Part shown: positions 1-32,000 of the stretch, in pieces
Layout of the letters: each line of letters begins with the position of its first letter
Numbering within the stretch: position 1 is the stretch's first letter
From: an uncultured Nitrososphaerota archaeon
Lineage (GTDB): Archaea > Korarchaeota > Korarchaeia > Korarchaeales > Korarchaeaceae
Length of the DNA: 32,000 nucleotides
Assembly: GCA_964480775.1 (NCBI GenBank)
Contig: CAYZRF010000007.1
Location: 1 to 32,000 of the forward strand
Reading direction: 5' to 3'
Program-made: the position numbers and the translations under genes
Notes under the pieces: generated by a model
What the model saw: only the letters and a program-made list of their open reading frames with translations
Database searches by the model: none
What the model was told of the DNA's origin: nothing

Positions 1-422
1 ACGAGGCGTACAATCTTTCTATTTTTCGGTCTTGGAAGACCCATTAAATCATAAAAAGCTCCAGGATACGTTTCTATAGTTTCTATACCCTTCCCTTCAA
101 GCAATTTTTTGAGTCTAATTCCCCTTTCCGTGAGCTTTCTCATTCCTGCGAAGTTTATTGAGAAGAACCTGATTCCAAATTTCCTTAGCTCTTCATCACA
201 CTTTCTAACACAATAGCGGGAATCTAAGTCCTTTCCAATAGGAAGAGAAAGAGGCGCATCTATCGCCACTATTGACGGGTTAAAGTTAATGATTTCTTCT
301 AATATTTCCTCATCTTCATAAGCTAGCTTAGTTACGACTTTTCTTCCTCTTAAGAAACAAAGCCCAGTGGGTCTGTTCTCACTCCCAGCCAAGTCAAGGC
401 CCACAACCCATTGATCCTTCAT
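1..422 (-). CDS. DUF429/COG2410-like predicted RNase H-fold nuclease (5' part only; gene runs off the left window edge)
   Basis: Absent from the ORF track because it is open at the window edge. The reverse complement from ATG (422-420) reads MKDQWVVGLDLAGSENRPTGLCFLRGRKVVTKLAYEDEEILEEIINFNPSIVAIDAPLSLPIGKDLDSRYCVRKCDEELRKFGIRFF... with no stop down to position 1. The 'vGlDlAgs..rpTG' and 'iDAPLslP' segments match my memory of DUF429 proteins. Confidence 0.5.
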   Translation of the reverse strand, partial: MKDQWVVGLDLAGSENRPTGLCFLRGRKVVTKLAYEDEEILEEIINFNPSIVAIDAPLSLPIGKDLDSRYCVRKCDEELRKFGIRFFSINFAGMRKLTERGIRLKKLLEGKGIETIETYPGAFYDLMGLPRPKNRKIVRL

Positions 423-556
423 TGCTAGCGTTAAAGAGAATATTTTTACAAAGGTAAAAGCTTTGATAATGATGATGCTCAACGTCTCAGAAACTCTTCA
501 TTAAAGGAAGACTCTAAAAGCTTTTATTCGAGAGAGATAACACAACTCTACGGAAA

Positions 557-763
557 ATGCCAAGTGATAAGTTACTGGGTTCTGCACTTATAATTATCTC
601 TTTGTTTGTTATCTTAGCATATGGTTGGCTATTGTTTTTCACCGACTATAGCTTGTTAATGCTAAAAGTTACTGCCTTTCTAGCTGTTTTTGTTCTATTT
701 TGTCTTGTAGCTTGGGTTGGATATACAATAACCACAACGCCCATCTCAAAACAGGAACAATAA
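557..763 (+). CDS. small membrane protein, two predicted TM helices, unknown function
   Basis: 68-aa ORF with an ATG start and two long hydrophobic stretches (LGSALIIISLFVILAYGWLLFF and VTAFLAVFVLFCLVAWVGYTI). A TATA-like 'TTTTATT' at 523-529 lies about 30 nt upstream of the ATG. Confidence 0.45.
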   Translation: MPSDKLLGSALIIISLFVILAYGWLLFFTDYSLLMLKVTAFLAVFVLFCLVAWVGYTITTTPISKQEQ

Positions 764-833
764 TCATTCTTTGGTGTTCAAGAAGTTCATTGAATTTATG
801 AGGATAGATAGATAAAAAGTAATGTCTTTAGAA

Positions 834-839
834 TTTTTT
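834..839 (+). terminator. oligo-T tract (T6) downstream of the 557..763 gene
   Basis: 'gaaTTTTTTg' lies in the convergent intergenic region. Archaeal termination commonly uses oligo-T runs. Confidence 0.3.
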
Positions 840-908
840 GTTACTATCTTGAGAGATATTAACGATAGAAGTAAGATAAATACAGCTTTCATGTCAGAAT
901 TAAAAGTG

Positions 909-915
909 AAAAAAA
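909..915 (-). terminator. oligo-T tract (T7 on the minus strand) immediately after the stop of the 916..2157 gene
   Basis: The plus strand has A7 at 909-915, directly abutting the TGA stop (918-916) of the minus-strand glycosyltransferase gene. Confidence 0.35.
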
Positions 916-2157
916 TCATAAGTTTAAAGATGAATTTAAGATACAAGCAAGCTTTTTAGCAACTTCTCTTGCTGAAAACATCTTTATAAAAGAATCTTTG
1001 TAGTCTATATCTTTCGTAATATCTCCTTTTATGATTTTTACGATAGTTTCTTTCAATTCCTCTTTATCTGGTCTGACAGTTATTCCACAATTTGCTGATA
1101 AAAGTATCTTGGATACTTCACCTGCCTCATTTCCTATGTTTAGGATGAACCTGCGTGCAGCAAGGTACTCAAATAATTTGGTAGTACTTGCCGCTTTGTA
1201 TCCTGGAAAAATAAGAAGAACATCAGCCCCTAGCAAATAACTTATCGTCTCTTTGTGAGATTTAACTCCTTCATACTTTATAACTCTCTCTAAGCTAAGA
1301 TCTCTTATCATCTGTTTTATTGAGGGGTCAATCCAACCGATTAGGATGACCTGAAATTCCTCACAACTTAAGAATTTTCTTCTAATTAGCTCTGATATGG
1401 CTTCTGCAAAAATCCTGAAAGGAGTTATTCTATCAATTCCTTTAAAATATACTCTAAAAATTCCTCCTGCATGAAGAAAGGTGAATTTGTCGAATTTTAC
1501 AGGGTTAACTCCTTTAAAATCATCCAAATCATAGTAATTTTGTAATATTTTAACTCTGCTCTCATCTAAGAATGGAAAACACTTAAGTAATGTCTCTTTT
1601 TCTGAGGAATTGACAACGATTACAAAATCAGCGCATCTAAGAGCCCATTCATGAATCTTTCTTCCTACCCAAGCATGAAGTTTTGTTGGTAGCATAGGAG
1701 CTGGAACATCCCTATAATCTAAAACCAGAGGCTTGCATGTAATTTTCTTAAGTATAGTCCCGATTATCACATTTGTTGCGGGAAGATAAGTGCTATAGAT
1801 TACATCAATCCCCTCTTTCTCAATCACTTTCTTAGCAACCCATACTGCGTGAGGTATCCATCCGACATAGATGTCTGGTATCATTATTGCCCTAATACTC
1901 CTCCATAATCTCTCAACCCCTCCAAAAATCAAGCCCAAGCTAAAACAATAAGCTCCTACCTTTTTGATATTCATGTAATCTTCTTTCTCGAAGAAACCTG
2001 GGTCTATTTTGTCTATTAATGGATCTGGATTTTTTACGGTCAGTACAATTGGAAACCATTCAAACTCTGTAAGGTACTTTACTATCTTAACAACGGGAAT
2101 TGCTGCCACTCCTGCTATGGGAGGATATGAGTATGAAATGACAAGTACTTTCCTCAT
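916..2157 (-). CDS. glycosyltransferase, GT-B fold (GT4-like), paralog of 2238..3401
   Basis: 413-aa ORF with an ATG start. The N-terminus is MRKVLVISYSYPPIAGVAAIP... and the C-terminal half reads ...LLGADVLLIFPGYKAASTTKLFEYLAARRFILNIG..., the typical two-Rossmann GT-B layout. It aligns along its full length to the next gene. Confidence 0.75.
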   Translation of the reverse strand: MRKVLVISYSYPPIAGVAAIPVVKIVKYLTEFEWFPIVLTVKNPDPLIDKIDPGFFEKEDYMNIKKVGAYCFSLGLIFGGVERLWRSIRAIMIPDIYVGWIPHAVWVAKKVIEKEGIDVIYSTYLPATNVIIGTILKKITCKPLVLDYRDVPAPMLPTKLHAWVGRKIHEWALRCADFVIVVNSSEKETLLKCFPFLDESRVKILQNYYDLDDFKGVNPVKFDKFTFLHAGGIFRVYFKGIDRITPFRIFAEAISELIRRKFLSCEEFQVILIGWIDPSIKQMIRDLSLERVIKYEGVKSHKETISYLLGADVLLIFPGYKAASTTKLFEYLAARRFILNIGNEAGEVSKILLSANCGITVRPDKEELKETIVKIIKGDITKDIDYKDSFIKMFSAREVAKKLACILNSSLNL

Positions 2158-2237
2158 CTACATTCAAGATCCACAATAAATTAGTATAATTTTACTCATC
2201 CCTAGCTAGTAGACGAATGAAGTCAATAACTAATTAT

Positions 2238-3401
2238 TCACGATCTCTTCATTGAATTTAGAATTTGAGCCAATTTTTCAGCTAATCTCGGCCAAGAAAA
2301 TTCTTCAAGATCTTCCAGATCAGAACCAACCCATTGTTTGAGCATATCTCCATATATGATTTTTTCTAAGACTCTAGAAATCTTCTTTCTATCTGGGTCA
2401 ACAGAAATACCAGCTCTAAACTTTGAAATGAGTTTTCCCGTCTCTCCCAAATGATGCCCTATGTTTAGGATAAATTTACCCGATGCAAGATACTCATAAG
2501 TCTTCATGGGGATGATAAATTCCGCCGCTGGCACTAAGAGCAGAACATCAGCACCTAAAATCCATCTAATAGCCTCTCTATGCGGTTTAAGCTCTTCTAT
2601 TCTTACAATTTGATTCAAACCAGCCTCTCCTATTAATTCTCTGACTGCTGGATCTACATATCCAAGAAGCACTAATTGGAAATTCTCAAGGTCTCTAAAC
2701 CTTCTCAGGCTAAGAAGGAACTCTATGAACCTAGGAACTCTGCTTCCTGTAACTAAACCTGCATGCAAAATCGTAAACTTTGAAAAGCCTATAGGAGTCA
2801 CCGACTCAAAATCTTTTGGATCGAATCCGTTTCTAACAATATCAATTTTTGAAACGAACGGGAAAAACTTCTTTATCTCTTTAACATAGCTTGGCGTAAC
2901 GACTACAACTCTGTCTGCAGATTTAAGAACGAATTTCTCCATTATCTTTTGCACAGAAAATTCGAGAAGAGGAGGAGGAAAGAAAGAATTGGTCCAGAGA
3001 TCTTCATAATCAGCTAAAAAAGGGGTGCTAGTAGCTCTTCCTAACAAAGACCCTGCCAACATGTTTGTTGCGTATGGGTAAGAGGCATAAATGGCTTCAA
3101 TATTCTCTTTCTTGATTATACTAAGGCCCTTAAGAAATGCAGAGAAGGACCAGCCTAAATGGACGTCTTTATTAACCATCTTTTCTAAAGGAATGACTTC
3201 CTTTGTGCGAAAAACTCTCAATTCTCGAAATTCATTCTTCTCTATGTAATCAGGCCTCGTACTCTCCATTAATTCTTTTACAGAAAGAATTATGGGCCTC
3301 CATCCGTAGTTAGGTAGATATTTTGCCAATTTAATTGTCCTTATTACTCCTACACCTGCTCTTGGGGGAAAATTATATTCTACCATCAGAAGCTTCTTCA
3401 A
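2238..3401 (-). CDS. glycosyltransferase, GT-B fold (GT4-like), paralog of 916..2157
   Basis: 387-aa ORF. The TTG start at 3401 is preceded by GAGGGAG. Its N-terminus MKKLLMVEYNFPPRAG aligns residue-for-residue with MRKVLVISYSYPPIAG of the paralog, which supports the TTG start. The C-terminal segment ILGADVLLLVPAAEFIIPMKTYEYLASGKFILNIG is also shared. Confidence 0.75.
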   Translation of the reverse strand: MKKLLMVEYNFPPRAGVGVIRTIKLAKYLPNYGWRPIILSVKELMESTRPDYIEKNEFRELRVFRTKEVIPLEKMVNKDVHLGWSFSAFLKGLSIIKKENIEAIYASYPYATNMLAGSLLGRATSTPFLADYEDLWTNSFFPPPLLEFSVQKIMEKFVLKSADRVVVVTPSYVKEIKKFFPFVSKIDIVRNGFDPKDFESVTPIGFSKFTILHAGLVTGSRVPRFIEFLLSLRRFRDLENFQLVLLGYVDPAVRELIGEAGLNQIVRIEELKPHREAIRWILGADVLLLVPAAEFIIPMKTYEYLASGKFILNIGHHLGETGKLISKFRAGISVDPDRKKISRVLEKIIYGDMLKQWVGSDLEDLEEFSWPRLAEKLAQILNSMKRS

Positions 3402-3410
3402 GGTTCTCCC

Positions 3411-4475
3411 TCACGATAAAATGATTTGAACGATTTTCTTAGCCTCAACCCTTAATTCTGCTACTCGACGAGGACCCTTGGCCCTTAATTCTTTCTTTAG
3501 TTCTTCGTTAAACAGTACCCTTTTAATGGCTTTCGCTAAATTTTCTGGCCTAGGGTCACAGAGGATGCCAGCATCTCCTATTACTTCAGGTAAACTTCCA
3601 GCCTTTGATGCTATGACAGGTCTTCCGCAGGCCATTGCTTCTAGGGCAACGAAACAAAAAGTCTCATACAACGAGGGTATAACGACGACGTCGGATGCAG
3701 CATAGAATTCCGGCATCTTCTTATGGGGTAGGATTCCTAGATACATTACACGCTCAAGAATGTTCAACCTTTTGCTTAATTTCATAACCATCCTCAAAGA
3801 CCCTTGGTCCTTCCCCGCAATCAACAACTTCCCTGGAACTTCATTTATTACTAAAGCAAATGCCTTAACTAACCTATCTAAACCCTTTGTCGGGTTGAGT
3901 CTTCCTGCATAAGATATCAAGAACTCAGACTCCTTCACATTCAATTTCTCTCTGAATTTCTTACCCGAAATTGTGGGCGAGAAGCAATCCTCAACTAAAT
4001 AAGGAACTTTCACTACGGTCTCTGGCTTAAACCCATATTTCTTTATCGCGTTTCTTCTTTCAAATTCAGAAGGGGTCACAACAATGTCTATAGCTTTTTT
4101 GCTAGAGAGAATATTTGTTCTTACCCAAAGCGGAAAGAATATAGCTAAAGGCCCCCAAGGGAGGTAGCCCCTCCAAGGCCATAATCCATAATCATCAAAT
4201 ATGATTTTTCCAGTAAACCCTTTTTTTCTAGCCATTTTTCCTGCCAAAATGGCAGGAAGATTAGTGCATATCACAGCGTCAAATTCCATAAACCGTTTGG
4301 CTAAGTTCCTTATGGCAAAGTAGTCTAATCCTACTCTTAAGGGAATTTTTTCTATGTAGGAGCCTAAGGTCATAATGCCGTTTTTGACGCCCATCTCTTC
4401 TATTCTCATGTAGGTAATTTCAAACTCCTTGTCAATTATTCCAGGATAGTGGTTGATCTCTACCAGCAGCTTCAT
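3411..4475 (-). CDS. glycosyltransferase family 4-like (retaining GT-B, E-x7-E motif)
   Basis: 354-aa ORF with an ATG start. It carries '...SLYETFCFVALEAMACGRPVIASKAGSLPEVI...', the classical GT4/GT1 C-terminal E-x7-E nucleotide-sugar binding region. Confidence 0.85.
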   Translation of the reverse strand: MKLLVEINHYPGIIDKEFEITYMRIEEMGVKNGIMTLGSYIEKIPLRVGLDYFAIRNLAKRFMEFDAVICTNLPAILAGKMARKKGFTGKIIFDDYGLWPWRGYLPWGPLAIFFPLWVRTNILSSKKAIDIVVTPSEFERRNAIKKYGFKPETVVKVPYLVEDCFSPTISGKKFREKLNVKESEFLISYAGRLNPTKGLDRLVKAFALVINEVPGKLLIAGKDQGSLRMVMKLSKRLNILERVMYLGILPHKKMPEFYAASDVVVIPSLYETFCFVALEAMACGRPVIASKAGSLPEVIGDAGILCDPRPENLAKAIKRVLFNEELKKELRAKGPRRVAELRVEAKKIVQIILS

Positions 4476-4496
4476 TCGAGGTGATTAGTGTAGTTG

Positions 4497-4506
4497 TTAT
4501 AAAAAA
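4497..4506. promoter_or_regulatory. single TATA-like element (TTATAAAAAA) shared by two divergent GT genes
   Basis: The divergent intergenic region is only 52 bp (4476-4527). The AT-rich box is centred about 26-27 nt from both ATGs (4475 on the minus strand, 4528 on the plus strand), which is the archaeal TATA-to-start spacing for (near-)leaderless mRNAs. Confidence 0.4.
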
Positions 4507-4527
4507 GACATCCCTCTATATTGTTAG

Positions 4528-5547
4528 ATGGAGATCTCCTTCGTCAACCATACATTCGTCCCTGGATCTGGTCCTGATAAAGTAATTGCAGAGTTACGCA
4601 ACAGATTGAAAAAAAGACATAGTATCAGAATATTTGCGTGTAGATGGGAAGGAGAAGGAGTATTTCGCGCTCCTTGCCTTTATCCATTCAATTTCCCAGC
4701 TCCTTCGCCTAGCCTTAACCTAATCAAAGAACTAAATCGGTCTGATATTGTCAATATTCACTTCTTCCCTTTTTGCGCATATGCTCCATTTATCAAAAGC
4801 CCAGTTGTATTGACATTCCACGGATGGACAGATGTTCCAGAGGTAGAAACATCTCCTGCAATATGGTCTGCTAGGCAAATCGCAATGAAGATGCTTAAAC
4901 TACCAGCCAAAAGGTGCTCTCTTATAATTTCTATCAGTCAATATCTTTCTACTAAGATAAAAGACGTTTCTAAAACGATTTTGATTCCGAACGGAGTTGA
5001 TCTTTCCACATATAGACCAAGAGAAGATGAAGGCTACATTTTGTTTGTTGGCAGGTTGGTATGGTATAAGGGAGTGCACGAACTGATTCGAATATTGACA
5101 ACTATGAAAATGGACCTACATATAGTCGGGAAGGGTCCCGAGCTTCATAGACTGACCAAACTCACCAAGAGCTTAGGACTTAGTGAAAGAGTAAAATTCC
5201 TTGGAACTTTGTCAGAAGGGGATCTCGTTGAAGAATATAGGAATTGCTCCTTCTTAGCATCTGCATCAAAATGGGAAGGATTTGGCATGCCATTCTTAGA
5301 GGCAAACGCTTGTGCAAAGCCTGTAATTGGTTATAACAGAGCGGCCATTCCAGAGAGAATTGCGCACAGGTATAATGGCTTTCTTGCCAACAATTTCAAA
5401 GAGTTTTCTAAGTATATGCATCTTTTGGAGGAAGATGAATCTTTAAGAAAGGAAATGGGTGCTAATGGTAGAAAATTGGCAGAAAAGTATGATTGGAGCC
5501 TAATAACTGCAAAATATGAGAAAGCCTTCGAATCTGTATTGAGGTGA
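4528..5547 (+). CDS. glycosyltransferase family 4-like
   Basis: 339-aa ORF with an ATG start. It carries '...SKWEGFGMPFLEANACAKPVIGYNRAAIPERI...' (E-x7-E region) and 'ILFVGRLVWYKG' (GT-B linker motif). Confidence 0.85.
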   Translation: MEISFVNHTFVPGSGPDKVIAELRNRLKKRHSIRIFACRWEGEGVFRAPCLYPFNFPAPSPSLNLIKELNRSDIVNIHFFPFCAYAPFIKSPVVLTFHGWTDVPEVETSPAIWSARQIAMKMLKLPAKRCSLIISISQYLSTKIKDVSKTILIPNGVDLSTYRPREDEGYILFVGRLVWYKGVHELIRILTTMKMDLHIVGKGPELHRLTKLTKSLGLSERVKFLGTLSEGDLVEEYRNCSFLASASKWEGFGMPFLEANACAKPVIGYNRAAIPERIAHRYNGFLANNFKEFSKYMHLLEEDESLRKEMGANGRKLAEKYDWSLITAKYEKAFESVLR

Positions 5548-5551
5548 TCAA

Positions 5552-6718
5552 TTGGAGGTTCTTTTCATTGCAAATGGGATAACATCTGAATCTGGGACTC
5601 AAGTAATTGGAGGAGGAGAGGTTAGGTTTATAGAGATAGCGAAAAGATGGAAAAAGAAGGGAATAGATGTTCAAGTATTAACAACAGGGGCTGGAGTGGA
5701 ACTTTGCGAGAAACTCGGGTTAAAAGCGAGTTTTCACATTATTTCCACAGGAAATAGCACGTTTACGGATTACGCAATGACTTTCTTGAGATCTAGGTTT
5801 AAACTTCCTATCAAAGAGTTCAACGGAGTACTGTACTCAACAACCGAACACTTCTATGACTGCGCTCCAGCGTTTAGACTAAGAAAAAAATCTCTTCTCT
5901 GGGTTGCTGTCGTTCACTGGGTAGCTCCGTTTATCAGAAAAGAGGTTGGCATTATTTCAAGTTCAGTTTTCTACATAAATCAAAGATTGGGATTAAGATA
6001 CGTCAAAGCCAGAGCTGATCAAGTATATGCTGTTTCTAGGATAGTCGCTGAGAAGCTTAGGAACATGGGATTTGGTGATAGAGTAAGACCTGCAGAATGC
6101 GGTGTGAACTACGAGGAAATTAGAGAGATAGCAAGTAAGAATGTTGAGCAACTCTATGATGCCATATATATGAAGAGATTCTATCCTACAAAAGGGATAT
6201 TCGATGCCATTGAAATCTGGAAGTATGTCGTAGAGAAGAAAGAAGACGCAAAGCTAATGTTAGTAGGATTCTCTCCAAAATCCATCTTGAATAAAGTCAT
6301 CTCTATGATAAAAGAGAAAGAATTAGAGGATAATATTACTGTTAGAGGACCGGTTTACAACTTTAAACAAAAGATTCTGCTCTTAAGACAAAGCAAGATG
6401 CTGATCCTACCCAGCTATGAGGAAAACTGGGCAATAGTAGTGGGTGAAGCCTTAGCCTCTGGAATTCCCGTTGTAGCTTACGACCTTCCAGATATAAGGC
6501 CAATTTGGGGAGACAATGTTGTATGGTGCCCTCTAGGGGATAAGAAGGTCTTCTCTAAGGAAGTTTTGAAACTGATTGATAGAGAGGAGTTAAGGGAAAG
6601 CCTAGGGAGGAAAGGAATTGAATTAATGAAGAAATATAGCTGGAATTCAATAGCCGAAAAGGAGCTTCGCTTAATTCAAGATCATTTACGAGCAAGAGAC
6701 TCATATATCGATAGATAG
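5552..6718 (+). CDS. glycosyltransferase family 4-like
   Basis: 388-aa ORF. The TTG start at 5552 lies 4 nt after GAGGTGA, which overlaps the stop of the upstream gene and suggests translational coupling. It carries '...PSYEENWAIVVGEALASGIPVVAYDLPDIRPIW...'. Confidence 0.8.
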   Translation: MEVLFIANGITSESGTQVIGGGEVRFIEIAKRWKKKGIDVQVLTTGAGVELCEKLGLKASFHIISTGNSTFTDYAMTFLRSRFKLPIKEFNGVLYSTTEHFYDCAPAFRLRKKSLLWVAVVHWVAPFIRKEVGIISSSVFYINQRLGLRYVKARADQVYAVSRIVAEKLRNMGFGDRVRPAECGVNYEEIREIASKNVEQLYDAIYMKRFYPTKGIFDAIEIWKYVVEKKEDAKLMLVGFSPKSILNKVISMIKEKELEDNITVRGPVYNFKQKILLLRQSKMLILPSYEENWAIVVGEALASGIPVVAYDLPDIRPIWGDNVVWCPLGDKKVFSKEVLKLIDREELRESLGRKGIELMKKYSWNSIAEKELRLIQDHLRARDSYIDR

Positions 6719-7764
6719 ATCTCGGTTACTTTCTTAATATCTCTGAAAGCCCTAACGTAGTTCTGTGCTTCTATAGCCAATCTTCTAGCTAATTCTCTAT
6801 TTGTAAGAAGCCTAAGAATGGCTTCAGCAAACCCCTCTACATCTCCAGTTTCAATGTATATGGCCGAATTTGGTCCGATGCACGAGACGTTCCACTTCTG
6901 GTTTGCACTAACTATCGGCTTTCCGATACAAGCCGCTTCAAGCAGGCTATAGCCCGCATTACCCGGAGCTACAAAGACAGAAGCGCCCCTAATCAGGTTC
7001 AGAGCATCTTCTCTCGAAACTGATCCAACAAAATCCACAAAATCCAAGACTTCAAGACTTTTAGCCAGCTTCTTAAGGAGCTTAAGCTGAGGTCCTCCTC
7101 CAGCGACCACGAATTTAACTTTAACTTTTCGGAGAACAAGTGGAATTGCCCTTACAAAGCTTTCAGGCCCTTTTACGGGTAAAAGCCTCCCTAGATAAAG
7201 AACATAGCTTCCGTCGGGGTTCTCCTGGATTGAACTACACTTGATACCGTGAGGAATTGTAACTATCCCTTCTTGACGGAATTTACTTAATATTTCAAAA
7301 GCCTCCTCGGTGGGGGCTACGGCAACATCTGCAGACTTTATGACATAACCAAACAGGCTGCGGTACAAGAGAGGTCTCAAAACCTTTATGTACCATCTTT
7401 CTTGAAAGCTTCTACCGACATTATGGGCAGTTAGAACGAGAGGAATTTTCCCTTTTTTTGAGGCAAGGGCTGCTATTACTGAAGTCAAATATTCCTGACC
7501 ATGTACATGGATCACATCGTGCTCTTTGCTTAACTTAAAGAAGGAGCGGGGAGAGGGAAAAGGATTGGGAATGGGTGGAAGGGGTCTGAAAGAGGAGAAT
7601 GCATGGACTTCTATACCGTCAACCTCCTTTGGAACTTTACTACATGTATAAACAACAGGCTCATGTCCCATCTTTAGGAGTTGTCTACAGAGTTCGTAGA
7701 CATGAATTTCAACTCCAGCATTAACTTCAGGTACGAAATATGGAGTGACGTGTATTATCCTCAT
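6682..7764 (-). CDS. glycosyltransferase family 4-like
   Basis: 360-aa ORF. Its ATG overlaps the stop of the upstream 859-aa gene (ATGA at 7761-7764). It carries 'YVLYLGRLLPVKGP' and '...GNAGYSLLEAACIGKPIVSANQ...'. Its 3' end overlaps the convergent gene 5552..6718 by 37 nt. Confidence 0.8.
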   Translation of the reverse strand: MRIIHVTPYFVPEVNAGVEIHVYELCRQLLKMGHEPVVYTCSKVPKEVDGIEVHAFSSFRPLPPIPNPFPSPRSFFKLSKEHDVIHVHGQEYLTSVIAALASKKGKIPLVLTAHNVGRSFQERWYIKVLRPLLYRSLFGYVIKSADVAVAPTEEAFEILSKFRQEGIVTIPHGIKCSSIQENPDGSYVLYLGRLLPVKGPESFVRAIPLVLRKVKVKFVVAGGGPQLKLLKKLAKSLEVLDFVDFVGSVSREDALNLIRGASVFVAPGNAGYSLLEAACIGKPIVSANQKWNVSCIGPNSAIYIETGDVEGFAEAILRLLTNRELARRLAIEAQNYVRAFRDIKKVTEIYLSIYESLARK

Positions 7765-10340
7765 TCTTTAACCCTTCTCCTTCTAAACTCGATGTAGATG
7801 GCTGCTGGAAGAGAAATTATGAGACTCATTATTGTGAGCCCTTCGCTTAGAGCCACGTAGCCCAGCTTCTCAAATCTTACCTCGATATCAAAGCTCCCAG
7901 AGGTTTCTGGAAAGATCAACATCATGCCAGGTCCTGCCTTAAATATCTTTAGCCTCTTGTCTCCGAGATAGGCCGACCATCCCTTGTAATAGCTTATCTT
8001 TACGAAGAGAGCATCATCAGCTTCCGCTCCATTTACATGGATTGTCAGCCTTTCAGGCATGAGATAATCAAAGTTCAAAGTAGCACTCGACTTTGGACCC
8101 TTTTCGGAAACTGCTTTGATCATCTCTTCTATAAGAAGAGACTCTTCACGATTCAAGTGATATACGGCATGGTAAGGCAGATTCAAACCAGTCCATAAGA
8201 CCTTTCCATCACCATATTCCATGACTGCGGCTAAGACCGCTTTGTCCTCATCGTAAATAAGAGGAATAGCACCCCCGCGCAGGCTTTCATTTATCGTGTA
8301 TGATATGCCGTACTCTCCTTTGGTGAACAATGAAGTGTAAACAGGTCTCGATGTCCAGTTTCCCACTAAACTTAAGTTGAAATTGCTGTTTCTCGTCCAA
8401 CAATCAGTTATTGGGAAAGGTTCTTCAAGGCCTGTTGAAGCGCCTCCGTGAGGTAGATCTCCCGTATCAAGTATCACCGAGCCCCCGCGTCTCACGTATT
8501 CCCTAAGCTTATCATAGTAATTGTTCTCGTTCAGATACCTTATTCCAAAAAGGTAAAGAACATCAAACTTCGATAGGTTTTCGAGAGATTGGACATCAAC
8601 GAACTCTCCGCCATAAACTAGCAACACATCTTCGGCTCCAGTCGGAGAGATCGCAGCGAAGGTGCGCTGATAATCTGCAAAACTACCGAAGACCATGACT
8701 TTTATCGTATCAGATCCTATTAGTTCAACTAAGGAGGAATTGAAGTTCTCTACTTCATAGAGAAAGAGGAAATCAGAGACCCCTACAAGGCCCTCTCCAA
8801 ACCTAGGATTGTAAAAGAACCTAACATTGTACTGATTTGAAAAATATCTCAAATACGATGGGTCCGACAGAAATAAGAGATAATACCAGAAGGTATAAGC
8901 AAAATCGTTAATCATTTCAACTTGCAGGCTTCCTCCGCTCAAACCTACGTCTGTATAAAGATCAAGCCTCCAAATCCACTCTATCATATCTGTAGCAAGT
9001 CTTTCTCCTTTTCTGGCGTTGTTCCTCAACCATAACATATCTGGCGGGATTTCGGTCTCTATTAGTTTGTGGTGAGGAGCAATATTCACAAAAACCTCTC
9101 TTATCGCAAAGAAGGATGCTGAGACAAGTATAAGCACTAAAAGAATTGCGAATTTCTTCTTATAGGAGGATAGTACCTTCTGGGTGAGATAACCTGCAAT
9201 TAGAGCTGAAAACAAGGAAAAATACGGGGAAAACCTATTTGGCAGAGGAAAAGGGACTTTTAAAATCGGGAAAAGGAGCACAATGAAACTAATTATGAAA
9301 CCCACAGCAGAAAGCTTAGAATAGTCAGCTTTTTTGTCTTTGACAAGAATTGGCAACCCGATAAACGCCAGAGCTATCTGACCTGTGCCTGGAGACCACA
9401 AGTTCCTCTCATAATTAATTCCAAATATCCTCTTTAGGTGATCAAGGATTAACTCGCTCTTGGGTGGGGCGCCAGCTGGCAACAGCCCTATCTGCCAACC
9501 ACGAGTAACTTGAGAATAGCCTCCCTCGATAAAGAAGGGGATCCACCACCAGGCCGATAGCCCAAAACCGACAAGAATTATGCCCGCAAGAGCCTTTGGT
9601 AGGCGTAGAGTGTACTCAGGAAGTTTTGCTCCGGGCTCAATTTTAATGAAGAGCTCTGGTTTCATTATAACCATCAAAACTGAGAAAATTAAGAGAAGAA
9701 GAACAGATATGAAGGCGTCGTGAAAATGGGACAGGGATGTTGCAGCGAAAAGAGCTCCGCCAACTAACATATCTACAGTAGACTGTGTTTCAATAGCTCT
9801 AAGGAGAAAGTAGAAAGTTCCTATGAATAGAAAAACCCCGGTTATCATAGGAATTGCTCCTACATTCCAGAAAGAGTATAGATTGTATGAAAAAGTGAAG
9901 AAAATTGAAGACGCGAGAGCACCGGTTTTTCCTAGCCCAAGCCTTCTTGATAGGAGATAAAGGAAGGCAGATCCCATACCAAAAAAGAGATAAGTGTAAA
10001 CCCTGTAAGCTTGAAAAACATGGATCCTTAGGATCCATCCTATAAAGGCCATAGCTATGTGTGAGAAGGGGGGATAAAACCTTAGGGCAGGACAACCGAA
10101 AAACCAACCATCATTCCATTGAGGTAGCCCAGGGAGGTACCTCATTATCTTGTTGACGAGTGACATATGCATAAGGGGCGATCCTTCCCAAGAGGCCCAT
10201 TTCGGAATTCCTGGAAATACTATGCTAGCGGTGATCGCCGAGACAAGAAATGAAATTATTACTAGAATAGCATCCAAAGGTACCTTTCTTGTCCTCATTT
10301 TACCACCCTCTCGCTTAGAGCCTTTCCTAACTTCAACCAT
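7761..10340 (-). CDS. large polytopic membrane protein, GT-C-like (PTPS-related/DUF2298-like) putative glycosyltransferase, with a soluble C-terminal domain and terminal TM anchor
   Basis: 859-aa ORF. Its ATG at 10340 overlaps the end of the upstream GT2 gene by 8 nt. The N-terminal ~430 aa contain many hydrophobic helices. The first loop reads '...WNDGWFFGCPALRFYPPFSH...', as I recall for the '6-pyruvoyl-tetrahydropterin-synthase-related' membrane family. The C-terminal ~400 aa are soluble, and the protein ends with the TM segment LTIMSLIISLPAAIYIEF followed by RRRRVKE. It sits inside a GT operon. Confidence 0.55.
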   Translation of the reverse strand: MVEVRKGSKREGGKMRTRKVPLDAILVIISFLVSAITASIVFPGIPKWASWEGSPLMHMSLVNKIMRYLPGLPQWNDGWFFGCPALRFYPPFSHIAMAFIGWILRIHVFQAYRVYTYLFFGMGSAFLYLLSRRLGLGKTGALASSIFFTFSYNLYSFWNVGAIPMITGVFLFIGTFYFLLRAIETQSTVDMLVGGALFAATSLSHFHDAFISVLLLLIFSVLMVIMKPELFIKIEPGAKLPEYTLRLPKALAGIILVGFGLSAWWWIPFFIEGGYSQVTRGWQIGLLPAGAPPKSELILDHLKRIFGINYERNLWSPGTGQIALAFIGLPILVKDKKADYSKLSAVGFIISFIVLLFPILKVPFPLPNRFSPYFSLFSALIAGYLTQKVLSSYKKKFAILLVLILVSASFFAIREVFVNIAPHHKLIETEIPPDMLWLRNNARKGERLATDMIEWIWRLDLYTDVGLSGGSLQVEMINDFAYTFWYYLLFLSDPSYLRYFSNQYNVRFFYNPRFGEGLVGVSDFLFLYEVENFNSSLVELIGSDTIKVMVFGSFADYQRTFAAISPTGAEDVLLVYGGEFVDVQSLENLSKFDVLYLFGIRYLNENNYYDKLREYVRRGGSVILDTGDLPHGGASTGLEEPFPITDCWTRNSNFNLSLVGNWTSRPVYTSLFTKGEYGISYTINESLRGGAIPLIYDEDKAVLAAVMEYGDGKVLWTGLNLPYHAVYHLNREESLLIEEMIKAVSEKGPKSSATLNFDYLMPERLTIHVNGAEADDALFVKISYYKGWSAYLGDKRLKIFKAGPGMMLIFPETSGSFDIEVRFEKLGYVALSEGLTIMSLIISLPAAIYIEFRRRRVKE

Positions 10341-11013
10341 ATAAACGCCACTTTAGCAGGGAAAAAAACATCTTAAACGGATCTCTCCAAACGCTGACTC
10401 TAGAAGAACCCCTATAAACGTATTTTACTGGAACATAAGAAATGGAAAATCCCTTCTTAGATGCCTTGACTAGAATCTCAGCATCTATCTCAAATCCATC
10501 TGATTTAATGGGCCAGATCTCTTTAATTACCTCTCGTCTAATGGCTTTCAGACCCGATTGCGGATCCAAGAAATCTCTTCCAAATAGAACTCTTAGAACA
10601 AGTCTGTATAGTGAACTCAGGATTTTTCTAAGCACAGATCTCTTAACATCCACTCTTTGGGCTACCACCAAATCAGCCTCTCCTCTCAAGATCTTTTCAA
10701 CCATCTCAGGTATTTTCTCGGGGGGATACTCCAAGTCCGCATCAAGTACAACTATTATTTCCCCCTTGGCCTTTTCCAAACATCTCTTTATGCCAAAGCC
10801 CTTCCCTTTCCTCTCTTTAAAGCTTAACGAATGAACAGCGTAATGTTCTCTCGCAAGTCGTTCTATGATCTGAGGGGTTCTATCAGAACTTCCTTCCTGC
10901 TCGAGAAATATTTCGAAGTCATATCCTTTTGAGGAAAGTACCTCATAAACTCGTTGAAAGCACTTTTCTACCGTTTTTTCCTCGTTGTAAGCGGGAATTA
11001 TCACAGAGATCAT
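10333..11013 (-). CDS. GT2 family glycosyltransferase, dolichyl-phosphate hexose synthase-like (DPM1/AglJ-AglD class)
   Basis: The ORF track begins at TTG 11070. I prefer ATG 11013, which gives MISVIIPAYNEEKTVEKC..., the canonical GT2 N-terminus. It also carries 'IIVVLDADLEYPPEKI' (DxD). It is small and GT-A-like, as in Dol-P-sugar synthases. Confidence 0.8.
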   Translation of the reverse strand: MISVIIPAYNEEKTVEKCFQRVYEVLSSKGYDFEIFLEQEGSSDRTPQIIERLAREHYAVHSLSFKERKGKGFGIKRCLEKAKGEIIVVLDADLEYPPEKIPEMVEKILRGEADLVVAQRVDVKRSVLRKILSSLYRLVLRVLFGRDFLDPQSGLKAIRREVIKEIWPIKSDGFEIDAEILVKASKKGFSISYVPVKYVYRGSSRVSVWRDPFKMFFSLLKWRLYG

Positions 11014-11015
11014 GA

Positions 11016-11914
11016 TCAACGCCTCTTTTGATTCACGTATAATAACAAGTGGATTGCCACGATGGAACAAGGAAAAGGGACATTTCGGAGATAAAAGTTC
11101 TACTAGTGGTGTACGGACCCTTCGTATCTTTGACGAAGAATCCCTGGCTGGTTCTTACCATTATGTGCACATCTTGGTCTTGAAATTCTATGTCGTCTAG
11201 TTTTGCTCCAATCACAATGCTTGTTCCTGAAACCTGAACGTAAGTGGTTGAGACCACTTGCCAAGAGGAACCGGTCCAGCTATACAGGTTCCCATCAGAA
11301 CTCAATTTGTAGTCATATCCGTAGCTTCCTATGCTTGGACCTCCAGCTTTGGTGTCTAAGTAAACATCGTAGAGATATAAAATAGTGCTTGGTGCAGCCA
11401 CCTCAGCCAGCCTGAAGAAAACGTGAGTTCCATTGTTAGTCAAGTAAAGTGCCTTGTCATCCACAGCGGCTGGTGAAGCATCGTCTATCGGATCAGATCC
11501 GAACTGATACCAGTCGGATGGCCATGCTAGGGAGTTATCGATATTCGTTGATATAATCACAGAGTCTTGAACTCCGTAGGTTGAGTTAACAGCCGTTAGC
11601 GTAACTTGAACATTACCAGATATAGAAGAAGGCAAGATAAGCTTGACAATAAGCGTAGCAATCCCTCCAGAAGCTACGCTTACATCTGTATAGTAATTAT
11701 CCCAGCTAACTCCATTGGAGCTATATGCGACGTGGACATCTCCCTCGTTAAATCCGTCTGTGTCCTGCCATAGGTCAACTTCGATGGTTTTAGTTGAAGA
11801 TACATTGAAGCTAAAACTCATCTCAGAGGGGCCCGTGTTGATGATATATACGTTATATGAAATGTTTGAGCCAGCTGAGCAGGAAGAGGATTGATCAGGT
11901 CTAAAAAAGTCTGC
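11016..11914 (-). repeat. copy A of a ~0.9-kb duplicated gene segment encoding the shared C-terminal module of the two surface proteins
   Basis: Long identical runs are shared with copy B. One 41-nt run, gaaacctgaacgtaagtggttgagaccacttgccaagagga, occurs at 11229-11269 and 12996-13036. 'cgtctatcggatcagatccgaactgataccagtc' and 'acaggttcccatcagaactcaa' are also present in both copies. Confidence 0.85.
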
Positions 11915-12503
11915 TGTGTAATTCACCTCTACCCAAACCTGGGTACATCTTGCCTCGGTAGTAGACGCCCCTCTTAGGTCAACACCAGCCTCCAGAGAAT
12001 CGATGTAATTCCAACTCCAAGGCTCTCCCGTACTGGGATTTGTGGTCCAAGTTCTGTAGTATGTAGTCCAGGAACTCGACAGAGTCCTACGATCTTCATT
12101 AATGTTAAAGATGCTGGGAAAATCAGTTGAACCGACCCTCAAAACTGGTCTAGTAAATACAAGCAATCCAGTCCCACTTTTCCGACATCTAACATAAACA
12201 GTTACTGAATTAATGATTCCAGATCCTTGAGAATGATTTTGGAGACTATATGTATCCCGTCCATAGGGATAAGGAGTAGTCGTGTAATAAACGTATGTGG
12301 AATCCTCATCAGGCATAGTTTCATCAACGCACTCCCAGTTTTCATTGCCGCTTGGATAAGGATTTAGAAGGTACCAACTTCCATTTCCGTCTGGCCTCAA
12401 AATCTCAGTATCTGGCTTCCCTATTATTTCTATTCTTAAATGACAAGTTGTTTCGATAAAAATTAGAAAAAGCAGAATAAATGTGAGAAAAAAATCGTCT
12501 CAC
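11016..12503 (-). pseudogene. secreted surface-protein paralog, disrupted by two 1-nt frameshifts (or a recoded gene); the intact central ORF is 11033..12400 (455 codons)
   Basis: GTG at 12503 lies 7 nt after AAGGAGG and encodes MRR. A T7 run follows (A7 on the plus strand, 12488-12494). With T6 the frame would continue MRRFFLTFILLFLIFIETTCHLRIEIIGKPDTEILRPDGNGSWY..., a signal peptide joined to the 455-codon ORF. At the 3' end, around 11062/11063, one base is missing relative to the paralog. The restored frame reads ...LFLVP(I)VAIHLLLYVNQKRR* and stops at 11016, aligning with PIATILLLVYISKKRSK* of the 1025-aa protein. Confidence 0.7.
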
Positions 12504-12778
12504 CCGGGACCCTCCTTATAGGATGTTTGCCAGATCCGCTCATGGTTTGAGCATAAGCACCCAGACCTTTCACGAAACTGACATAAATTCCTTATTGCCC
12601 CTGAATATTATTTTTTGTATGTAAGCGGGTAATAACTATTTCTATTTTATGATATCTTTGTTTTCTCAGATGTAATTTAAACGTTTTTCGAGGGCTTATA
12701 GATCCTCTTGGTAAAGGAAATTAAAGTCAAAGCTTCAAAATCCTGAGACGTAAACTTATTCCTCAAGTCTCGCTTTTT

Positions 12779-13705
12779 CTATTTGGATCTCTTTTTACTT
12801 ATGTACACAAGCAACAGAATGGTAGCGATTGGGACGATAAATAGAGGCATCTCAAATATGAACGTTCTCGTTGTGGTATATGGGCCTTTTTCATCCTTAA
12901 GGACTGTTCCTTCATAGGTTCTCACAAGTATGTGCACGTCTTGATCCTCAAATACCATGTCACTGAGGTTAGCTCCAATCACAATGCTTGTTCCCGAAAC
13001 CTGAACGTAAGTGGTTGAGACCACTTGCCAAGAGGAGCCAGTCCAGTTGTACAGGTTCCCATCAGAACTCAACTTGTAGTTATAAGTGTAATTTCCTATG
13101 TTTTGACCTCCCGTTCTTGTGTCCATGTATACTTCATATCGATAAGAGACAGTACTTGGCGTTGCCGCCTCAGCCAGCCTGAAGAAAACGTGGGTTCCAT
13201 TGTTAACTGTGTAAAACGACTTGTCATCCACGGCTGGAGGAGAAACGTCGTCTATCGGATCAGATCCGAACTGATACCAGTCAGATGGCCATGCCAGGTA
13301 ATTATCGATTATCGTTGATATAAGAACAAAGTCGTGAGCACCAGAACCCGAACCAGTTGCTGTCAGATTCACTTGGACCGTGCCTGATGCTGATGAAGGT
13401 AGGATTATCGTTACAATAAGCGTTGCGCTAGCACCAGAGGAAACACTAATGTCCGGTTCACCATTTGAGTTGCTGTCGCTGTAAACAGAATCCCATACCC
13501 CATCTCCATCTGCGTCATATGCTATGTGCGTGTCTCCGCCATCCATCCAATCTGTATCAACCCAGATGTCTACCCCAACTGACAGATTAGAGCTTCCTTG
13601 TAGGTCAAATACATCGTCTGAGGATCCAGTATTGATTAAGTAAACGTTATACGATACATTTGAGCCCGCGGCTGCTGAGAATGTCTGATTGGGCTTGAAC
13701 TCCAC
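12779..13705 (-). repeat. copy B of the duplicated C-terminal module segment
   Basis: See copy A. At the protein level the module runs from GVEFKPNQTFSAAAGSNVSYNVYLINTG to the C-terminus. It aligns with ADFFRPDQSSSCSAGSNISYNVYIINTG to the end of the 455-codon ORF. Confidence 0.85.
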
Positions 13706-15856
13706 TCCTCCTACAACAACTGTGAAAGTGGTCGAACCACAATGGGAAACCCCATTAGTCTCCTTGGACAGAACAACTACGAGGTACTCACCCGTTGGAG
13801 CCGTGGAAGATAGTGGATAATCATACCTAAATATCTTGTAAAGAGAGGGGGAACTTGGATCTGTCGTTTCCAAGGTCATGGTTTGGTTATTCACAGCCTT
13901 AGTGTTGTTGGGGAAGTATATTGTGACCCAGGCCCCCACTATATCGCCAGATCCAAAAGGATCGGTAACGTTGGCCTTGACGACAACGGTTTCCCCTGGA
14001 TTAAAGGTGGATTTCTCCGTATTCGTCTGGTCATATGTCTTCACCCATTCTAAATTGACGAATGTGGAGGTAGGTATCTCAATTCTTGAATTGTAGGTCT
14101 GAGAGTTGTAGTAAACCTCAATCCAAGGGGTAGTAAAACCTGACTCTGTAAGAACTTCTACCTTTAGAGTTATGGCATCTCCGCTTGGTATGCTGCTAAT
14201 GCCTGATATCGTGAATGTATACCAGCCAGCACTCGTTATATCGTTAATAGTATCTGAATAAACAGGACTTCCATCGTAAGTTAGGCTTACCCTAACATCA
14301 GGATATAGATACACGAAAAACCATCCAGGATGGGGTACAATGTATAAATTAACAGTTATATCATCTGAAACTATTAAATCTGATGCAAAGGGAGGAGATT
14401 GAGTCCAAGAAGCTGATCCACCGTTGCTTATGCTCTCACTAAGCGAAGAAGTTCCTTCCTGCGTCTTCAATGAGTACCCATTTCGCAAGTAAAGTTGCTT
14501 ATATATTGGATAAGCTCGGGTCTTCAGATTACATATCGGACCAACGGTTTCTGAGGATCCAGTTATGGGAGAAGTGTAAGTGGCCTTTGTTCCCTGGGGT
14601 CCTGGGGGCATGTTTATGGAGAACTGTGAACTCGATGATGGCGTGATTGATACTCTGTACCTCATCTCTGCATACGAGCCAGCAGACAGGGACCCAACAC
14701 TCCAATCGATCCTTCTATTAACGGAATCATAGGTGGCACTACCTGCTGTGGTTGTTAGAGAGTCCTGCCATGTCACATCTGATGATACGTAATCTACAAC
14801 AGCAACATTGTTTAGCGTTAAGGAAGTGGGATTGCTTATTCTAACCCTCACTTCAAATGTGCTAGTAATGCCAACGCGAGGAGGATCGGGTCCAGAGACC
14901 GTTATGTAACTCTTTGAGAGGATGGGTTTTGGAGGTGCTTCTCCTGAGTCCGTTGGTAGGTATATTTTGATAGGATTTCCATCATAATCATAGGCTTCGA
15001 CTACACCGTAGTTGCCCCCAGATCCGTAATATGTGATGTTTACCTCTAGGTGCCACAAGCCATAATCATCAGACTCTGTATCTTGCGTCCAACCAGAAAT
15101 TGTGTGAGAATTCCAGGCAGCATTATTTGAAAGTTCAGTGTCATCAAATTCATCGGAGAAACTACCAGATGGACTTGTGACTCTTATGTAACCTTGGCTA
15201 CCGCTAGCATCTGTGTCCCAATCCCACTCTCTTATGCTGAACTGGCAACCCTGATGAACATAGAGGTAAAGGTCATATTTCCTTGACTGGGAGGGGTTGG
15301 TGCCGACGCTAGCCCTGTAGAAGTAGATGTTCAGACCGTTTGCTCTTAGTCCAAAGTAGTTAATGTCATCTCCAGAAGTGACAGCACTCGAAGAATCTAC
15401 TCTTAACTCCCAGACACCACTTGAGGGGTTGGAGACCTGGTAGAAATCCCACCAAACCCCATCGCTACCTGAAGGACCCGAGGAATCTGCAGTAATTGAT
15501 GTTACCTGTGCTCCGCTGGGATCATACAACGTGAATTTCGTTGAGGTATCCCAGGAAAAACCTCTACGCCTGTCCCTGTTAGCTGATTCTTCAGCACTTC
15601 CTCCCAAACCTACATCTGGATCAAATATGTCTATGTCAAGTACTGAGGTTCCAGGAGGGACTTCTATGTAAAACGAATAGTAGGTATTTGCTCCATCGCT
15701 TGTGCTGTAATAGTCTCCATATTCTGATGGAGCCCCAGAACCCTGAACGCAGAGCCACTGTCCATTTAAAGAAGACGAAGTTGAGACGTGTTCAAAAGGT
15801 ATAGATGCTAGAAGCATCAGAACTAGTAAAATTAACGTTGATACGAGCCTTCTCAA
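12779..15856 (-). CDS. large secreted surface (S-layer/adhesin-like) glycoprotein candidate with a DUF11-type repeat and a C-terminal motif+TM+basic sorting signal
   Basis: 1025-aa ORF. The TTG start at 15856 is preceded by GAGG. The signal peptide is MRRLVSTLILLVLMLLASIPFEHV. The protein is Ser/Thr/Gly/Asp/Tyr/Trp-rich and beta-type. A DUF11-like segment reads 'VVDYVSSDVTWQDSLTTTAGSATYDSVNRRIDWSVGSLSAGSYAEMRYRVSITP'. I count about a dozen N-x-S/T sequons, mostly in the C-terminal half. The C-terminus is ...TTRTFIFEMPLFIVPIATILLLVYISKKRSK. Confidence 0.8.
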   Translation of the reverse strand: MRRLVSTLILLVLMLLASIPFEHVSTSSSLNGQWLCVQGSGAPSEYGDYYSTSDGANTYYSFYIEVPPGTSVLDIDIFDPDVGLGGSAEESANRDRRRGFSWDTSTKFTLYDPSGAQVTSITADSSGPSGSDGVWWDFYQVSNPSSGVWELRVDSSSAVTSGDDINYFGLRANGLNIYFYRASVGTNPSQSRKYDLYLYVHQGCQFSIREWDWDTDASGSQGYIRVTSPSGSFSDEFDDTELSNNAAWNSHTISGWTQDTESDDYGLWHLEVNITYYGSGGNYGVVEAYDYDGNPIKIYLPTDSGEAPPKPILSKSYITVSGPDPPRVGITSTFEVRVRISNPTSLTLNNVAVVDYVSSDVTWQDSLTTTAGSATYDSVNRRIDWSVGSLSAGSYAEMRYRVSITPSSSSQFSINMPPGPQGTKATYTSPITGSSETVGPICNLKTRAYPIYKQLYLRNGYSLKTQEGTSSLSESISNGGSASWTQSPPFASDLIVSDDITVNLYIVPHPGWFFVYLYPDVRVSLTYDGSPVYSDTINDITSAGWYTFTISGISSIPSGDAITLKVEVLTESGFTTPWIEVYYNSQTYNSRIEIPTSTFVNLEWVKTYDQTNTEKSTFNPGETVVVKANVTDPFGSGDIVGAWVTIYFPNNTKAVNNQTMTLETTDPSSPSLYKIFRYDYPLSSTAPTGEYLVVVLSKETNGVSHCGSTTFTVVVGGVEFKPNQTFSAAAGSNVSYNVYLINTGSSDDVFDLQGSSNLSVGVDIWVDTDWMDGGDTHIAYDADGDGVWDSVYSDSNSNGEPDISVSSGASATLIVTIILPSSASGTVQVNLTATGSGSGAHDFVLISTIIDNYLAWPSDWYQFGSDPIDDVSPPAVDDKSFYTVNNGTHVFFRLAEAATPSTVSYRYEVYMDTRTGGQNIGNYTYNYKLSSDGNLYNWTGSSWQVVSTTYVQVSGTSIVIGANLSDMVFEDQDVHILVRTYEGTVLKDEKGPYTTTRTFIFEMPLFIVPIATILLLVYISKKRSK

Positions 15857-15863
15857 GAATCCT

Positions 15864-16481
15864 CTACTCCCCCGGCTTTCTTTTTGCTTCTGGATTTGAA
15901 TACCGAAGGTAAAGTGAAAAGAACCCTTTCTTAGGAACCATAGGTGCTTTAGAAGTAATTACCACCTTAGAGCCCTCTATACTCACATTGAACGCGTCTT
16001 CAGGAGAAATTTTGAGTTCTTTTACCTCTGCTCCCTTTGGCAAGACAAATGTTATGGACAGATTCGTTGAAACACCTGTTAAACCTATTTTTTCCAATAA
16101 AAGGGCGATAGTTGAGGCCATATCCTCTTGGACGACGAAATCAATCCCGTCGCAAGGAGGAGAATGTCCAGTTAGCTTCAAGGATACTGATGCCTCTCCG
16201 CCTTTGAAGCTAAAGCTGACAAATTCACTTGATACCTTCAACCTCTCTGACAAAAGAGATTCGGGTTTCTTGGAGCTTCCTAGCATTTTACTAAATGCCA
16301 TCGCAGAGTCTCCAGATAATTTGATGTCTACGAAGGCTTTGGTAGACTTTTGGCTAAAAACAAATTTCAGATCGACCGAGATGGATGATGCCAATGGCTG
16401 TTGAGCATTCATCCTTACCGAGATCCCGGCGACTATCGAAAGTAACGCAATTATTATGAGAGCAGAGGCAGTTAACTTCAT
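15864..16481 (-). CDS. secreted or membrane-anchored protein of unknown function, encoded between the archaeosortase-like gene and its putative cargo
   Basis: The ORF track starts at TTG 16499. I prefer ATG 16481, which gives MKLTASALIIIALLSIVAGISV..., a signal or anchor helix, because a TATA-like box sits about 27 nt upstream. The stop lies 7 nt before the start of the 1025-aa gene. I recognise no family. Confidence 0.6.
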   Translation of the reverse strand: MKLTASALIIIALLSIVAGISVRMNAQQPLASSISVDLKFVFSQKSTKAFVDIKLSGDSAMAFSKMLGSSKKPESLLSERLKVSSEFVSFSFKGGEASVSLKLTGHSPPCDGIDFVVQEDMASTIALLLEKIGLTGVSTNLSITFVLPKGAEVKELKISPEDAFNVSIEGSKVVITSKAPMVPKKGFFSLYLRYSNPEAKRKPGE

Positions 16482-16504
16482 GATAAGTAGGTAGTCCAAA
16501 ATGA

Positions 16505-16512
16505 TTATTTAA
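16505..16512 (-). promoter_or_regulatory. TATA-like box (TTAAATAA on the minus strand) with an upstream purine-rich BRE-like AAAAG
   Basis: The minus strand reads ACAAAAGCTTAAATAATCAT (16520->16501). The box centre is about 27 nt from ATG 16481. It lies in the only sizeable gap (137 nt) of the 20172->12779 gene string. Confidence 0.4.
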
Positions 16513-16636
16513 GCTTTTGTAACTATTTTGGTTCTCGATAATAACCAGTTCTAAATAGCAGGGTATTCTATGCTCCTTTAGAACCGACTTAGGGCTATGA
16601 GGAGATAAGAAACGACTAAATATTCATATTTAGCAT

Positions 16637-17401
16637 TCAAGAAGCCTCCGTCAGTTGCCCAATCGCAATCCCAGCAAAAGTTGCTAAGTAGATGAAATCT
16701 ATGAAAGTCCCAGCTAAGTAGTGGAGGAGCAGAAATGCTAGGGCTCCTACGTGGTAGAGGGTTGCTATTGTTACTGCAAGCCTCAGAATGTTCCAAGCAA
16801 CGGAAAAGAGCATAGTAGCACCCAACCAGAATAGTTTTGTGTGGAGAGGCCCTTTAAGACCAAAGACTCCTATAGAAAACGCAATCGAGATCAAAATGAA
16901 CATTAAGACCCCTGAACAAGACCAATCAACGGTTATCCAAGTTAATCTGTGGGGAATACCCCAAAATGCATTGTAGAGCAGTGCCGTTCCTGCCAACGGA
17001 GCTATTATGAACCAGAGGATCTTTATGGGGAAGGGGATTTTCTTCAGTTTCCAGATTATGAACGAGGCTATAGCTAGGTTTATCAGAATAAATACGACGG
17101 TAGATGGATCGGGCCTCTTATAAGGAACTGGAAGCTCAAAAGTCGGACCACCAGCCATGTATTTTAGTGGGAAGAGTTCAAAAAGCGATCTCGCCCTTCC
17201 CATATCGAACAGTCTATATGGAACATGGGCTATGTCTAGGAGCTTTGCTATGCTCCTTGCCTGAAACCACCAATATCCTAGGAAATTTGTACCTACTAAG
17301 TAAGTAGCAAGAGTCGAAAGAAGGAGACCTACTAAAAAATGAGCCTTTTGAAAACCAGGAAACCAGAAGGCTCTTTTTAGCTCCTCGCCTATACTCTCCA
17401 A
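16637..17401 (-). CDS. exosortase/archaeosortase-family integral membrane protein (putative transpeptidase)
   Basis: 254-aa multi-TM ORF. The TTG start lies 7 nt after GGGTGA and overlaps the upstream gene by 13 nt. The C-terminal half reads ...ITVDWSCSGVLMFILIS...(45 residues from the Cys to the Arg)...VAWNILRLAVTIATLYH...LLLHYLAGTFIDF. This reproduces the conserved Cys (xCSGx), Arg (NxxR) and His order and spacing that I remember from EpsH/XrtA ('vaeaCSGlr ... aNglR ... H..yG') and ArtA. Confidence 0.65.
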   Translation of the reverse strand: MESIGEELKRAFWFPGFQKAHFLVGLLLSTLATYLVGTNFLGYWWFQARSIAKLLDIAHVPYRLFDMGRARSLFELFPLKYMAGGPTFELPVPYKRPDPSTVVFILINLAIASFIIWKLKKIPFPIKILWFIIAPLAGTALLYNAFWGIPHRLTWITVDWSCSGVLMFILISIAFSIGVFGLKGPLHTKLFWLGATMLFSVAWNILRLAVTIATLYHVGALAFLLLHYLAGTFIDFIYLATFAGIAIGQLTEAS

Positions 17402-18066
17402 GCATCTGTCACCCTAAGTCTCTCTGGCAGCACTTTTTTGATAGAATCAACCACCTTGACTCCTTCTACTGCATAAACCTTGGTCTTTCCTAAGGCTCCA
17501 GGTTCGATATAAACCGTCTTCCCAGATACTAAGCCACCACCTTCCTCGCCCATTCCTATTACAACACCCTTAGCAACATATATTGATCCTCTAGCATCAA
17601 CGCAGTTGCCTATAATTGTCCCTTCTCCAATAGCAAGCTCTCCTTCTACAACTATGGACTTTCCAATTCCGTTCTTAGGTCCTATAACTGCATCTCCTTT
17701 CACATGAATTCCACCTTTTACTGCGACTTCTTCCTTGGAGAAGAAATTTCCTAAGACTATGAGGTTGTAAGGAATGAATTCCTTGGCTGGTACTGTGACA
17801 TCTCCCTTAATTCTGATGGTTTCAGCACCTTGAAGCCACACTTTCTGGGATTTTAAGTAAGATGGCTTCTTGTTTCTTTCTAGAGCTTTAATAGCCTCTT
17901 CAATGAGCCCCAACTCCTCCGCCCTATGTAGAATCAGCAGCTCTGGGATGTTTATCCCGTATTTAAGAAAGATCTCCTCTCTTAACATCTCAATTGTTAG
18001 CTCGCCAAATTTCTGCTTAATCAGGTTGTCAAGGGCTGAAGACCACTCTATCTCCTTTGTCATCAT
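17389..18066 (-). CDS. beta-helix repeat protein, bactofilin-like (polymer-forming cytoskeletal/DUF583-like), with an N-terminal helical domain
   Basis: The ORF track starts at TTG 18096. I prefer ATG 18066 (MMTKEIEW...), which lies 8 nt after GAGGGA. The C-terminal ~120 aa read 'VKGGIHVKGDAVIGPKNGIGKSIVVEGELAIGEGTIIGNCVDARGSIYVAKGVVIGMGEEGGGLVSGKTVYIEPGALGKTKVYAVEGVKVV'. This shows the periodic hydrophobic/Gly pattern of a bactofilin-type beta-helix. Confidence 0.5.
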   Translation of the reverse strand: MMTKEIEWSSALDNLIKQKFGELTIEMLREEIFLKYGINIPELLILHRAEELGLIEEAIKALERNKKPSYLKSQKVWLQGAETIRIKGDVTVPAKEFIPYNLIVLGNFFSKEEVAVKGGIHVKGDAVIGPKNGIGKSIVVEGELAIGEGTIIGNCVDARGSIYVAKGVVIGMGEEGGGLVSGKTVYIEPGALGKTKVYAVEGVKVVDSIKKVLPERLRVTDAWRV

Positions 18067-18076
18067 TTTACATCCC

Positions 18077-18733
18077 TCACCCTTCAAACATTCCAATAAG
18101 CTTTGAGGAATTGATTACCTCAATTCCATGTTTGGCGCTTGCCTCTCCTATCTCGCAACCTTCTGCTGCCTCAATGGTCTTTTCCGAGGTAACTTTTCTT
18201 ACGCTACAACCCTTTGAAATGACTATCTTGCCTTTGGCGTCGATCCACTCATTGACTTTATTGTTACTATCTAGAAAGATGTCTGAGTCGGAAGCAAGGA
18301 AACTTATCTCGCAATTCTGTCCCACCTTGATGTTTCCAGTTGAATAGGCTCCTCCAGTAATCTTGCAATTTCTACCAATAGAAAGATCTCCTATCACAAT
18401 AAGGAGTTCTTTCATTTCGAAGTTGTCAGGAATGTGCGTGTCTCCATAAATTAACCTAAAGTAGCCAAGATCTGAGTGAAACTTAGGTTTTTGAGTTAAA
18501 AACGTCTCTGGCGACATCCCTCCGCCATCTCTCGAGATGAAGCCTAGTTCTACGGCTGGTTCAACCCTTTCTCTTAGAAGCAGAGCTTCCTCGTTGTCAC
18601 AAATGCATCTGTCTAGGTTTATGTAAAGAGGCCCTGGATCAGCAGCTCTGTTGTACTCAATAAATCCAAGGACAAAAGGTACCGAAGCTATAGCACCGAA
18701 AAGGGCCAGTAACAAAATGTATCCGAGAATCAT
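18077..18733 (-). CDS. membrane-anchored beta-helix repeat protein (N-terminal TM plus a bactofilin/hexapeptide-like C-terminal domain)
   Basis: 218-aa ORF. Its ATG overlaps the GT2 stop (ATGA at 18730-18733). The N-terminal TM is MILGYILLLALFGAIASVPFVLGFI. The C-terminal region reads 'IGDLSIGRNCKITGGAYSTGNIKVGQNCEISFLASDSDIFLDSNNKVNEWIDAKGKIVISKGCSVRKV..EAAEGCEIGEASAKHGIEV', with about 6-residue periodicity. Confidence 0.5.
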   Translation of the reverse strand: MILGYILLLALFGAIASVPFVLGFIEYNRAADPGPLYINLDRCICDNEEALLLRERVEPAVELGFISRDGGGMSPETFLTQKPKFHSDLGYFRLIYGDTHIPDNFEMKELLIVIGDLSIGRNCKITGGAYSTGNIKVGQNCEISFLASDSDIFLDSNNKVNEWIDAKGKIVISKGCSVRKVTSEKTIEAAEGCEIGEASAKHGIEVINSSKLIGMFEG

Positions 18734-20115
18734 TCTTTTCTCACCTTCTTTCCTCCACCATTTAGGTACCTTAGTCCATTTCCGTTGTGCTGGGTCTTGT
18801 GCCAGTTATTCTTGTTATTGTTATGGTTGTTCTTGTTATTGTTCAGGTTGTTGTAATAGAGCAGGCCATTTCCAGCTTTTTTCGTTTTATGCCACTTCTT
18901 TGATTGATGCTTTCTCCTATGCAACAGAATTGCTTCGAAGAATGCAACAGTGCAGACCCAAGCATTGTGTACCACGAGTATAAGCATCGCTGGAAGAAGC
19001 CATGAGGCCCTTTTCCTACCGTCCAAGTAAGCACTGGCTACCACTTCGTTGAACATGGCGAAGTTGCCTAGGTTGGTGTAAGAGATGCTCATTGGTATTG
19101 CTATGAAGAATGAGGACCATGGCTGAGGAACAAATAGGTAAGACACTACCCCTAAAACCCAGCCCACAAAAACGAAAACTGGAAGCACAAAGGTTCCTAA
19201 GAGAAGAACACCACTAACCTTCTGCCAAAACGTAAGGAACGGGGATTTTATAACGGAGGTAAGGTGCTCAAACAAACACTGATCGTGGCCTATCGCCCAC
19301 CTTCTTAGCTGCTTACTTCTTTGCTTCCACGTAGGAACGACTTCCTCATAGGCTTCTGCTGCATTTATGTATACAAGCTTCCAACCCCCTAGGAAAATTC
19401 TGAAAGATAAATCAGTATCCTCAGCTAATTTTGTCTCGTCCCATCCTCCCAACCGCTTAAGGATGTCCCTCCTGAAGCCTCCAACCGTTCCACCATAAAG
19501 AGTTATCAGGTCTAAGTTGTACCTAGCCTGCTGGTCAACTTGATATCCAGCAGACCTTTCTAGGTCCAGAAGCCTAGTTGTTAGGCTATCGGGGGAGTTT
19601 GCTGGTACCACTCTCCCCATAACGGCACCAACTTCGGGATCATAGAACGGAGCAACAAGCCTCTTGATACAGTCCTTTGGTGGGAGGTAGTCTGCGTCAA
19701 ATGTAATTATGATATCGTTGTGTGCAAATCCTAAGGCTACGTTCATTGCTTCTGGCTTTCCATTTCCTCCGCTCTCAGTTCTATGCACCGCCTTTATGAA
19801 CGGATACTTCTCTGCAAACTCGTCAATTATTTCCCCGGTCCTGTCCTCTGAGCAGTCATTTAGTGCAATAACTTCGTACATCCCATTTTCTTTTGGATAA
19901 TCCATCTCTACAAGCCTTTGAAGAATGTGAGGAGCAACTGCCTCCTCATTATGCATCGGCACTATTATGCTGACGCTTGGTAGGTAATGCCCAGCAAGCT
20001 CCTGGTAAGCTCTTCTCTGCTTACCATAGAGCCTGTTCCAAGTGAATTTATAGTGCCTAATGGCGTAAGCCGTCATGATTGTAAAAAGAATCATGAAAGC
20101 AATTTCTAATAGCAT
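18730..20115 (-). CDS. processive family-2 glycosyltransferase (cellulose/chitin/PNAG/hyaluronan-synthase class) with an Asn/His/Lys-rich repeat tail
   Basis: The longest ORF begins at TTG 20172. I prefer ATG 20115 (MLLEIAFMILFTIMTAYAI...), an N-terminal TM preceded by GGGTG. Motifs are SVSIIVPMHNEE, NDCSEDRT (D), ITFDADY (DxD), GGTVGGFRR, AEDTDL (TED-like) and QRSKQLRRW (QxxRW), followed by C-terminal TM helices. Confidence 0.85.
   Translation of the reverse strand: MLLEIAFMILFTIMTAYAIRHYKFTWNRLYGKQRRAYQELAGHYLPSVSIIVPMHNEEAVAPHILQRLVEMDYPKENGMYEVIALNDCSEDRTGEIIDEFAEKYPFIKAVHRTESGGNGKPEAMNVALGFAHNDIIITFDADYLPPKDCIKRLVAPFYDPEVGAVMGRVVPANSPDSLTTRLLDLERSAGYQVDQQARYNLDLITLYGGTVGGFRRDILKRLGGWDETKLAEDTDLSFRIFLGGWKLVYINAAEAYEEVVPTWKQRSKQLRRWAIGHDQCLFEHLTSVIKSPFLTFWQKVSGVLLLGTFVLPVFVFVGWVLGVVSYLFVPQPWSSFFIAIPMSISYTNLGNFAMFNEVVASAYLDGRKRASWLLPAMLILVVHNAWVCTVAFFEAILLHRRKHQSKKWHKTKKAGNGLLYYNNLNNNKNNHNNNKNNWHKTQHNGNGLRYLNGGGKKVRKE
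18733..18894 (-). repeat. in-frame tandem repeat (two ~30-codon units) and Asn-codon low-complexity tract in the GT2 tail
   Basis: The protein reads WHKTKKAGNGLLYYNNLNNNKNNHNNNKNN then WHKTQHNGNGLRYLNGGGKKVRKE. The two TGG codons are at 18894-18892 and 18804-18802. The plus-strand DNA shows a repeated 'ttcttgttattgtt'. Confidence 0.8.
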
Positions 20116-20272
20116 GCTACCGCACCCTGTGATACCGACACCAATGACTTGGCTATCTTCGAATTTTCTCAACTAAGACTTAAAAAATGTGCTGTTGGCC
20201 CGTAAATTTTGCAAGTACAGCAATCAACCGATTAAATCGCGAAAACACTTTGTAGGCGTAAGATCTAAACTG

Positions 20273-20337
20273 AAAAAGAAAAAATAGAAAAGATAAGGTG
20301 ACACCCTCTCCCTTTCATTGAAAAGGGCTTAGGAGAG
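20273..20337 (-). terminator. hairpin plus oligo-T tract downstream of the 115-aa membrane-protein gene, separating it from the GT2 operon
   Basis: On the plus strand, cccttt (20310-20315) and aaaggg (20322-20327) form a 6-bp stem with a 6-nt loop, flanked by partly complementary ctct/agag. On the minus strand this is followed by CTTTTCTATTTTTTCTTTTTC (20292->20272). Confidence 0.45.
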
Positions 20338-20377
20338 CGCCTTTATTAACATATGGCCAGAAATTAACACTGTTCCG

Positions 20378-20725
20378 TCATGTTCCAAGCATTTCCATTA
20401 TCTGGGGCAGGTATGCCAAGAATTGGGCCAATGCCGCAGAAATTGCACCAATGGCTATGCCTCTAGTCCAGTCGACGTCAAACCATCTTTTTATCAAACC
20501 TATCCCTGCTATAGCGAAGATTACAAGCCAAATCCAAAACTCCGGTATTATAAGCCTGAGAATAAAGTGTACGATCGAGATTATTATGGTCAATGTCAGG
20601 ATGGAAAAAATTCCTTTCTCCTTCTCTGATGGGAGTATTAGCTTCTGGGAGATCCATATCACAACAGTATACACGATGAAGTTAGCAAGTGTGCTTTGGC
20701 TTACCTCTCTAATCGGGATTACCAT
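20378..20725 (-). CDS. small integral membrane protein (3-4 TM), unknown function
   Basis: 115-aa ORF with an ATG start. It is almost entirely hydrophobic helices (FIVYTVVIWISQKLIL, IFSILTLTIIISIVHFILRLII, FWIWLVIFAIAGIGLI, IAIGAISAALAQFLAYL). Confidence 0.6.
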   Translation of the reverse strand: MVIPIREVSQSTLANFIVYTVVIWISQKLILPSEKEKGIFSILTLTIIISIVHFILRLIIPEFWIWLVIFAIAGIGLIKRWFDVDWTRGIAIGAISAALAQFLAYLPQIMEMLGT

Positions 20726-20908
20726 GTTGGATCTAAATGCTTAGTTATGCTTCCTTTAAAACCATTCTGCTATTCAGAGGGGTTATGATAAGCTCCCACA
20801 CTATGGGCCTGGATTTTACCTCTGTTTCGAAATTTCCAACCAAACATTTTTCTGATGTTACGATTTTCATACTCAGGTGATCTGTTGTCTCGTAGTGTAA
20901 AGACAGGA

Positions 20909-21775
20909 ATGGGGTTCGAAATAGAACTGCCAGCATCTTACCTTCAGCTCAAGAGAGATGCTGAAGAGACGATATCAAGCATAGTTGCGGACTATCCCAA
21001 AGCGCAGAAGATGTGGGAGATAATGAAGGATGACAAGGAGGTAAACGCAAATTGGGACATGGCTGATTACATTACCACGGCTAAGCTGCATTATAACGAC
21101 CATGGGGAGGTTCACGCAAAAGTAGTGGCTGCAAACGCATTGAAAATGCTTAAGTTACTGTTGGAAGAGGGGATCCTTCCTGACATAATGAAAGAGAGGG
21201 CAGGAGATGAGGACGATGCTCATCTCATCGTGATGACTGGCGGACTACTTCACGACATAGGGAATCAGGTTCACAGGGAGCTGCATAACTTAAGCGGAGT
21301 TTACTTGGCAATTCCTCTGCTAAACAGGCTGCTTCCAAAAATATACTCTGATCCCGAGGTGATGTACGAGATAAGGGGTCATATCCTTCACACAATATAT
21401 TCGCACGAGTTCGAAATAGACGATCTAACGGTGGAAGCCTCTTTAGTGGGAATAGCAGATGGGACCGACATGACAAAGGGCAGAGGCAGACTTGCCTTTG
21501 AGACGGGGAACGTCAACATTCACACAGTCTCTGCACTTTCCATAGAGAGAGTGGAGATAGAGAAGGGAGAGAGAGCTCCCGTAAGGATCAAGATCTGGAT
21601 GAACAACAGCGCGGGCATCTTCCAGATACAGGAAACTCTAGGCAAGAAGATATCTCACAGCCGTCTAAAGGGAAAAGTGGAGATATACGCAATCTCTCAA
21701 CCGGAAGGAGTGCCAACAGATAGCAGGATAATTCACCGGCTTCTGTTCAGTGAAAAGGGTTTCGAAGCATATTAA
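20909..21775 (+). CDS. HD-domain metal-dependent phosphohydrolase
   Basis: The ORF is open from ATG 20855. I prefer ATG 20909 (MGFEIELPASY...). It carries 'NDHGEVHAKVV' (H) and 'GGLLHDIGNQVH' (HD), the classical HD-superfamily signature. Confidence 0.75.
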   Translation: MGFEIELPASYLQLKRDAEETISSIVADYPKAQKMWEIMKDDKEVNANWDMADYITTAKLHYNDHGEVHAKVVAANALKMLKLLLEEGILPDIMKERAGDEDDAHLIVMTGGLLHDIGNQVHRELHNLSGVYLAIPLLNRLLPKIYSDPEVMYEIRGHILHTIYSHEFEIDDLTVEASLVGIADGTDMTKGRGRLAFETGNVNIHTVSALSIERVEIEKGERAPVRIKIWMNNSAGIFQIQETLGKKISHSRLKGKVEIYAISQPEGVPTDSRIIHRLLFSEKGFEAY

Positions 21776-21802
21776 TCAATATTTCTACCTCGGTGAGTCC
21801 AT

Positions 21803-22822
21803 ATGGGCAGATTTCTCCCAGGGAAGCTACCATACGAGTTCTTACAAAAGCTAGTTTTCACAAAGCTTGGAACTCCTGACGAGAGGGTACTTGTAGGTCC
21901 TTCAATAGGAGAGGACGCAGCGATAATTGAGTTCGGTGATAAAGTTCTGGTGATGGCAACAGATCCCATCACCGCAGCCACTAAGGATATTGGCTGGCTC
22001 TCAGTACACATAAATGCAAACGACGTAGCATCCTGCGGAGTAAAGCCCATATGGTTTTTATGCACCCTGCTGTTGCCAGAAAAAAGCGATGAGACCGTTG
22101 TCGGCGAGATACTTTCACAGATCGACCGAGCTTGTAAGGAATTGGAGATAGCACTGATAGGTGGACATACTGAGATATGCGCAGGACTCAATAGACCTAT
22201 AATTGCTGGATTCATGATAGGAGAGGCTCCAAAAGACAGATATGTCAGAACTGGTGGAGCAAGACCAGGAGACTCGGTCATATTGACGAAAGGAGCAGGT
22301 ATTGAGGGAACAGCCGTATTGGCCTCTGAACTTGAAGATAAATTAACCCTTTCCCTTGGAAAGGAGCTTGTTGAGAAGGCTAAGAGCATGTTGTATGAAA
22401 TTAGCGTAGTTAAGGATGCAATGGTTTTGATGGATTCATGTGAAGTACACTCCTTACATGATCCGACGGAAGGAGGGATATCGAGCGGGATCTGGGAGAT
22501 TGCGGTCGCATCCAAAGTATCGATTGAGATAGACATTAATTCCATTCCAGTTAGAGAGGAAACAAGGAAAATATGCTCGCATCTAGGACTTAATCCCCTG
22601 AACATACTCTCTTCGGGAGCTTTGTTGGCTGCGGTGAAAGGAGATGAGGCAGAAAAAGCCATAAAGGCTTTGAAGAGAGAAGGAATACCTTCAGCTATAA
22701 TTGGAAGCGTGAAAAAAGGAAAAGGAGTTTGGATGATCCGAGATAAAGAGAGGACGGCTTTGAATCCTCCTCCAAGGGATGAGGTTTATGAGGTTCTTGA
22801 GTCTTTACTTAGCTCCAAGTAA
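21803..22822 (+). CDS. AIR synthase-related protein (PurM/ThiL/HypE/SelD superfamily)
   Basis: 339-aa ORF starting 27 nt after the HD gene. It carries 'GEDAAIIEFGDKVLVMATDPI...VHINANDVASCGVKP' (the PurM-type N-domain metal/ATP motif) and 'GGHTEI', followed by a C-domain with 'SLHDPTEGGI'. Confidence 0.75.
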   Translation: MGRFLPGKLPYEFLQKLVFTKLGTPDERVLVGPSIGEDAAIIEFGDKVLVMATDPITAATKDIGWLSVHINANDVASCGVKPIWFLCTLLLPEKSDETVVGEILSQIDRACKELEIALIGGHTEICAGLNRPIIAGFMIGEAPKDRYVRTGGARPGDSVILTKGAGIEGTAVLASELEDKLTLSLGKELVEKAKSMLYEISVVKDAMVLMDSCEVHSLHDPTEGGISSGIWEIAVASKVSIEIDINSIPVREETRKICSHLGLNPLNILSSGALLAAVKGDEAEKAIKALKREGIPSAIIGSVKKGKGVWMIRDKERTALNPPPRDEVYEVLESLLSSK

Positions 22823-22831
22823 TTAGGAAAA

Positions 22832-23677
22832 TCAACTTCCTGCTGTTTCTCTTCTTGAAACACGTGGAGCAGGCATGAATTCAACGGTTGGGACTCTCTT
22901 GACTATAGGCTGCGGGTAAAGCTCCATTAAGGCGTAGACCTCTGGTGGAACCTTGTCGCTTACTGGAAGCCCCAGCTCTTTGGCCTTCTCATATGTTATC
23001 GGGTAATCGTGGGTCCATCTTCCATCTGTGAGTATCCTTGCAACCTCTTCGGCTTTCTCCTTACCCATCTTGTCCTCCAAAAGCCAGATAACAAATTCTC
23101 TAACCTGATTTATTGCTTTCTCAGCCATGTCAGCCATAATCAGGGTTTCGTCATCTATCTCATCGGGACTCTTTTGCTTTACGGCCCTCAAAATCGAAGG
23201 AGCTGGATATTGCCCAAGCTGGGGGTCGATAGGCCCAAGAACAGCATTTCTATCCATTATGATCTCGTCAGCTGCTAAAGCAATTAGCGTACCACCGCTC
23301 ATCGCATAGTGAGGGATAATAACTGTCGTTTTTGCTGGATGATCCTTTATTGCTTTGGCAATCTGTGTTGCAGCGATAACTAGTCCTCCGGGTGTGTGTA
23401 TGATTAGGTCTATTGGTCTGTCCTTTGGAGTTGCCCTGATGGCTCTGAGCACCTTTTCCGAATCATCGATGTCAATGTACTTGTAGAATGGTATTCCAAA
23501 TAGGCCGATGCTTTCTTGTCTGTGGCAAAGCGTGATCACGCTTGATCCTCTCTTGCTAGCTAGTAAACGCATTAGCTTTGCTCTGGAACCTAACAGCGCC
23601 CGGTGTTGAAGCTGCGGACCCATAAGTAAGTAGAAAACAAAGAGCCACCAGATCAAAGATGTCAGCATGTCGTACAT
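22832..23677 (-). CDS. membrane-anchored ClpP/crotonase-fold serine protease, SDH ('serine dehydrogenase proteinase') family
   Basis: 281-aa ORF. The N-terminal TM is LTSLIWWLFVFYLLMG. It carries 'PIDLIIHTPGGLVIAATQIAKAIKDHPAKTTVIIPHYAMSGGTLIALAADEIIMDRNAVLGPIDPQLG', which closely matches my memory of the SDH_sah/ClpP-class family. Confidence 0.8.
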   Translation of the reverse strand: MYDMLTSLIWWLFVFYLLMGPQLQHRALLGSRAKLMRLLASKRGSSVITLCHRQESIGLFGIPFYKYIDIDDSEKVLRAIRATPKDRPIDLIIHTPGGLVIAATQIAKAIKDHPAKTTVIIPHYAMSGGTLIALAADEIIMDRNAVLGPIDPQLGQYPAPSILRAVKQKSPDEIDDETLIMADMAEKAINQVREFVIWLLEDKMGKEKAEEVARILTDGRWTHDYPITYEKAKELGLPVSDKVPPEVYALMELYPQPIVKRVPTVEFMPAPRVSRRETAGS

Positions 23678-23813
23678 TTTTGCTCCCTTGATATAAGAGG
23701 AATAGATAACAGATAACTCTTTCTACCTAAAAGTTCCTCAACAAGAGAAAAGAGACAGCCGTTTTCCTAAGACTCTTTTCATGTGGTTCATTAACGATGA
23801 GAAAAGTTTATTA

Positions 23814-23848
23814 TTGTTATACCGTATAACCGTTATACGGTATAACAA
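23814..23848. promoter_or_regulatory. perfect 17-bp inverted repeat with a 1-nt spacer, a putative operator overlapping the promoter of the RHH gene
   Basis: TTGTTATACCGTATAAC c GTTATACGGTATAACAA. The half-sites contain TATA-like GTTATAC/GTATAAC. The element ends 14 nt before ATG 23862, with a GGTG SD-like site in between. It also causes the mirrored 'YRITVIRYNN' peptides seen in both-strand ORFs of the track. Confidence 0.7.
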
Positions 23849-23861
23849 CAGGTGTGTGTAT

Positions 23862-24350
23862 ATGGAAGGAGAGGATTGGGAGGAGAAGTGGGAGGAATTT
23901 GAGAAGCGATGGGAAGAGTGGGCGGACGAATTCAGCAAAAAAATAGGATTAGCAATAGAAAAAGCTATGAGAAGCGCGTTTAGAGGCGCAATGGTTGGAC
24001 CGAGGGCTGTAGTAGCAGCGAGACCCAGGCTTCTTGAGGAAGGAGATTGGCTCAGGAGACCTATACCCATCAGAAACCTTAGCAGATCCTTGTATTCAAG
24101 GATAAGAGAGATGGCTGAAAGCATAGGGGTTACTGTAGGCGAACTAATGAATGAGGCTATGAGTTTCTACTTAAAGAAACACGATATTGCGACTCTAGAG
24201 AGGGAAAAAGAGAGGATCCTCAGGAAAATAGAGGAAATAGGAAAGCCAGGATATGCTGAACCAGAAGTAAGGGAGCTGCTTCTAAAGGAGTATCAAGAGA
24301 TGTTAAGCGAGATTAAGAAGAGACTCTCAGAGTTAAAGAAAAAAGAGTAA
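23862..24350 (+). CDS. ribbon-helix-helix (CopG/Arc/MetJ-like) DNA-binding protein with a Trp/Glu-rich N-terminus and a coiled-coil C-terminus
   Basis: The ORF track starts at 23781, inside the palindrome. I prefer ATG 23862 (MEGEDWEEKWEEFEKRWEEW...). The RHH-like segment is 'PIPIRNLSRSLYSRIREMAESIGVTVGELMNEAMSFYLKKH' (beta strand, helix, helix). The C-terminus is a charged heptad-like region. Confidence 0.55.
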   Translation: MEGEDWEEKWEEFEKRWEEWADEFSKKIGLAIEKAMRSAFRGAMVGPRAVVAARPRLLEEGDWLRRPIPIRNLSRSLYSRIREMAESIGVTVGELMNEAMSFYLKKHDIATLEREKERILRKIEEIGKPGYAEPEVRELLLKEYQEMLSEIKKRLSELKKKE

Positions 24351-24374
24351 GGAAAAACACGTACTTCAAATACA

Positions 24375-24389
24375 TTTTTTCTATTTTTT
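24375..24389 (+). terminator. double oligo-T tract (T6 n3 T6) after the RHH gene
   Basis: 'caTTTTTTctaTTTTTTg' begins 25 nt after the stop at 24350. Confidence 0.4.
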
Positions 24390-24406
24390 GAAGCGATGTT
24401 TACCCT

Positions 24407-24688
24407 ATGAGAGTCAACGTTAAAGTGGTAAAGGTTGAGGGATATTGCCCTGTCTTCTCTGAAGGAGACGAATTCATATTTGAAGACTTCATGATAAAGA
24501 AAGGACATACTTGCGATATTTGCATACACGCAGTTGTCGCTATCTCTCATTTCCTATGGGCCCTAGGTCATGGGCACTCCCCAGAAGAGGTTGGCATTGG
24601 TGAAGGATGTGTTGGCCATTTAAGATGTCCAGACCCTGGGCCGCCTGTTACAAAAGGGGGTTCAGTGCTCTTCGAACTAAAAGTGTGA
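24407..24688 (+). CDS. small Cys/His-rich protein, TIGR04076-like
   Basis: 93-aa ORF: 'MRVNVKVVKVEGYCPVFSEGDEFIFED....CDICIHAV...LRCPDPGPPVTKGGSVLFELKV'. This follows the pattern I recall for the TIGR04076 family ('kvkitV.e.kG.Cp....Gd.f ... C..a ... v.CpDp ... v.Fel.r'). Confidence 0.5.
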   Translation: MRVNVKVVKVEGYCPVFSEGDEFIFEDFMIKKGHTCDICIHAVVAISHFLWALGHGHSPEEVGIGEGCVGHLRCPDPGPPVTKGGSVLFELKV

Positions 24689-24695
24689 TGGCTGA

Positions 24696-24723
24696 ATTTA
24701 CTTCAACATGCCTTGAAGTAAAT
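24696..24723 (+). terminator. perfect 11-bp stem / 6-nt loop hairpin just after the stop of the TIGR04076-like gene
   Basis: ATTTACTTCAA catgcc TTGAAGTAAAT begins 8 nt after the TGA at 24686-24688. TATA-like TTTATAA (24732-24738) follows, about 33 nt before ATG 24769. No T-run follows the stem, so a role as an RNA or operator element is equally possible. Confidence 0.35.
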
Positions 24724-24768
24724 CGACGCACTTTATAAGGCCCTATAAACAGGTTTTCAGGGCTAAAT

Positions 24769-25671
24769 ATGAGCTTAAGAAAATTTGGATTCGTATTCTT
24801 GGCCCTGCTATTGCTTGGTGGTTTAGGGTTTTTCTACACCTTGATAACACAGACTCCTAGCTTGCGTTACTACGGGATACAAGAGAAGGGAGTTCCAGGC
24901 GCTGCTGCATTAGAACCCATGCCTTCCTATCCAAGCGAAGCCGTAGGTAGAGCAGAAACCGTCGAATCTGTATCAGAACAGTATGGTGGGGAAAGTAAGC
25001 AAACAAAATACGTGCAGACACAAAACCGAGCAATGATTTACGAGGCAGATATGACAATTGAGGTAGAGGAAGGTCAAGTTCGCGAGAAAGCAAGGAGAAT
25101 CATGGGCATAGCAACTACCTTCGACGGTTATGTTGCTTACTCGTGGATTGAAGAGAAGAGAGCGGTGATATCAATCAAGGTACCGGCAGATAGGCTTGAC
25201 ACAGCAATGGATGCCATAAGAAATCTTGGAGAGGTTAAGTCAGAGAACCTTAATGCCTATGATGTTACTGACCGACTTATAGATCTTGAAGCGAGGCTAA
25301 ACAACTCTAGAGCAACTGAAAAAAGGCTTCTTGAGATTCTGGCGATGGCTGAAAACGTGAACGATGTACTTATGGTCGAGGACAGGCTCAAGTGGGTTAG
25401 GGAAGAGATAGAGATGTTGGAGGCGCAACTGAAGAATCTCATGGCAAGTATAGATTACAGCACGATCACAGTAACCATAGAAGAGAAGAGAGGGTTGGAA
25501 CTACCAGAATTCGATTTAGCTAGGATTCTTAGCACTGCCTTGTCGGCATTCTATGCTGCTATATCCTTCATTATAGTTGGTCTTTTCTTAGCCGCTCCTT
25601 TTGGCGCGGTCGGCATCATTGGTCTATGGATCTATCGCAGGGTTAAGGGCGGACAAACAAAGGGCGGCTAA
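24769..25671 (+). CDS. DUF4349 domain-containing membrane protein
   Basis: 300-aa ORF with an N-terminal TM (FGFVFLALLLLGGLGFFYTLI). The central region reads 'ISIKVPADRLDTAMDAIRNLGEVKSENLNAYDVTDRLIDLEARLNNSRATEKRLLEIL...EDRLKWVREEIEMLEAQLKNL...STITVTI'. There are C-terminal TM helices. This is the layout and motif string I recall for DUF4349. Confidence 0.7.
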   Translation: MSLRKFGFVFLALLLLGGLGFFYTLITQTPSLRYYGIQEKGVPGAAALEPMPSYPSEAVGRAETVESVSEQYGGESKQTKYVQTQNRAMIYEADMTIEVEEGQVREKARRIMGIATTFDGYVAYSWIEEKRAVISIKVPADRLDTAMDAIRNLGEVKSENLNAYDVTDRLIDLEARLNNSRATEKRLLEILAMAENVNDVLMVEDRLKWVREEIEMLEAQLKNLMASIDYSTITVTIEEKRGLELPEFDLARILSTALSAFYAAISFIIVGLFLAAPFGAVGIIGLWIYRRVKGGQTKGG

Positions 25672-25681
25672 AGGAATGGTG

Positions 25682-27073
25682 TCAGCCCTTTGCTACCCTT
25701 ATTTTTTCAATCAACATCGGAGGAGTCACCAACGAACCCGATGAATTGCTCGGAACTGTTATCTCTGGCTCTTCTCCTATCCTTACGATCTTTTTCAGTA
25801 GGTCAAACACGTTGCCCTTTATGGAGAGACCCCTTATCGGGCCGACTATCTGACCTCTTTCTACGTAATATCCGTGCAGAATAGGAAGACTAAAATCTCC
25901 AGAAGGACTCATGGTGAAGCCAGCAAAGACTTCTAAACAATAAACTCCCTTATTAATTTCCGAGAGTAAGTCTTCAACTCTGCCCTTTCCAGGTTTTATG
26001 ATGAGGTTGCTCATCCATATCCTTGGCCTACACTTGTAGGACCTTGCAAAGAACTTGTCCCATAGCGGGCTCTCCCATCTGGCACAATTGCTGGTGCTTC
26101 TGAATTCTCCCAATTGGGCCGCTATACTATCGTACATGTATCCCTTAAGTACCCCGCCCTCTATAAGGAAAGTCTTGGAGGAGGGAACGCCTTCATCGTC
26201 GAATGCAGTTGTGTACAAGCCACCTTCATAAGTCGGGTCATCCCAGATTGTCACAGACTGAGTAGCAATCTGTTCTCCTAACTTATCTGCTAGAGGAGAT
26301 ACTCCAGATCTTACTTGGTCGGCGCAAAGAGCGTTTACAAAGGAATAACTCAAAAGCTCTGTTATGACAACCGGTGAGAGCAGGACTTGATGATAGTCGC
26401 TCTCCAAAGTTACTGGATCCTTTGAAAGTCTGATAAGCTCTTCCGAAACTTGTTTGACGAGAGATCTTGGGCTAGCCTGATTGAGTCTTCTAGCAAGCTG
26501 AACTTTGCTATACTGTATGGGCTTCTCATTCTTGTAGCTCAAAGTTGCTGAGGCTCCTACGTACGTGCCCTCTTGAAATAGTTCAGAGCCCTCGGTGTTG
26601 AAAACAGCTGTTTGAACTATGGCCTTCTCAAATGTTAAGTCTATTGGGGTTATATTGGCATTATAAGAGGCGGCAACCTCTTCCATGCCTTTAACATACT
26701 CAAGGATCCGTTCTTCATTAAGTTCAATCAATTCTTCATCGTATTCGACTCGTTCTTTCAATCCTGTATAGCTTGGGAAGAATCCAAACCCCTTTGTTTC
26801 CTGCGCAGAGGCAACCGCCTGTTTAATAGCGAATCTAACGGAATCTTCGCTAAGGTCTGAGCTATAAGCAAAGCCCAGTCTTGCCCCTACCTTTACCCTA
26901 AACGCAGCACCCATATCCTCAAGGAACTGGCCGAAGAATTTCTTCTCGCCAGCCTCTCTAAGGATAGAGTTCTTGGTATTCCTCCTATTCAAGAGGAAAA
27001 CCTCAGCCTGCTCAACACCTTCTTCCTCTAAGGTCATCTGAAGGAGTTTCTTGGCCTTTTCTCGGAGATCCAT
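25682..27073 (-). CDS. TldD/PmbA-family protein (PmbA/TldE-like; no HExxxH)
   Basis: 463-aa ORF. Its ATG lies 8 nt after GGAGGTGAT and 3 nt after the stop of the upstream paralog. It carries '...YTTAFDDEGVPSSKTFLIEGGVLKGYMYD...' and '...GDFSLPILHGYYVERGQIV...', typical PmbA_TldD blocks. Confidence 0.8.
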   Translation of the reverse strand: MDLREKAKKLLQMTLEEEGVEQAEVFLLNRRNTKNSILREAGEKKFFGQFLEDMGAAFRVKVGARLGFAYSSDLSEDSVRFAIKQAVASAQETKGFGFFPSYTGLKERVEYDEELIELNEERILEYVKGMEEVAASYNANITPIDLTFEKAIVQTAVFNTEGSELFQEGTYVGASATLSYKNEKPIQYSKVQLARRLNQASPRSLVKQVSEELIRLSKDPVTLESDYHQVLLSPVVITELLSYSFVNALCADQVRSGVSPLADKLGEQIATQSVTIWDDPTYEGGLYTTAFDDEGVPSSKTFLIEGGVLKGYMYDSIAAQLGEFRSTSNCARWESPLWDKFFARSYKCRPRIWMSNLIIKPGKGRVEDLLSEINKGVYCLEVFAGFTMSPSGDFSLPILHGYYVERGQIVGPIRGLSIKGNVFDLLKKIVRIGEEPEITVPSNSSGSLVTPPMLIEKIRVAKG

Positions 27074-27076
27074 AGT

Positions 27077-28456
27077 TCAAATCACCTCCAGCTGGCTGAA
27101 CCTTAAGTGTGGTCCACCTCCTGAGACAGAATATGCCTCATCGGCTCTGGTTAGCCTCAACGGTAGGTAATCGTAGTCAGAACCCACAGCATCTACTGAG
27201 AAAAGGTCCTTCAGAAGATCCAGTCTTAGAGAGGGCCCTTTTAGGATCTCATCCTTTATTTGCCCATTTTCTATCGTTTGCGCTATCATGGTCTTGCACT
27301 GAACAAACCTGCCAATAGTAGCTCCAATAATCCCCCTTACGTAGATCCCCCTCTCAATTCCTTCCACAAGTTCCTCAAACGTATGATCCTTTGGATCTAT
27401 TATTGCGTTTGACACCATGGGTACAGGGAGAAAAGCAGCACTGGGAGCTCTTGAATGACCCGTAGGACTCGTACCATGCTTAAATGCAGTCTCCCTTGAG
27501 TGCAAGTATCCTTTCAAGACACCAGATTCAACTACCTTTACAGGTCTAGACTCCACGCCCTCCTCATCGTATTTGTATGAGGCAGGTAGCCCTGGCGACG
27601 AAGGATCATCTGTAATATCCAACATTTCTGGGAAGATCTGCTCACCAATTTTTCCGTAAAATACCCCCATCTCGCTCTCAGGAACGGATGCTAATGTAGC
27701 CGTGGCCATTAAGTCCACACACAATGCGATTAACCCAGCTATTTTATTGTCAACTATGACTGGCATCCTCCCGGTTGGTGGATGCTTTGCTCCAAGAAGA
27801 TTAAGGGCTTCCATCGCTAGCTCTTGCGCCATTTCCATTGGATCCGCATAAGCTAACAACTCCTGTCCAGCGCTAGCAGCGAGCCTTCCTATCGTCCTCT
27901 CTATCTTATCCCCTTCCCTTGCTGTGATTGTGAATCTCAGGCTTGTAAACGGGTTGACTTCATATATCTGTCCGCCATCTGTACTGATGAGGTATCTTTC
28001 AATGACGCTGTCCTCATAGCTGAACTGTGTTCTAACTATCCTCTGATCCAGCTCTCTGGCAATCTTGTCAGATTCTAATATGATCTCCTGCTTCTCTTCA
28101 AGAGGAACTTCTCTGGAATCGCTTATTGCCTCCAACTCAACTCTGTCCTTAATGGCTTTAACTTGAGCTAGCTGGATCCTTCCAGCACCTATATTGGACC
28201 CTGCCTTTGCTATCTTCACCGAATTTGAAATAGCTTCTTGCACGTCCTCTCTAGAAGTTGAGTTGCACGTTGAAAAGCCCCAGATTCCTTGATAGAGAGC
28301 CCTGACGCCTACGCTGAGATCAATGCTTGGGATTACTCTCTTAATTTTCCCGTTAATTACTTCTATTCTTGTTCGGAAGGACTTTGTAATTCTAACGTCG
28401 GCATAAGAAGCTCCTAGCTCTAGAGCTCTATTGAGGACCGGTACTAACTCCTCCAA
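27077..28456 (-). CDS. TldD/PmbA-family protein (TldD position in the pair, but no HExxxH)
   Basis: 459-aa ORF. TTG 28456 is the only available start and lies 7 nt after GGGAGGAAG. It carries 'LGASYADVRI', 'YKYDEEGVESRPVKVVESGVLKGYLHSRETA...TGHSRA'. It overlaps the Roadblock gene by 29 nt. Confidence 0.8.
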   Translation of the reverse strand: MEELVPVLNRALELGASYADVRITKSFRTRIEVINGKIKRVIPSIDLSVGVRALYQGIWGFSTCNSTSREDVQEAISNSVKIAKAGSNIGAGRIQLAQVKAIKDRVELEAISDSREVPLEEKQEIILESDKIARELDQRIVRTQFSYEDSVIERYLISTDGGQIYEVNPFTSLRFTITAREGDKIERTIGRLAASAGQELLAYADPMEMAQELAMEALNLLGAKHPPTGRMPVIVDNKIAGLIALCVDLMATATLASVPESEMGVFYGKIGEQIFPEMLDITDDPSSPGLPASYKYDEEGVESRPVKVVESGVLKGYLHSRETAFKHGTSPTGHSRAPSAAFLPVPMVSNAIIDPKDHTFEELVEGIERGIYVRGIIGATIGRFVQCKTMIAQTIENGQIKDEILKGPSLRLDLLKDLFSVDAVGSDYDYLPLRLTRADEAYSVSGGGPHLRFSQLEVI

Positions 28457-28838
28457 TGGGACTTCCTCCCAATATCTTAAGAAGTTGTTCTACGGCCCTT
28501 CTTATCCTTACAAGAAGGAGAGCTAGGTTAGCTCTTCTATCAGCAGAAACATAAAGAATGAAAGATTCTCCTAGAGGGGCCAATACTGCTACACCGTTAG
28601 GGCCTCTTATAATTGCGTGAGCTAATCCTCCAATGTTTGAGTTAGCCCCAAATGTCTTAGAGAGCTGTAATATCCTCAAAAGCTCTTCTCCTGTTACTTT
28701 AACGTCCCTCTTATCAAGATCGGTCCTGTACCAGGAATAAGTTTCGTTGCCGCTTGCATCTGAAATCAGGACCGCGTTAACCCCTAGGAGGGAGGTAAGC
28801 CCAGCTAGGGTACTCTCCACACTGCTTCTAAACTCCAA
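28428..28838 (-). CDS. Roadblock/LC7 (MglB-like) domain protein
   Basis: 136-aa ORF. The TTG start lies 6 nt after GAGGTG. It reads '...LTSLLGVNAVLISDASGNETYSW......GGLAHAIIRGPNGVAVLAPLGESFILYVSADRRANLALLLVRIRRAVEQL', the Robl/LC7 alpha-beta-alpha pattern. Confidence 0.7.
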   Translation of the reverse strand: MEFRSSVESTLAGLTSLLGVNAVLISDASGNETYSWYRTDLDKRDVKVTGEELLRILQLSKTFGANSNIGGLAHAIIRGPNGVAVLAPLGESFILYVSADRRANLALLLVRIRRAVEQLLKILGGSPIGGVSTGPQ

Positions 28839-29038
28839 CTTTTACACCTCGATTACAGTTAAATTGTCTTCACTGAATTTGAAAAATACTTCCTCAAAAA
28901 TGATGAAGTTATGAAATTATCGAAACTAATCAAACTCATCAATTCCGCTGTAAGATGCGCTCTTTTTCCAATGTAAGGCTTGGAAAATGACACAAAAGGT
29001 TAATATAGGATGTCTCATAAAAAAGATTAGGATGAAAT

Positions 29039-29404
29039 ATGGGAGAAGAAGAGAAGGAGAAGGAAAAGGAAGAGGCCACCTCTAAGGCCCTTCTAAAGGC
29101 AATTGCATCGTCAGCAGCAACGTATGCTCTTTTAGCAACAATTCTCGAGAGAAAGGAGATTATGGACATATTGTCCGATGAAAGTCTCAGCATGAAGGAA
29201 AAGCTAGCCAAAATAGCAAAGGAGTATCTACCGGAAAAAGAGAAAGAGGACCTTCTTGAGCTAGGTGCTGCAGTTTTAGCGGGACTTGTTGTGGCAGGGA
29301 AGGAGAAGGCAAAGAAAGAAGAAAAAGAGCCAAAAGAAGCCGTTAAAGAGATAGCTGAACTTATTAAGAAGCTAAGAGAAGGAGGAAAAACAAAAGAAGC
29401 TTGA
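29039..29404 (+). CDS. Lys/Glu-rich hypothetical protein with a central hydrophobic/Ala-rich segment
   Basis: 121-aa ORF. Its ATG lies 5 nt after AGGATGA, and TATA-like TTAATATA sits about 31 nt upstream. The sequence is low-complexity and charged (EEEKEKEKEE..., KEKAKKEEKEPKE). I recognise no family. Confidence 0.45.
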   Translation: MGEEEKEKEKEEATSKALLKAIASSAATYALLATILERKEIMDILSDESLSMKEKLAKIAKEYLPEKEKEDLLELGAAVLAGLVVAGKEKAKKEEKEPKEAVKEIAELIKKLREGGKTKEA

Positions 29405-29464
29405 GCTACGAAGCCAATTATAATCTAAGAGTGAGGTTTTGCTCAGTTATAGGAATATAATACT

Positions 29465-30088
29465 TCAAGTGATGAAACTCATAAGCTTTCTTACCATTTC
29501 TAATAATATGCTAGCCCTTTTCGCACAAAGAGATACCATTTTAGCTCTAATCTTTTCATCCGTCTCTACGCTTATATCATCAGCTTTATCCCTGATGTAC
29601 AGGAGTTCTGCTTCCATTTTCTCCAATATATCCATTGCTTCTTCTGACACAACTTCGAGATCCTCTTCGATCTGCGAAATCTTATGTACAACCAATTCAA
29701 CGTCTTTAACCAAGTTCTTAACTGAAGGCTCCTGAACCTCTTCCAAGGTGGCTATGATCCTTGACGCATCATCTTTCATCCTTGAAATAACCTTCTTTGC
29801 TTTTTTGGGATCCACCTCTCTTGTCAGGGCACTCATTGCAAGGATAAAGATACCAAGCACAGTATCAAAGAAGCTCGCTATGATGACATAAGTCATTTCC
29901 TTCTTCGACACACCATACCTACCTCTGAGCTTGGAAGCGAGCATTCCAAAAGCAAGAGCAACTATTATTCTGTAAGCTATGATTATGGTGATAACAATAA
30001 TCAGCACGTACATGTAAGGCTCTGAAATAAGCTGCAACTTGGAACCACCGGTGGAAACTCCAAAGGATAAGATTAAAACCCTTTTCAC
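29465..30088 (-). CDS. membrane protein (2 TM) with an acidic coiled-coil C-terminal domain, unknown function
   Basis: 207-aa ORF from GTG 30088; ATG 30013 is an alternative start. The TM segments are YVLIIVITIIIAYRIIVALAFGML and YVIIASFFDTVLGIFILAM, followed by a helical, charged domain. Confidence 0.5.
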   Translation of the reverse strand: MKRVLILSFGVSTGGSKLQLISEPYMYVLIIVITIIIAYRIIVALAFGMLASKLRGRYGVSKKEMTYVIIASFFDTVLGIFILAMSALTREVDPKKAKKVISRMKDDASRIIATLEEVQEPSVKNLVKDVELVVHKISQIEEDLEVVSEEAMDILEKMEAELLYIRDKADDISVETDEKIRAKMVSLCAKRASILLEMVRKLMSFIT

Positions 30089-30116
30089 TGTAAGATTTAG
30101 ATAAACTGGCCTTTAG

Positions 30117-30395
30117 CTATTTTTTCTCCTCATTATCTGAGAGAAGATCTTCAAAAAATGATTTCATACCTTCTAGAACGGAAGGGTGGCTTATTCCAAG
30201 TAATATGAAAAGAGCTCCTATCACGTATACTGCATCGCTTAAGAACGCTCTATCGAACTGTTCCTTTTCGACTTTATCTACTAGTCTTTTGAGGGCTTTG
30301 GTTAACAATATCAACTGGATGGCTGTGGACGTCCCACCTCCAAAAAGATCTATGCCTTTATCCTCCTTCTGCCTCTTCTCATCTTCTTCTGACAT
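30117..30395 (-). CDS. small hypothetical protein with one hydrophobic helix
   Basis: 92-aa ORF. Its ATG directly abuts the stop of the upstream wHTH gene (TAG 30398-30396, ATG 30395-30393). It contains the hydrophobic helix AVYVIGALFILLGI. Confidence 0.5.
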   Translation of the reverse strand: MSEEDEKRQKEDKGIDLFGGGTSTAIQLILLTKALKRLVDKVEKEQFDRAFLSDAVYVIGALFILLGISHPSVLEGMKSFFEDLLSDNEEKK

Positions 30396-30875
30396 CTACT
30401 CTTCCTCCACAAGCTCCAATATCTTTCTGCTTAACCTATAAAGGTAGGGGCGGCCAGATGTGTCTTTCTCCACGATGCCCTCTTCAGCAAACTTGTTGAG
30501 GTACTTCCTTATCGTTCCTTCAGATGCTTCCAGCTTCTCAGCAAGTTGCTTAACGGTATAAGCCTGGCCGTTTGCCAAAGCCACAAGAATTCCGTATTGT
30601 TTTTTTGACAGGCCTAACCTCTCGGCGTCCCTTTGCCTCTTTAACTCCTTTTCAGCTAACTTTTTTCCATGGTACGCTGCTTTAGCGAAGTGGTATATCT
30701 TGCTTGATTCTGACCTAACAAGAAACCCCCTGGCTGCATGCCAAGCCAATATTAGGGCCCTTTGAAGAGGTGTTAGTTTTTTCCTAGGCAACTCTCTTTT
30801 TGAGCGTCTTGCTGAAATAAAAGTTTTCAGAACAGAATCGTTTGCCCTACTCCTCCTCGGCTGGCGTGATTCCAA
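30396..30875 (-). CDS. winged helix-turn-helix transcriptional regulator (ArsR/TrmB/MarR-like) with a very basic N-terminal extension
   Basis: The C-terminus reads 'KKQYGILVALANGQAYTVKQLAEKLEASEGTIRKYLNKFAEEGIVEKDTSGRPYLYRLS', a wHTH. The start is uncertain: TTG 30875 is the longest option, there is no in-frame ATG, and a GAGGAGGAG just upstream of the preceding gene's stop has no obvious start after it. Confidence 0.6.
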   Translation of the reverse strand: MESRQPRRSRANDSVLKTFISARRSKRELPRKKLTPLQRALILAWHAARGFLVRSESSKIYHFAKAAYHGKKLAEKELKRQRDAERLGLSKKQYGILVALANGQAYTVKQLAEKLEASEGTIRKYLNKFAEEGIVEKDTSGRPYLYRLSRKILELVEEE

Positions 30876-31398
30876 AGAGGAAAGAAGTTAGGCCTTTCAT
30901 TCCTAGAACAGCACCTAGAATCGAAAGTATTGCCGCCAATACTCCTAAGATCGAGCTTGAATAGCTGTAATAATTGAGATCATAAGAGTACGTAAAGTTC
31001 GCCAATTCTTTTCCTAGAATTACGAGATTTATCTCTTTTGGGATCGATCCTTCTATCTTAATAGTCTCAGGTACGTACGAAGTGAGCTTAAGGGTTTCCT
31101 TGTATTCTGTTCCGTTTGCATGTTCTAACCTTAATGTTATGTTAGAGTTTGAAGTACTGATGAACGTCATGTTCCCCCACAGGCCGCCATATTTCATTCC
31201 TATGTCTCTTAGGGAATCTAATGAGATCTCTACAGTTCCGTTAGCATTGTAAACAAGCTTTTCACTTGATATGTTGTGTGTTCTTGGGAGTATAGCAGAA
31301 AGAGAAAGGAAAAAAGCTGCAAAGAGGAAAATTAGGCCCATTACTAATGCTCTGTTTCTTAGCACTCTTCTTATAGCAGATTCTTTTGAGTCGTACAT
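30847..31398 (-). CDS. bitopic/secreted protein with N- and C-terminal hydrophobic helices, unknown function
   Basis: The ORF track starts at 31500, inside the ABC gene. I prefer ATG 31398 (MYDSKESAIRRVLRNRALVMGLIFLFAAFFLSLSAIL...), 16 nt after the ABC stop. The central domain is beta-rich with several N-x-S/T sites. The C-terminal helix is ILGVLAAILSILGAVLGM. Confidence 0.5.
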   Translation of the reverse strand: MYDSKESAIRRVLRNRALVMGLIFLFAAFFLSLSAILPRTHNISSEKLVYNANGTVEISLDSLRDIGMKYGGLWGNMTFISTSNSNITLRLEHANGTEYKETLKLTSYVPETIKIEGSIPKEINLVILGKELANFTYSYDLNYYSYSSSILGVLAAILSILGAVLGMKGLTSFLFGITPAEEE

Positions 31399-31414
31399 TC
31401 TCGCTTTTAAGAAC

Positions 31415-32000
31415 TTACTTCCTTGTAACGAGGTGACATGCGACATAATGGTCTTTTTCCACCTCAACGAGTTCTGGTTCCTCCTTGTCGCAGGGCTCAA
31501 ACCTATATGGGCACCTTGGATGGAATCTGCAGCCTGGAGGAATGTTTACAGCGCTTGGAACCTCCCCAATGATTGGAATCTCTTTCATAACATGCCTTTG
31601 AGACGGATCTGGTTCTGGAACAGCTATTAAAAGAGCTTTCGTGTAAGGATGAACCGGGTTTTCTATGAGTCTATCCGACGGCGCTAATTCAACTATCTTT
31701 CCGAGGTACATCACTGCTATTCTGTCACAGAAGAACCTGGCTGTGGAGAGGTCGTGTGTGATGTAAAGATACGTAAGGCCGTGCTTTTCCTTCAGCTCCC
31801 TCATGAGTTCCAATATTTCTGCTCTGATTGAGAGATCAAGCATGGAAACTGGTTCGTCCGCGACTAGAAACTCTGGATTTAAGATCAACGCCCTTGCTAT
31901 GGCAACTCTCTGTCTCTGTCCTCCGCTCAATTGGTGCGGGAAGCGCCCAATGAACTCCTCTTGTGGAACTAATCTCACTTCTTCAAGGGCCTTGTATATG
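31415..32000 (-). CDS. ABC transporter ATP-binding protein, oligopeptide/dipeptide (OppF/DppF) type; 3' part only, gene continues beyond the right edge
   Basis: It carries 'LSGGQRQRVAIARAL' (ABC signature), 'LVADEPVSMLD' (Walker B) and 'ITHDL' (H-loop). The C-terminal 'HPYTKALL...P.GCRFHPRCPY' is the Opp/Dpp ATPase C-terminal extension. Confidence 0.9.
   Translation of the reverse strand, partial: IYKALEEVRLVPQEEFIGRFPHQLSGGQRQRVAIARALILNPEFLVADEPVSMLDLSIRAEILELMRELKEKHGLTYLYITHDLSTARFFCDRIAVMYLGKIVELAPSDRLIENPVHPYTKALLIAVPEPDPSQRHVMKEIPIIGEVPSAVNIPPGCRFHPRCPYRFEPCDKEEPELVEVEKDHYVACHLVTRK

Follow-up and report, generated by a model that had tools for sequence, protein, structure and literature searches.

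The closest described precedent for the locus analyzed here is the bacterial XrtG system of Firmicutes, which comprises a Firmicu-CTERM cargo, the small exosortase-family protein XrtG (TIGR03110) and two glycosyltransferases of family 2 (TIGR03111). In the PEP-CTERM/EpsH (XrtA) systems of Gram-negative bacteria, an exosortase is likewise located within a polysaccharide biosynthesis locus together with tail-tagged secreted proteins, an analogy already drawn in an initial annotation of this DNA. Archaeosortases (ArtA–ArtF, with signals such as PGF-CTERM and PEF-CTERM) serve many substrates each, and a review described them in a subset of Euryarchaeota. The initial annotation had proposed its combination of genes as undescribed in archaea; the XrtG system, which combines cargo, sortase and glycosyltransferases in a similar manner, provides a close bacterial precedent. 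The module compared with these systems comes from an uncultured hot-vent archaeon, and "the window" denotes the whole 32,000-nt stretch of DNA that was analyzed. Its features are as follows.

18730..20172, minus strand: cellulose-synthase-like membrane GT2 (resembling PgaC/IcaA), with QLRRW, DAD and EDTD
18733..18897, minus strand: basic, Asn-rich C-terminal tail of the synthase GT2, with two copies of W-x-K-T-x-[RHK]...G-N-G-L-x-Y
18077..18733, minus strand: beta-helix protein 1, with an N-terminal TM anchor, a juxtamembrane motif and a beta-helix
17389..18066, minus strand: beta-helix protein 2, soluble, with an N-terminal helical domain and then a hexapeptide-repeat beta-helix
16637..17401, minus strand: membrane protein of the archaeosortase/exosortase family (unnamed subfamily); triad Cys162, Arg207 and His227
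16505..16512, minus strand: TATA-box-like TTAAATAA, 27 nt upstream of the ATG at 16481
15864..16481, minus strand: small protein with an N-terminal hydrophobic segment, present in close relatives only
12779..15856, minus strand: secreted multi-domain surface protein (1025 aa), the presumed cargo, with N- and C-terminal hydrophobic segments
12782..13711, minus strand: conserved cargo module (residues 716–1025), a pair of beta-sandwich domains in tandem, then the sorting tail
12782..12871, minus strand: tripartite C-terminal signal, consisting of TRTFIFEMPLFIVP, a hydrophobic helix and KKRSK
11033..12470, minus strand: cargo paralog with two frameshifts; its intact orthologue is P0062
10333..11070, minus strand: soluble GT2 of the polyprenyl-phosphate-sugar synthase (Dol-P) type (Glycos_transf_2, 111 bits)
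7761..10340, minus strand: polytopic PTPS_related/YfhO-type membrane protein (859 aa), presumed GT-C fold
6682..7764, minus strand: GT4 glycosyltransferase (Glycos_transf_1, 101 bits; Glyco_transf_4, 82 bits)
916..6718, both strands: five further GT4-type genes, from Pfam matches, outside the described locus

Layout and extent of the locus

All ten minus-strand ORFs of the initial annotation were recovered, and so were the junctions it had reported: an ATGA overlap between the synthase and beta-helix protein 1 genes (18730–18733), 13 nt shared by the beta-helix protein 2 and sortase-like genes (17389–17401), 7 nt between the small and the giant secreted protein (15856 to 15864), and overlaps of 8 nt between the Dol-P-type GT2 and GT-C-like genes (10333–10340) and of 4 nt between the GT-C-like and GT4 genes (7761–7764). 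A 10-nt gap at 18066/18077 holds if beta-helix protein 2 starts at ATG 18066, where its homologues begin with MMxxEVxWSS, and not at the upstream TTG 18096 of the mechanical ORF list. The true start of the synthase is probably ATG 20115.

The proposal that the 13.5 kb form a single unit did not hold, because the conserved part consists of the four-gene core and the cargo only. The trio of Dol-P-type GT2, GT-C-like protein and GT4 is accessory, recurring only in close relatives and, more loosely, L007, and the glycosyltransferase island extends beyond the described locus to about position 916, its five extra GT4-type genes being partly conserved in L004 and L005. The Dol-P-type GT2 matched the models for AglJ (1e-25), ArnC-like proteins (1.7e-22) and Dol-P hexose transferase (9e-19) without reaching any of their equivalog cutoffs. 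In L001, the cargo gene (11542–14631) and the Dol-P-type GT2 gene (14628–15317) share 4 nt, and tblastn matches to the two overlap likewise in L004 and L005. The 859-aa protein has at least 7 TM-like segments, matched PF10131 (PTPS_related; 86 bits, 2.5e-24) and had no PDB relative by sequence. Its gene pair with the Dol-P-type GT2, joined by the 8-nt overlap, resembles the CsbB/YfhO pair of extracytoplasmic glycosylation; however, the similarity to YfhO is weak and confined to about 60 C-terminal residues (E 0.0018), and the pair lies outside the conserved core.

The conserved core

The sortase-like protein (254 aa, six TM-like segments) scored 32.3 bits on TIGR04178 (cutoff 23), which bears out the exosortase/archaeosortase signature, the first point on which the initial annotation depended. 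It shares with ArtA–ArtF the superfamily signature and the triad of Cys162, Arg207 and His227, which was invariant in 12 sequences. However, it reached none of the named Art or Xrt subfamily models, scoring 16.1 bits with XrtG (against 103) and 15.7 bits with ArtF, the nearest Art model (cutoff 150), and the Pfam model Exosortase_EpsH was also sub-threshold (16.5 vs 25.7 bits). The family is tiny, with 11 clusters in a set of 5.8 billion proteins and 42 representatives in one of 1.84 billion; XrtG was the specific model most often matched by its distant relatives (15 of 41). Members are found almost only beside the synthase GT2, which adjoins the sortase-like gene in all related loci with complete context. 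Such tight GT2 linkage is not a feature of ArtA.

For the synthase, PgaC_IcaA was the best named full-length match (positions 26–427, 7e-38), although its 131 bits fall short of the equivalog cutoff of 422; the Pfam domains Glyco_trans_2_3 and Glycos_transf_2 scored 96 and 94 bits. The QxxRW (QLRRW at residue 288), DxD and ED motifs, as well as TM helices on either side, are shared with the PgaC/IcaA poly-beta-1,6-GlcNAc synthases and cellulose-synthase-like GT2s. The XrtG-associated glycosyltransferase model was matched at 1e-15, but at 57 bits against 364. PgaA, PgaB, PgaD and IcaD found no match among the window proteins scanned; unlike PgaC/IcaA, the GT2 is accompanied by an exosortase-fold protein and beta-helix proteins. 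The closest PDB relatives were 6yv7 (2.5e-20) and BcsA (1e-8). Since 6yv7, which was matched only as a family-2 glycosyltransferase, is a non-processive N-glycan mannosyltransferase, processivity of the synthase is not assured. PEP-CTERM/EpsH loci use a Wzx/Wzy-type EPS route, whereas the polymer route in the window would be synthase-dependent. UDP-GlcNAc 2-epimerase genes are located upstream in L010 and L017, suggesting that the substrate is likely of the N-acetylhexosamine type. A cut ORF upstream in L013, for which nothing is on record, resembles a UDP-GlcNAc 2-epimerase by eye.

Beta-helix protein 1 has one TM-like segment (residues 6–24) followed by the juxtamembrane motif E-Y-x-x-P-x-D-x-G-P-L-x-I-D, of which DPGPL is kept in the family alignment. 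Homologues of beta-helix protein 2 formed just 9 clusters, and its His131 is invariant. The repeat period is 6 residues (z 2.6–4.4), and the profiles matched LpxA (1.4e-4 for protein 1; 4r36, 5.7e-5, for protein 2) and, for protein 2, QdtC (0.0018). The "bactofilin-like" or "cytoskeleton-like" label given to these proteins is thus unproven; hexapeptide periodicity and the best matches point to left-handed beta-helices of the LpxA type. L010 and L011 encode the two proteins as a fusion, and L007 and L008 have a single anchored protein in their place, suggesting that they act together. The W-x-K-T-x-[RHK]...G-N-G-L-x-Y motif is C-terminal in all complete synthases of the family; in L017/L018, it is the soluble beta-helix protein, not the synthase, that carries the WxKTxR motif C-terminally, and this movement between them suggests a common site of action for the synthase and the beta-helix proteins. 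Neither beta-helix partner proteins nor a WxKTxR synthase tail is known to have been reported for XrtG systems.

The conserved core comprises the sortase-like protein, the PgaC-like QxxRW GT2 and, in anchored, soluble or fused form, one or two beta-helix proteins. The same core, its gene order permuted and its flanks unrelated, is found again in L002, L007, L008, L010–L014 and L016–L019, and 4-nt overlaps of start and stop codons are frequent. Linkage of synthase, beta-helix protein(s), sortase-like protein and tagged cargo was kept in relatives whose sortase-like proteins are 37–48% identical, with the genes in permuted order and differing flanks. The hosts are Korarchaeota-labelled MAGs, Bathyarchaeia MAGs and high-GC contigs of unknown taxon. 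The loci thus differ from XrtG loci of Firmicutes in their archaeal hosts, and from the euryarchaeal archaeosortases in coming from Korarchaeota-labelled and Bathyarchaeia MAGs.

Presumed cargo and sorting tail

The 137-nt gap following the core does contain the promoter-like element attributed to it: TTAAATAA is, judged from sequence, a plausible archaeal TATA box and a possible internal promoter for both cargo genes. The small protein, which had no Pfam or NCBIfam match, has counterparts of 44–49% identity in L001, L003 and L004, whereas L002, L007 and L008 lack it. The 1025-aa cargo is 68–71% identical in the former three loci, and its MG2, DUF7927 and P-domain-like matches were all sub-threshold. 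Residues 716–1025 are the sole part common to the minimal cargos of L007/L008 (353–379 aa), P0062, P0064 and the paralog. In an AF2 model (pLDDT 69), this module was predicted to form two beta-sandwiches and a TM helix, and Foldseek returned tandem Ig-like proteins, e.g. RbmA and WxLIP, at TM-scores of only about 0.25; together with the poor model of beta-helix protein 2 (pLDDT 58), confidence in the structure models is low to moderate.

As initially annotated, the giant protein ends in a motif (...IFEMPLFIVP), a TM helix and a basic tail (KKRSK). Cargos with 37% identity still share I-x-E-[MI]-[PS]-L-x3-P ahead of a TM helix and a basic stretch. Like ArtA substrates, the cargo has a tripartite C-terminal signal in which the motif directly abuts the helix; unlike PGF or PEF signals, its motif is E-M-P-L...P, and the PEP motif of PEP-CTERM is missing. 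The tail matched no NCBIfam sorting-signal model at E<=10, a set that should include Firmicu-CTERM. No named model fitted either the sortase subfamily or the tail in these searches, and the tail appears to be new.

Cargo genes occur only beside the Cys-intact clade of sortase-like proteins. Directly downstream of the sortase-like gene in three Cys-intact sub-clades (the window clade, L002 and L007/L008) are cargos with the same tail and differing N-terminal domains. In Cys-less loci with enough context (L010, L017 and L018), no cargo homologue was found nearby, and the synthase and beta-helix genes were kept. All members with the Cys group in a single clade, so one evolutionary event may account for the association of Cys with cargo. 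In contrast to the one-to-many archaeosortases and to PEP-CTERM/EpsH, the pairing in the window appears to be of one sortase-like protein with one adjacent cargo.

The decayed paralog proved real. Its GTG start is preceded by a GGAGG motif, and one frameshift follows this start in a T7 run inside the signal peptide; the other is in the TM helix of the tail. P0063 is identical to its 455-aa ORF, and the intact orthologue P0062 (512 aa) has a signal peptide and a full tail. The paralog is a probable pseudogene, or else an assembly error.

Proposed mechanism and alternatives

As a whole, we postulate, with belief and doubt in equal measure, that a dedicated sortase-and-cargo system was built onto a synthase-type polysaccharide machine. 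The PgaC-like GT2 would polymerize and translocate a sugar polymer, probably of the N-acetylhexosamine type, while forming a complex with the exosortase-fold protein in the membrane, and the anchored and soluble hexapeptide beta-helix proteins would dock on the cytoplasmic side, perhaps via the WxKTxR tail. The cargo, with its two beta-sandwich domains and variable N-terminal domains, would be exported by Sec and first held by its C-terminal helix. The surface protein is probably trimmed by the sortase-like membrane protease: the Cys/Arg/His enzyme would cleave at I-x-E-M-P-L-x3-P and pass the cargo on to the polymer or to a lipid. Decoration of cargo or polymer outside the cell may fall to the Dol-P-sugar GT2, the GT-C-like protein and the GT4s. 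Such a rare, unnamed module would extend a bacterial way of building the cell surface to a new archaeal group.

In the wider sortase-like family, Arg207 and Asp235 are near-universal, His227 is often replaced, and P0021, P0023 and P0025–P0028 have F, Q, S, T or R in place of Cys162. The majority of members lack the catalytic Cys, yet keep the GT2 linkage, and the Cys-less genes overlap the GT2 start codon all the same. The ancestral role of the sortase–GT2 pairing therefore need not be proteolysis, and the protein may have a second, non-proteolytic role that the initial annotation did not foresee. Counting against the sortase-cargo reading are this prevalence of Cys-less relatives, the restriction of Cys to one clade, and L006, where the Cys is intact, yet a GT4 gene directly follows the sortase-like gene and no cargo adjoins it. 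The exosortase-fold protein could instead be a non-proteolytic synthase subunit (a scaffold, translocation or lipid-handling partner), and its neighbour an uncleaved, TM-anchored matrix or polymer-binding protein, C-terminal TM anchors being common on archaeal surface proteins (examples occur in L017). We consider this doubtful, because the window clade strictly keeps C-S-G, N-x-x-R and H-Y over 37–87% identity, the Glu, Leu and Pro of the tail are kept at the membrane boundary at 37% identity, which is unusual for a plain anchor, and distant XrtG/ArtF-like relatives retain an ECSG motif, indicating that the Cys is ancestral and was selectively retained in the window clade.

It is unlikely that the locus is an ordinary protein-glycosylation or S-layer island, in which the GT2 would be a non-processive lipid-linked-glycan transferase, the sortase-like protein a general archaeosortase with substrates elsewhere, and the GT4s, Dol-P-type GT2 and GT-C-like protein would build glycans and transfer them onto the giant glycoprotein. 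Eight glycosyltransferase-type genes (two GT2, six GT4-type) and a GT-C-like gene do lie between 916 and 20172, 6yv7 is the best solved relative of the synthase, and the cargo stop codon overlaps the Dol-P-type GT2 start in close relatives. The giant protein, called sequon-rich in the initial annotation, has 12 sequons, but 11.5 are expected from composition, so they are not enriched. Moreover, the synthase GT2 is linked to sortase-like and beta-helix genes in loci without cargo, GT4, GT-C or Dol-P genes, the sortase-like family is almost confined to its neighbourhood, and the only two tail-bearing ORFs of the window are both within the locus.

That the beta-helix proteins are bactofilin-type polymers siting synthase and sortase for a cytoskeleton-guided surface assembly is very improbable: sub-threshold Bactofilin matches occurred in some distant relatives (L010, 6e-4; L015, 0.019; L017, 0.1–0.23) and bactofilins were among many insignificant Foldseek matches, but the window proteins had no Pfam Bactofilin match at E<=0.1, neither profile matched a bactofilin chain at E<=10 while LpxA-type hexapeptide proteins matched best, the 6-residue periodicity is strict, and an acyltransferase-like site would account for the invariant His131 no less well.

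Gene organization and the sortase-like protein

An ORF scan reproduced all of the genes and junctions that the initial annotation had claimed for the minus strand between 6682 and 20172. The genes discussed here are as follows.

18730-20172, minus strand: membrane family-2 glycosyltransferase (GT2, the synthase) with QLRRW, DAD and EDTD motifs
18077-18733, minus strand: TM-anchored beta-helix protein (beta-helix protein 1)
17389-18066, minus strand: soluble beta-helix protein (beta-helix protein 2)
16637-17401, minus strand: 254-aa sortase-like membrane protein
12779-15856, minus strand: 1025-aa secreted surface protein (the presumed cargo, here called the cargo)
11033-12470, minus strand: frameshifted copy of the cargo (the paralog)
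10333-11070, minus strand: polyprenyl-phosphate-sugar-synthase-type (Dol-P-type) GT2, from Pfam/NCBIfam matches
7761-10340, minus strand: PTPS_related polytopic protein with a YfhO-like C-terminus, from Pfam matches
6682-7764, minus strand: GT4, from Pfam/NCBIfam matches
916-6718, both strands: five further GT4-type genes outside the finding, from Pfam matches

Overlaps were found at 18730-18733 (ATGA), 17389-17401 (13 nt), 10333-10340 (8 nt) and 7761-7764 (4 nt), and a 7-nt gap separates a small-protein gene from the gene for the 1025-aa protein. The 10-nt gap at 18066/18077 is correct if beta-helix protein 2 starts at the ATG at 18066, a start position common to all nine of its homologues. 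The 137-nt gap 3′ of the sortase-like gene contains TTAAATAA at 16505-16512, 27 nt before the ATG at 16481, and this spacing would fit an archaeal TATA box and a leaderless message. A sigma-70 promoter/terminator scan, which yielded fewer sites than shuffled controls, is not applicable to archaea, and the gap was inspected by eye.

The product of 16637-17401 matched the exosortase/archaeosortase signature TIGR04178 over residues 157–243 (32.3 bits vs a cutoff of 23), in agreement with its first assignment. The match to Pfam Exosortase_EpsH (PF09721), a model also proposed for checking at that time, stayed below the gathering score (16.5 vs 25.7 bits); a precomputed PF09721 match exists for each of the homologous proteins P0009 and P0011, the former marked weak. 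None of the named subfamilies ArtA-ArtF and XrtA-XrtY reached its cutoff with the sortase-like protein. The best scores were 16.1 bits for XrtG (cutoff 102.75) and 15.7 bits for ArtF (cutoff 150), and no other Art/Xrt subfamily model matched at E≤0.1. Six hydrophobic segments were counted in a Kyte-Doolittle scan, a crude method, consistent with a polytopic protein. C162 (in DW[ST]CSG), R207 (in WNxxR) and H227 (in HY) were invariant in 12 family sequences sharing 46–87% identity, and this Cys/Arg/His set, the proposed catalytic triad, was also retained in the homologues P0022 and P0024 and in two Bathyarchaeia loci (L007 and L008). Homologues formed 11 clusters among 5.8 billion proteins; the family profile detected 42 representatives among 1.84 billion, only 9 of them below 1e-30. 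Among the weaker profile matches, the signature model was matched by 23 of 41, XrtG by 15, ArtF by 13 and ArtC by 7. A PDB sequence search with the family retrieved no relative.

The synthase core in related loci

The closest relatives are MAGs from the Guaymas Basin that carry the label Thermoproteota or ‘Candidatus Korarchaeota’. Five closely related loci (L001, L003, L004, L005 and L009) keep the whole gene order and, because they keep the housekeeping flanks as well, carry little information on functional linkage. The divergent loci are summarized below.

Gene content of divergent related loci
L002 (sortase-like protein 48% identical): sortase-like, GT2, anchored beta-helix, 570-aa soluble beta-helix with zinc ribbon, 172-aa protein and, where the contig ends, the beginning of a cargo homologue
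L007, L008 (Bathyarchaeia; 41% and 37% identical): sortase-like, GT2, one anchored beta-helix protein, minimal cargo of 353–379 aa
L010-L014, L016-L019 (26–39% identical by tblastn; family-profile E-values 1e-61 to 1e-12): sortase-like, GT2 and one or more beta-helix proteins, the genes mostly overlapping by 4 nt

The sortase-like gene nearly always adjoins a polymer-synthase gene, often overlapping it. The condition set for refutation, a gene order conserved in no relative, thus did not apply to a core of three or four genes. The order within this core is permuted, which supports selection on linkage rather than inherited synteny. The G+C content is 42–70% in the more distant loci and ~35–47% in the window. 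The only relative examined that has no GT2 is L015, a bacterial locus with SpoIID and sigma-70 genes, in which P0033, a bacterial relative of the sortase-like protein with Thr in place of the Cys, lies with a weakly bactofilin-like beta-helix protein (6995-10746); genes for SpoIID, an amidase and an ECF-type sigma factor are nearby. The exosortase-fold/beta-helix pairing may therefore exist without a synthase.

The synthase carries DAD at residue 159, EDTD at ~251 and QLRRW at 288, with TM-like segments on both sides. Together with a match to PF13632 (96 bits), these features upheld its placement in the processive-type (cellulose-synthase-like) GT2 family, processivity itself being a prediction. 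PgaC/IcaA was the closest match along the whole length (7e-38), and the best solved relatives were 6yv7, a family-2 glycosyltransferase, and BcsA. Neither the PgaC/IcaA equivalog TIGR03937 (130.6 vs 422.3 bits) nor the XrtG-associated GT2 model TIGR03111 (57.5 vs 363.95 bits) reached its cutoff.

Every complete synthase of the family bears the motif W-x-K-T-x-[RHK] in a basic C-terminal tail (18733-18897, minus strand, in the window). In L017 and L018 it is the soluble beta-helix protein (12685-13290 in L017) that ends in the motif, and this move suggests that the synthase and the soluble beta-helix protein may act at the same site. Two copies are present in the window clade and L002 and one in L007/L008, matching the number of beta-helix genes there; a general rule of equal numbers fails for L010, where a fused double beta-helix goes with one motif. 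The motif is often followed by G-N-G-L-x-Y-Y-N and Asn-rich spacers, and the L011 synthase tail is expanded into a long GNGNG-rich region.

Across the wider sortase-like family, F, Q, S, T or R takes the place of the Cys and the His has often changed as well, while Arg207 and Asp235 stay. In a neighbour-joining tree the members with the Cys group as a single clade. Since the more distant XrtG/ArtF-like matches keep an ECSG motif, the Cys is ancestral. Cargo homologues are present in three sub-clades of the Cys-intact clade, and none was found in the Cys-less loci with sufficient downstream sequence (L010, L017 and L018), a distribution that fits proteolysis of the adjacent cargo in the window clade. 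This correlation may reflect a single evolutionary event. The Cys-less relatives remain coupled to the synthase, which raises the prospect that the exosortase-fold protein has a Cys-independent role alongside it. An alternative in which the sortase-like protein serves only as a structural component, toward which the Cys-less loci would point and against which the cargo of the Cys-intact sub-clades is to be weighed, is conceivable but doubtful.

MAG B8_G17 contains two copies of the core, L003 and L006 (1-2641). In L006 the Cys is intact, yet a GT4 gene directly follows the sortase-like gene, and the small protein, cargo, Dol-P-type GT2 and GT-C genes are absent, a second caveat to the correlation of Cys with cargo. 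This copy may have arisen by deletion, belong to another strain in the same bin or be a true second locus.

Cargo, glycosyltransferases and beta-helix proteins

What the 1025-aa protein has in common with the paralog, P0062, P0064 and the minimal cargos of L007/L008 is confined to its C-terminal ~310 residues. The AlphaFold2 model of this module (pLDDT 69) shows a tandem pair of beta-sandwiches and then a membrane helix. Foldseek retrieved tandem Ig-like proteins, among them RbmA (a scaffold protein of Vibrio biofilms), WxLIP and an S-layer protein; with TM-scores of only ~0.25, this match is generic. A word-indexed search with the module returned 3 proteins only and missed known relatives, and so says little on distribution. 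The description of the cargo as a sequon-rich glycoprotein was rejected by a composition test.

C-terminal tails of cargo proteins
Window giant protein: TRTFIFEMPLFIVPIATILLLVYISKKRSK
P0062: SRTFISEMSLFLVPIVATLLVLYVTRKRRR
L007 cargo: LRNNIAEMPLMLIPFVTLAVYFAVSGTRKK (continues)
L008 cargo: LRNNISEIPLILIPALSFAIYFTISRRTKK (continues)

Substrates of exosortases and archaeosortases have a tripartite C-terminal layout of motif, helix and basic residues. The tails share a motif abutting the helix and then basic residues, which in the window cargo read I-x-E-M-P-L-x3-P, helix and KKRSK. This tail is conserved in L001, L004, L005, L007, L008, P0062 and P0064, as would be expected of a cognate signal. 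No NCBIfam sorting-signal model (PGF-, PEF-, PEP-, Firmicu-CTERM and others) matched six tails at E≤10, and no NCBIfam sorting domain matched the full-length cargo. Within the window the motif occurs in only two ORFs, both inside the locus.

The 455-aa paralog contains two frameshifts, the first in a T7 run close behind a GTG start with GGAGG upstream of it, and the second inside the TM helix of the tail, where the +1 frame reads IVAIHLLLYVNQKRR*. P0062, from elsewhere, is an intact orthologue, and public annotation records only the 455-aa remnant, P0063. The paralog is either a pseudogene or the product of a homopolymer assembly error.

In L001 the stop codon of the cargo overlaps the start of the Dol-P-type GT2 gene by 4 nt, and tblastn matches overlap alike in L004 and L005, which ties the trio of Dol-P-type GT2, PTPS_related protein and GT4 to the cargo in that clade. 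The 859-aa PTPS_related protein scored 86.2 bits with PF10131 (gathering score 26.4), which we take from its Pfam clan to be a GT-C fold; a PDB sequence search with it found no relative. An XrtG-like trio including this protein was considered and discarded, as the 859-aa protein matches no NCBIfam model and its pairing with the Dol-P-type GT2 is missing from most related loci. The five GT4-type genes at 916-6718 adjoin the locus, and the extent of 13.5 kb originally proposed was revised to a glycosylation island of ~19 kb. This wealth of glycosyltransferase genes would suit an ordinary glycosylation island; the retention of the sortase-like, synthase and beta-helix core in divergent relatives argues for more, and we consider that explanation unlikely.

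The beta-helix proteins had been described as cytoskeleton-like, and the soluble one as bactofilin-like. Neither matched Bactofilin (PF04519) at E≤0.1, and neither family profile found a bactofilin chain in the PDB at E≤10. All of the weak matches of the window proteins were to left-handed beta-helix/hexapeptide families, those to Pfam Hexapep and LbH lying under the gathering scores, and the family profiles matched LpxA (5.7e-5 and 1.4e-4), QdtC and similar proteins in the PDB. Distant relatives showed sub-threshold Bactofilin matches (6e-4 to 0.23), and some also matched Hexapep below threshold. A bactofilin scaffold, which these sub-threshold matches would favour and the results with the window proteins would not, is improbable. 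Beta-helix protein 2 has an unbroken 6-residue periodicity (z 2.6–4.4 at lags 6, 12, 18 and 24), as in the repeats IGPKNG IGKSIV VEGELA IGEGTI IGNCVD, and an invariant His131. Its AlphaFold2 model, built from a 10-sequence alignment, reached a pLDDT of 58, and Foldseek gave no match below E 0.09. We call both proteins putative hexapeptide-repeat beta-helix proteins, for which an acyltransferase, adaptor or polymer role is in each case possible. They are most likely cytoplasmic, because beta-helix protein 2 has neither a signal sequence nor a hydrophobic segment and because in L010 and L011 the two units are fused and share one N-terminal anchor. All anchored members have the motif E-[YW]-x-x-P-x-D-x-G-P-L-x-[IV]-D next to the membrane. 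The soluble protein is as rare as the sortase-like one, with homologues in 9 clusters. In L002 (8707-10419) the soluble protein, at 570 aa, begins with a zinc ribbon and ends in a long acidic low-complexity extension, indicating that the accessory domains around the beta-helix vary.

Proposed mechanism, known systems and surroundings

The analysis establishes family membership, motif conservation, conserved linkage, fusions and the phylogenetic pattern; we infer every catalytic step of the following model, in which a complex of the GT2, the exosortase-fold protein and the cytoplasmic beta-helix adaptors would make and export a polymer. The substrate would be an N-acetylhexosamine: UDP-GlcNAc 2-epimerase genes upstream of the sortase-like gene in L010, L017 and probably L013 point in this direction and hint that the polymer is of ManNAc or GlcNAc type. 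Where the Cys is intact, in the clade that bears it, the exosortase-fold protein would in addition remove the C-terminal helix of the cargo and re-anchor the protein, and the products of the Dol-P-type GT2, GT-C and GT4 genes would add sugars outside the cell. The epimerase (Epimerase_2) genes lie directly upstream in the Cys-less loci L010 (231-1439) and L017 (8867-9961); a cut upstream ORF in L013 (1-1056), for which no annotation is recorded, resembles one by eye, and none was found in the window.

A bolder version, which we think improbable, holds that exosortase-fold proteins would be obligate partners in an unrecognised synthase-dependent polysaccharide machine of GT2, exosortase-fold protein and beta-helix adaptors in archaea and high-GC contigs, and that in the Cys-intact archaeal clade they would transfer the new C-terminus of the neighbouring protein directly onto the nascent sugar polymer, giving a covalent protein–polysaccharide conjugate. 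If true, it would identify the acceptor that has long been sought for exosortase-type enzymes and explain their presence in polysaccharide loci.

The closest known arrangement is the bacterial XrtG system, in which two associated glycosyltransferases accompany XrtG and a Firmicu-CTERM cargo; it is the precedent for the general layout. The window locus appears to resemble it in working, yet it matched none of the models that define XrtG membership, nor those of ArtA-ArtF, and it adds the beta-helix partners and the synthase-tail motif. To our knowledge, neither addition has been reported for XrtG systems. The feature is real, rare and conserved; what is new is an unnamed archaeosortase-like subfamily, its sorting tail and its partner set, and current models miss both the subfamily and the tail. 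A full-text literature search of incomplete coverage found no published description of this system. A review of archaeal cell surfaces places archaeosortases in a subset of Euryarchaeota. Loci of the window type lie outside that group, in Korarchaeota-labelled and Bathyarchaeia genomes. We know of no characterization of the cell envelopes of these organisms.

The Cys-less relatives still coupled to a synthase are a surprising lead, and the Cys-intact and Cys-less loci form a natural comparison set for the role of exosortases in polysaccharide loci and for substrate attachment. The tail motif and the four-gene core could be converted into annotation models, and the minimal L007/L008 version, four genes with a cargo of 353–379 aa, is a candidate compact enough for reconstitution in a heterologous host.

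tRNA and Rfam scans of the window gave no match. Just upstream of the synthase, 20378-20725 (minus strand) encodes a protein of 115 aa that has three hydrophobic segments and matches no family; it is kept in the same position in L001 and L003-L005 (67–90% identity) and is absent from the divergent loci. L004 (2961-4800) holds an extra partial copy of this gene and of the part of the synthase gene for its first ~200 residues, next to an SDH-protease gene that is truncated; this looks like a local duplication/rearrangement or an assembly chimera. Farther along, 22832-28456 encodes an SDH-type ClpP-like protease, a DUF4349 protein and a TldD/PmbA pair, housekeeping neighbours that are kept in close relatives and, as far as can be seen, are unrelated to the locus.

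Follow-up and report, generated by a model that had tools for sequence, protein, structure and literature searches.

The minus strand of the 32,000-nucleotide stretch analysed here (the window) encodes a secreted surface protein of 1025 residues, hereafter the cargo, whose C-terminus joins a short motif, a hydrophobic segment and a basic cluster, and a sortase-like gene lies upstream of it. The question raised by this locus is whether the tail is a sorting signal addressed to that enzyme, as had been proposed in a preliminary description of the window, or whether it has another role, such as that of a simple membrane anchor.

The cargo protein and its C-terminal tail

Features of the cargo gene and of the adjoining paralog are listed below; all lie on the minus strand.

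12779..15856, minus strand: cargo gene, 1025-residue secreted surface protein with a tripartite tail (from the open reading frame and sequence comparison)
15770..15856, minus strand: signal-peptide-like N-terminus, MRRLVSTLILLVLMLLASIPFEHVSTSSS (read by eye from the sequence)
12830..12859, minus strand: signature motif I1000-F-E1002-M-P1004-L1005-F-I-V-P1009, with the highest conservation in the cargo core
12800..12844, minus strand: hydrophobic segment L1005-I1019, LFIVPIATILLLVYI, 15 residues with an internal proline
12782..12799, minus strand: basic cluster S1020-K1025 (SKKRSK) at the extreme C-terminus
11016..12503, minus strand: cargo paralog, apparently decayed, 495 residues once two 1-nt indels are repaired

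The tripartite tail described earlier on the 1025-residue protein was borne out, with the motif at 12830..12859 followed by the hydrophobic run and the SKKRSK end. The span 12779..12871 corresponds to the final 30 codons of the cargo and its stop codon; translation of the open reading frame gives KGPYTTTRTFIFEMPLFIVPIATILLLVYISKKRSK followed by the stop, the last residues in short form being ...RTFIFEMPLFIVPIATILLLVYISKKRSK, and no spacer separates the motif from the hydrophobic segment. At the other end the protein begins with MRRLVSTLILLVLMLLASIP..., a typical signal peptide as judged by eye, and by the same kind of reading a basic n-region and a hydrophobic h-region are present at the start of every complete cargo homologue. 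Between the signal peptide and the tail, the cargo consists of β-sandwich/Ig-like domains and a conserved last domain spanning WYQFGSDP...YEVYMDTRTGGQ...LYNWTGSSW, for which neither Pfam nor NCBIfam gave a match. In a low-confidence AF2 model of the C-terminal part (pLDDT 58), KDEKGPYTTT forms the last β-strand of the domain, and a non-regular stretch, RTFIFEMPLF, leads into the helix. A fold search of the PDB with this model returned just generic antibody-like β-sandwich matches with TM-scores near 0.2 and, given also the low confidence of the model, no functional inference is drawn from the fold. The proteins of this cargo system are annotated as hypothetical in public sources. No tail-less homologue of the cargo core domains was found in the relatives examined; in three proteins (P0017-P0019) the similarity to the long cargo is confined to its N-terminal 30-47%, and these proteins end in a Peptidase_C25 domain without the tail.

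The annotated open reading frame of the paralog (11033..12400, 455 residues) adjoins the cargo gene downstream and matches the C-terminal half of the cargo. Its frame breaks after ...SLFLVP, so that helix and basic tail are cut off; addition of one base after 11063 yields the end ...SEMSLFLVPIVAIHLLLYVNQKRR followed by a stop, also written as ...VPIVAIHLLLYVNQKRR and the stop, in agreement with the earlier statement that the restored frame carries the same tail. The second 1-nt indel lies in the T7 run at 12488..12494 and entails loss of the signal peptide: with one T dropped, the paralog starts with MRRFFLTFILLFLIFIETT..., a signal peptide whose GTG start codon has GGAGG upstream. Since 1-nt indels occur at both ends, the paralog would be either a decaying copy or one affected by homopolymer assembly errors.

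The archaeosortase-like enzyme and its gene cassette

The genes surrounding the cargo gene, together with the candidate catalytic residues of the enzyme, are the following.

18730..20172, minus strand: PgaC/NodC-like membrane GT2 synthase, found in all cassettes
17389..18733 (18077..18733 and 17389..18096), minus strand: two overlapping β-helix (hexapeptide-like) genes, conserved in the cassettes
16637..17401, minus strand: archaeosortase-like polytopic membrane protein, 254 residues (from TIGR04178, the triad and the AF2 model)
16916..16918, minus strand: candidate catalytic Cys162
16781..16783, minus strand: candidate catalytic Arg207
16721..16723, minus strand: candidate catalytic His227
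15864..16499, minus strand: 211-residue protein with an N-terminal membrane helix, between the enzyme and cargo genes
10333..11070, minus strand: small GT2, polyprenyl-phosphate-sugar-synthase-like, conserved cassette member
7761..10340, minus strand: 859-residue polytopic membrane protein, Pfam PF10131 (PTPS_related), conserved in the cassettes

The sortase-like character first attributed to 16637..17401 was confirmed with TIGR04178, the curated exosortase/archaeosortase signature, which is matched with 32.3 bits by the window enzyme and with 39.3 bits by the Bathy-type enzyme of locus L026 (cutoff 23); on Pfam PF09721 the window enzyme stays under the gathering score (16.5 vs 25.7). The models of the named subfamilies are not reached: the scores are 15.7-25.3 bits for ArtF (cutoff 150), 16.1-19.3 bits for XrtG (cutoff 102.75), 15.3 bits for ArtC (cutoff 100) and 17.2 bits for XrtT (cutoff 250), and none of the further named Art/Xrt subfamilies is listed for the enzyme at E<=1. 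ArtF and XrtG are its next-best matches after TIGR04178. Judged by these scores, the enzyme is an archaeosortase-family protein outside every named subfamily.

In the alignment of 30 distinct homologues, the Cys, Arg and His are conserved in 29, within the blocks DW[ST]CSG (Cys162), WN..R (Arg207) and LHY..G (His227). The AF2 model of the enzyme (pLDDT 79.7, pTM 0.76) contains six long helices; Cys162 opens helix 4 after a loop, helix 5 contains Arg207 and helix 6 has His227 close to its start, which brings all three near the same ends of helices 4-6. With KLKK following helix 2 and K..K following helix 4, the positive-inside rule predicts that the three residues face the extracytoplasmic side. 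Neither the sequence search nor the fold search with the model returned a relative of the enzyme in the PDB.

As had been noted from the sequence, the cargo is encoded two genes downstream of the enzyme: it is the second gene on the same strand, with the 211-residue protein gene between them. Proteins of the latter type are restricted to those Kor-type cassettes, the type seen in Korarchaeota-type MAGs and in the window, that carry the long cargo. The Kor-type order begins with the GT2 synthase, two β-helix proteins, the sortase, a protein of ~215 residues and the cargo, and continues with the small GT2, the PF10131 membrane protein and GT4 glycosyltransferases. In Bathy-type cassettes the order is sortase, GT2 synthase, β-helix protein and cargo, then the small GT2 and the PF10131 protein. 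The PgaC-like GT2 synthase, the small GT2 and the polytopic PF10131 protein are thus found in all cassettes. The synthase of the window gives sub-threshold matches to the XrtP- and XrtG-associated glycosyltransferase models (57.5 vs a cutoff of 364 on TIGR03111). The 859-residue protein scores 86.2 bits on PF10131 (cutoff 26.4) and matches YfhO weakly; an NCBIfam search with it gave no match. PF10131-type proteins may be linked to XrtG cassettes.

Among close orthologues, at 68-81% identity to the cargo, the tail is retained. Because synteny at the Kor-type distance is of limited informative value, the sortase alignment was used to fetch more loci from genome and metagenome collections, with two retrieval patterns of which one contained the Cys. 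The relatives recovered in Bathyarchaeia have a sortase identity of just 35-42%; their cargo is ~350 residues long, and in it a signal peptide precedes a single Ig-like domain, after which come the conserved last domain and a tail, e.g. KDKEGPYIILRNNISEIPLILIPLVTLAIYLAISSRRKKR. Cargo size and domain content vary between the loci (1025, ~520 and ~350 residues) and the tail is constant. Locus L001 is intermediate (48% sortase identity); its last gene is partial and has a signal peptide directly before the last domain of the cargo (E=1e-9).

The co-occurrence with orthologues of 16637..17401 that the preliminary description had put forward as a check was observed throughout: a tail-bearing cargo is encoded nearby, one to three genes downstream of the sortase, in 19/19 distinct loci having a sortase with intact Cys and enough downstream sequence. 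These comprise six Kor-type loci (the window, L002, the L006 group, L010, L012 and L017), L001 with its partial gene, and 12 Bathy-type loci (L014, L015, L025, L026/27, L028, L029, L030, L033, L034, L038, L041 and L042). Sortase and cargo identities across the loci are correlated with r=0.96, a value which, as a comparison of sequences, shows co-inheritance and nothing beyond it. The cargo co-occurs with the entire cassette, not with the sortase alone.

The sole cassette without a cargo is L043, in which none was found within 10 kb on either side. Its sortase homologue reads DWQFSG instead of DW[ST]CSG, Phe replacing the catalytic Cys, and scores just below the TIGR04178 cutoff; its synthase lacks the WxKT..GNG..Y tail. 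A tie between loss of the Cys and loss of the cargo is suggested by this cassette, and is no more than suggestive, since it concerns one locus and the Cys was part of one of the two retrieval patterns. In L013 (MAG B8_G17), a contig of 2.6 kb, a second sortase paralog with intact Cys is directly followed by a GT4 gene and has no adjacent cargo; the same MAG also carries a full cassette, L010.

Conservation and specificity of the tail

Alignment of Kor-type and Bathy-type cargos gives the tail consensus I-[SA]-E-[MI]-P-L-x-x-[IV]-P, ~15 hydrophobic residues and a basic cluster, the core motif conserved across both types being I-x-E-[MI]-P-L-x-x-[IV]-P. The Glu of this motif is invariant and the I, P, L and P are ~90% conserved; the motif Pro is replaced by Ser in P0016, in the paralog of the window and in L030. 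Conservation scores computed over 14 cargo cores of both types are highest for the motif (0.80), followed by the KD..GPY segment (0.77), the last domain (0.76), the Ig-like domain (0.71), the remainder of the helix after the motif (0.63), the basic end of the tail (0.59) and the linker (0.58). The conservation of the upstream cargo domain is almost equal to that of the motif. After the ~15 hydrophobic residues the basic cluster occurs as KKR, RKR or RRKKR, except in the cargo of L041, which has no clear basic cluster. The tail forms the final 30 residues in the window cargo and in all Kor-type proteins; Bathy-type cargos mostly extend 4-15 residues beyond the basic cluster, three of them 30-50.

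The conserved motif announced in the preliminary description thus stands in so far as it is kept in orthologues and in distant relatives, but its core is neither TFIxEM nor PLF. The latter, considered as the motif core by analogy with PGF and PEF, was discarded since the Phe is not conserved outside the Kor-type sequences, Bathy-type tails having PLI, PLM or PLA.

When broad tail HMMs were run on the 2,034 six-frame open reading frames of the analysed DNA, the cargo family scored at least 44 bits and everything else at most 5 bits, so that the tail cannot be put down to chance. Within the 32-kb window, the combination of the motif, a hydrophobic helix and a basic cluster occurs in no other open reading frame. 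HMMER, run exhaustively with the Kor-type tail profile against 1.84 billion representatives to find unrelated carriers, recovered only the family itself, namely P0014, the 151-residue fragment P0020 and the paralog of the window. This narrow profile missed the Bathy-type tails, which were found later through synteny, and divergent carriers are therefore possible. A word-indexed search with the tail alignment recovered nothing, the known orthologues included, and is hence uninformative. The proposed scan for more C-terminal occurrences thus retrieved the tail in orthologues and very distant relatives, all belonging to one protein family, and each computational test that was run among those suggested beforehand had a favourable outcome.

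That no named CTERM class fits the tail, as claimed at the outset, is upheld by the curated models. The window tail gave no match at E<=10 in NCBIfam release 20; of three Bathy-type tails, two had no match either and the third reached 15.4 bits on Heimdall-CTERM (cutoff 24) through its helix and basic part only. This negative result is meaningful because consensus-like control tails of the same length matched strongly, PGF with 55.7 bits (cutoff 24.5) and PEP with 38.9 bits (cutoff 16); both also cross-matched a dozen further CTERM models.

With respect to the criteria for tripartite signals (Haft preprint 10.1101/2023.06.07.544157, section 5), the tail has the C-terminal position, motif, helix and basic cluster, its carrier has a signal peptide, and the conserved residues of the motif are I1000, E1002 (invariant), P1004, L1005 and P1009. 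Criteria 2 and 7 concern many occurrences per genome and otherwise unrelated carriers, and here a single carrier family is observed. For dedicated one-to-one systems Haft gives an alternative, namely genes that regularly occur close together, and this describes the cassettes. Its restriction to one protein family makes the signal inseparable from that family, and its absence from unrelated proteins points to a dedicated one-enzyme, one-substrate system. Of the sorting-signal class suggested originally, the coupling with a cognate sortase is retained but the many-substrate character is not, each cassette having one protein family.

Proposed processing, alternative readings and known systems

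We consider it rather likely that the tail serves a dedicated archaeosortase system as its recognition signal, and we infer recognition, cleavage and re-anchoring of the cargo. In such a system, the cargo would be exported via Sec through its N-terminal signal peptide and would be held in the membrane by the short hydrophobic segment near its C-terminus, the basic cluster facing the cytoplasm. The co-encoded enzyme, with Cys162, Arg207 and His227 predicted near the outer membrane face, would recognise I-x-E-[MI]-P-L-x-x-[IV]-P, which lies at the outer end of the segment, remove the helix and transfer the cargo to a new anchor, which may be a lipid, as with ArtA, or the product of the co-encoded glycan machinery. 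As the cassette always comes with the GT2 synthase, the small GT2 and the PF10131 protein, the acceptor could be either. A spacer-less junction of motif and helix has been noted for signals cut by membrane-embedded enzymes (Haft preprint 10.1101/2023.06.07.544157). The more specific proposal, that the enzyme ligates the cargo covalently to the polysaccharide of the PgaC-like synthase or to a glycan of the small GT2 and PF10131 protein and not to a lipid, appears improbable. If true, it would amount to protein-to-exopolysaccharide transpeptidation; the cassette would then be a minimal model, with a single substrate and a single membrane, for the target to which exosortases join their substrates and for why they occur in EPS loci, and the three changes in L043 (loss of the cargo, of the catalytic Cys and of the WxKT..GNG..Y tail of the synthase) would reflect one coupled machine.

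Alternatively, the tail might be a permanent type-I anchor and the cargo a tethered subunit of a polysaccharide-synthesis complex that undergoes no cleavage, the juxtamembrane motif being conserved through contacts with the GT2 synthase, the PF10131 protein or a scaffold-like sortase homologue. Limitation of the tail to one protein family, good conservation of the whole cargo core beyond the tail, and the long extensions past the basic cluster in some homologues, one of which misses the cluster altogether, are all consistent with this. On the other hand, the catalytic triad is kept in 29/30 homologues, the hydrophobic run of ~15 residues with its Pro is short for a stable anchor, conservation of the motif exceeds that of the helix itself, and characterised members of the enzyme family process such tails (PMC6098224). 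The L043 cassette can be read both ways: it retains a sortase homologue without Cys, so that a non-catalytic role may exist, and yet the Cys is absent exactly where the cargo is absent. On balance, permanent anchoring appears possible but doubtful.

Two further readings appear much less probable still. The first, which is very unlikely, assigns the tail to a named class (PGF-, PEF-, PEP-, VPXXXP-, Heimdall- or Firmicu-CTERM) and the enzyme to ArtF, ArtC or XrtG, both as divergent representatives. The P-L-F of the Kor-type tails does resemble the P-x-F of PGF and PEF, but the Phe gives way to PLI, PLM or PLA in the Bathy-type; the weak Heimdall-CTERM match of one Bathy-type tail (15.4 bits vs 24) is restricted to helix and basic part, and the window tail and two Bathy-type tails have no NCBIfam match at E<=10 where the controls reach 55.7 and 38.9 bits. 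Likewise, ArtF and XrtG come next-best for the enzyme, with scores (15.7-25.3 vs 150 and 16.1-19.3 vs 102.75) far below membership. It is equally hard to credit that the tail serves an unlinked processing enzyme (rhomboid-like, CAAX-protease-like of the myxosortase type, or a signal peptide peptidase) and that the archaeosortase homologue acts elsewhere. Unrelated intramembrane proteases do cut other tripartite signals (10.1101/2023.06.07.544157), but such proteases are encoded in none of the cassettes, where the archaeosortase homologue is the sole co-occurring protease-like protein, and the motif has no Cys, unlike the MYXO, JDVT and CGP types.

The favoured reading of a dedicated archaeosortase system bears on the distribution of these enzymes. 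According to reviews, archaeosortases occur in a subset of Euryarchaeota and are missing from crenarchaea (PMC6098224, PMC3387779), and in our literature search no paper connecting archaeosortases with Korarchaeia or Bathyarchaeia was found. Since the tail is always accompanied by its own archaeosortase-like enzyme, a protein-anchoring system is probably present in Korarchaeia and Bathyarchaeia too. The sequence comparisons indicate that these two lineages have a new and distinct subfamily of archaeosortases, to which a cognate signal of its own belongs. Bathyarchaeia are among the most abundant archaea of sediments. With its single enzyme and single substrate, firmly built into a polysaccharide synthase cassette, the system would be a simple candidate for learning the attachment target, and family models of enzyme, cargo domain and tail could be started from the alignments.

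Among known systems, the XrtG / Firmicu-CTERM cassette of Firmicutes is the closest analogue in logic, with scores that stay outside membership. The set of L. plantarum consists of the CTERM protein, XrtG and two XrtG-associated glycosyltransferases (PMC12854382). As here, one exosortase-family enzyme stands beside a single CTERM-tailed protein and glycosyltransferases in a single-membrane host without outer membrane, and the GT2 synthase of the window gives its sub-threshold matches to the XrtG-/XrtP-associated glycosyltransferase models. The archaeal cassette differs in its host, in the scores of its enzyme (16-19 bits vs 102.75) and GT2 (57.5 vs 364 on TIGR03111) and in having two β-helix proteins as extra conserved members; the tail, having no NCBIfam match at all, does not match Firmicu-CTERM.

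With ArtA / PGF-CTERM of Haloferax volcanii, where experiments have demonstrated both the removal of the tail and anchoring through a prenyl lipid (PMC6098224; Haft preprint 10.1101/2023.06.07.544157), the system shares the enzyme superfamily with its Cys/Arg/His triad and a Sec-exported surface glycoprotein whose motif abuts the helix and is followed by a basic tail. ArtA is absent from the matches listed for the enzyme at E<=1, hence its cutoff is not reached. Further differences are the motif (I-x-E-[MI]-P-L vs PGF), the lineage (Korarchaeia and Bathyarchaeia vs Euryarchaeota), the location inside a polysaccharide synthase cassette and the number of substrates, one to ~50 per genome for ArtA vs one protein family here. 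The PEP-CTERM / exosortase system of Gram-negatives (EpsH, XrtA) belongs to the same superfamily, likewise has a Glu-Pro motif directly before the helix and is genetically associated with exopolysaccharide loci (PMC1569441); unlike the cargo system, it requires an outer membrane and is many-to-one, and the E-x-P spacing found here contrasts with P-E-P, the PEP_CTERM model being unmatched. Finally, JDVT-CTERM / MrtJ resembles the present cassettes in having typically one target per genome, encoded beside its processing enzyme, the type of pattern by which Haft recognises dedicated systems (10.1101/2023.06.07.544157); MrtJ is, however, CAAX-protease-like and unrelated to the enzyme described here, whose predicted signal is also without the invariant Cys of JDVT.

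Long and short forms of the cargo and its apparently decayed paralog

Comparison of the 1025-residue cargo (the secreted surface protein carrying the tripartite C-terminal tail) with its homologues P0017–P0019 concerns its N-terminal part, and a shorter form of the cargo is found in one of the relatives:

14400..15856 of the window, minus strand: N-terminal ~480 residues of the cargo, homologous to P0017–P0019
7569..9128 of L012 (locus of the Korarchaeota-type MAG B15_G15): short cargo, 519 residues, the sole cargo form there
11016..12503 of the window, minus strand: cargo paralog with two separate 1-nt indels

The N-terminal ~480 residues share 31–35% identity with the N-terminal parts of P0017–P0019, proteins of 1300–1500 residues whose C-terminal end is formed by a Peptidase_C25 (gingipain-like) domain, with no tail of the cargo type. 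Owing to this homology with tail-less Peptidase_C25 proteins, the long Korarchaeota-type cargo appears to have arisen by joining the conserved core to a surface module of wide occurrence. The L012 cargo has a different N-terminal domain, the 215-residue gene is missing from its locus, and this layout is similar to that of the decayed paralog of the window. As MAG B15_G15 contains only the short cargo, we infer that the long and short forms substitute for each other among close relatives.

In the paralog, one indel lies in the T7 run at 12488..12494 and leads to loss of the signal peptide, and a base absent after position 11063 removes the helix and the basic tail. Since the genes flanking it are intact, the paralog is either a decaying duplicate or the result of homopolymer assembly errors.

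Variation at the cargo C-terminus

The following sequences were compared at their C-terminal ends or found to be interrupted:

P0016 (2.4-kb JGI contig): intact partial orthologue of the cargo with the tail …SRTFISEMSLFLVPIVATLLVLYVTRKRRR, compared with 11016..11100 of the window
L014 7233..8552, L025 2611..4038, L034 8450..9595 and L041 6183..7256: Bathyarchaeia-type cargos with atypical ends
L033 3202..4258: cargo split into two overlapping ORFs
L028 3743..5175: GT2 synthase split into two overlapping ORFs

The P0016 tail is closer to that of the paralog than to the tail of the main cargo in the window, and the proline of the motif is replaced by serine. As P0016 is intact, the serine variant also occurs in a gene that appears to be functional. 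In three of the Bathyarchaeia-type cargos (L014, L025, L034) 30–50 residues extend beyond the basic cluster, and a clear basic cluster is missing from that of L041; both features are atypical of classical sorting signals and may be due to the loss of stop codons or mean that the tail has another fate. The split genes of L033 and L028, the latter locus containing masked or N bases, are probably assembly errors or pseudogenes.

Beta-helix proteins, synthase tail and unusual cassettes

Further elements of the cassette, and two departures from its usual gene content, are the following:

17389..18733 of the window, minus strand: two beta-helix (hexapeptide-like) proteins, found in every cassette
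18733..18912 of the window, minus strand: Asn-rich cytoplasmic tail at the C-terminal end of the GT2 synthase
L013 / L022 (2.6-kb contig, MAG B8_G17): additional sortase paralog that keeps the Cys and shares 69% identity with the sortase of the window
9989..16375 of L043: the sole cassette without a cargo gene

Both beta-helix proteins are weakly similar to acyltransferase left-handed beta-helix models, and the 218-residue one has a membrane helix at its N-terminus. The synthase tail carries the motif W-[HYD]-K-T-x-[RH]-[NS]-G-N-G-x-x-Y-[YL]-N, of which the window contains two copies and which no Pfam family covers. This motif is retained in cassettes of the Korarchaeota, Bathyarchaeia and intermediate (L001) types and missing from L043, where the C-terminus of the synthase is longer, helical and unrelated to the others. 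In the same cassette, a single fusion protein of 439 residues takes the place of the two beta-helix proteins, and the sortase homologue has Phe in place of Cys (DWQFSG). On the L013 / L022 contig, two beta-helix genes are followed by the sortase paralog and then directly by a GT4 gene, with no 215-residue gene, cargo, small GT2 or PF10131 gene in between; MAG B8_G17 additionally carries a full cassette (L010).

Follow-up and report, generated by a model that had tools for sequence, protein, structure and literature searches.

An archaeosortase-like protein encoded in an exopolysaccharide operon of TACK archaea, and the C-terminal signal of its candidate surface-protein substrate

The 254-residue protein encoded at 16637..17401 of the window (the whole 32,000-nucleotide stretch of DNA analysed here) is a member of an unnamed subfamily, of about 250 residues and seven helices, of the exosortase/archaeosortase (EpsH) superfamily. 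It probably works as a peptidase or transpeptidase, archaeosortase-like and dedicated to a new C-terminal signal, within an exopolysaccharide operon, or cassette, of TACK archaea. The surface protein encoded nearby ends in a previously undescribed signal that no curated model recognises, and it is this signal that the sortase-like enzyme most likely cuts. Members of the EpsH superfamily are described as intramembrane cysteine peptidases or transpeptidases, and the present protein would be expected to catalyse a reaction of that kind. All genes and features of the window named below lie on the minus strand.

Family membership of the sortase-like protein

The gene begins with TTG and its product is predicted to form seven helices. 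The original prediction, made from the DNA letters, had left the strand of this reading frame unstated; the frame itself (254 aa, with the boundaries given above) exists, and its strand is now fixed. The prediction had also assigned the product to the exosortases/archaeosortases, and profile searches of NCBIfam and Pfam bear this out, naming that family and nothing else. The signature model TIGR04178 aligns, over model positions 2-89 of 97, with residues 157-243 (16673..16933), with a score of 32.3 bits (E=9.3e-8) where the curated cutoff is 23, and the same signature is matched by 22 of 36 relatives. Pfam Exosortase_EpsH (PF09721) stays, at 16.5 bits, under its gathering cutoff of 25.7; the sub-threshold alignment falls on the correct catalytic part (residues 157-245 on model positions 161-250 of 254), and two relatives, P0009 and P0011, have a precomputed PF09721 match on record. 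Models of CPBP/Abi, CAAX, myxosortase or transporter families gave no match at E<=10 in either NCBIfam or Pfam, and the N-terminal 150 residues were matched by no model. An identical sequence is deposited as NCBI protein P0131, which GenBank labels 'hypothetical protein'.

Does the protein then represent one of the named subfamilies? Its scores against XrtG (TIGR03110; 16.1 bits, cutoff 102.75) and ArtF (TIGR04293; 15.7 bits, cutoff 150) lie far below what membership requires, and in the NCBIfam search neither the ArtA model, at E<=10, nor the ArtC model (TIGR03762) matched it. As no named Art or Xrt model comes near its cutoff, the guess that this is a new subclass has held up, and the nearest named relatives have turned out to be XrtG, ArtF and ArtC, not ArtA. 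Some relatives of about 180 residues were considered as genuine XrtG or ArtF proteins that might anchor a phylogeny, and were rejected, none of them reaching either cutoff. Neither a sequence search of the PDB nor Foldseek returned a homologue, so that no structural template is at hand.

Conserved motifs and predicted structure

The motifs published for the EpsH family are Cys-x-Gly, Asn-x-x-Arg and His-x-x-x-Gly (Haft 2006, PMC1569441). All three are present here in the published order, as C162-S-G164, N204-I-L-R207 and H227-Y-L-A-G231, embedded in the stretches WSCSGV (residues 160-165), NILRL (204-208) and LLLHYLAG (224-231). The codon of Cys162, the putative nucleophile, is TGT at 16916..16918, and those of Arg207 and His227 occupy 16781..16783 and 16721..16723, respectively. 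The Cys-Arg-His order and spacing noticed at the outset are thus real, with Arg207 exactly 45 residues after Cys162 and with His227 beyond, and the three residues do fall in conserved columns, in the family alignments as well as in the 2006 motifs. They are invariant in a 12-sequence family alignment (46-87% identity) and strictly kept throughout the clade of the sortase-like gene, in about 20 loci whose identities range from 35% to 87%. Family-wide, the near-invariant positions are Arg207, Lys189, Gly219 and Asp235, and not the Cys and the His; Arg207 is present in all 24 full-length members and is conserved in at least 90% of a 34-sequence alignment. The critical residues of Haloferax ArtA are Cys173, Arg214 and Arg253 (PMC9263693), which confirms the Cys-Arg spacing of 41 residues given at the outset and makes the third residue of ArtA an Arg; a His in this place is part of the EpsH/exosortase consensus, not of ArtA.

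The AlphaFold2 model of the protein (pLDDT 82.3, pTM 0.75) comprises seven helices. Cys162 immediately precedes helix 165-178, Arg207 is near the end of helix 186-217 and His227 near the start of helix 220-251, an arrangement in which three successive helices carry the predicted triad near one face. As read from the sequence, the basic loops K119-K120 and K183/K189 are situated on the side opposite the triad, and the positive-inside pattern, together with the predicted secondary structure, is compatible with a triad located near the outer ends of the transmembrane helices.

The operon

The operon runs from a PgaC-like GT2 synthase through two beta-helix proteins, the sortase, a 211-aa anchored protein and a 1025-aa Ig-like surface protein, and continues with a paralogue of the surface protein, a Dol-P-sugar-type GT2, a PTPS-related membrane protein and a GT4; its genes overlap or abut (gaps of -4, -20, -13, 137 and 7 nt). 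The synthase (18730..20172) is a PgaC/IcaA-like membrane GT2 enzyme with a cellulose-synthase-like fold, matched over its full length by TIGR03937 (E=7e-38) and further by the XrtP- and XrtG-associated GT models, Pfam Glyco_trans_2_3, PDB 6yv7 and BcsA. The sortase-like gene is never without it: the synthase gene is adjacent in every locus, and its product is 47-82% identical. The first of the beta-helix proteins, of 218 aa (18077..18733), is membrane-anchored. The second, hexapeptide-like beta-helix protein, of 235 aa (17389..18096), shows weak LbH matches and is conserved in all loci; its gene overlaps the sortase start by 13 nt, and in L036, L039 and L002 the protein is fused to its neighbour. 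The beta-helix proteins were also considered as recognisable acetyltransferases, an assignment rejected in view of a similarity that is weak and confined to the left-handed beta-helix.

Between the sortase and the candidate substrate lies the 211-aa protein (15864..16499), defined by its reading frame and by locus comparison, which carries an N-terminal membrane anchor, matched no family in profile searches and is conserved only in close relatives (44-64% identity in L001, L003, L004 and L010). The three genes at the downstream end (6682..11070) were identified by profile matches as an AglJ-like GT2 (10333-11070), a PTPS-related/YfhO-like membrane protein (PF10131; 7761-10340) and a GT4 (6682-7764). 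They are collinear in L001, L004 and L005, and PTPS-related homologues also occur in loci of Bathyarchaeia.

The candidate substrate and its C-terminal signal

Two genes downstream of the sortase-like gene, at 12779..15856, is encoded the candidate substrate, a secreted surface protein of 1025 aa that carries a signal sequence at its N-terminus and a tripartite signal at its C-terminus. It shows weak MG2/DUF7927 Ig-like matches and has orthologues in the same position in L001, L004 and L013. Its C-terminal module (residues 716-1025; 12782..13711), delimited by alignment and modelled by AlphaFold2 with a pLDDT of 80.5, is conserved and is predicted to consist of two beta-sandwich domains, a linker and a transmembrane helix. 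In Bathyarchaeia this module alone makes up the entire protein, and elsewhere in the family, which counts 76 clusters, it is joined to differing N-terminal regions in proteins of 512 to 1031 aa. That the substrate might itself be an enzyme was rejected, since the matches of a Foldseek search with the module model were all surface proteins of a generic tandem Ig-like kind, RbmA and WxLIP among them.

The proposed sorting signal, GPYTTTRTFIFEMPLFIVPIATILLLVYISKKRSK (12782..12886), combines a motif, a hydrophobic helix and a basic cluster, laid out as GPY..(I/F)-(S/F)-E-(M/I)-P-L-x-x-(I/V)-P, the helix, and RRKK. Across 71 sequences Glu1002 and Pro1009 never vary, and conservation of Pro1004 and Leu1005 is about 90%; the mean top-residue fraction is 0.79 in the juxtamembrane stretch versus 0.72 in the rest of the module, a modest excess. 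The motif, part of a low-confidence linker in the AlphaFold2 model, directly abuts the helix with no spacer, as do, according to Haft, the signals cut by membrane-embedded sortases. When the tails were compared with NCBIfam and Pfam, no model matched, PGF-CTERM and the other CTERM models included. A tail HMM run locally with hmmsearch over 2,999 ORFs, drawn from 32 kb of the source genome and 431 kb of related contigs, found matches on the substrate module alone, and a 44-column tail profile retrieved nothing at E<=10 from a collection of 5.8 billion proteins, in a search that likewise failed to retrieve the known members.

The early guess that a new signal is paired with the enzyme has thereby acquired a concrete counterpart, namely a conserved, undescribed tripartite tail on the protein encoded two genes downstream, and a tail-bearing neighbour is found in every complete Cys-bearing locus, down to 35% sortase identity. 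The window also holds a second gene for the substrate module (11016..12400), a paralogue called at 455 aa, whose signal is split by an apparent 1-nt frameshift: it reads ...FISEMSLFLVP and then, in the next frame, IVAIHLLLYVNQKRR* (11019-11063), while its intact orthologues, P0124 and P0125, end in SEMSLFLVPIVATLLVLYVTRKRRR.

Distribution of the family and loss of the cysteine

A profile search of 1.8 billion representative proteins retrieved exosortase-like proteins alone, among them about 15 full-length clusters of the sortase-like family, and the sources that could be identified are all MAGs of TACK archaea (Bathyarchaeia and hydrothermal Thermoproteota). The family is under-counted, since the gene caller of at least one source missed its sortase, an intact copy at L043:5135-5869 that has no gene call and was found by reverse look-up from the substrate P0114; the sample of loci is also biased, because the locus search pattern demanded CSG. 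In a neighbour-joining tree, built without support values and without named reference subfamilies, the members with Cys, Arg and His form a single clade, and the association of the Cys with the substrate counts as roughly a single evolutionary event. In the sister clades the Cys is replaced by F, Q, S, T or R, and the His position holds E, Q, Y or D. Since the wider family does not conserve the Cys, catalysis is to be claimed for the Cys-bearing clade alone, to which the present gene belongs. In L036, L039 and L040/L041, which lack the Cys, the genes for the synthase and the beta-helix proteins are retained and there is no tail-bearing protein. The second copy in MAG B8_G17 (L006) has the Cys and no adjoining substrate gene.

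Preferred explanation and alternatives

How might these elements work together? We infer catalysis, cleavage of the candidate substrate, the site of that cleavage and an acceptor for the product in the following way. The surface protein would be exported by Sec, its C-terminal helix and basic cluster serving as a temporary membrane anchor, whereupon the sortase would recognise the stretch (I/F)-(S/F)-E-(M/I)-P-L-x-x-(I/V)-P next to the membrane. With the help of Arg207 and His227, Cys162 would then cleave off the helix at the outer face of the membrane, and the new C-terminus would be handed to an acceptor, perhaps a membrane lipid, as for ArtA, or a glycan from the co-encoded synthase. ArtA does remove the C-terminal helix of its substrate, and a lipid is attached (PMC6098224, PMC9263693). 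Two considerations bear on how far this scheme can be taken. Because all signal-bearing proteins are mutually homologous, conservation of the tail could reflect ordinary membrane-anchor constraint; and because the GT2 synthase stays the constant partner where the Cys is gone, the core role of the family may not be proteolysis.

It is conceivable, if unlikely, that the sortase-like protein does no proteolysis and is instead an accessory subunit of the GT2 synthase, serving as a scaffold, a translocation partner or an acceptor-handling partner, with an ancestral Cys-Arg-His set and a neighbour whose tail is a permanent anchor with a juxtamembrane contact site. Translational coupling to the same synthase in every locus, also where the Cys is F, Q, S, T or R, points in this direction, as do the higher conservation of the synthase (47-82%) than of the sortase-like protein (28-87%), the near-invariance across the family of Arg207, Lys189, Gly219 and Asp235 instead of Cys and His, and the XrtG-type cassettes, which are not known to have a target and whose association with a GT is confirmed by NCBIfam. 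Against such a subunit speak a Cys-Arg-His set that stays strictly invariant at 35-87% identity in the clade of the gene, a loss of the Cys that coincides with the absence of the tail-bearing protein, and a tail made of a canonical motif, helix and basic cluster with invariant Glu and Pro. Somewhat more doubtful still is that the protein forms an integral part of an exopolysaccharide synthase complex and covalently joins the C-terminus of the Ig-like protein to the nascent glycan or its lipid carrier, the Cys-less sisters being pseudo-enzymes with a structural role. Were this true, it would supply the long-postulated, never demonstrated chemical link between exosortases and EPS, and a single lineage would hold both states of a sortase-to-scaffold transition.

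Or could the enzyme be active without being dedicated, the neighbour being one of many proteins that bear the same or a looser signal elsewhere in the genome, as for ArtA or XrtA? The DNA examined comprised the 32 kb and 431 kb mentioned above, the window already contains two signal-bearing paralogues, and the module is fused to varied N-terminal regions, all of which would suit such an enzyme. But all significant tail matches fall on one homologous module, enzyme and target are syntenic throughout, in Haft's account the hallmark of one-to-one systems, and the families of substrate and enzyme are both small, so that we consider this improbable. Finally, a chance resemblance of motifs in a protein of some unrelated membrane family (CPBP/CAAX proteases or transporters, for instance), to which the sub-threshold PF09721 score and the unmatched N-terminal region might seem to point, has a negligible probability, being effectively refuted by a signature score above its cutoff beside which only XrtG and ArtF matched, by the family-wide profile searches and by the lack of any CPBP or transporter match.

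Significance and comparison with known systems

To our knowledge, archaeosortases have been characterised only in Euryarchaeota (ArtA), and the Bathyarchaeia and hydrothermal Thermoproteota concerned here are uncultured, with envelopes that are essentially unknown. Under the preferred explanation of a dedicated archaeosortase-like enzyme, a substrate-paired form with intact catalytic residues would now extend to these TACK archaea, as judged from sequence. A review places the archaeosortase family in 'a subset of Euryarchaeota' (PMC6098224), and a literature search on ArtF, or on archaeosortase together with Bathyarchaeota, found nothing relevant. The proposed new sorting signal could be converted into an annotation model. 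Having a single enzyme, with a single target and a single synthase next to it, this is an easy system in which to ask which acceptor exosortase-type enzymes use, and the Cys-less sister clades, where the synthase is kept and the target is absent, provide a natural control that bears on target-less exosortase relatives such as XrtG.

XrtG, from Gram-positive bacteria, is the best-scoring named subfamily, and a membrane GT2 synthase is encoded next to both it and the sortase-like protein. The arrangement is analogous and the gene not an orthologue, the window synthase scoring 57.5 bits (E=1e-15) against the XrtG-associated GT model TIGR03111, whose cutoff is 364; the operon also encodes a PTPS-related membrane protein, the kind of protein that is the third member of the XrtG cassette. 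Whereas XrtG is a Firmicute protein of about 187 aa, the archaeal protein is some 90 residues longer (residues 58-147, an extracytoplasmic beta-hairpin and two helices) and has an obvious adjacent candidate substrate, unlike XrtG, for which we know of no target. ArtF and ArtC are archaeal and of the same superfamily, with weak profile similarity in the catalytic region; they differ from the sortase-like protein in length and N-terminal architecture, and the PEF-CTERM-type signals of ArtC are absent from the window system.

The system resembles that of ArtA and PGF-CTERM in Haloferax volcanii in its polytopic enzyme with Cys and Arg some 41-45 residues apart, in its candidate substrate, a secreted surface protein (a glycoprotein in the case of ArtA), and in a motif that abuts a C-terminal helix and basic cluster. 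It differs in the third residue (Arg253, 39 residues after Arg214, in ArtA; His227, 20 residues after Arg207, here), in the signal (PGF as opposed to SE-x-P-L-x-x-x-P), in having enzyme and target syntenic where ArtA has several unlinked substrates, and in its hosts, TACK archaea instead of Euryarchaeota. With XrtA/EpsH it shares the CxG, NxxR and HxxxG motifs and the tie to exopolysaccharide loci, and with the PEP-CTERM signal an invariant Glu flanked by Pro. EpsH, however, has at least eight transmembrane segments, compared with the seven helices predicted here, and about 25% identity within its own family, and in PEP-CTERM systems, which belong to bacteria that possess an outer membrane, one enzyme serves many targets.

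Superfamily membership and breadth of the family

The 254-aa membrane protein encoded at 16637-17401 on the minus strand, with TTG as its start codon, carries the signature that the original prediction had read from it: WSCSGV (Cys162), NILRL (Arg207, 45 residues after the Cys) and LLLHYLAG (His227) are all in place, and in extended form (C-S-G, N-I-L-R and H-Y-L-A-G) they match all three motifs described as invariant in the EpsH family, Cys-x-Gly, Asn-x-x-Arg and His-x-x-x-Gly (Haft et al. 2006; PMC1569441). Exosortase-family models are its sole matches in NCBIfam; it scores 32.3 bits (E=9.3e-8) against the exosortase/archaeosortase signature TIGR04178 (curated cutoff 23), 16.1 bits against XrtG (curated cutoff 102.75) and 15.7 bits against ArtF (curated cutoff 150). 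Pfam Exosortase_EpsH aligns the same region (model positions 161-250 of 254) at 16.5 bits, below its cutoff of 25.7. Neither NCBIfam nor Pfam yields a match to a CPBP, rhomboid or transporter family. Assignment to a CPBP/CAAX protease or a transporter, named beforehand as an outcome that would speak against the prediction, thus did not materialize, and nor did the other such outcome, Cys, Arg or His lying outside the conserved columns; the sortase is therefore a member of the exosortase/archaeosortase superfamily that falls in no named subfamily. Chance resemblance of the motifs is effectively excluded by the TIGR04178 score above cutoff and the lack of matches to other family models.

A word-indexed search retrieved 11 clusters that are 46-87% identical to the sortase, the nearest relative being GenBank RLG46433.1, annotated 'hypothetical protein', from a hydrothermal MAG labelled Thermoproteota/Korarchaeota. 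When 1.84 billion representatives were searched exhaustively with a profile, only 42 proteins reached E<=1e-3; about 15 are full-length (243-271 aa), and the remainder are relatives of ~180 aa that score above the generic signature cutoff and below those of XrtG and ArtF. Genome and metagenome scans yielded 34 sortase loci (7 genomic and 27 metagenomic, some of them mutual duplicates), and those bearing an organism label come from Guaymas-type Thermoproteota MAGs, one 'Kor4' MAG and Bathyarchaeia. One subclade of short relatives from the profile search (P0027, P0037, P0038, P0050 and P0051; about 180-190 aa) carries Arg where the catalytic Cys would be expected and Asp/Glu at the His position (pattern R-R-D/E); the majority score above the TIGR04178 cutoff, P0038 having no match, and they may form a second pseudo-enzyme lineage.

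Relative to its short relatives, the sortase family contains an insertion of ~90 residues (58-147) comprising a beta-hairpin loop and two helices. The AlphaFold2 model, built on a 24-sequence alignment (pLDDT 82.3, pTM 0.75), predicts helices at 19-38, 40-57, 99-118, 124-147, 165-178, 186-217 and 220-251, with Cys162 ahead of helix 5, Arg207 within the last third of helix 6 and His227 near the beginning of helix 7, in its first turns. On the opposite side, the short loops are basic (K119-K120; K183 to K189), which points to a predicted extracytoplasmic position for the Cys-Arg-His triad, as has also been described for EpsH (PMC1569441). No solved structure resembling the sortase was found by PDB sequence search or by fold (best Foldseek E=0.68).

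Candidate substrate with a putative C-terminal sorting signal

Two genes downstream of the sortase, a 1025-aa Ig-like surface protein (12779-15856, minus strand) ends in ...GPYTTTRTFIFEMPLFIVPIATILLLVYISKKRSK, where a motif is followed by a hydrophobic stretch of about 15 residues and a basic cluster. Its final ~310 residues constitute a module that in Bathyarchaeia makes up the entire protein, which there measures about 350 aa and carries a signal sequence at its N-terminus. Every complete Cys-bearing locus has a module-bearing protein in its cassette, even where sortase identity falls to 35%, and the tail consensus across these loci is G-P-(Y/F)-x-I-L-R-N-N-I-S-E-(I/M)-P-L-x-L-(I/V)-P, followed by a helix and R-R-K-K. 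The module was found in 76 clusters by profile search, almost all with the tail; an alignment of 71 sequences shows no variation at Glu1002 and Pro1009, and conservation of 87-100% at Pro1004, Leu1005 and the upstream K-D and G-P-Y. In its model, two beta-sandwich domains are followed by a low-confidence linker, which coincides exactly with E-M-P-L, and by a helix; Foldseek retrieves generic proteins of the cell surface or matrix with tandem Ig-like domains (RbmA, WxLIP, antigen I/II). No NCBIfam or Pfam model recognises either tail or module. Reverse look-up from the substrate P0114, on a 71-kb Bathyarchaeota contig, led to an intact sortase (L043:5135-5869, plus strand) carrying DWSCSG, NLLR and HYFIG. 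The source annotation had skipped this gene in favour of a 115-aa ORF on the other strand, so protein databases probably hold fewer members of the family than exist.

In most Bathyarchaeia-type tails an N-I-S N-glycosylation sequon stands just before the invariant Glu (e.g. L020 5103-6155; L022 5122-6195); the window's clade has T-F-I-F or T-L-I-S there instead.

Loss of the Cys in sister clades

Across the broader family Arg207 never varies and Lys189, Gly219 and Asp235 hardly do, whereas the Cys column is variable (Phe in P0012, P0014 and L036; Gln in P0016; Ser in P0017; Thr in P0018; Arg in P0019), and in several members the His is replaced too. A neighbour-joining tree of the catalytic region places the full-length Cys-Arg-His proteins in one clade and the Cys-less ones in sister clades. 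The Cys-less loci with sufficient flanking sequence (L036, L039 and L040/L041) keep the synthase and beta-helix genes, often plus a UDP-GlcNAc 2-epimerase, and none of them encodes a module- or tail-bearing protein. The pattern supports the view that the Cys and the tail-bearing protein are functionally linked, with three caveats. Phylogenetically the association amounts to about one event, and of the two patterns used to retrieve loci, one demanded CSG. In addition, a second Cys-bearing copy (69% identity) in MAG B8_G17, on a 2.6-kb contig (L006/L015), has both beta-helix genes upstream and a GT4 gene directly after it, with neither the 211-aa protein nor the substrate; the same MAG also holds a complete locus (L003).

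Proposed function and relation to known systems

We consider it likely that the sortase is an active, dedicated archaeosortase-like peptidase/transpeptidase for the adjacent Ig-like surface protein(s). The C-terminal helix would be removed at or near the SE-x-P-L motif, and the processed protein would be transferred to a lipid, or to a glycan from the co-encoded synthase. Haft's criteria for a dedicated one-to-one system describe neighbouring genes encoding enzyme and target, an arrangement that the sortase and the 1025-aa protein match. The main rival, in which the sortase is a non-proteolytic accessory of the synthase and the tail a plain anchor, seems unlikely. In its favour, the Cys-less loci, which keep the synthase and have no substrate, show that the synthase, not the substrate, is the most constant partner of the family; against it, the tail-bearing protein is found in the Cys-bearing clade. 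That the sortase serves further substrates across the genome is quite improbable, module-bearing proteins being the only matches of the tail HMM in a local search of 2,999 ORFs (431 kb; next best E=0.17).

A dedicated archaeosortase-like enzyme would resemble ArtA/PGF-CTERM in its way of working. In Haloferax ArtA, however, the critical residues are Cys173, Arg214 and Arg253 (PMC9263693), spaced by 41 and 39 residues as against 45 and 20 for Cys162, Arg207 and His227; the third residue is His as in the EpsH consensus. ArtA acts on several unlinked substrates with a PGF signal in Euryarchaeota, whereas the sortase is syntenic with its candidate target, has the candidate signal SE-x-P-L-x-x-x-P and occurs in TACK archaea. 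By model scores it is none of ArtA, ArtC, ArtF or XrtG. The pairing of an exosortase-like gene with a GT2 gene is reminiscent of XrtG, whose cassette further contains a PTPS-related membrane protein. The sortase represents an unnamed subfamily with a distinct predicted seven-helix architecture, a new putative cognate signal and coupling to a synthase, and with Cys-less sister clades that have no target protein.

Operon organization and neighbouring genes

The sortase gene belongs to a tightly packed minus-strand operon, in which each gene is given here with the spacing to the next: a PgaC-like GT2 synthase (18730-20172; -4 nt), an anchored beta-helix protein (18077-18733; -20 nt), a second beta-helix protein (17389-18096; -13 nt), the sortase (137 nt), a 211-aa anchored protein (15864-16499; 7 nt), the 1025-aa surface protein (378 nt), a 455-aa paralogue of the substrate module (11033-12400; -38 nt), an AglJ-like GT2 (10333-11070; -8 nt), a PTPS-related/YfhO-like membrane protein (7761-10340; -4 nt) and, last, a GT4 (6682-7764). 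Along its entire length the synthase aligns with PgaC/IcaA (E=7e-38); it additionally matches XrtP- and XrtG-associated glycosyltransferase models, and in the PDB matches a crenarchaeal membrane GT2 and BcsA. In all fetched loci long enough to judge, the sortase-like gene adjoins both this synthase (47-82% identity) and the beta-helix protein(s).

The synthase has an unusual Asn/Lys-rich cytoplasmic C-tail (window 18730-18870, minus strand; L001 7300-8676; L002 6675-8012) whose motif W-x-K-T-x-x-N-G-N-G-L-(R/K)-Y is common to orthologues 57-79% identical. The beta-helix proteins, with weak hexapeptide-repeat similarity and no match to a named family, are separate in the window (17389-18733, minus strand), one membrane-anchored and the other starting with a helical domain at the N-terminus; several distant loci carry them as a single fused gene (L036 12428-13747; L039 3582-4745; L002 8755-10419), which implies that both act together with the synthase. 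Five more GT4 glycosyltransferase genes on the left flank (916-7764) make the region a large glycan-biosynthesis island. On the right flank (20855-28456) lie an AIR-synthase-related gene, an SDH-type ClpP-like protease/NfeD, DUF4349 and a PmbA/TldD pair. This flank shares its gene order with L001, which extends the synteny between the two genomes, related at 76%, to the entire region of >25 kb.

The 455-aa paralogue is disrupted in the window (11016-12400, minus strand), especially at 11019-11075 and 12400-12560, and its orthologues P0124 and P0125 are intact. Its signal reads ...FISEMSLFLVP before a frame shift, the following frame encoding IVAIHLLLYVNQKRR*, and a second frameshift may lie between the start (MSGSGKHPIRRVPGETIFF) and the signal-peptide-like FFLTFILLFLIFI; the gene is either a pseudogene or affected by homopolymer sequencing errors.

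Follow-up and report, generated by a model that had tools for sequence, protein, structure and literature searches.

A membrane-anchored tandem beta-helix protein, split between two genes in an uncultured Nitrososphaerota archaeon, and its constant association with one clade of processive GT2 synthases

Two adjacent genes of an uncultured Nitrososphaerota archaeon, denoted here ORF2 and ORF1, match by sequence the two halves of a membrane-anchored tandem beta-helix protein that is a single chain in other lineages, and the family to which they belong is an obligate neighbor of one clade of processive GT2 synthases that spans bacteria and archaea. We consider it moderately likely that ORF2 and ORF1 are the halves of an ancestral single-pass chain with tandem beta-helices of the bactofilin superfamily which is a dedicated partner of this synthase clade. 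The window, that is, the entire stretch of DNA that was analyzed (32,000 nt; GCA_964480775.1 CAYZRF010000007.1:1-32000), contains the following features:

18730..20172 (-): processive GT2 synthase with a PgaC/IcaA-like architecture and a QLRRW motif
18077..18733 (-): ORF2, 218 aa, ATG start; corresponds to the N-terminal half of the split beta-helix protein and carries its membrane anchor
18662..18718 (-): transmembrane (TM) helix of ORF2, residues 6-24, predicted from hydropathy and flanking charges
18608..18661 (-): juxtamembrane motif of ORF2, IEYNRAADPGPLYINLDR; family consensus E-x3-P-x-D-x2-P-L-x-I ... RYF
18113..18484 (-): beta-helix of ORF2, residues 84-207, with 18 residues per turn and about 6-7 turns, predicted from AF2, Foldseek and periodicity
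17389..18066 (-): ORF1, 225 aa; soluble protein that corresponds to the C-terminal half of the split protein
17851..18045 (-): helical N-domain of ORF1, residues 8-72, equivalent to the domain that links the two beta-helices in fused relatives
17452..17820 (-): beta-helix of ORF1, residues 83-205, including a conserved GGGL turn, predicted from AF2 and lag-18 periodicity
16637..17401 (-): exosortase/archaeosortase-like polytopic membrane protein, TIGR04178 match
15864..16499 (-): 211-aa membrane protein of the Korarchaeia-type cassette, in the same position in loci L004, L011 and L012
12779..15856 (-): secreted protein of 1025 aa with a signal at its N-terminus, recognized by its tripartite C-terminal signal and synteny
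10333..11070 (-): small GT2 of the extended cassette, dolichyl-/polyprenyl-phosphate sugar transferase-like (Glycos_transf_2, 8.3e-32)
7761..10340 (-): 859-aa PTPS_related (PF10131) polytopic membrane protein of the extended cassette (2.5e-24)

The initial annotation had described two ORFs that are coupled to a processive GT2 gene and lie between it and a sortase-like gene, and this layout holds: both ORFs were recovered on the minus strand at the stated coordinates together with both quoted peptides, the GT2 stop codon and the ORF2 start codon share the ATGA at 18730-18733, and the neighbor at 16637-17401 is an exosortase/archaeosortase homolog (TIGR04178 at 32.3 bits, where the cutoff is 23). 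The ORF2 stop is separated by 10 nt from the start of ORF1, which is preceded by the stretch GGTGAGGG, and the ORF1 stop lies within a 13-nt overlap with the next gene. The ATG at 18066 is taken as the start of ORF1, as backed by orthologue alignments, the mechanical start of this ORF being a TTG at 18096; the GT2 gene, in turn, may truly begin not with the TTG at 20172 but with an ATG some 19 codons further on.

Searching 1.84 billion representative sequences with a profile built from the ORF1 alignment yielded 274 matches, many of them to proteins of 385-515 aa with two matched stretches. In these fused chains (~385-515 aa), the N-terminal halves match the whole ORF2 profile (iE 1e-18 to 1e-30) and the C-terminal halves match the whole ORF1 profile (iE 1e-42 to 1e-71); in P0017 and P0019-P0033, helix1, a helical domain of ~65-70 aa and helix2 follow each other in a single chain, and the N-domain of ORF1 aligns between the two beta-helices. 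Because fused forms exist elsewhere, ORF2 and ORF1 are best described, from these profile matches, as one protein split in two. The family further includes minimal forms of ~230 aa with one beta-helix; its known forms comprise the Korarchaeia-type split, archaeal fused and minimal, high-GC, and bacterial ~340-aa proteins. Some partners carry extra domains, namely LRR_5 or long C-terminal extensions, so the function of the partner may vary across the family. The split nature of the pair had been overlooked in the initial annotation; the family is not represented by any Pfam or NCBIfam model, and its members are mostly annotated as hypothetical.

The association with the synthase is strict in both directions. 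The GT2 of the window matches Glyco_trans_2_3 (2.9e-27) and Glycos_transf_2 (1.1e-26) in Pfam and aligns with model positions 8-401 of TIGR03937 (PgaC_IcaA) at 130.6 bits, below the cutoff of 422; the GT2s of related loci show 42-55% identity across domains, with QxxRW in all of them. In every locus recovered via the beta-helix proteins, a set that spans all the forms listed above, the beta-helix gene or genes directly follow a GT2 of 420-480 aa. The co-occurrence was also examined in reverse, as a possible refutation: a metagenome scan with the GT2 alignment yielded 80 loci (41-85% identity), and among the 68 with enough downstream sequence, an ORF of the beta-helix family lies immediately downstream on the same strand in all 68, with zero exceptions. 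The reading frames of the GT2 and its partner overlap or abut across bacteria and archaea. This obligate adjacency had not been recognized initially; taken alone, it fits a scaffold, an activator or a regulator alike.

The claim that one of the two proteins is anchored in the membrane applies to ORF2, in which residues 6-24 are hydrophobic (Kyte-Doolittle mean 2.47) and AF2 predicts a helix at 2-27. This segment is preceded by no K/R and followed by K/R, so the C-terminal part of ORF2 is predicted to be cytoplasmic; of the 101 relatives examined, 80 have a TM helix at the N-terminus, and in 70 of these it is followed by K/R. The adjoining juxtamembrane motif, present in 70 of the 101 relatives, shows the strongest conservation of any element in the superfamily: in the motif region of the 34-sequence alignment A3, E34 and D40 are invariant, and F28, P43 and F57 are near-invariant. 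The conservation peak is the TM helix with the juxtamembrane motif and not the beta-helix, a feature missed in the initial annotation; in the beta-helix, one Gly of the GGGL turn is the only near-invariant residue in alignments A3 and A6 (G177/G178 of ORF1 are invariant in alignment A4). We propose that the motif, where pLDDT is low in the monomer AF2 model, is a docking element. ORF1 lacks both a signal peptide and a TM helix and has no membrane element of its own; its N-domain is predicted to form helices at 10-19, 25-36, 42-51, 55-63 and 69-72 (pLDDT ~60). Orthologues of ORF2 and ORF1 show 57-76% and 65-90% identity, respectively.

Short-period beta-helices had been noticed in both ORFs, and two lines of analysis bear this out: BLOSUM self-similarity reaches z=4.6 at lag 18 in both C-terminal halves (z ~3 at lag 6), with no lag-18 or lag-6 self-similarity in the N-domain of ORF1, and AF2 predicts a beta-solenoid in each protein. 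The solenoid of ORF2 (84-207) is modeled at pLDDT ~80-93 in five concordant models and is followed by a helix at 209-216; that of ORF1 (83-205) reaches pLDDT 84-95 in the best model, with one of five models confident. The AF2 input alignments were shallow (7-10 sequences). The two beta-helix halves are weakly homologous (BLASTP E=4e-5; profile cross-hits of 1e-9 to 1e-12). The predicted ORF2 structure fits a right-handed, three-sided beta-helix of about six turns, and the ORF1 helix, judged by its homology to this one, may have the same handedness.

The initial designation of these proteins as bactofilin-like stands at the level of the predicted fold and of the superfamily affinity of their relatives. 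The ORF2 model superposes on BacA (2n3d) with a Foldseek TM of 0.71 and rmsd of 2.7 Å over 105 columns (probability 0.80); the top match of the ORF1 model is the bactofilin 6ria (E=0.25, rmsd 9.9 Å), this model superposing well on nothing, and all Foldseek E-values are at least 0.25. PF04519, the Pfam Bactofilin family, is matched at E<=0.01 by 80 of the 101 relatives, compared to 27 for Hexapep, and at E<=3e-6, approximately the gathering level, by 10 of the 50 context-defined partners, compared to 2 for Hexapep; the 27.9-bit cutoff is exceeded by P0027, at 30.5 bits, and by the partner in L027, which reaches 31.7 bits over model positions 3-95 of 98. Membership of the Pfam family itself did not stand: neither ORF1 nor ORF2 matches PF04519 (gathering score 27.9 bits) at E<=1, and profile searches of PDB sequences with ORF1, ORF2 and the wider family returned weak matches to left-handed beta-helix (LbH, hexapeptide) proteins only (best E 5.7e-5, 0.012 and 2.6e-7, respectively; A1 against 4r36 and A3 against 3mqg account for the first and the last of these values), with no bactofilin chains among them, which makes the right-handed assignment a tentative one. 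Thus, ORF1 and ORF2 appear to belong to the bactofilins at the level of superfamily and predicted fold rather than as members of the Pfam family.

The PDB matches and the strict 6/18-residue 'xxIGxx' periodicity shared with LbH acyltransferases (LpxA, LpxD, GlmU, PglD, NodL) would fit the alternative that was raised initially, namely, that the two proteins are LbH (hexapeptide) acyltransferases that modify the polymer. Their substrate would be the sugar donor or the growing polymer, O- or N-acylated on the cytoplasmic side in the way that NodL acts on NodC products. The same applies to weak matches of ORF1 and ORF2 to Hexapep and LbH families (PF25084, 0.0049 and 0.017; PF00132, 0.11 and 0.15) and to the acyltransferase models Vat(D), NeuD, LpxA and LpxD of NCBIfam (14-23 bits). 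However, every one of these scores is far below the family cutoff (Hexapep, 12.7 and 12.3 bits against 27; Vat(D), 22.6 against 400; LpxA/LpxD, 15-16 against 231-242), and LbH structures do not superpose on the AF2 models (TM <=0.2, rmsd >10 Å, probability <=0.06), in contrast to BacA on the ORF2 model. The counts of relatives given above likewise favor Bactofilin over Hexapep, at both the permissive and the strict level. The beta-helix columns of alignments A3 and A6 contain no invariant His, Asp or Ser, and H121 of ORF1 is kept among close relatives only, with K, Q or S in the others; because no catalytic residue is conserved, an acyltransferase role is unlikely. To our knowledge, the TM anchor, the tandem domains and the conserved juxtamembrane motif of this family are foreign to the known LbH acyltransferases. 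In view of all these observations, we consider the acyltransferase reading quite improbable.

The genes downstream of ORF1 suggest the wider context in which the pair might act. The exosortase-like protein retains the likely catalytic residues, Cys (DWSCSG), Arg R207 (WNxLR) and His (LLHYLAG), which are conserved in six archaeal homologs (alignment A7), with Cys and His lost in locus L017; its gene adjoins the GT2/beta-helix pair in L017 and in every archaeal locus. The protein reaches the cutoff of no named exosortase subtype (XrtG, 16.1 bits against 102.75; ArtF, 15.7 against 150; ArtC and other subtypes also below cutoff). The 1025-aa protein is, as judged from its C-terminus, the probable substrate of this enzyme: its last 28 residues (12782-12865) combine FEMPLFIVP, a hydrophobic stretch and KKRSK, and the motif ISEM(P/S)LF.VP with a hydrophobic stretch and a basic tail is common to the homologs in L001, L004, L007, L008 and L012. 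The 211-aa membrane protein has no Pfam or NCBIfam match. The synteny of the small GT2 is conserved, and its matches to AglJ, PgfS and DPhHxTase-like models are all below cutoff; homologs of the PTPS_related protein adjoin the module in L001, L004, L008, L012 and L016.

Under the explanation we favor, ORF2 would use its TM helix and its E-x3-P-x-D-x2-P-L motif to dock, on the inner side of the membrane, onto the synthase or the exosortase-like protein, and ORF1 would bind ORF2 non-covalently, so that the two together rebuild the helix1-linker-helix2 order seen in fused chains and resemble the halofilin HalA in layout. The beta-helical module would then serve the synthase as a non-enzymatic accessory or scaffold subunit, located in the cytoplasm and tethered to the membrane; this subunit may activate or stabilize the enzyme, as PgaD/IcaD do for PgaC/IcaA, and may also oligomerize end to end, clustering the synthase with the exosortase-like machinery that processes the 'ISEMP...'-CTERM surface protein. 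A far-reaching extension of this scheme, which we regard as rather unlikely, is a hitherto unrecognized, ancient module in which the membrane-anchored tandem bactofilin polymerizes at the cytoplasmic face of the membrane and orders the GT2 synthase and the exosortase-like enzyme into arrays.

A possible but less likely alternative is a non-polymerizing regulatory or activating synthase subunit, analogous to PgaD/IcaD. Its TM helix and motif would gate the channel of the GT2 or complete it, and the beta-helices would provide just a rigid cytoplasmic platform or a sensor, devoid of cytoskeletal behavior; this alternative overlaps the favored explanation, polymerization being the sole difference. 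Its appeal lies in the gene order, with a small membrane-protein gene directly downstream of, and overlapping, a PgaC/IcaA-like GT2 gene, as in pgaC-pgaD and icaA-icaD, ORF2 being the presumed non-enzymatic partner, and also in the focus of conservation on the TM helix and the motif, the existence of minimal ~230-aa forms with one beta-helix, and the flanking helices (ORF2 209-216 and the ORF1 N-domain) that could cap the ends of the beta-helices. Against it, Pfam and NCBIfam searches detected no similarity of ORF1 or ORF2 to PgaD or IcaD, proteins that have no beta-helix and no similarity in fold; furthermore, 6-7 turns, usually in tandem, are retained over very large evolutionary distances, suggesting that the beta-helix itself is functional, and the family shows affinity to bactofilins, which polymerize by default. 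That the two proteins are general cell-shape bactofilins, comparable to BacA, CcmA and the halofilins, which reside in a surface-glycan locus by chance seems very improbable: the bactofilin-like fold and the membrane anchoring are compatible with such a role, and bactofilins and halofilins do control cell shape (PMC11459167, PMC12448750), but an independent cytoskeletal gene would not be expected beside the same GT2 clade in 68 of 68 cases, the canonical N-terminal membrane-targeting peptide is missing, and AF2 shows no disordered terminal tails. We give equally little credence to extracytoplasmic beta-helices that bind or process the emerging polysaccharide, in the manner of the right-handed beta-helix epimerases and lyases known from synthase-dependent systems or of the external domain of HalB. 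Right-handed beta-helices commonly bind glycans, and some partners contain BspA-type LRR domains, which are often found at the cell surface; the bactofilin domain of HalB is exposed outside the cell (PMC11459167). However, ORF1 has neither a signal peptide nor a TM helix and yet is homologous to the C-terminal half of the fused chains, so the module must be cytoplasmic, as the K/R cluster after the TM helix in 70 of the 80 TM-bearing relatives also indicates.

Bactofilins are membrane-associated scaffolds for peptidoglycan enzymes and cell-shape factors. The proteins described here resemble bactofilins (PF04519/DUF583; BacA/BacB of Caulobacter, CcmA, TtBac) in the beta-helix of ~110-125 residues with 6-7 turns and 18-residue periodicity, and in membrane association and the tie to an envelope-synthesis enzyme (BacA-PbpC), and differ from them in having a true TM helix where bactofilins have a short membrane-targeting peptide at the N-terminus, termini without disordered tails, two domains that are either in tandem or split between genes, a conserved juxtamembrane motif, and, as the putative client, the processive GT2 of the same operon instead of a peptidoglycan enzyme. 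A parallel in layout is seen with HalA of Haloferax volcanii, an archaeal protein in which a helical element connects two bactofilin-like domains (PMC11459167), exactly as in the fused relatives; HalA, however, is a soluble cell-shape factor with a short hairpin linker (~40 aa compared to ~65-70 aa), whereas the present proteins are TM-anchored and GT2-linked, with the two domains encoded by separate genes in the lineage of the window. TM-anchored bactofilins, such as CcmA of Proteus mirabilis, make up ~3% of bacterial bactofilins (PMC12448750) and likewise consist of an N-terminal TM anchor followed by a cytoplasmic bactofilin domain, but that domain is a single canonical PF04519 domain, the proteins are mainly proteobacterial, and no GT2 or exosortase context has been reported for them. 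Finally, the locus resembles XrtG/Firmicu-CTERM and other exosortase/archaeosortase systems (TIGR03110, TIGR03111, TIGR04178) in the combination of an exosortase-family protein, a GT2, a PTPS_related protein and a substrate with a tripartite signal; it differs in that the exosortase-like protein fails the cutoffs of XrtG, ArtF and the other subtypes and the C-terminal motif ISEMPLF.VP is distinct, and the XrtG gene set as described includes no beta-helix component (PMC12854382).

Taken as a whole, the pattern points to an undescribed, widely conserved synthase partner rather than to an ordinary enzyme. Processive GT2 synthases, including those of cellulose, PNAG, hyaluronan and chitin, need diverse accessory subunits. 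If the proposed explanation is correct, these beta-helix proteins would represent a new class of such subunits and would introduce a new kind of client into the biology of bactofilins, and the poorly understood XrtG-like systems, in which a GT2 is paired with an exosortase-like protein, would gain a conserved component. With its split, fused and minimal architectures, the family offers natural constructs for probing which parts matter. Should the array model hold, the module would parallel, in prokaryotes, the cellulose-synthase complexes that are guided by the cytoskeleton, extending from Korarchaeia to bacteria of the human gut, in which a cytoskeletal element would be an obligate, co-inherited subunit of the synthase and not a general cell-shape factor.

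A single minus-strand gene array extends from ~7.7 kb to ~20.7 kb of the window and includes two small genes for beta-helix proteins, ORF2 and ORF1, located between a processive GT2 synthase and an exosortase-like protein.

Principal genes of the array, in the direction of transcription
18730-20172, minus strand: GT2 synthase, 480 aa
18077-18733, minus strand: ORF2, 218 aa
17389-18096 (mechanical ORF), minus strand: ORF1, 225 aa from the ATG at 18066, the start favoured by orthologue alignments
16637-17401, minus strand: exosortase-like polytopic membrane protein, 254 aa
Minus strand, beyond a 137-nt gap after the 254-aa gene: 211-aa membrane protein, then 1025-aa secreted protein (12779-15856)
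Further downstream: 455-aa paralogue of the secreted protein, small GT2, 859-aa PTPS_related membrane protein, several GT4 genes

The stop codon of the GT2 gene and the start codon of ORF2 overlap in a shared ATGA, in agreement with the translational coupling proposed in the initial annotation; 10 nt separate the ORF2 stop from the ORF1 start, and ORF1 and the 254-aa gene share 13 nt at the ORF1 stop. The TTG start of the GT2 gene at 20172 probably lies ~19 codons too far upstream, and the C-terminal tail of the enzyme (18730-18900) is an Asn-rich, low-complexity segment, ...NGLLYYNNLNNNKNNHNNNKNNWHKTQHNGNG..., that aligns with the tail of the orthologue in the related locus L001. A 115-aa hydrophobic protein is encoded ~200 nt ahead of the GT2 gene (20378-20725, minus strand). 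Every Korarchaeia-type locus that reaches that far (L001-L005, L011-L013) has a homologue of 115-121 aa at the equivalent position; this protein, which has no family assignment, may be a further component. The PTPS_related membrane protein and the small GT2 recur among related loci. Five GT4-type glycosyltransferase genes follow as a block beyond the PTPS_related gene (916-7764), which makes the whole 20-kb region a surface-glycan locus.

Both peptides cited in the initial annotation are found in the ORFs, and its description of two beta-helix proteins, one with an N-terminal TM helix and the other with a separate helical N-domain, is confirmed by the agreement between the TM helix, sequence periodicity, AF2 beta-solenoids and mutual homology. 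ORF2 starts with a single hydrophobic helix (residues 6-24), followed in the AF2 models by a ~50-residue low-confidence linker, whereas the N-domain of ORF1 is modelled as four to five helices. The C-terminal halves of both proteins show self-similarity with periods of 18 residues (z=4.6) and 6 residues (z ~3), neither of which is detectable in the ORF1 N-domain. From shallow input alignments, AF2 predicted beta-solenoids for ORF2 residues 84-207 (pLDDT 80-93, five concordant models) and for ORF1 residues 83-205 (pLDDT 84-95, but with only one of the five models confident), and the two beta-helices show weak homology to one another.

Apart from the window's own proteins, there are only 9 close homologues of ORF1 and 6 of ORF2 (57-90% identity); those with a source name are labelled Korarchaeota or Thermoproteota archaeon, and the gene order is identical wherever they occur. 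Used as a profile in an exhaustive search, the ORF1 alignment retrieved 274 representatives at E<=1e-3, many of which are chains of 385-515 aa. The N-terminal half of these chains matches the entire ORF2 profile (iE 1e-18 to 1e-30), including the TM helix and the motif E-Y/L-x2-P-x-D-x-G-P-L-x-I-D, and the C-terminal half matches the entire ORF1 profile, including the helical domain (iE 1e-42 to 1e-71). Judged by these profile alignments, ORF2 and ORF1 are the halves of one conserved protein that is split in this genome. The minimal architecture of the family (proteins P0034 and P0238; ~230-250 aa) consists of the TM helix, the motif and one ORF1-type helix; a bacterial architecture of ~340 aa combines the TM helix and the motif with two helices but no helical linker; and longer architectures carry added C-terminal domains. 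The N-terminal TM helix is present in 80 and the motif in 70 of 101 mid-sized relatives. In a 34-sequence alignment of these architectures, conservation centres on the TM and juxtamembrane segment, where all invariant or near-invariant columns (E34, D40, F28, P43, F57) lie except for one glycine of the second helix, and the protein shows no catalytic signature.

In L056, L060-L063, L065, L066, L075, L079, L090 and L097, several of which are human-gut metagenome contigs, the partner encoded downstream of the GT2 has 565-585 aa and ends in a domain of BspA-type leucine-rich repeats (LRR_5, E-values as low as 4e-47); gut bacteria therefore also possess the module, extended by a domain for protein interaction. 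In L027, L029, L030, L036 and L037, partners of 398-700 aa consist of a TM helix, a single domain and a long charged extension; at least two of these proteins also have hydrophobic segments at the C-terminus. Two ORF2-ORF1-exosortase-like arrays, L011 and L014, come from one MAG, Guaymas B8_G17, and an extra, separate bactofilin-like paralogue is encoded a few kb from the module in L007 (11417-12454) and L008 (13522-14712, minus strand).

Bactofilins polymerise, and the initial annotation had interpreted the pair as a bactofilin-like scaffold, with left-handed beta-helix (LbH) hexapeptide acyltransferases as the alternative. The type of beta-helix is the least secure part of the present reading. 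Among the 101 relatives, Pfam matches at E<=0.01 were obtained for Bactofilin in 80 cases, LbH_EIF2B in 37 and Hexapep in 27. In an independent sample of 50 partners chosen solely by their position downstream of the GT2, 10 matched Bactofilin at E<=3e-6, approximately the gathering level, and 2 matched Hexapep; the single domain of the L027 partner aligns with the Bactofilin model PF04519 end to end (residues 78-175, 31.7 bits). ORF1 and ORF2 themselves have no match to PF04519. In Foldseek searches against the PDB, the ORF2 model superimposes on the solid-state NMR structure of the Caulobacter bactofilin BacA (TM 0.71, 2.7 Å, 105 columns), whereas LbH structures all give an rmsd above 10 Å; the ORF1 model finds no good fit. 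The lowest E-values for both models were 0.25 or above, the ORF2-BacA superposition being the only geometrically meaningful one. Against PDB sequences, ORF1, ORF2 and the family profiles produced weak LbH matches only and never a bactofilin chain, which we count as evidence against the bactofilin reading. All considered, a right-handed, bactofilin-like fold appears quite probable, and weak sequence evidence together with the predicted fold suggests membership in the bactofilin superfamily, outside the Pfam family proper. Acyltransferase function is unlikely whichever the handedness, because the scores are far below the family cutoffs, no catalytic residue is conserved, and the protein combines a TM anchor with a tandem architecture.

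The association with the GT2 synthase was assessed from both sides. In every locus reached via the beta-helix proteins, which took in split, fused, minimal, high-GC and bacterial architectures, the beta-helix gene lies directly downstream of a GT2 of 420-480 aa. The genome-contig scan, which used the close ORF1 family only, yielded five Korarchaeia-type loci, and the wider loci came from contigs encoding related proteins and from a GT2-based metagenome scan. These GT2s constitute a single clade: they share 42-55% full-length identity with the window enzyme, and QxxRW is present in all. In the reverse test, the metagenome scan with the GT2 alignment identified 80 loci (41-85% identity), 12 of them on contigs that end too early to judge the downstream gene; a same-strand ORF of the beta-helix family follows immediately in 68 of the 68 loci with enough sequence, and none lacks it. 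The expected co-occurrence across relatives is thereby borne out: the family is strictly co-inherited with one clade of processive GT2s, to which it is translationally coupled in the window. A tblastn search of plasmids with a bacterial partner gave no match. In L019 (3512-6004), on a 1.3-Mb bacterial contig, the synthase domain of the GT2 is preceded by an N-terminal extension, ~300 residues long in the 741-aa gene as called and ~390 in the longest ORF, which does not match the exosortase-like profile.

The 254-aa neighbour belongs to the exosortase/archaeosortase family (TIGR04178, 32.3 bits, cutoff 23), scores below every named subtype, and retains a His, an invariant Arg and the Cys of a CSG motif. 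In archaeal loci and one high-GC locus, clear homologues lie next to the GT2. Of 72 metagenomic loci, 38 have, just upstream of the GT2, a gene that matches an HMM of this protein, and in 15 of these the match is strong (E <1e-10); for the upstream genes of the bacterial loci L009 and L018, where the evidence is weak (16 bits, high bias, iterative inclusion), we do not claim exosortase homology. The homologue beside the GT2 in the high-GC locus L017 (145-939) has SFQRGG in place of DWSCSG, and the conserved Cys and His are gone; judging from these substitutions, it may be non-catalytic and retained for a structural role. The 1025-aa protein shares with homologues in five other loci a tripartite C-terminal signal, namely '...GPY..SRT.ISEM(P/S)LF.VP', ~15 hydrophobic residues and a basic tail (KKR/RKR).

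Proteins with the tripartite C-terminal signal
12779-12865, minus strand: signal of the 1025-aa protein
L001 11620-13176: homologue
L004 12197-15295: homologue
L007 9390-10466: homologue
L008 8690-9739: homologue
L012 11779-14868: homologue

Because they share this signal, these proteins are plausible substrates, and the signal appears to be the cognate sorting signal for this exosortase/archaeosortase subtype, which has no name; the 1025-aa protein matches none of the NCBIfam sorting-domain models. The 455-aa paralogue (11033-12400, minus strand), which ends in ...SEMSLFLVPSWQSTCYYT, lacks the hydrophobic and basic parts, and a hydrophobic leader with no preceding start codon lies in frame upstream of its TTG at 12400 (in the 12400-12779 gap); it is probably a decaying copy.

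The gene set resembles the XrtG system, which according to annotation comprises a C-terminal-signal protein, XrtG and two glycosyltransferases (PMC12854382), but that description contains no beta-helix component. The ORF2/ORF1 family differs in architecture and genomic role from the bactofilins, halofilins and TM-anchored CcmA-type proteins described to date, and no Pfam or NCBIfam model covers it. In the literature searched, no link of bactofilins with processive GT2 synthases or exosortases was found, the closest item being a review that remarks on the bactofilin-like look of the cortical belt of Gluconacetobacter.

The TM helix of ORF2 is followed, and not preceded, by K/R residues, and ORF1 has no export signal, yet is homologous to the C-terminal half of the fused chains; for these reasons, from the positive-inside rule and homology, we infer that the beta-helical module is cytoplasmic, beside the GT2 catalytic domain. 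An extracellular location, raised by the LRR_5 fusions, was rejected given that ORF1 has no export signal. In the proposed mechanism, either the synthase or the exosortase-like protein would serve as docking site for the TM helix and motif, and ORF1 would bind ORF2, rebuilding a helix-linker-helix unit arranged like the Haloferax volcanii halofilin HalA (PMC11459167). The rebuilt unit would be a non-enzymatic accessory or scaffold subunit that, by analogy, may either polymerise like bactofilins, which has also been proposed for those with a TM anchor (PMC12448750), or only activate or stabilise the synthase, as PgaD/IcaD do.
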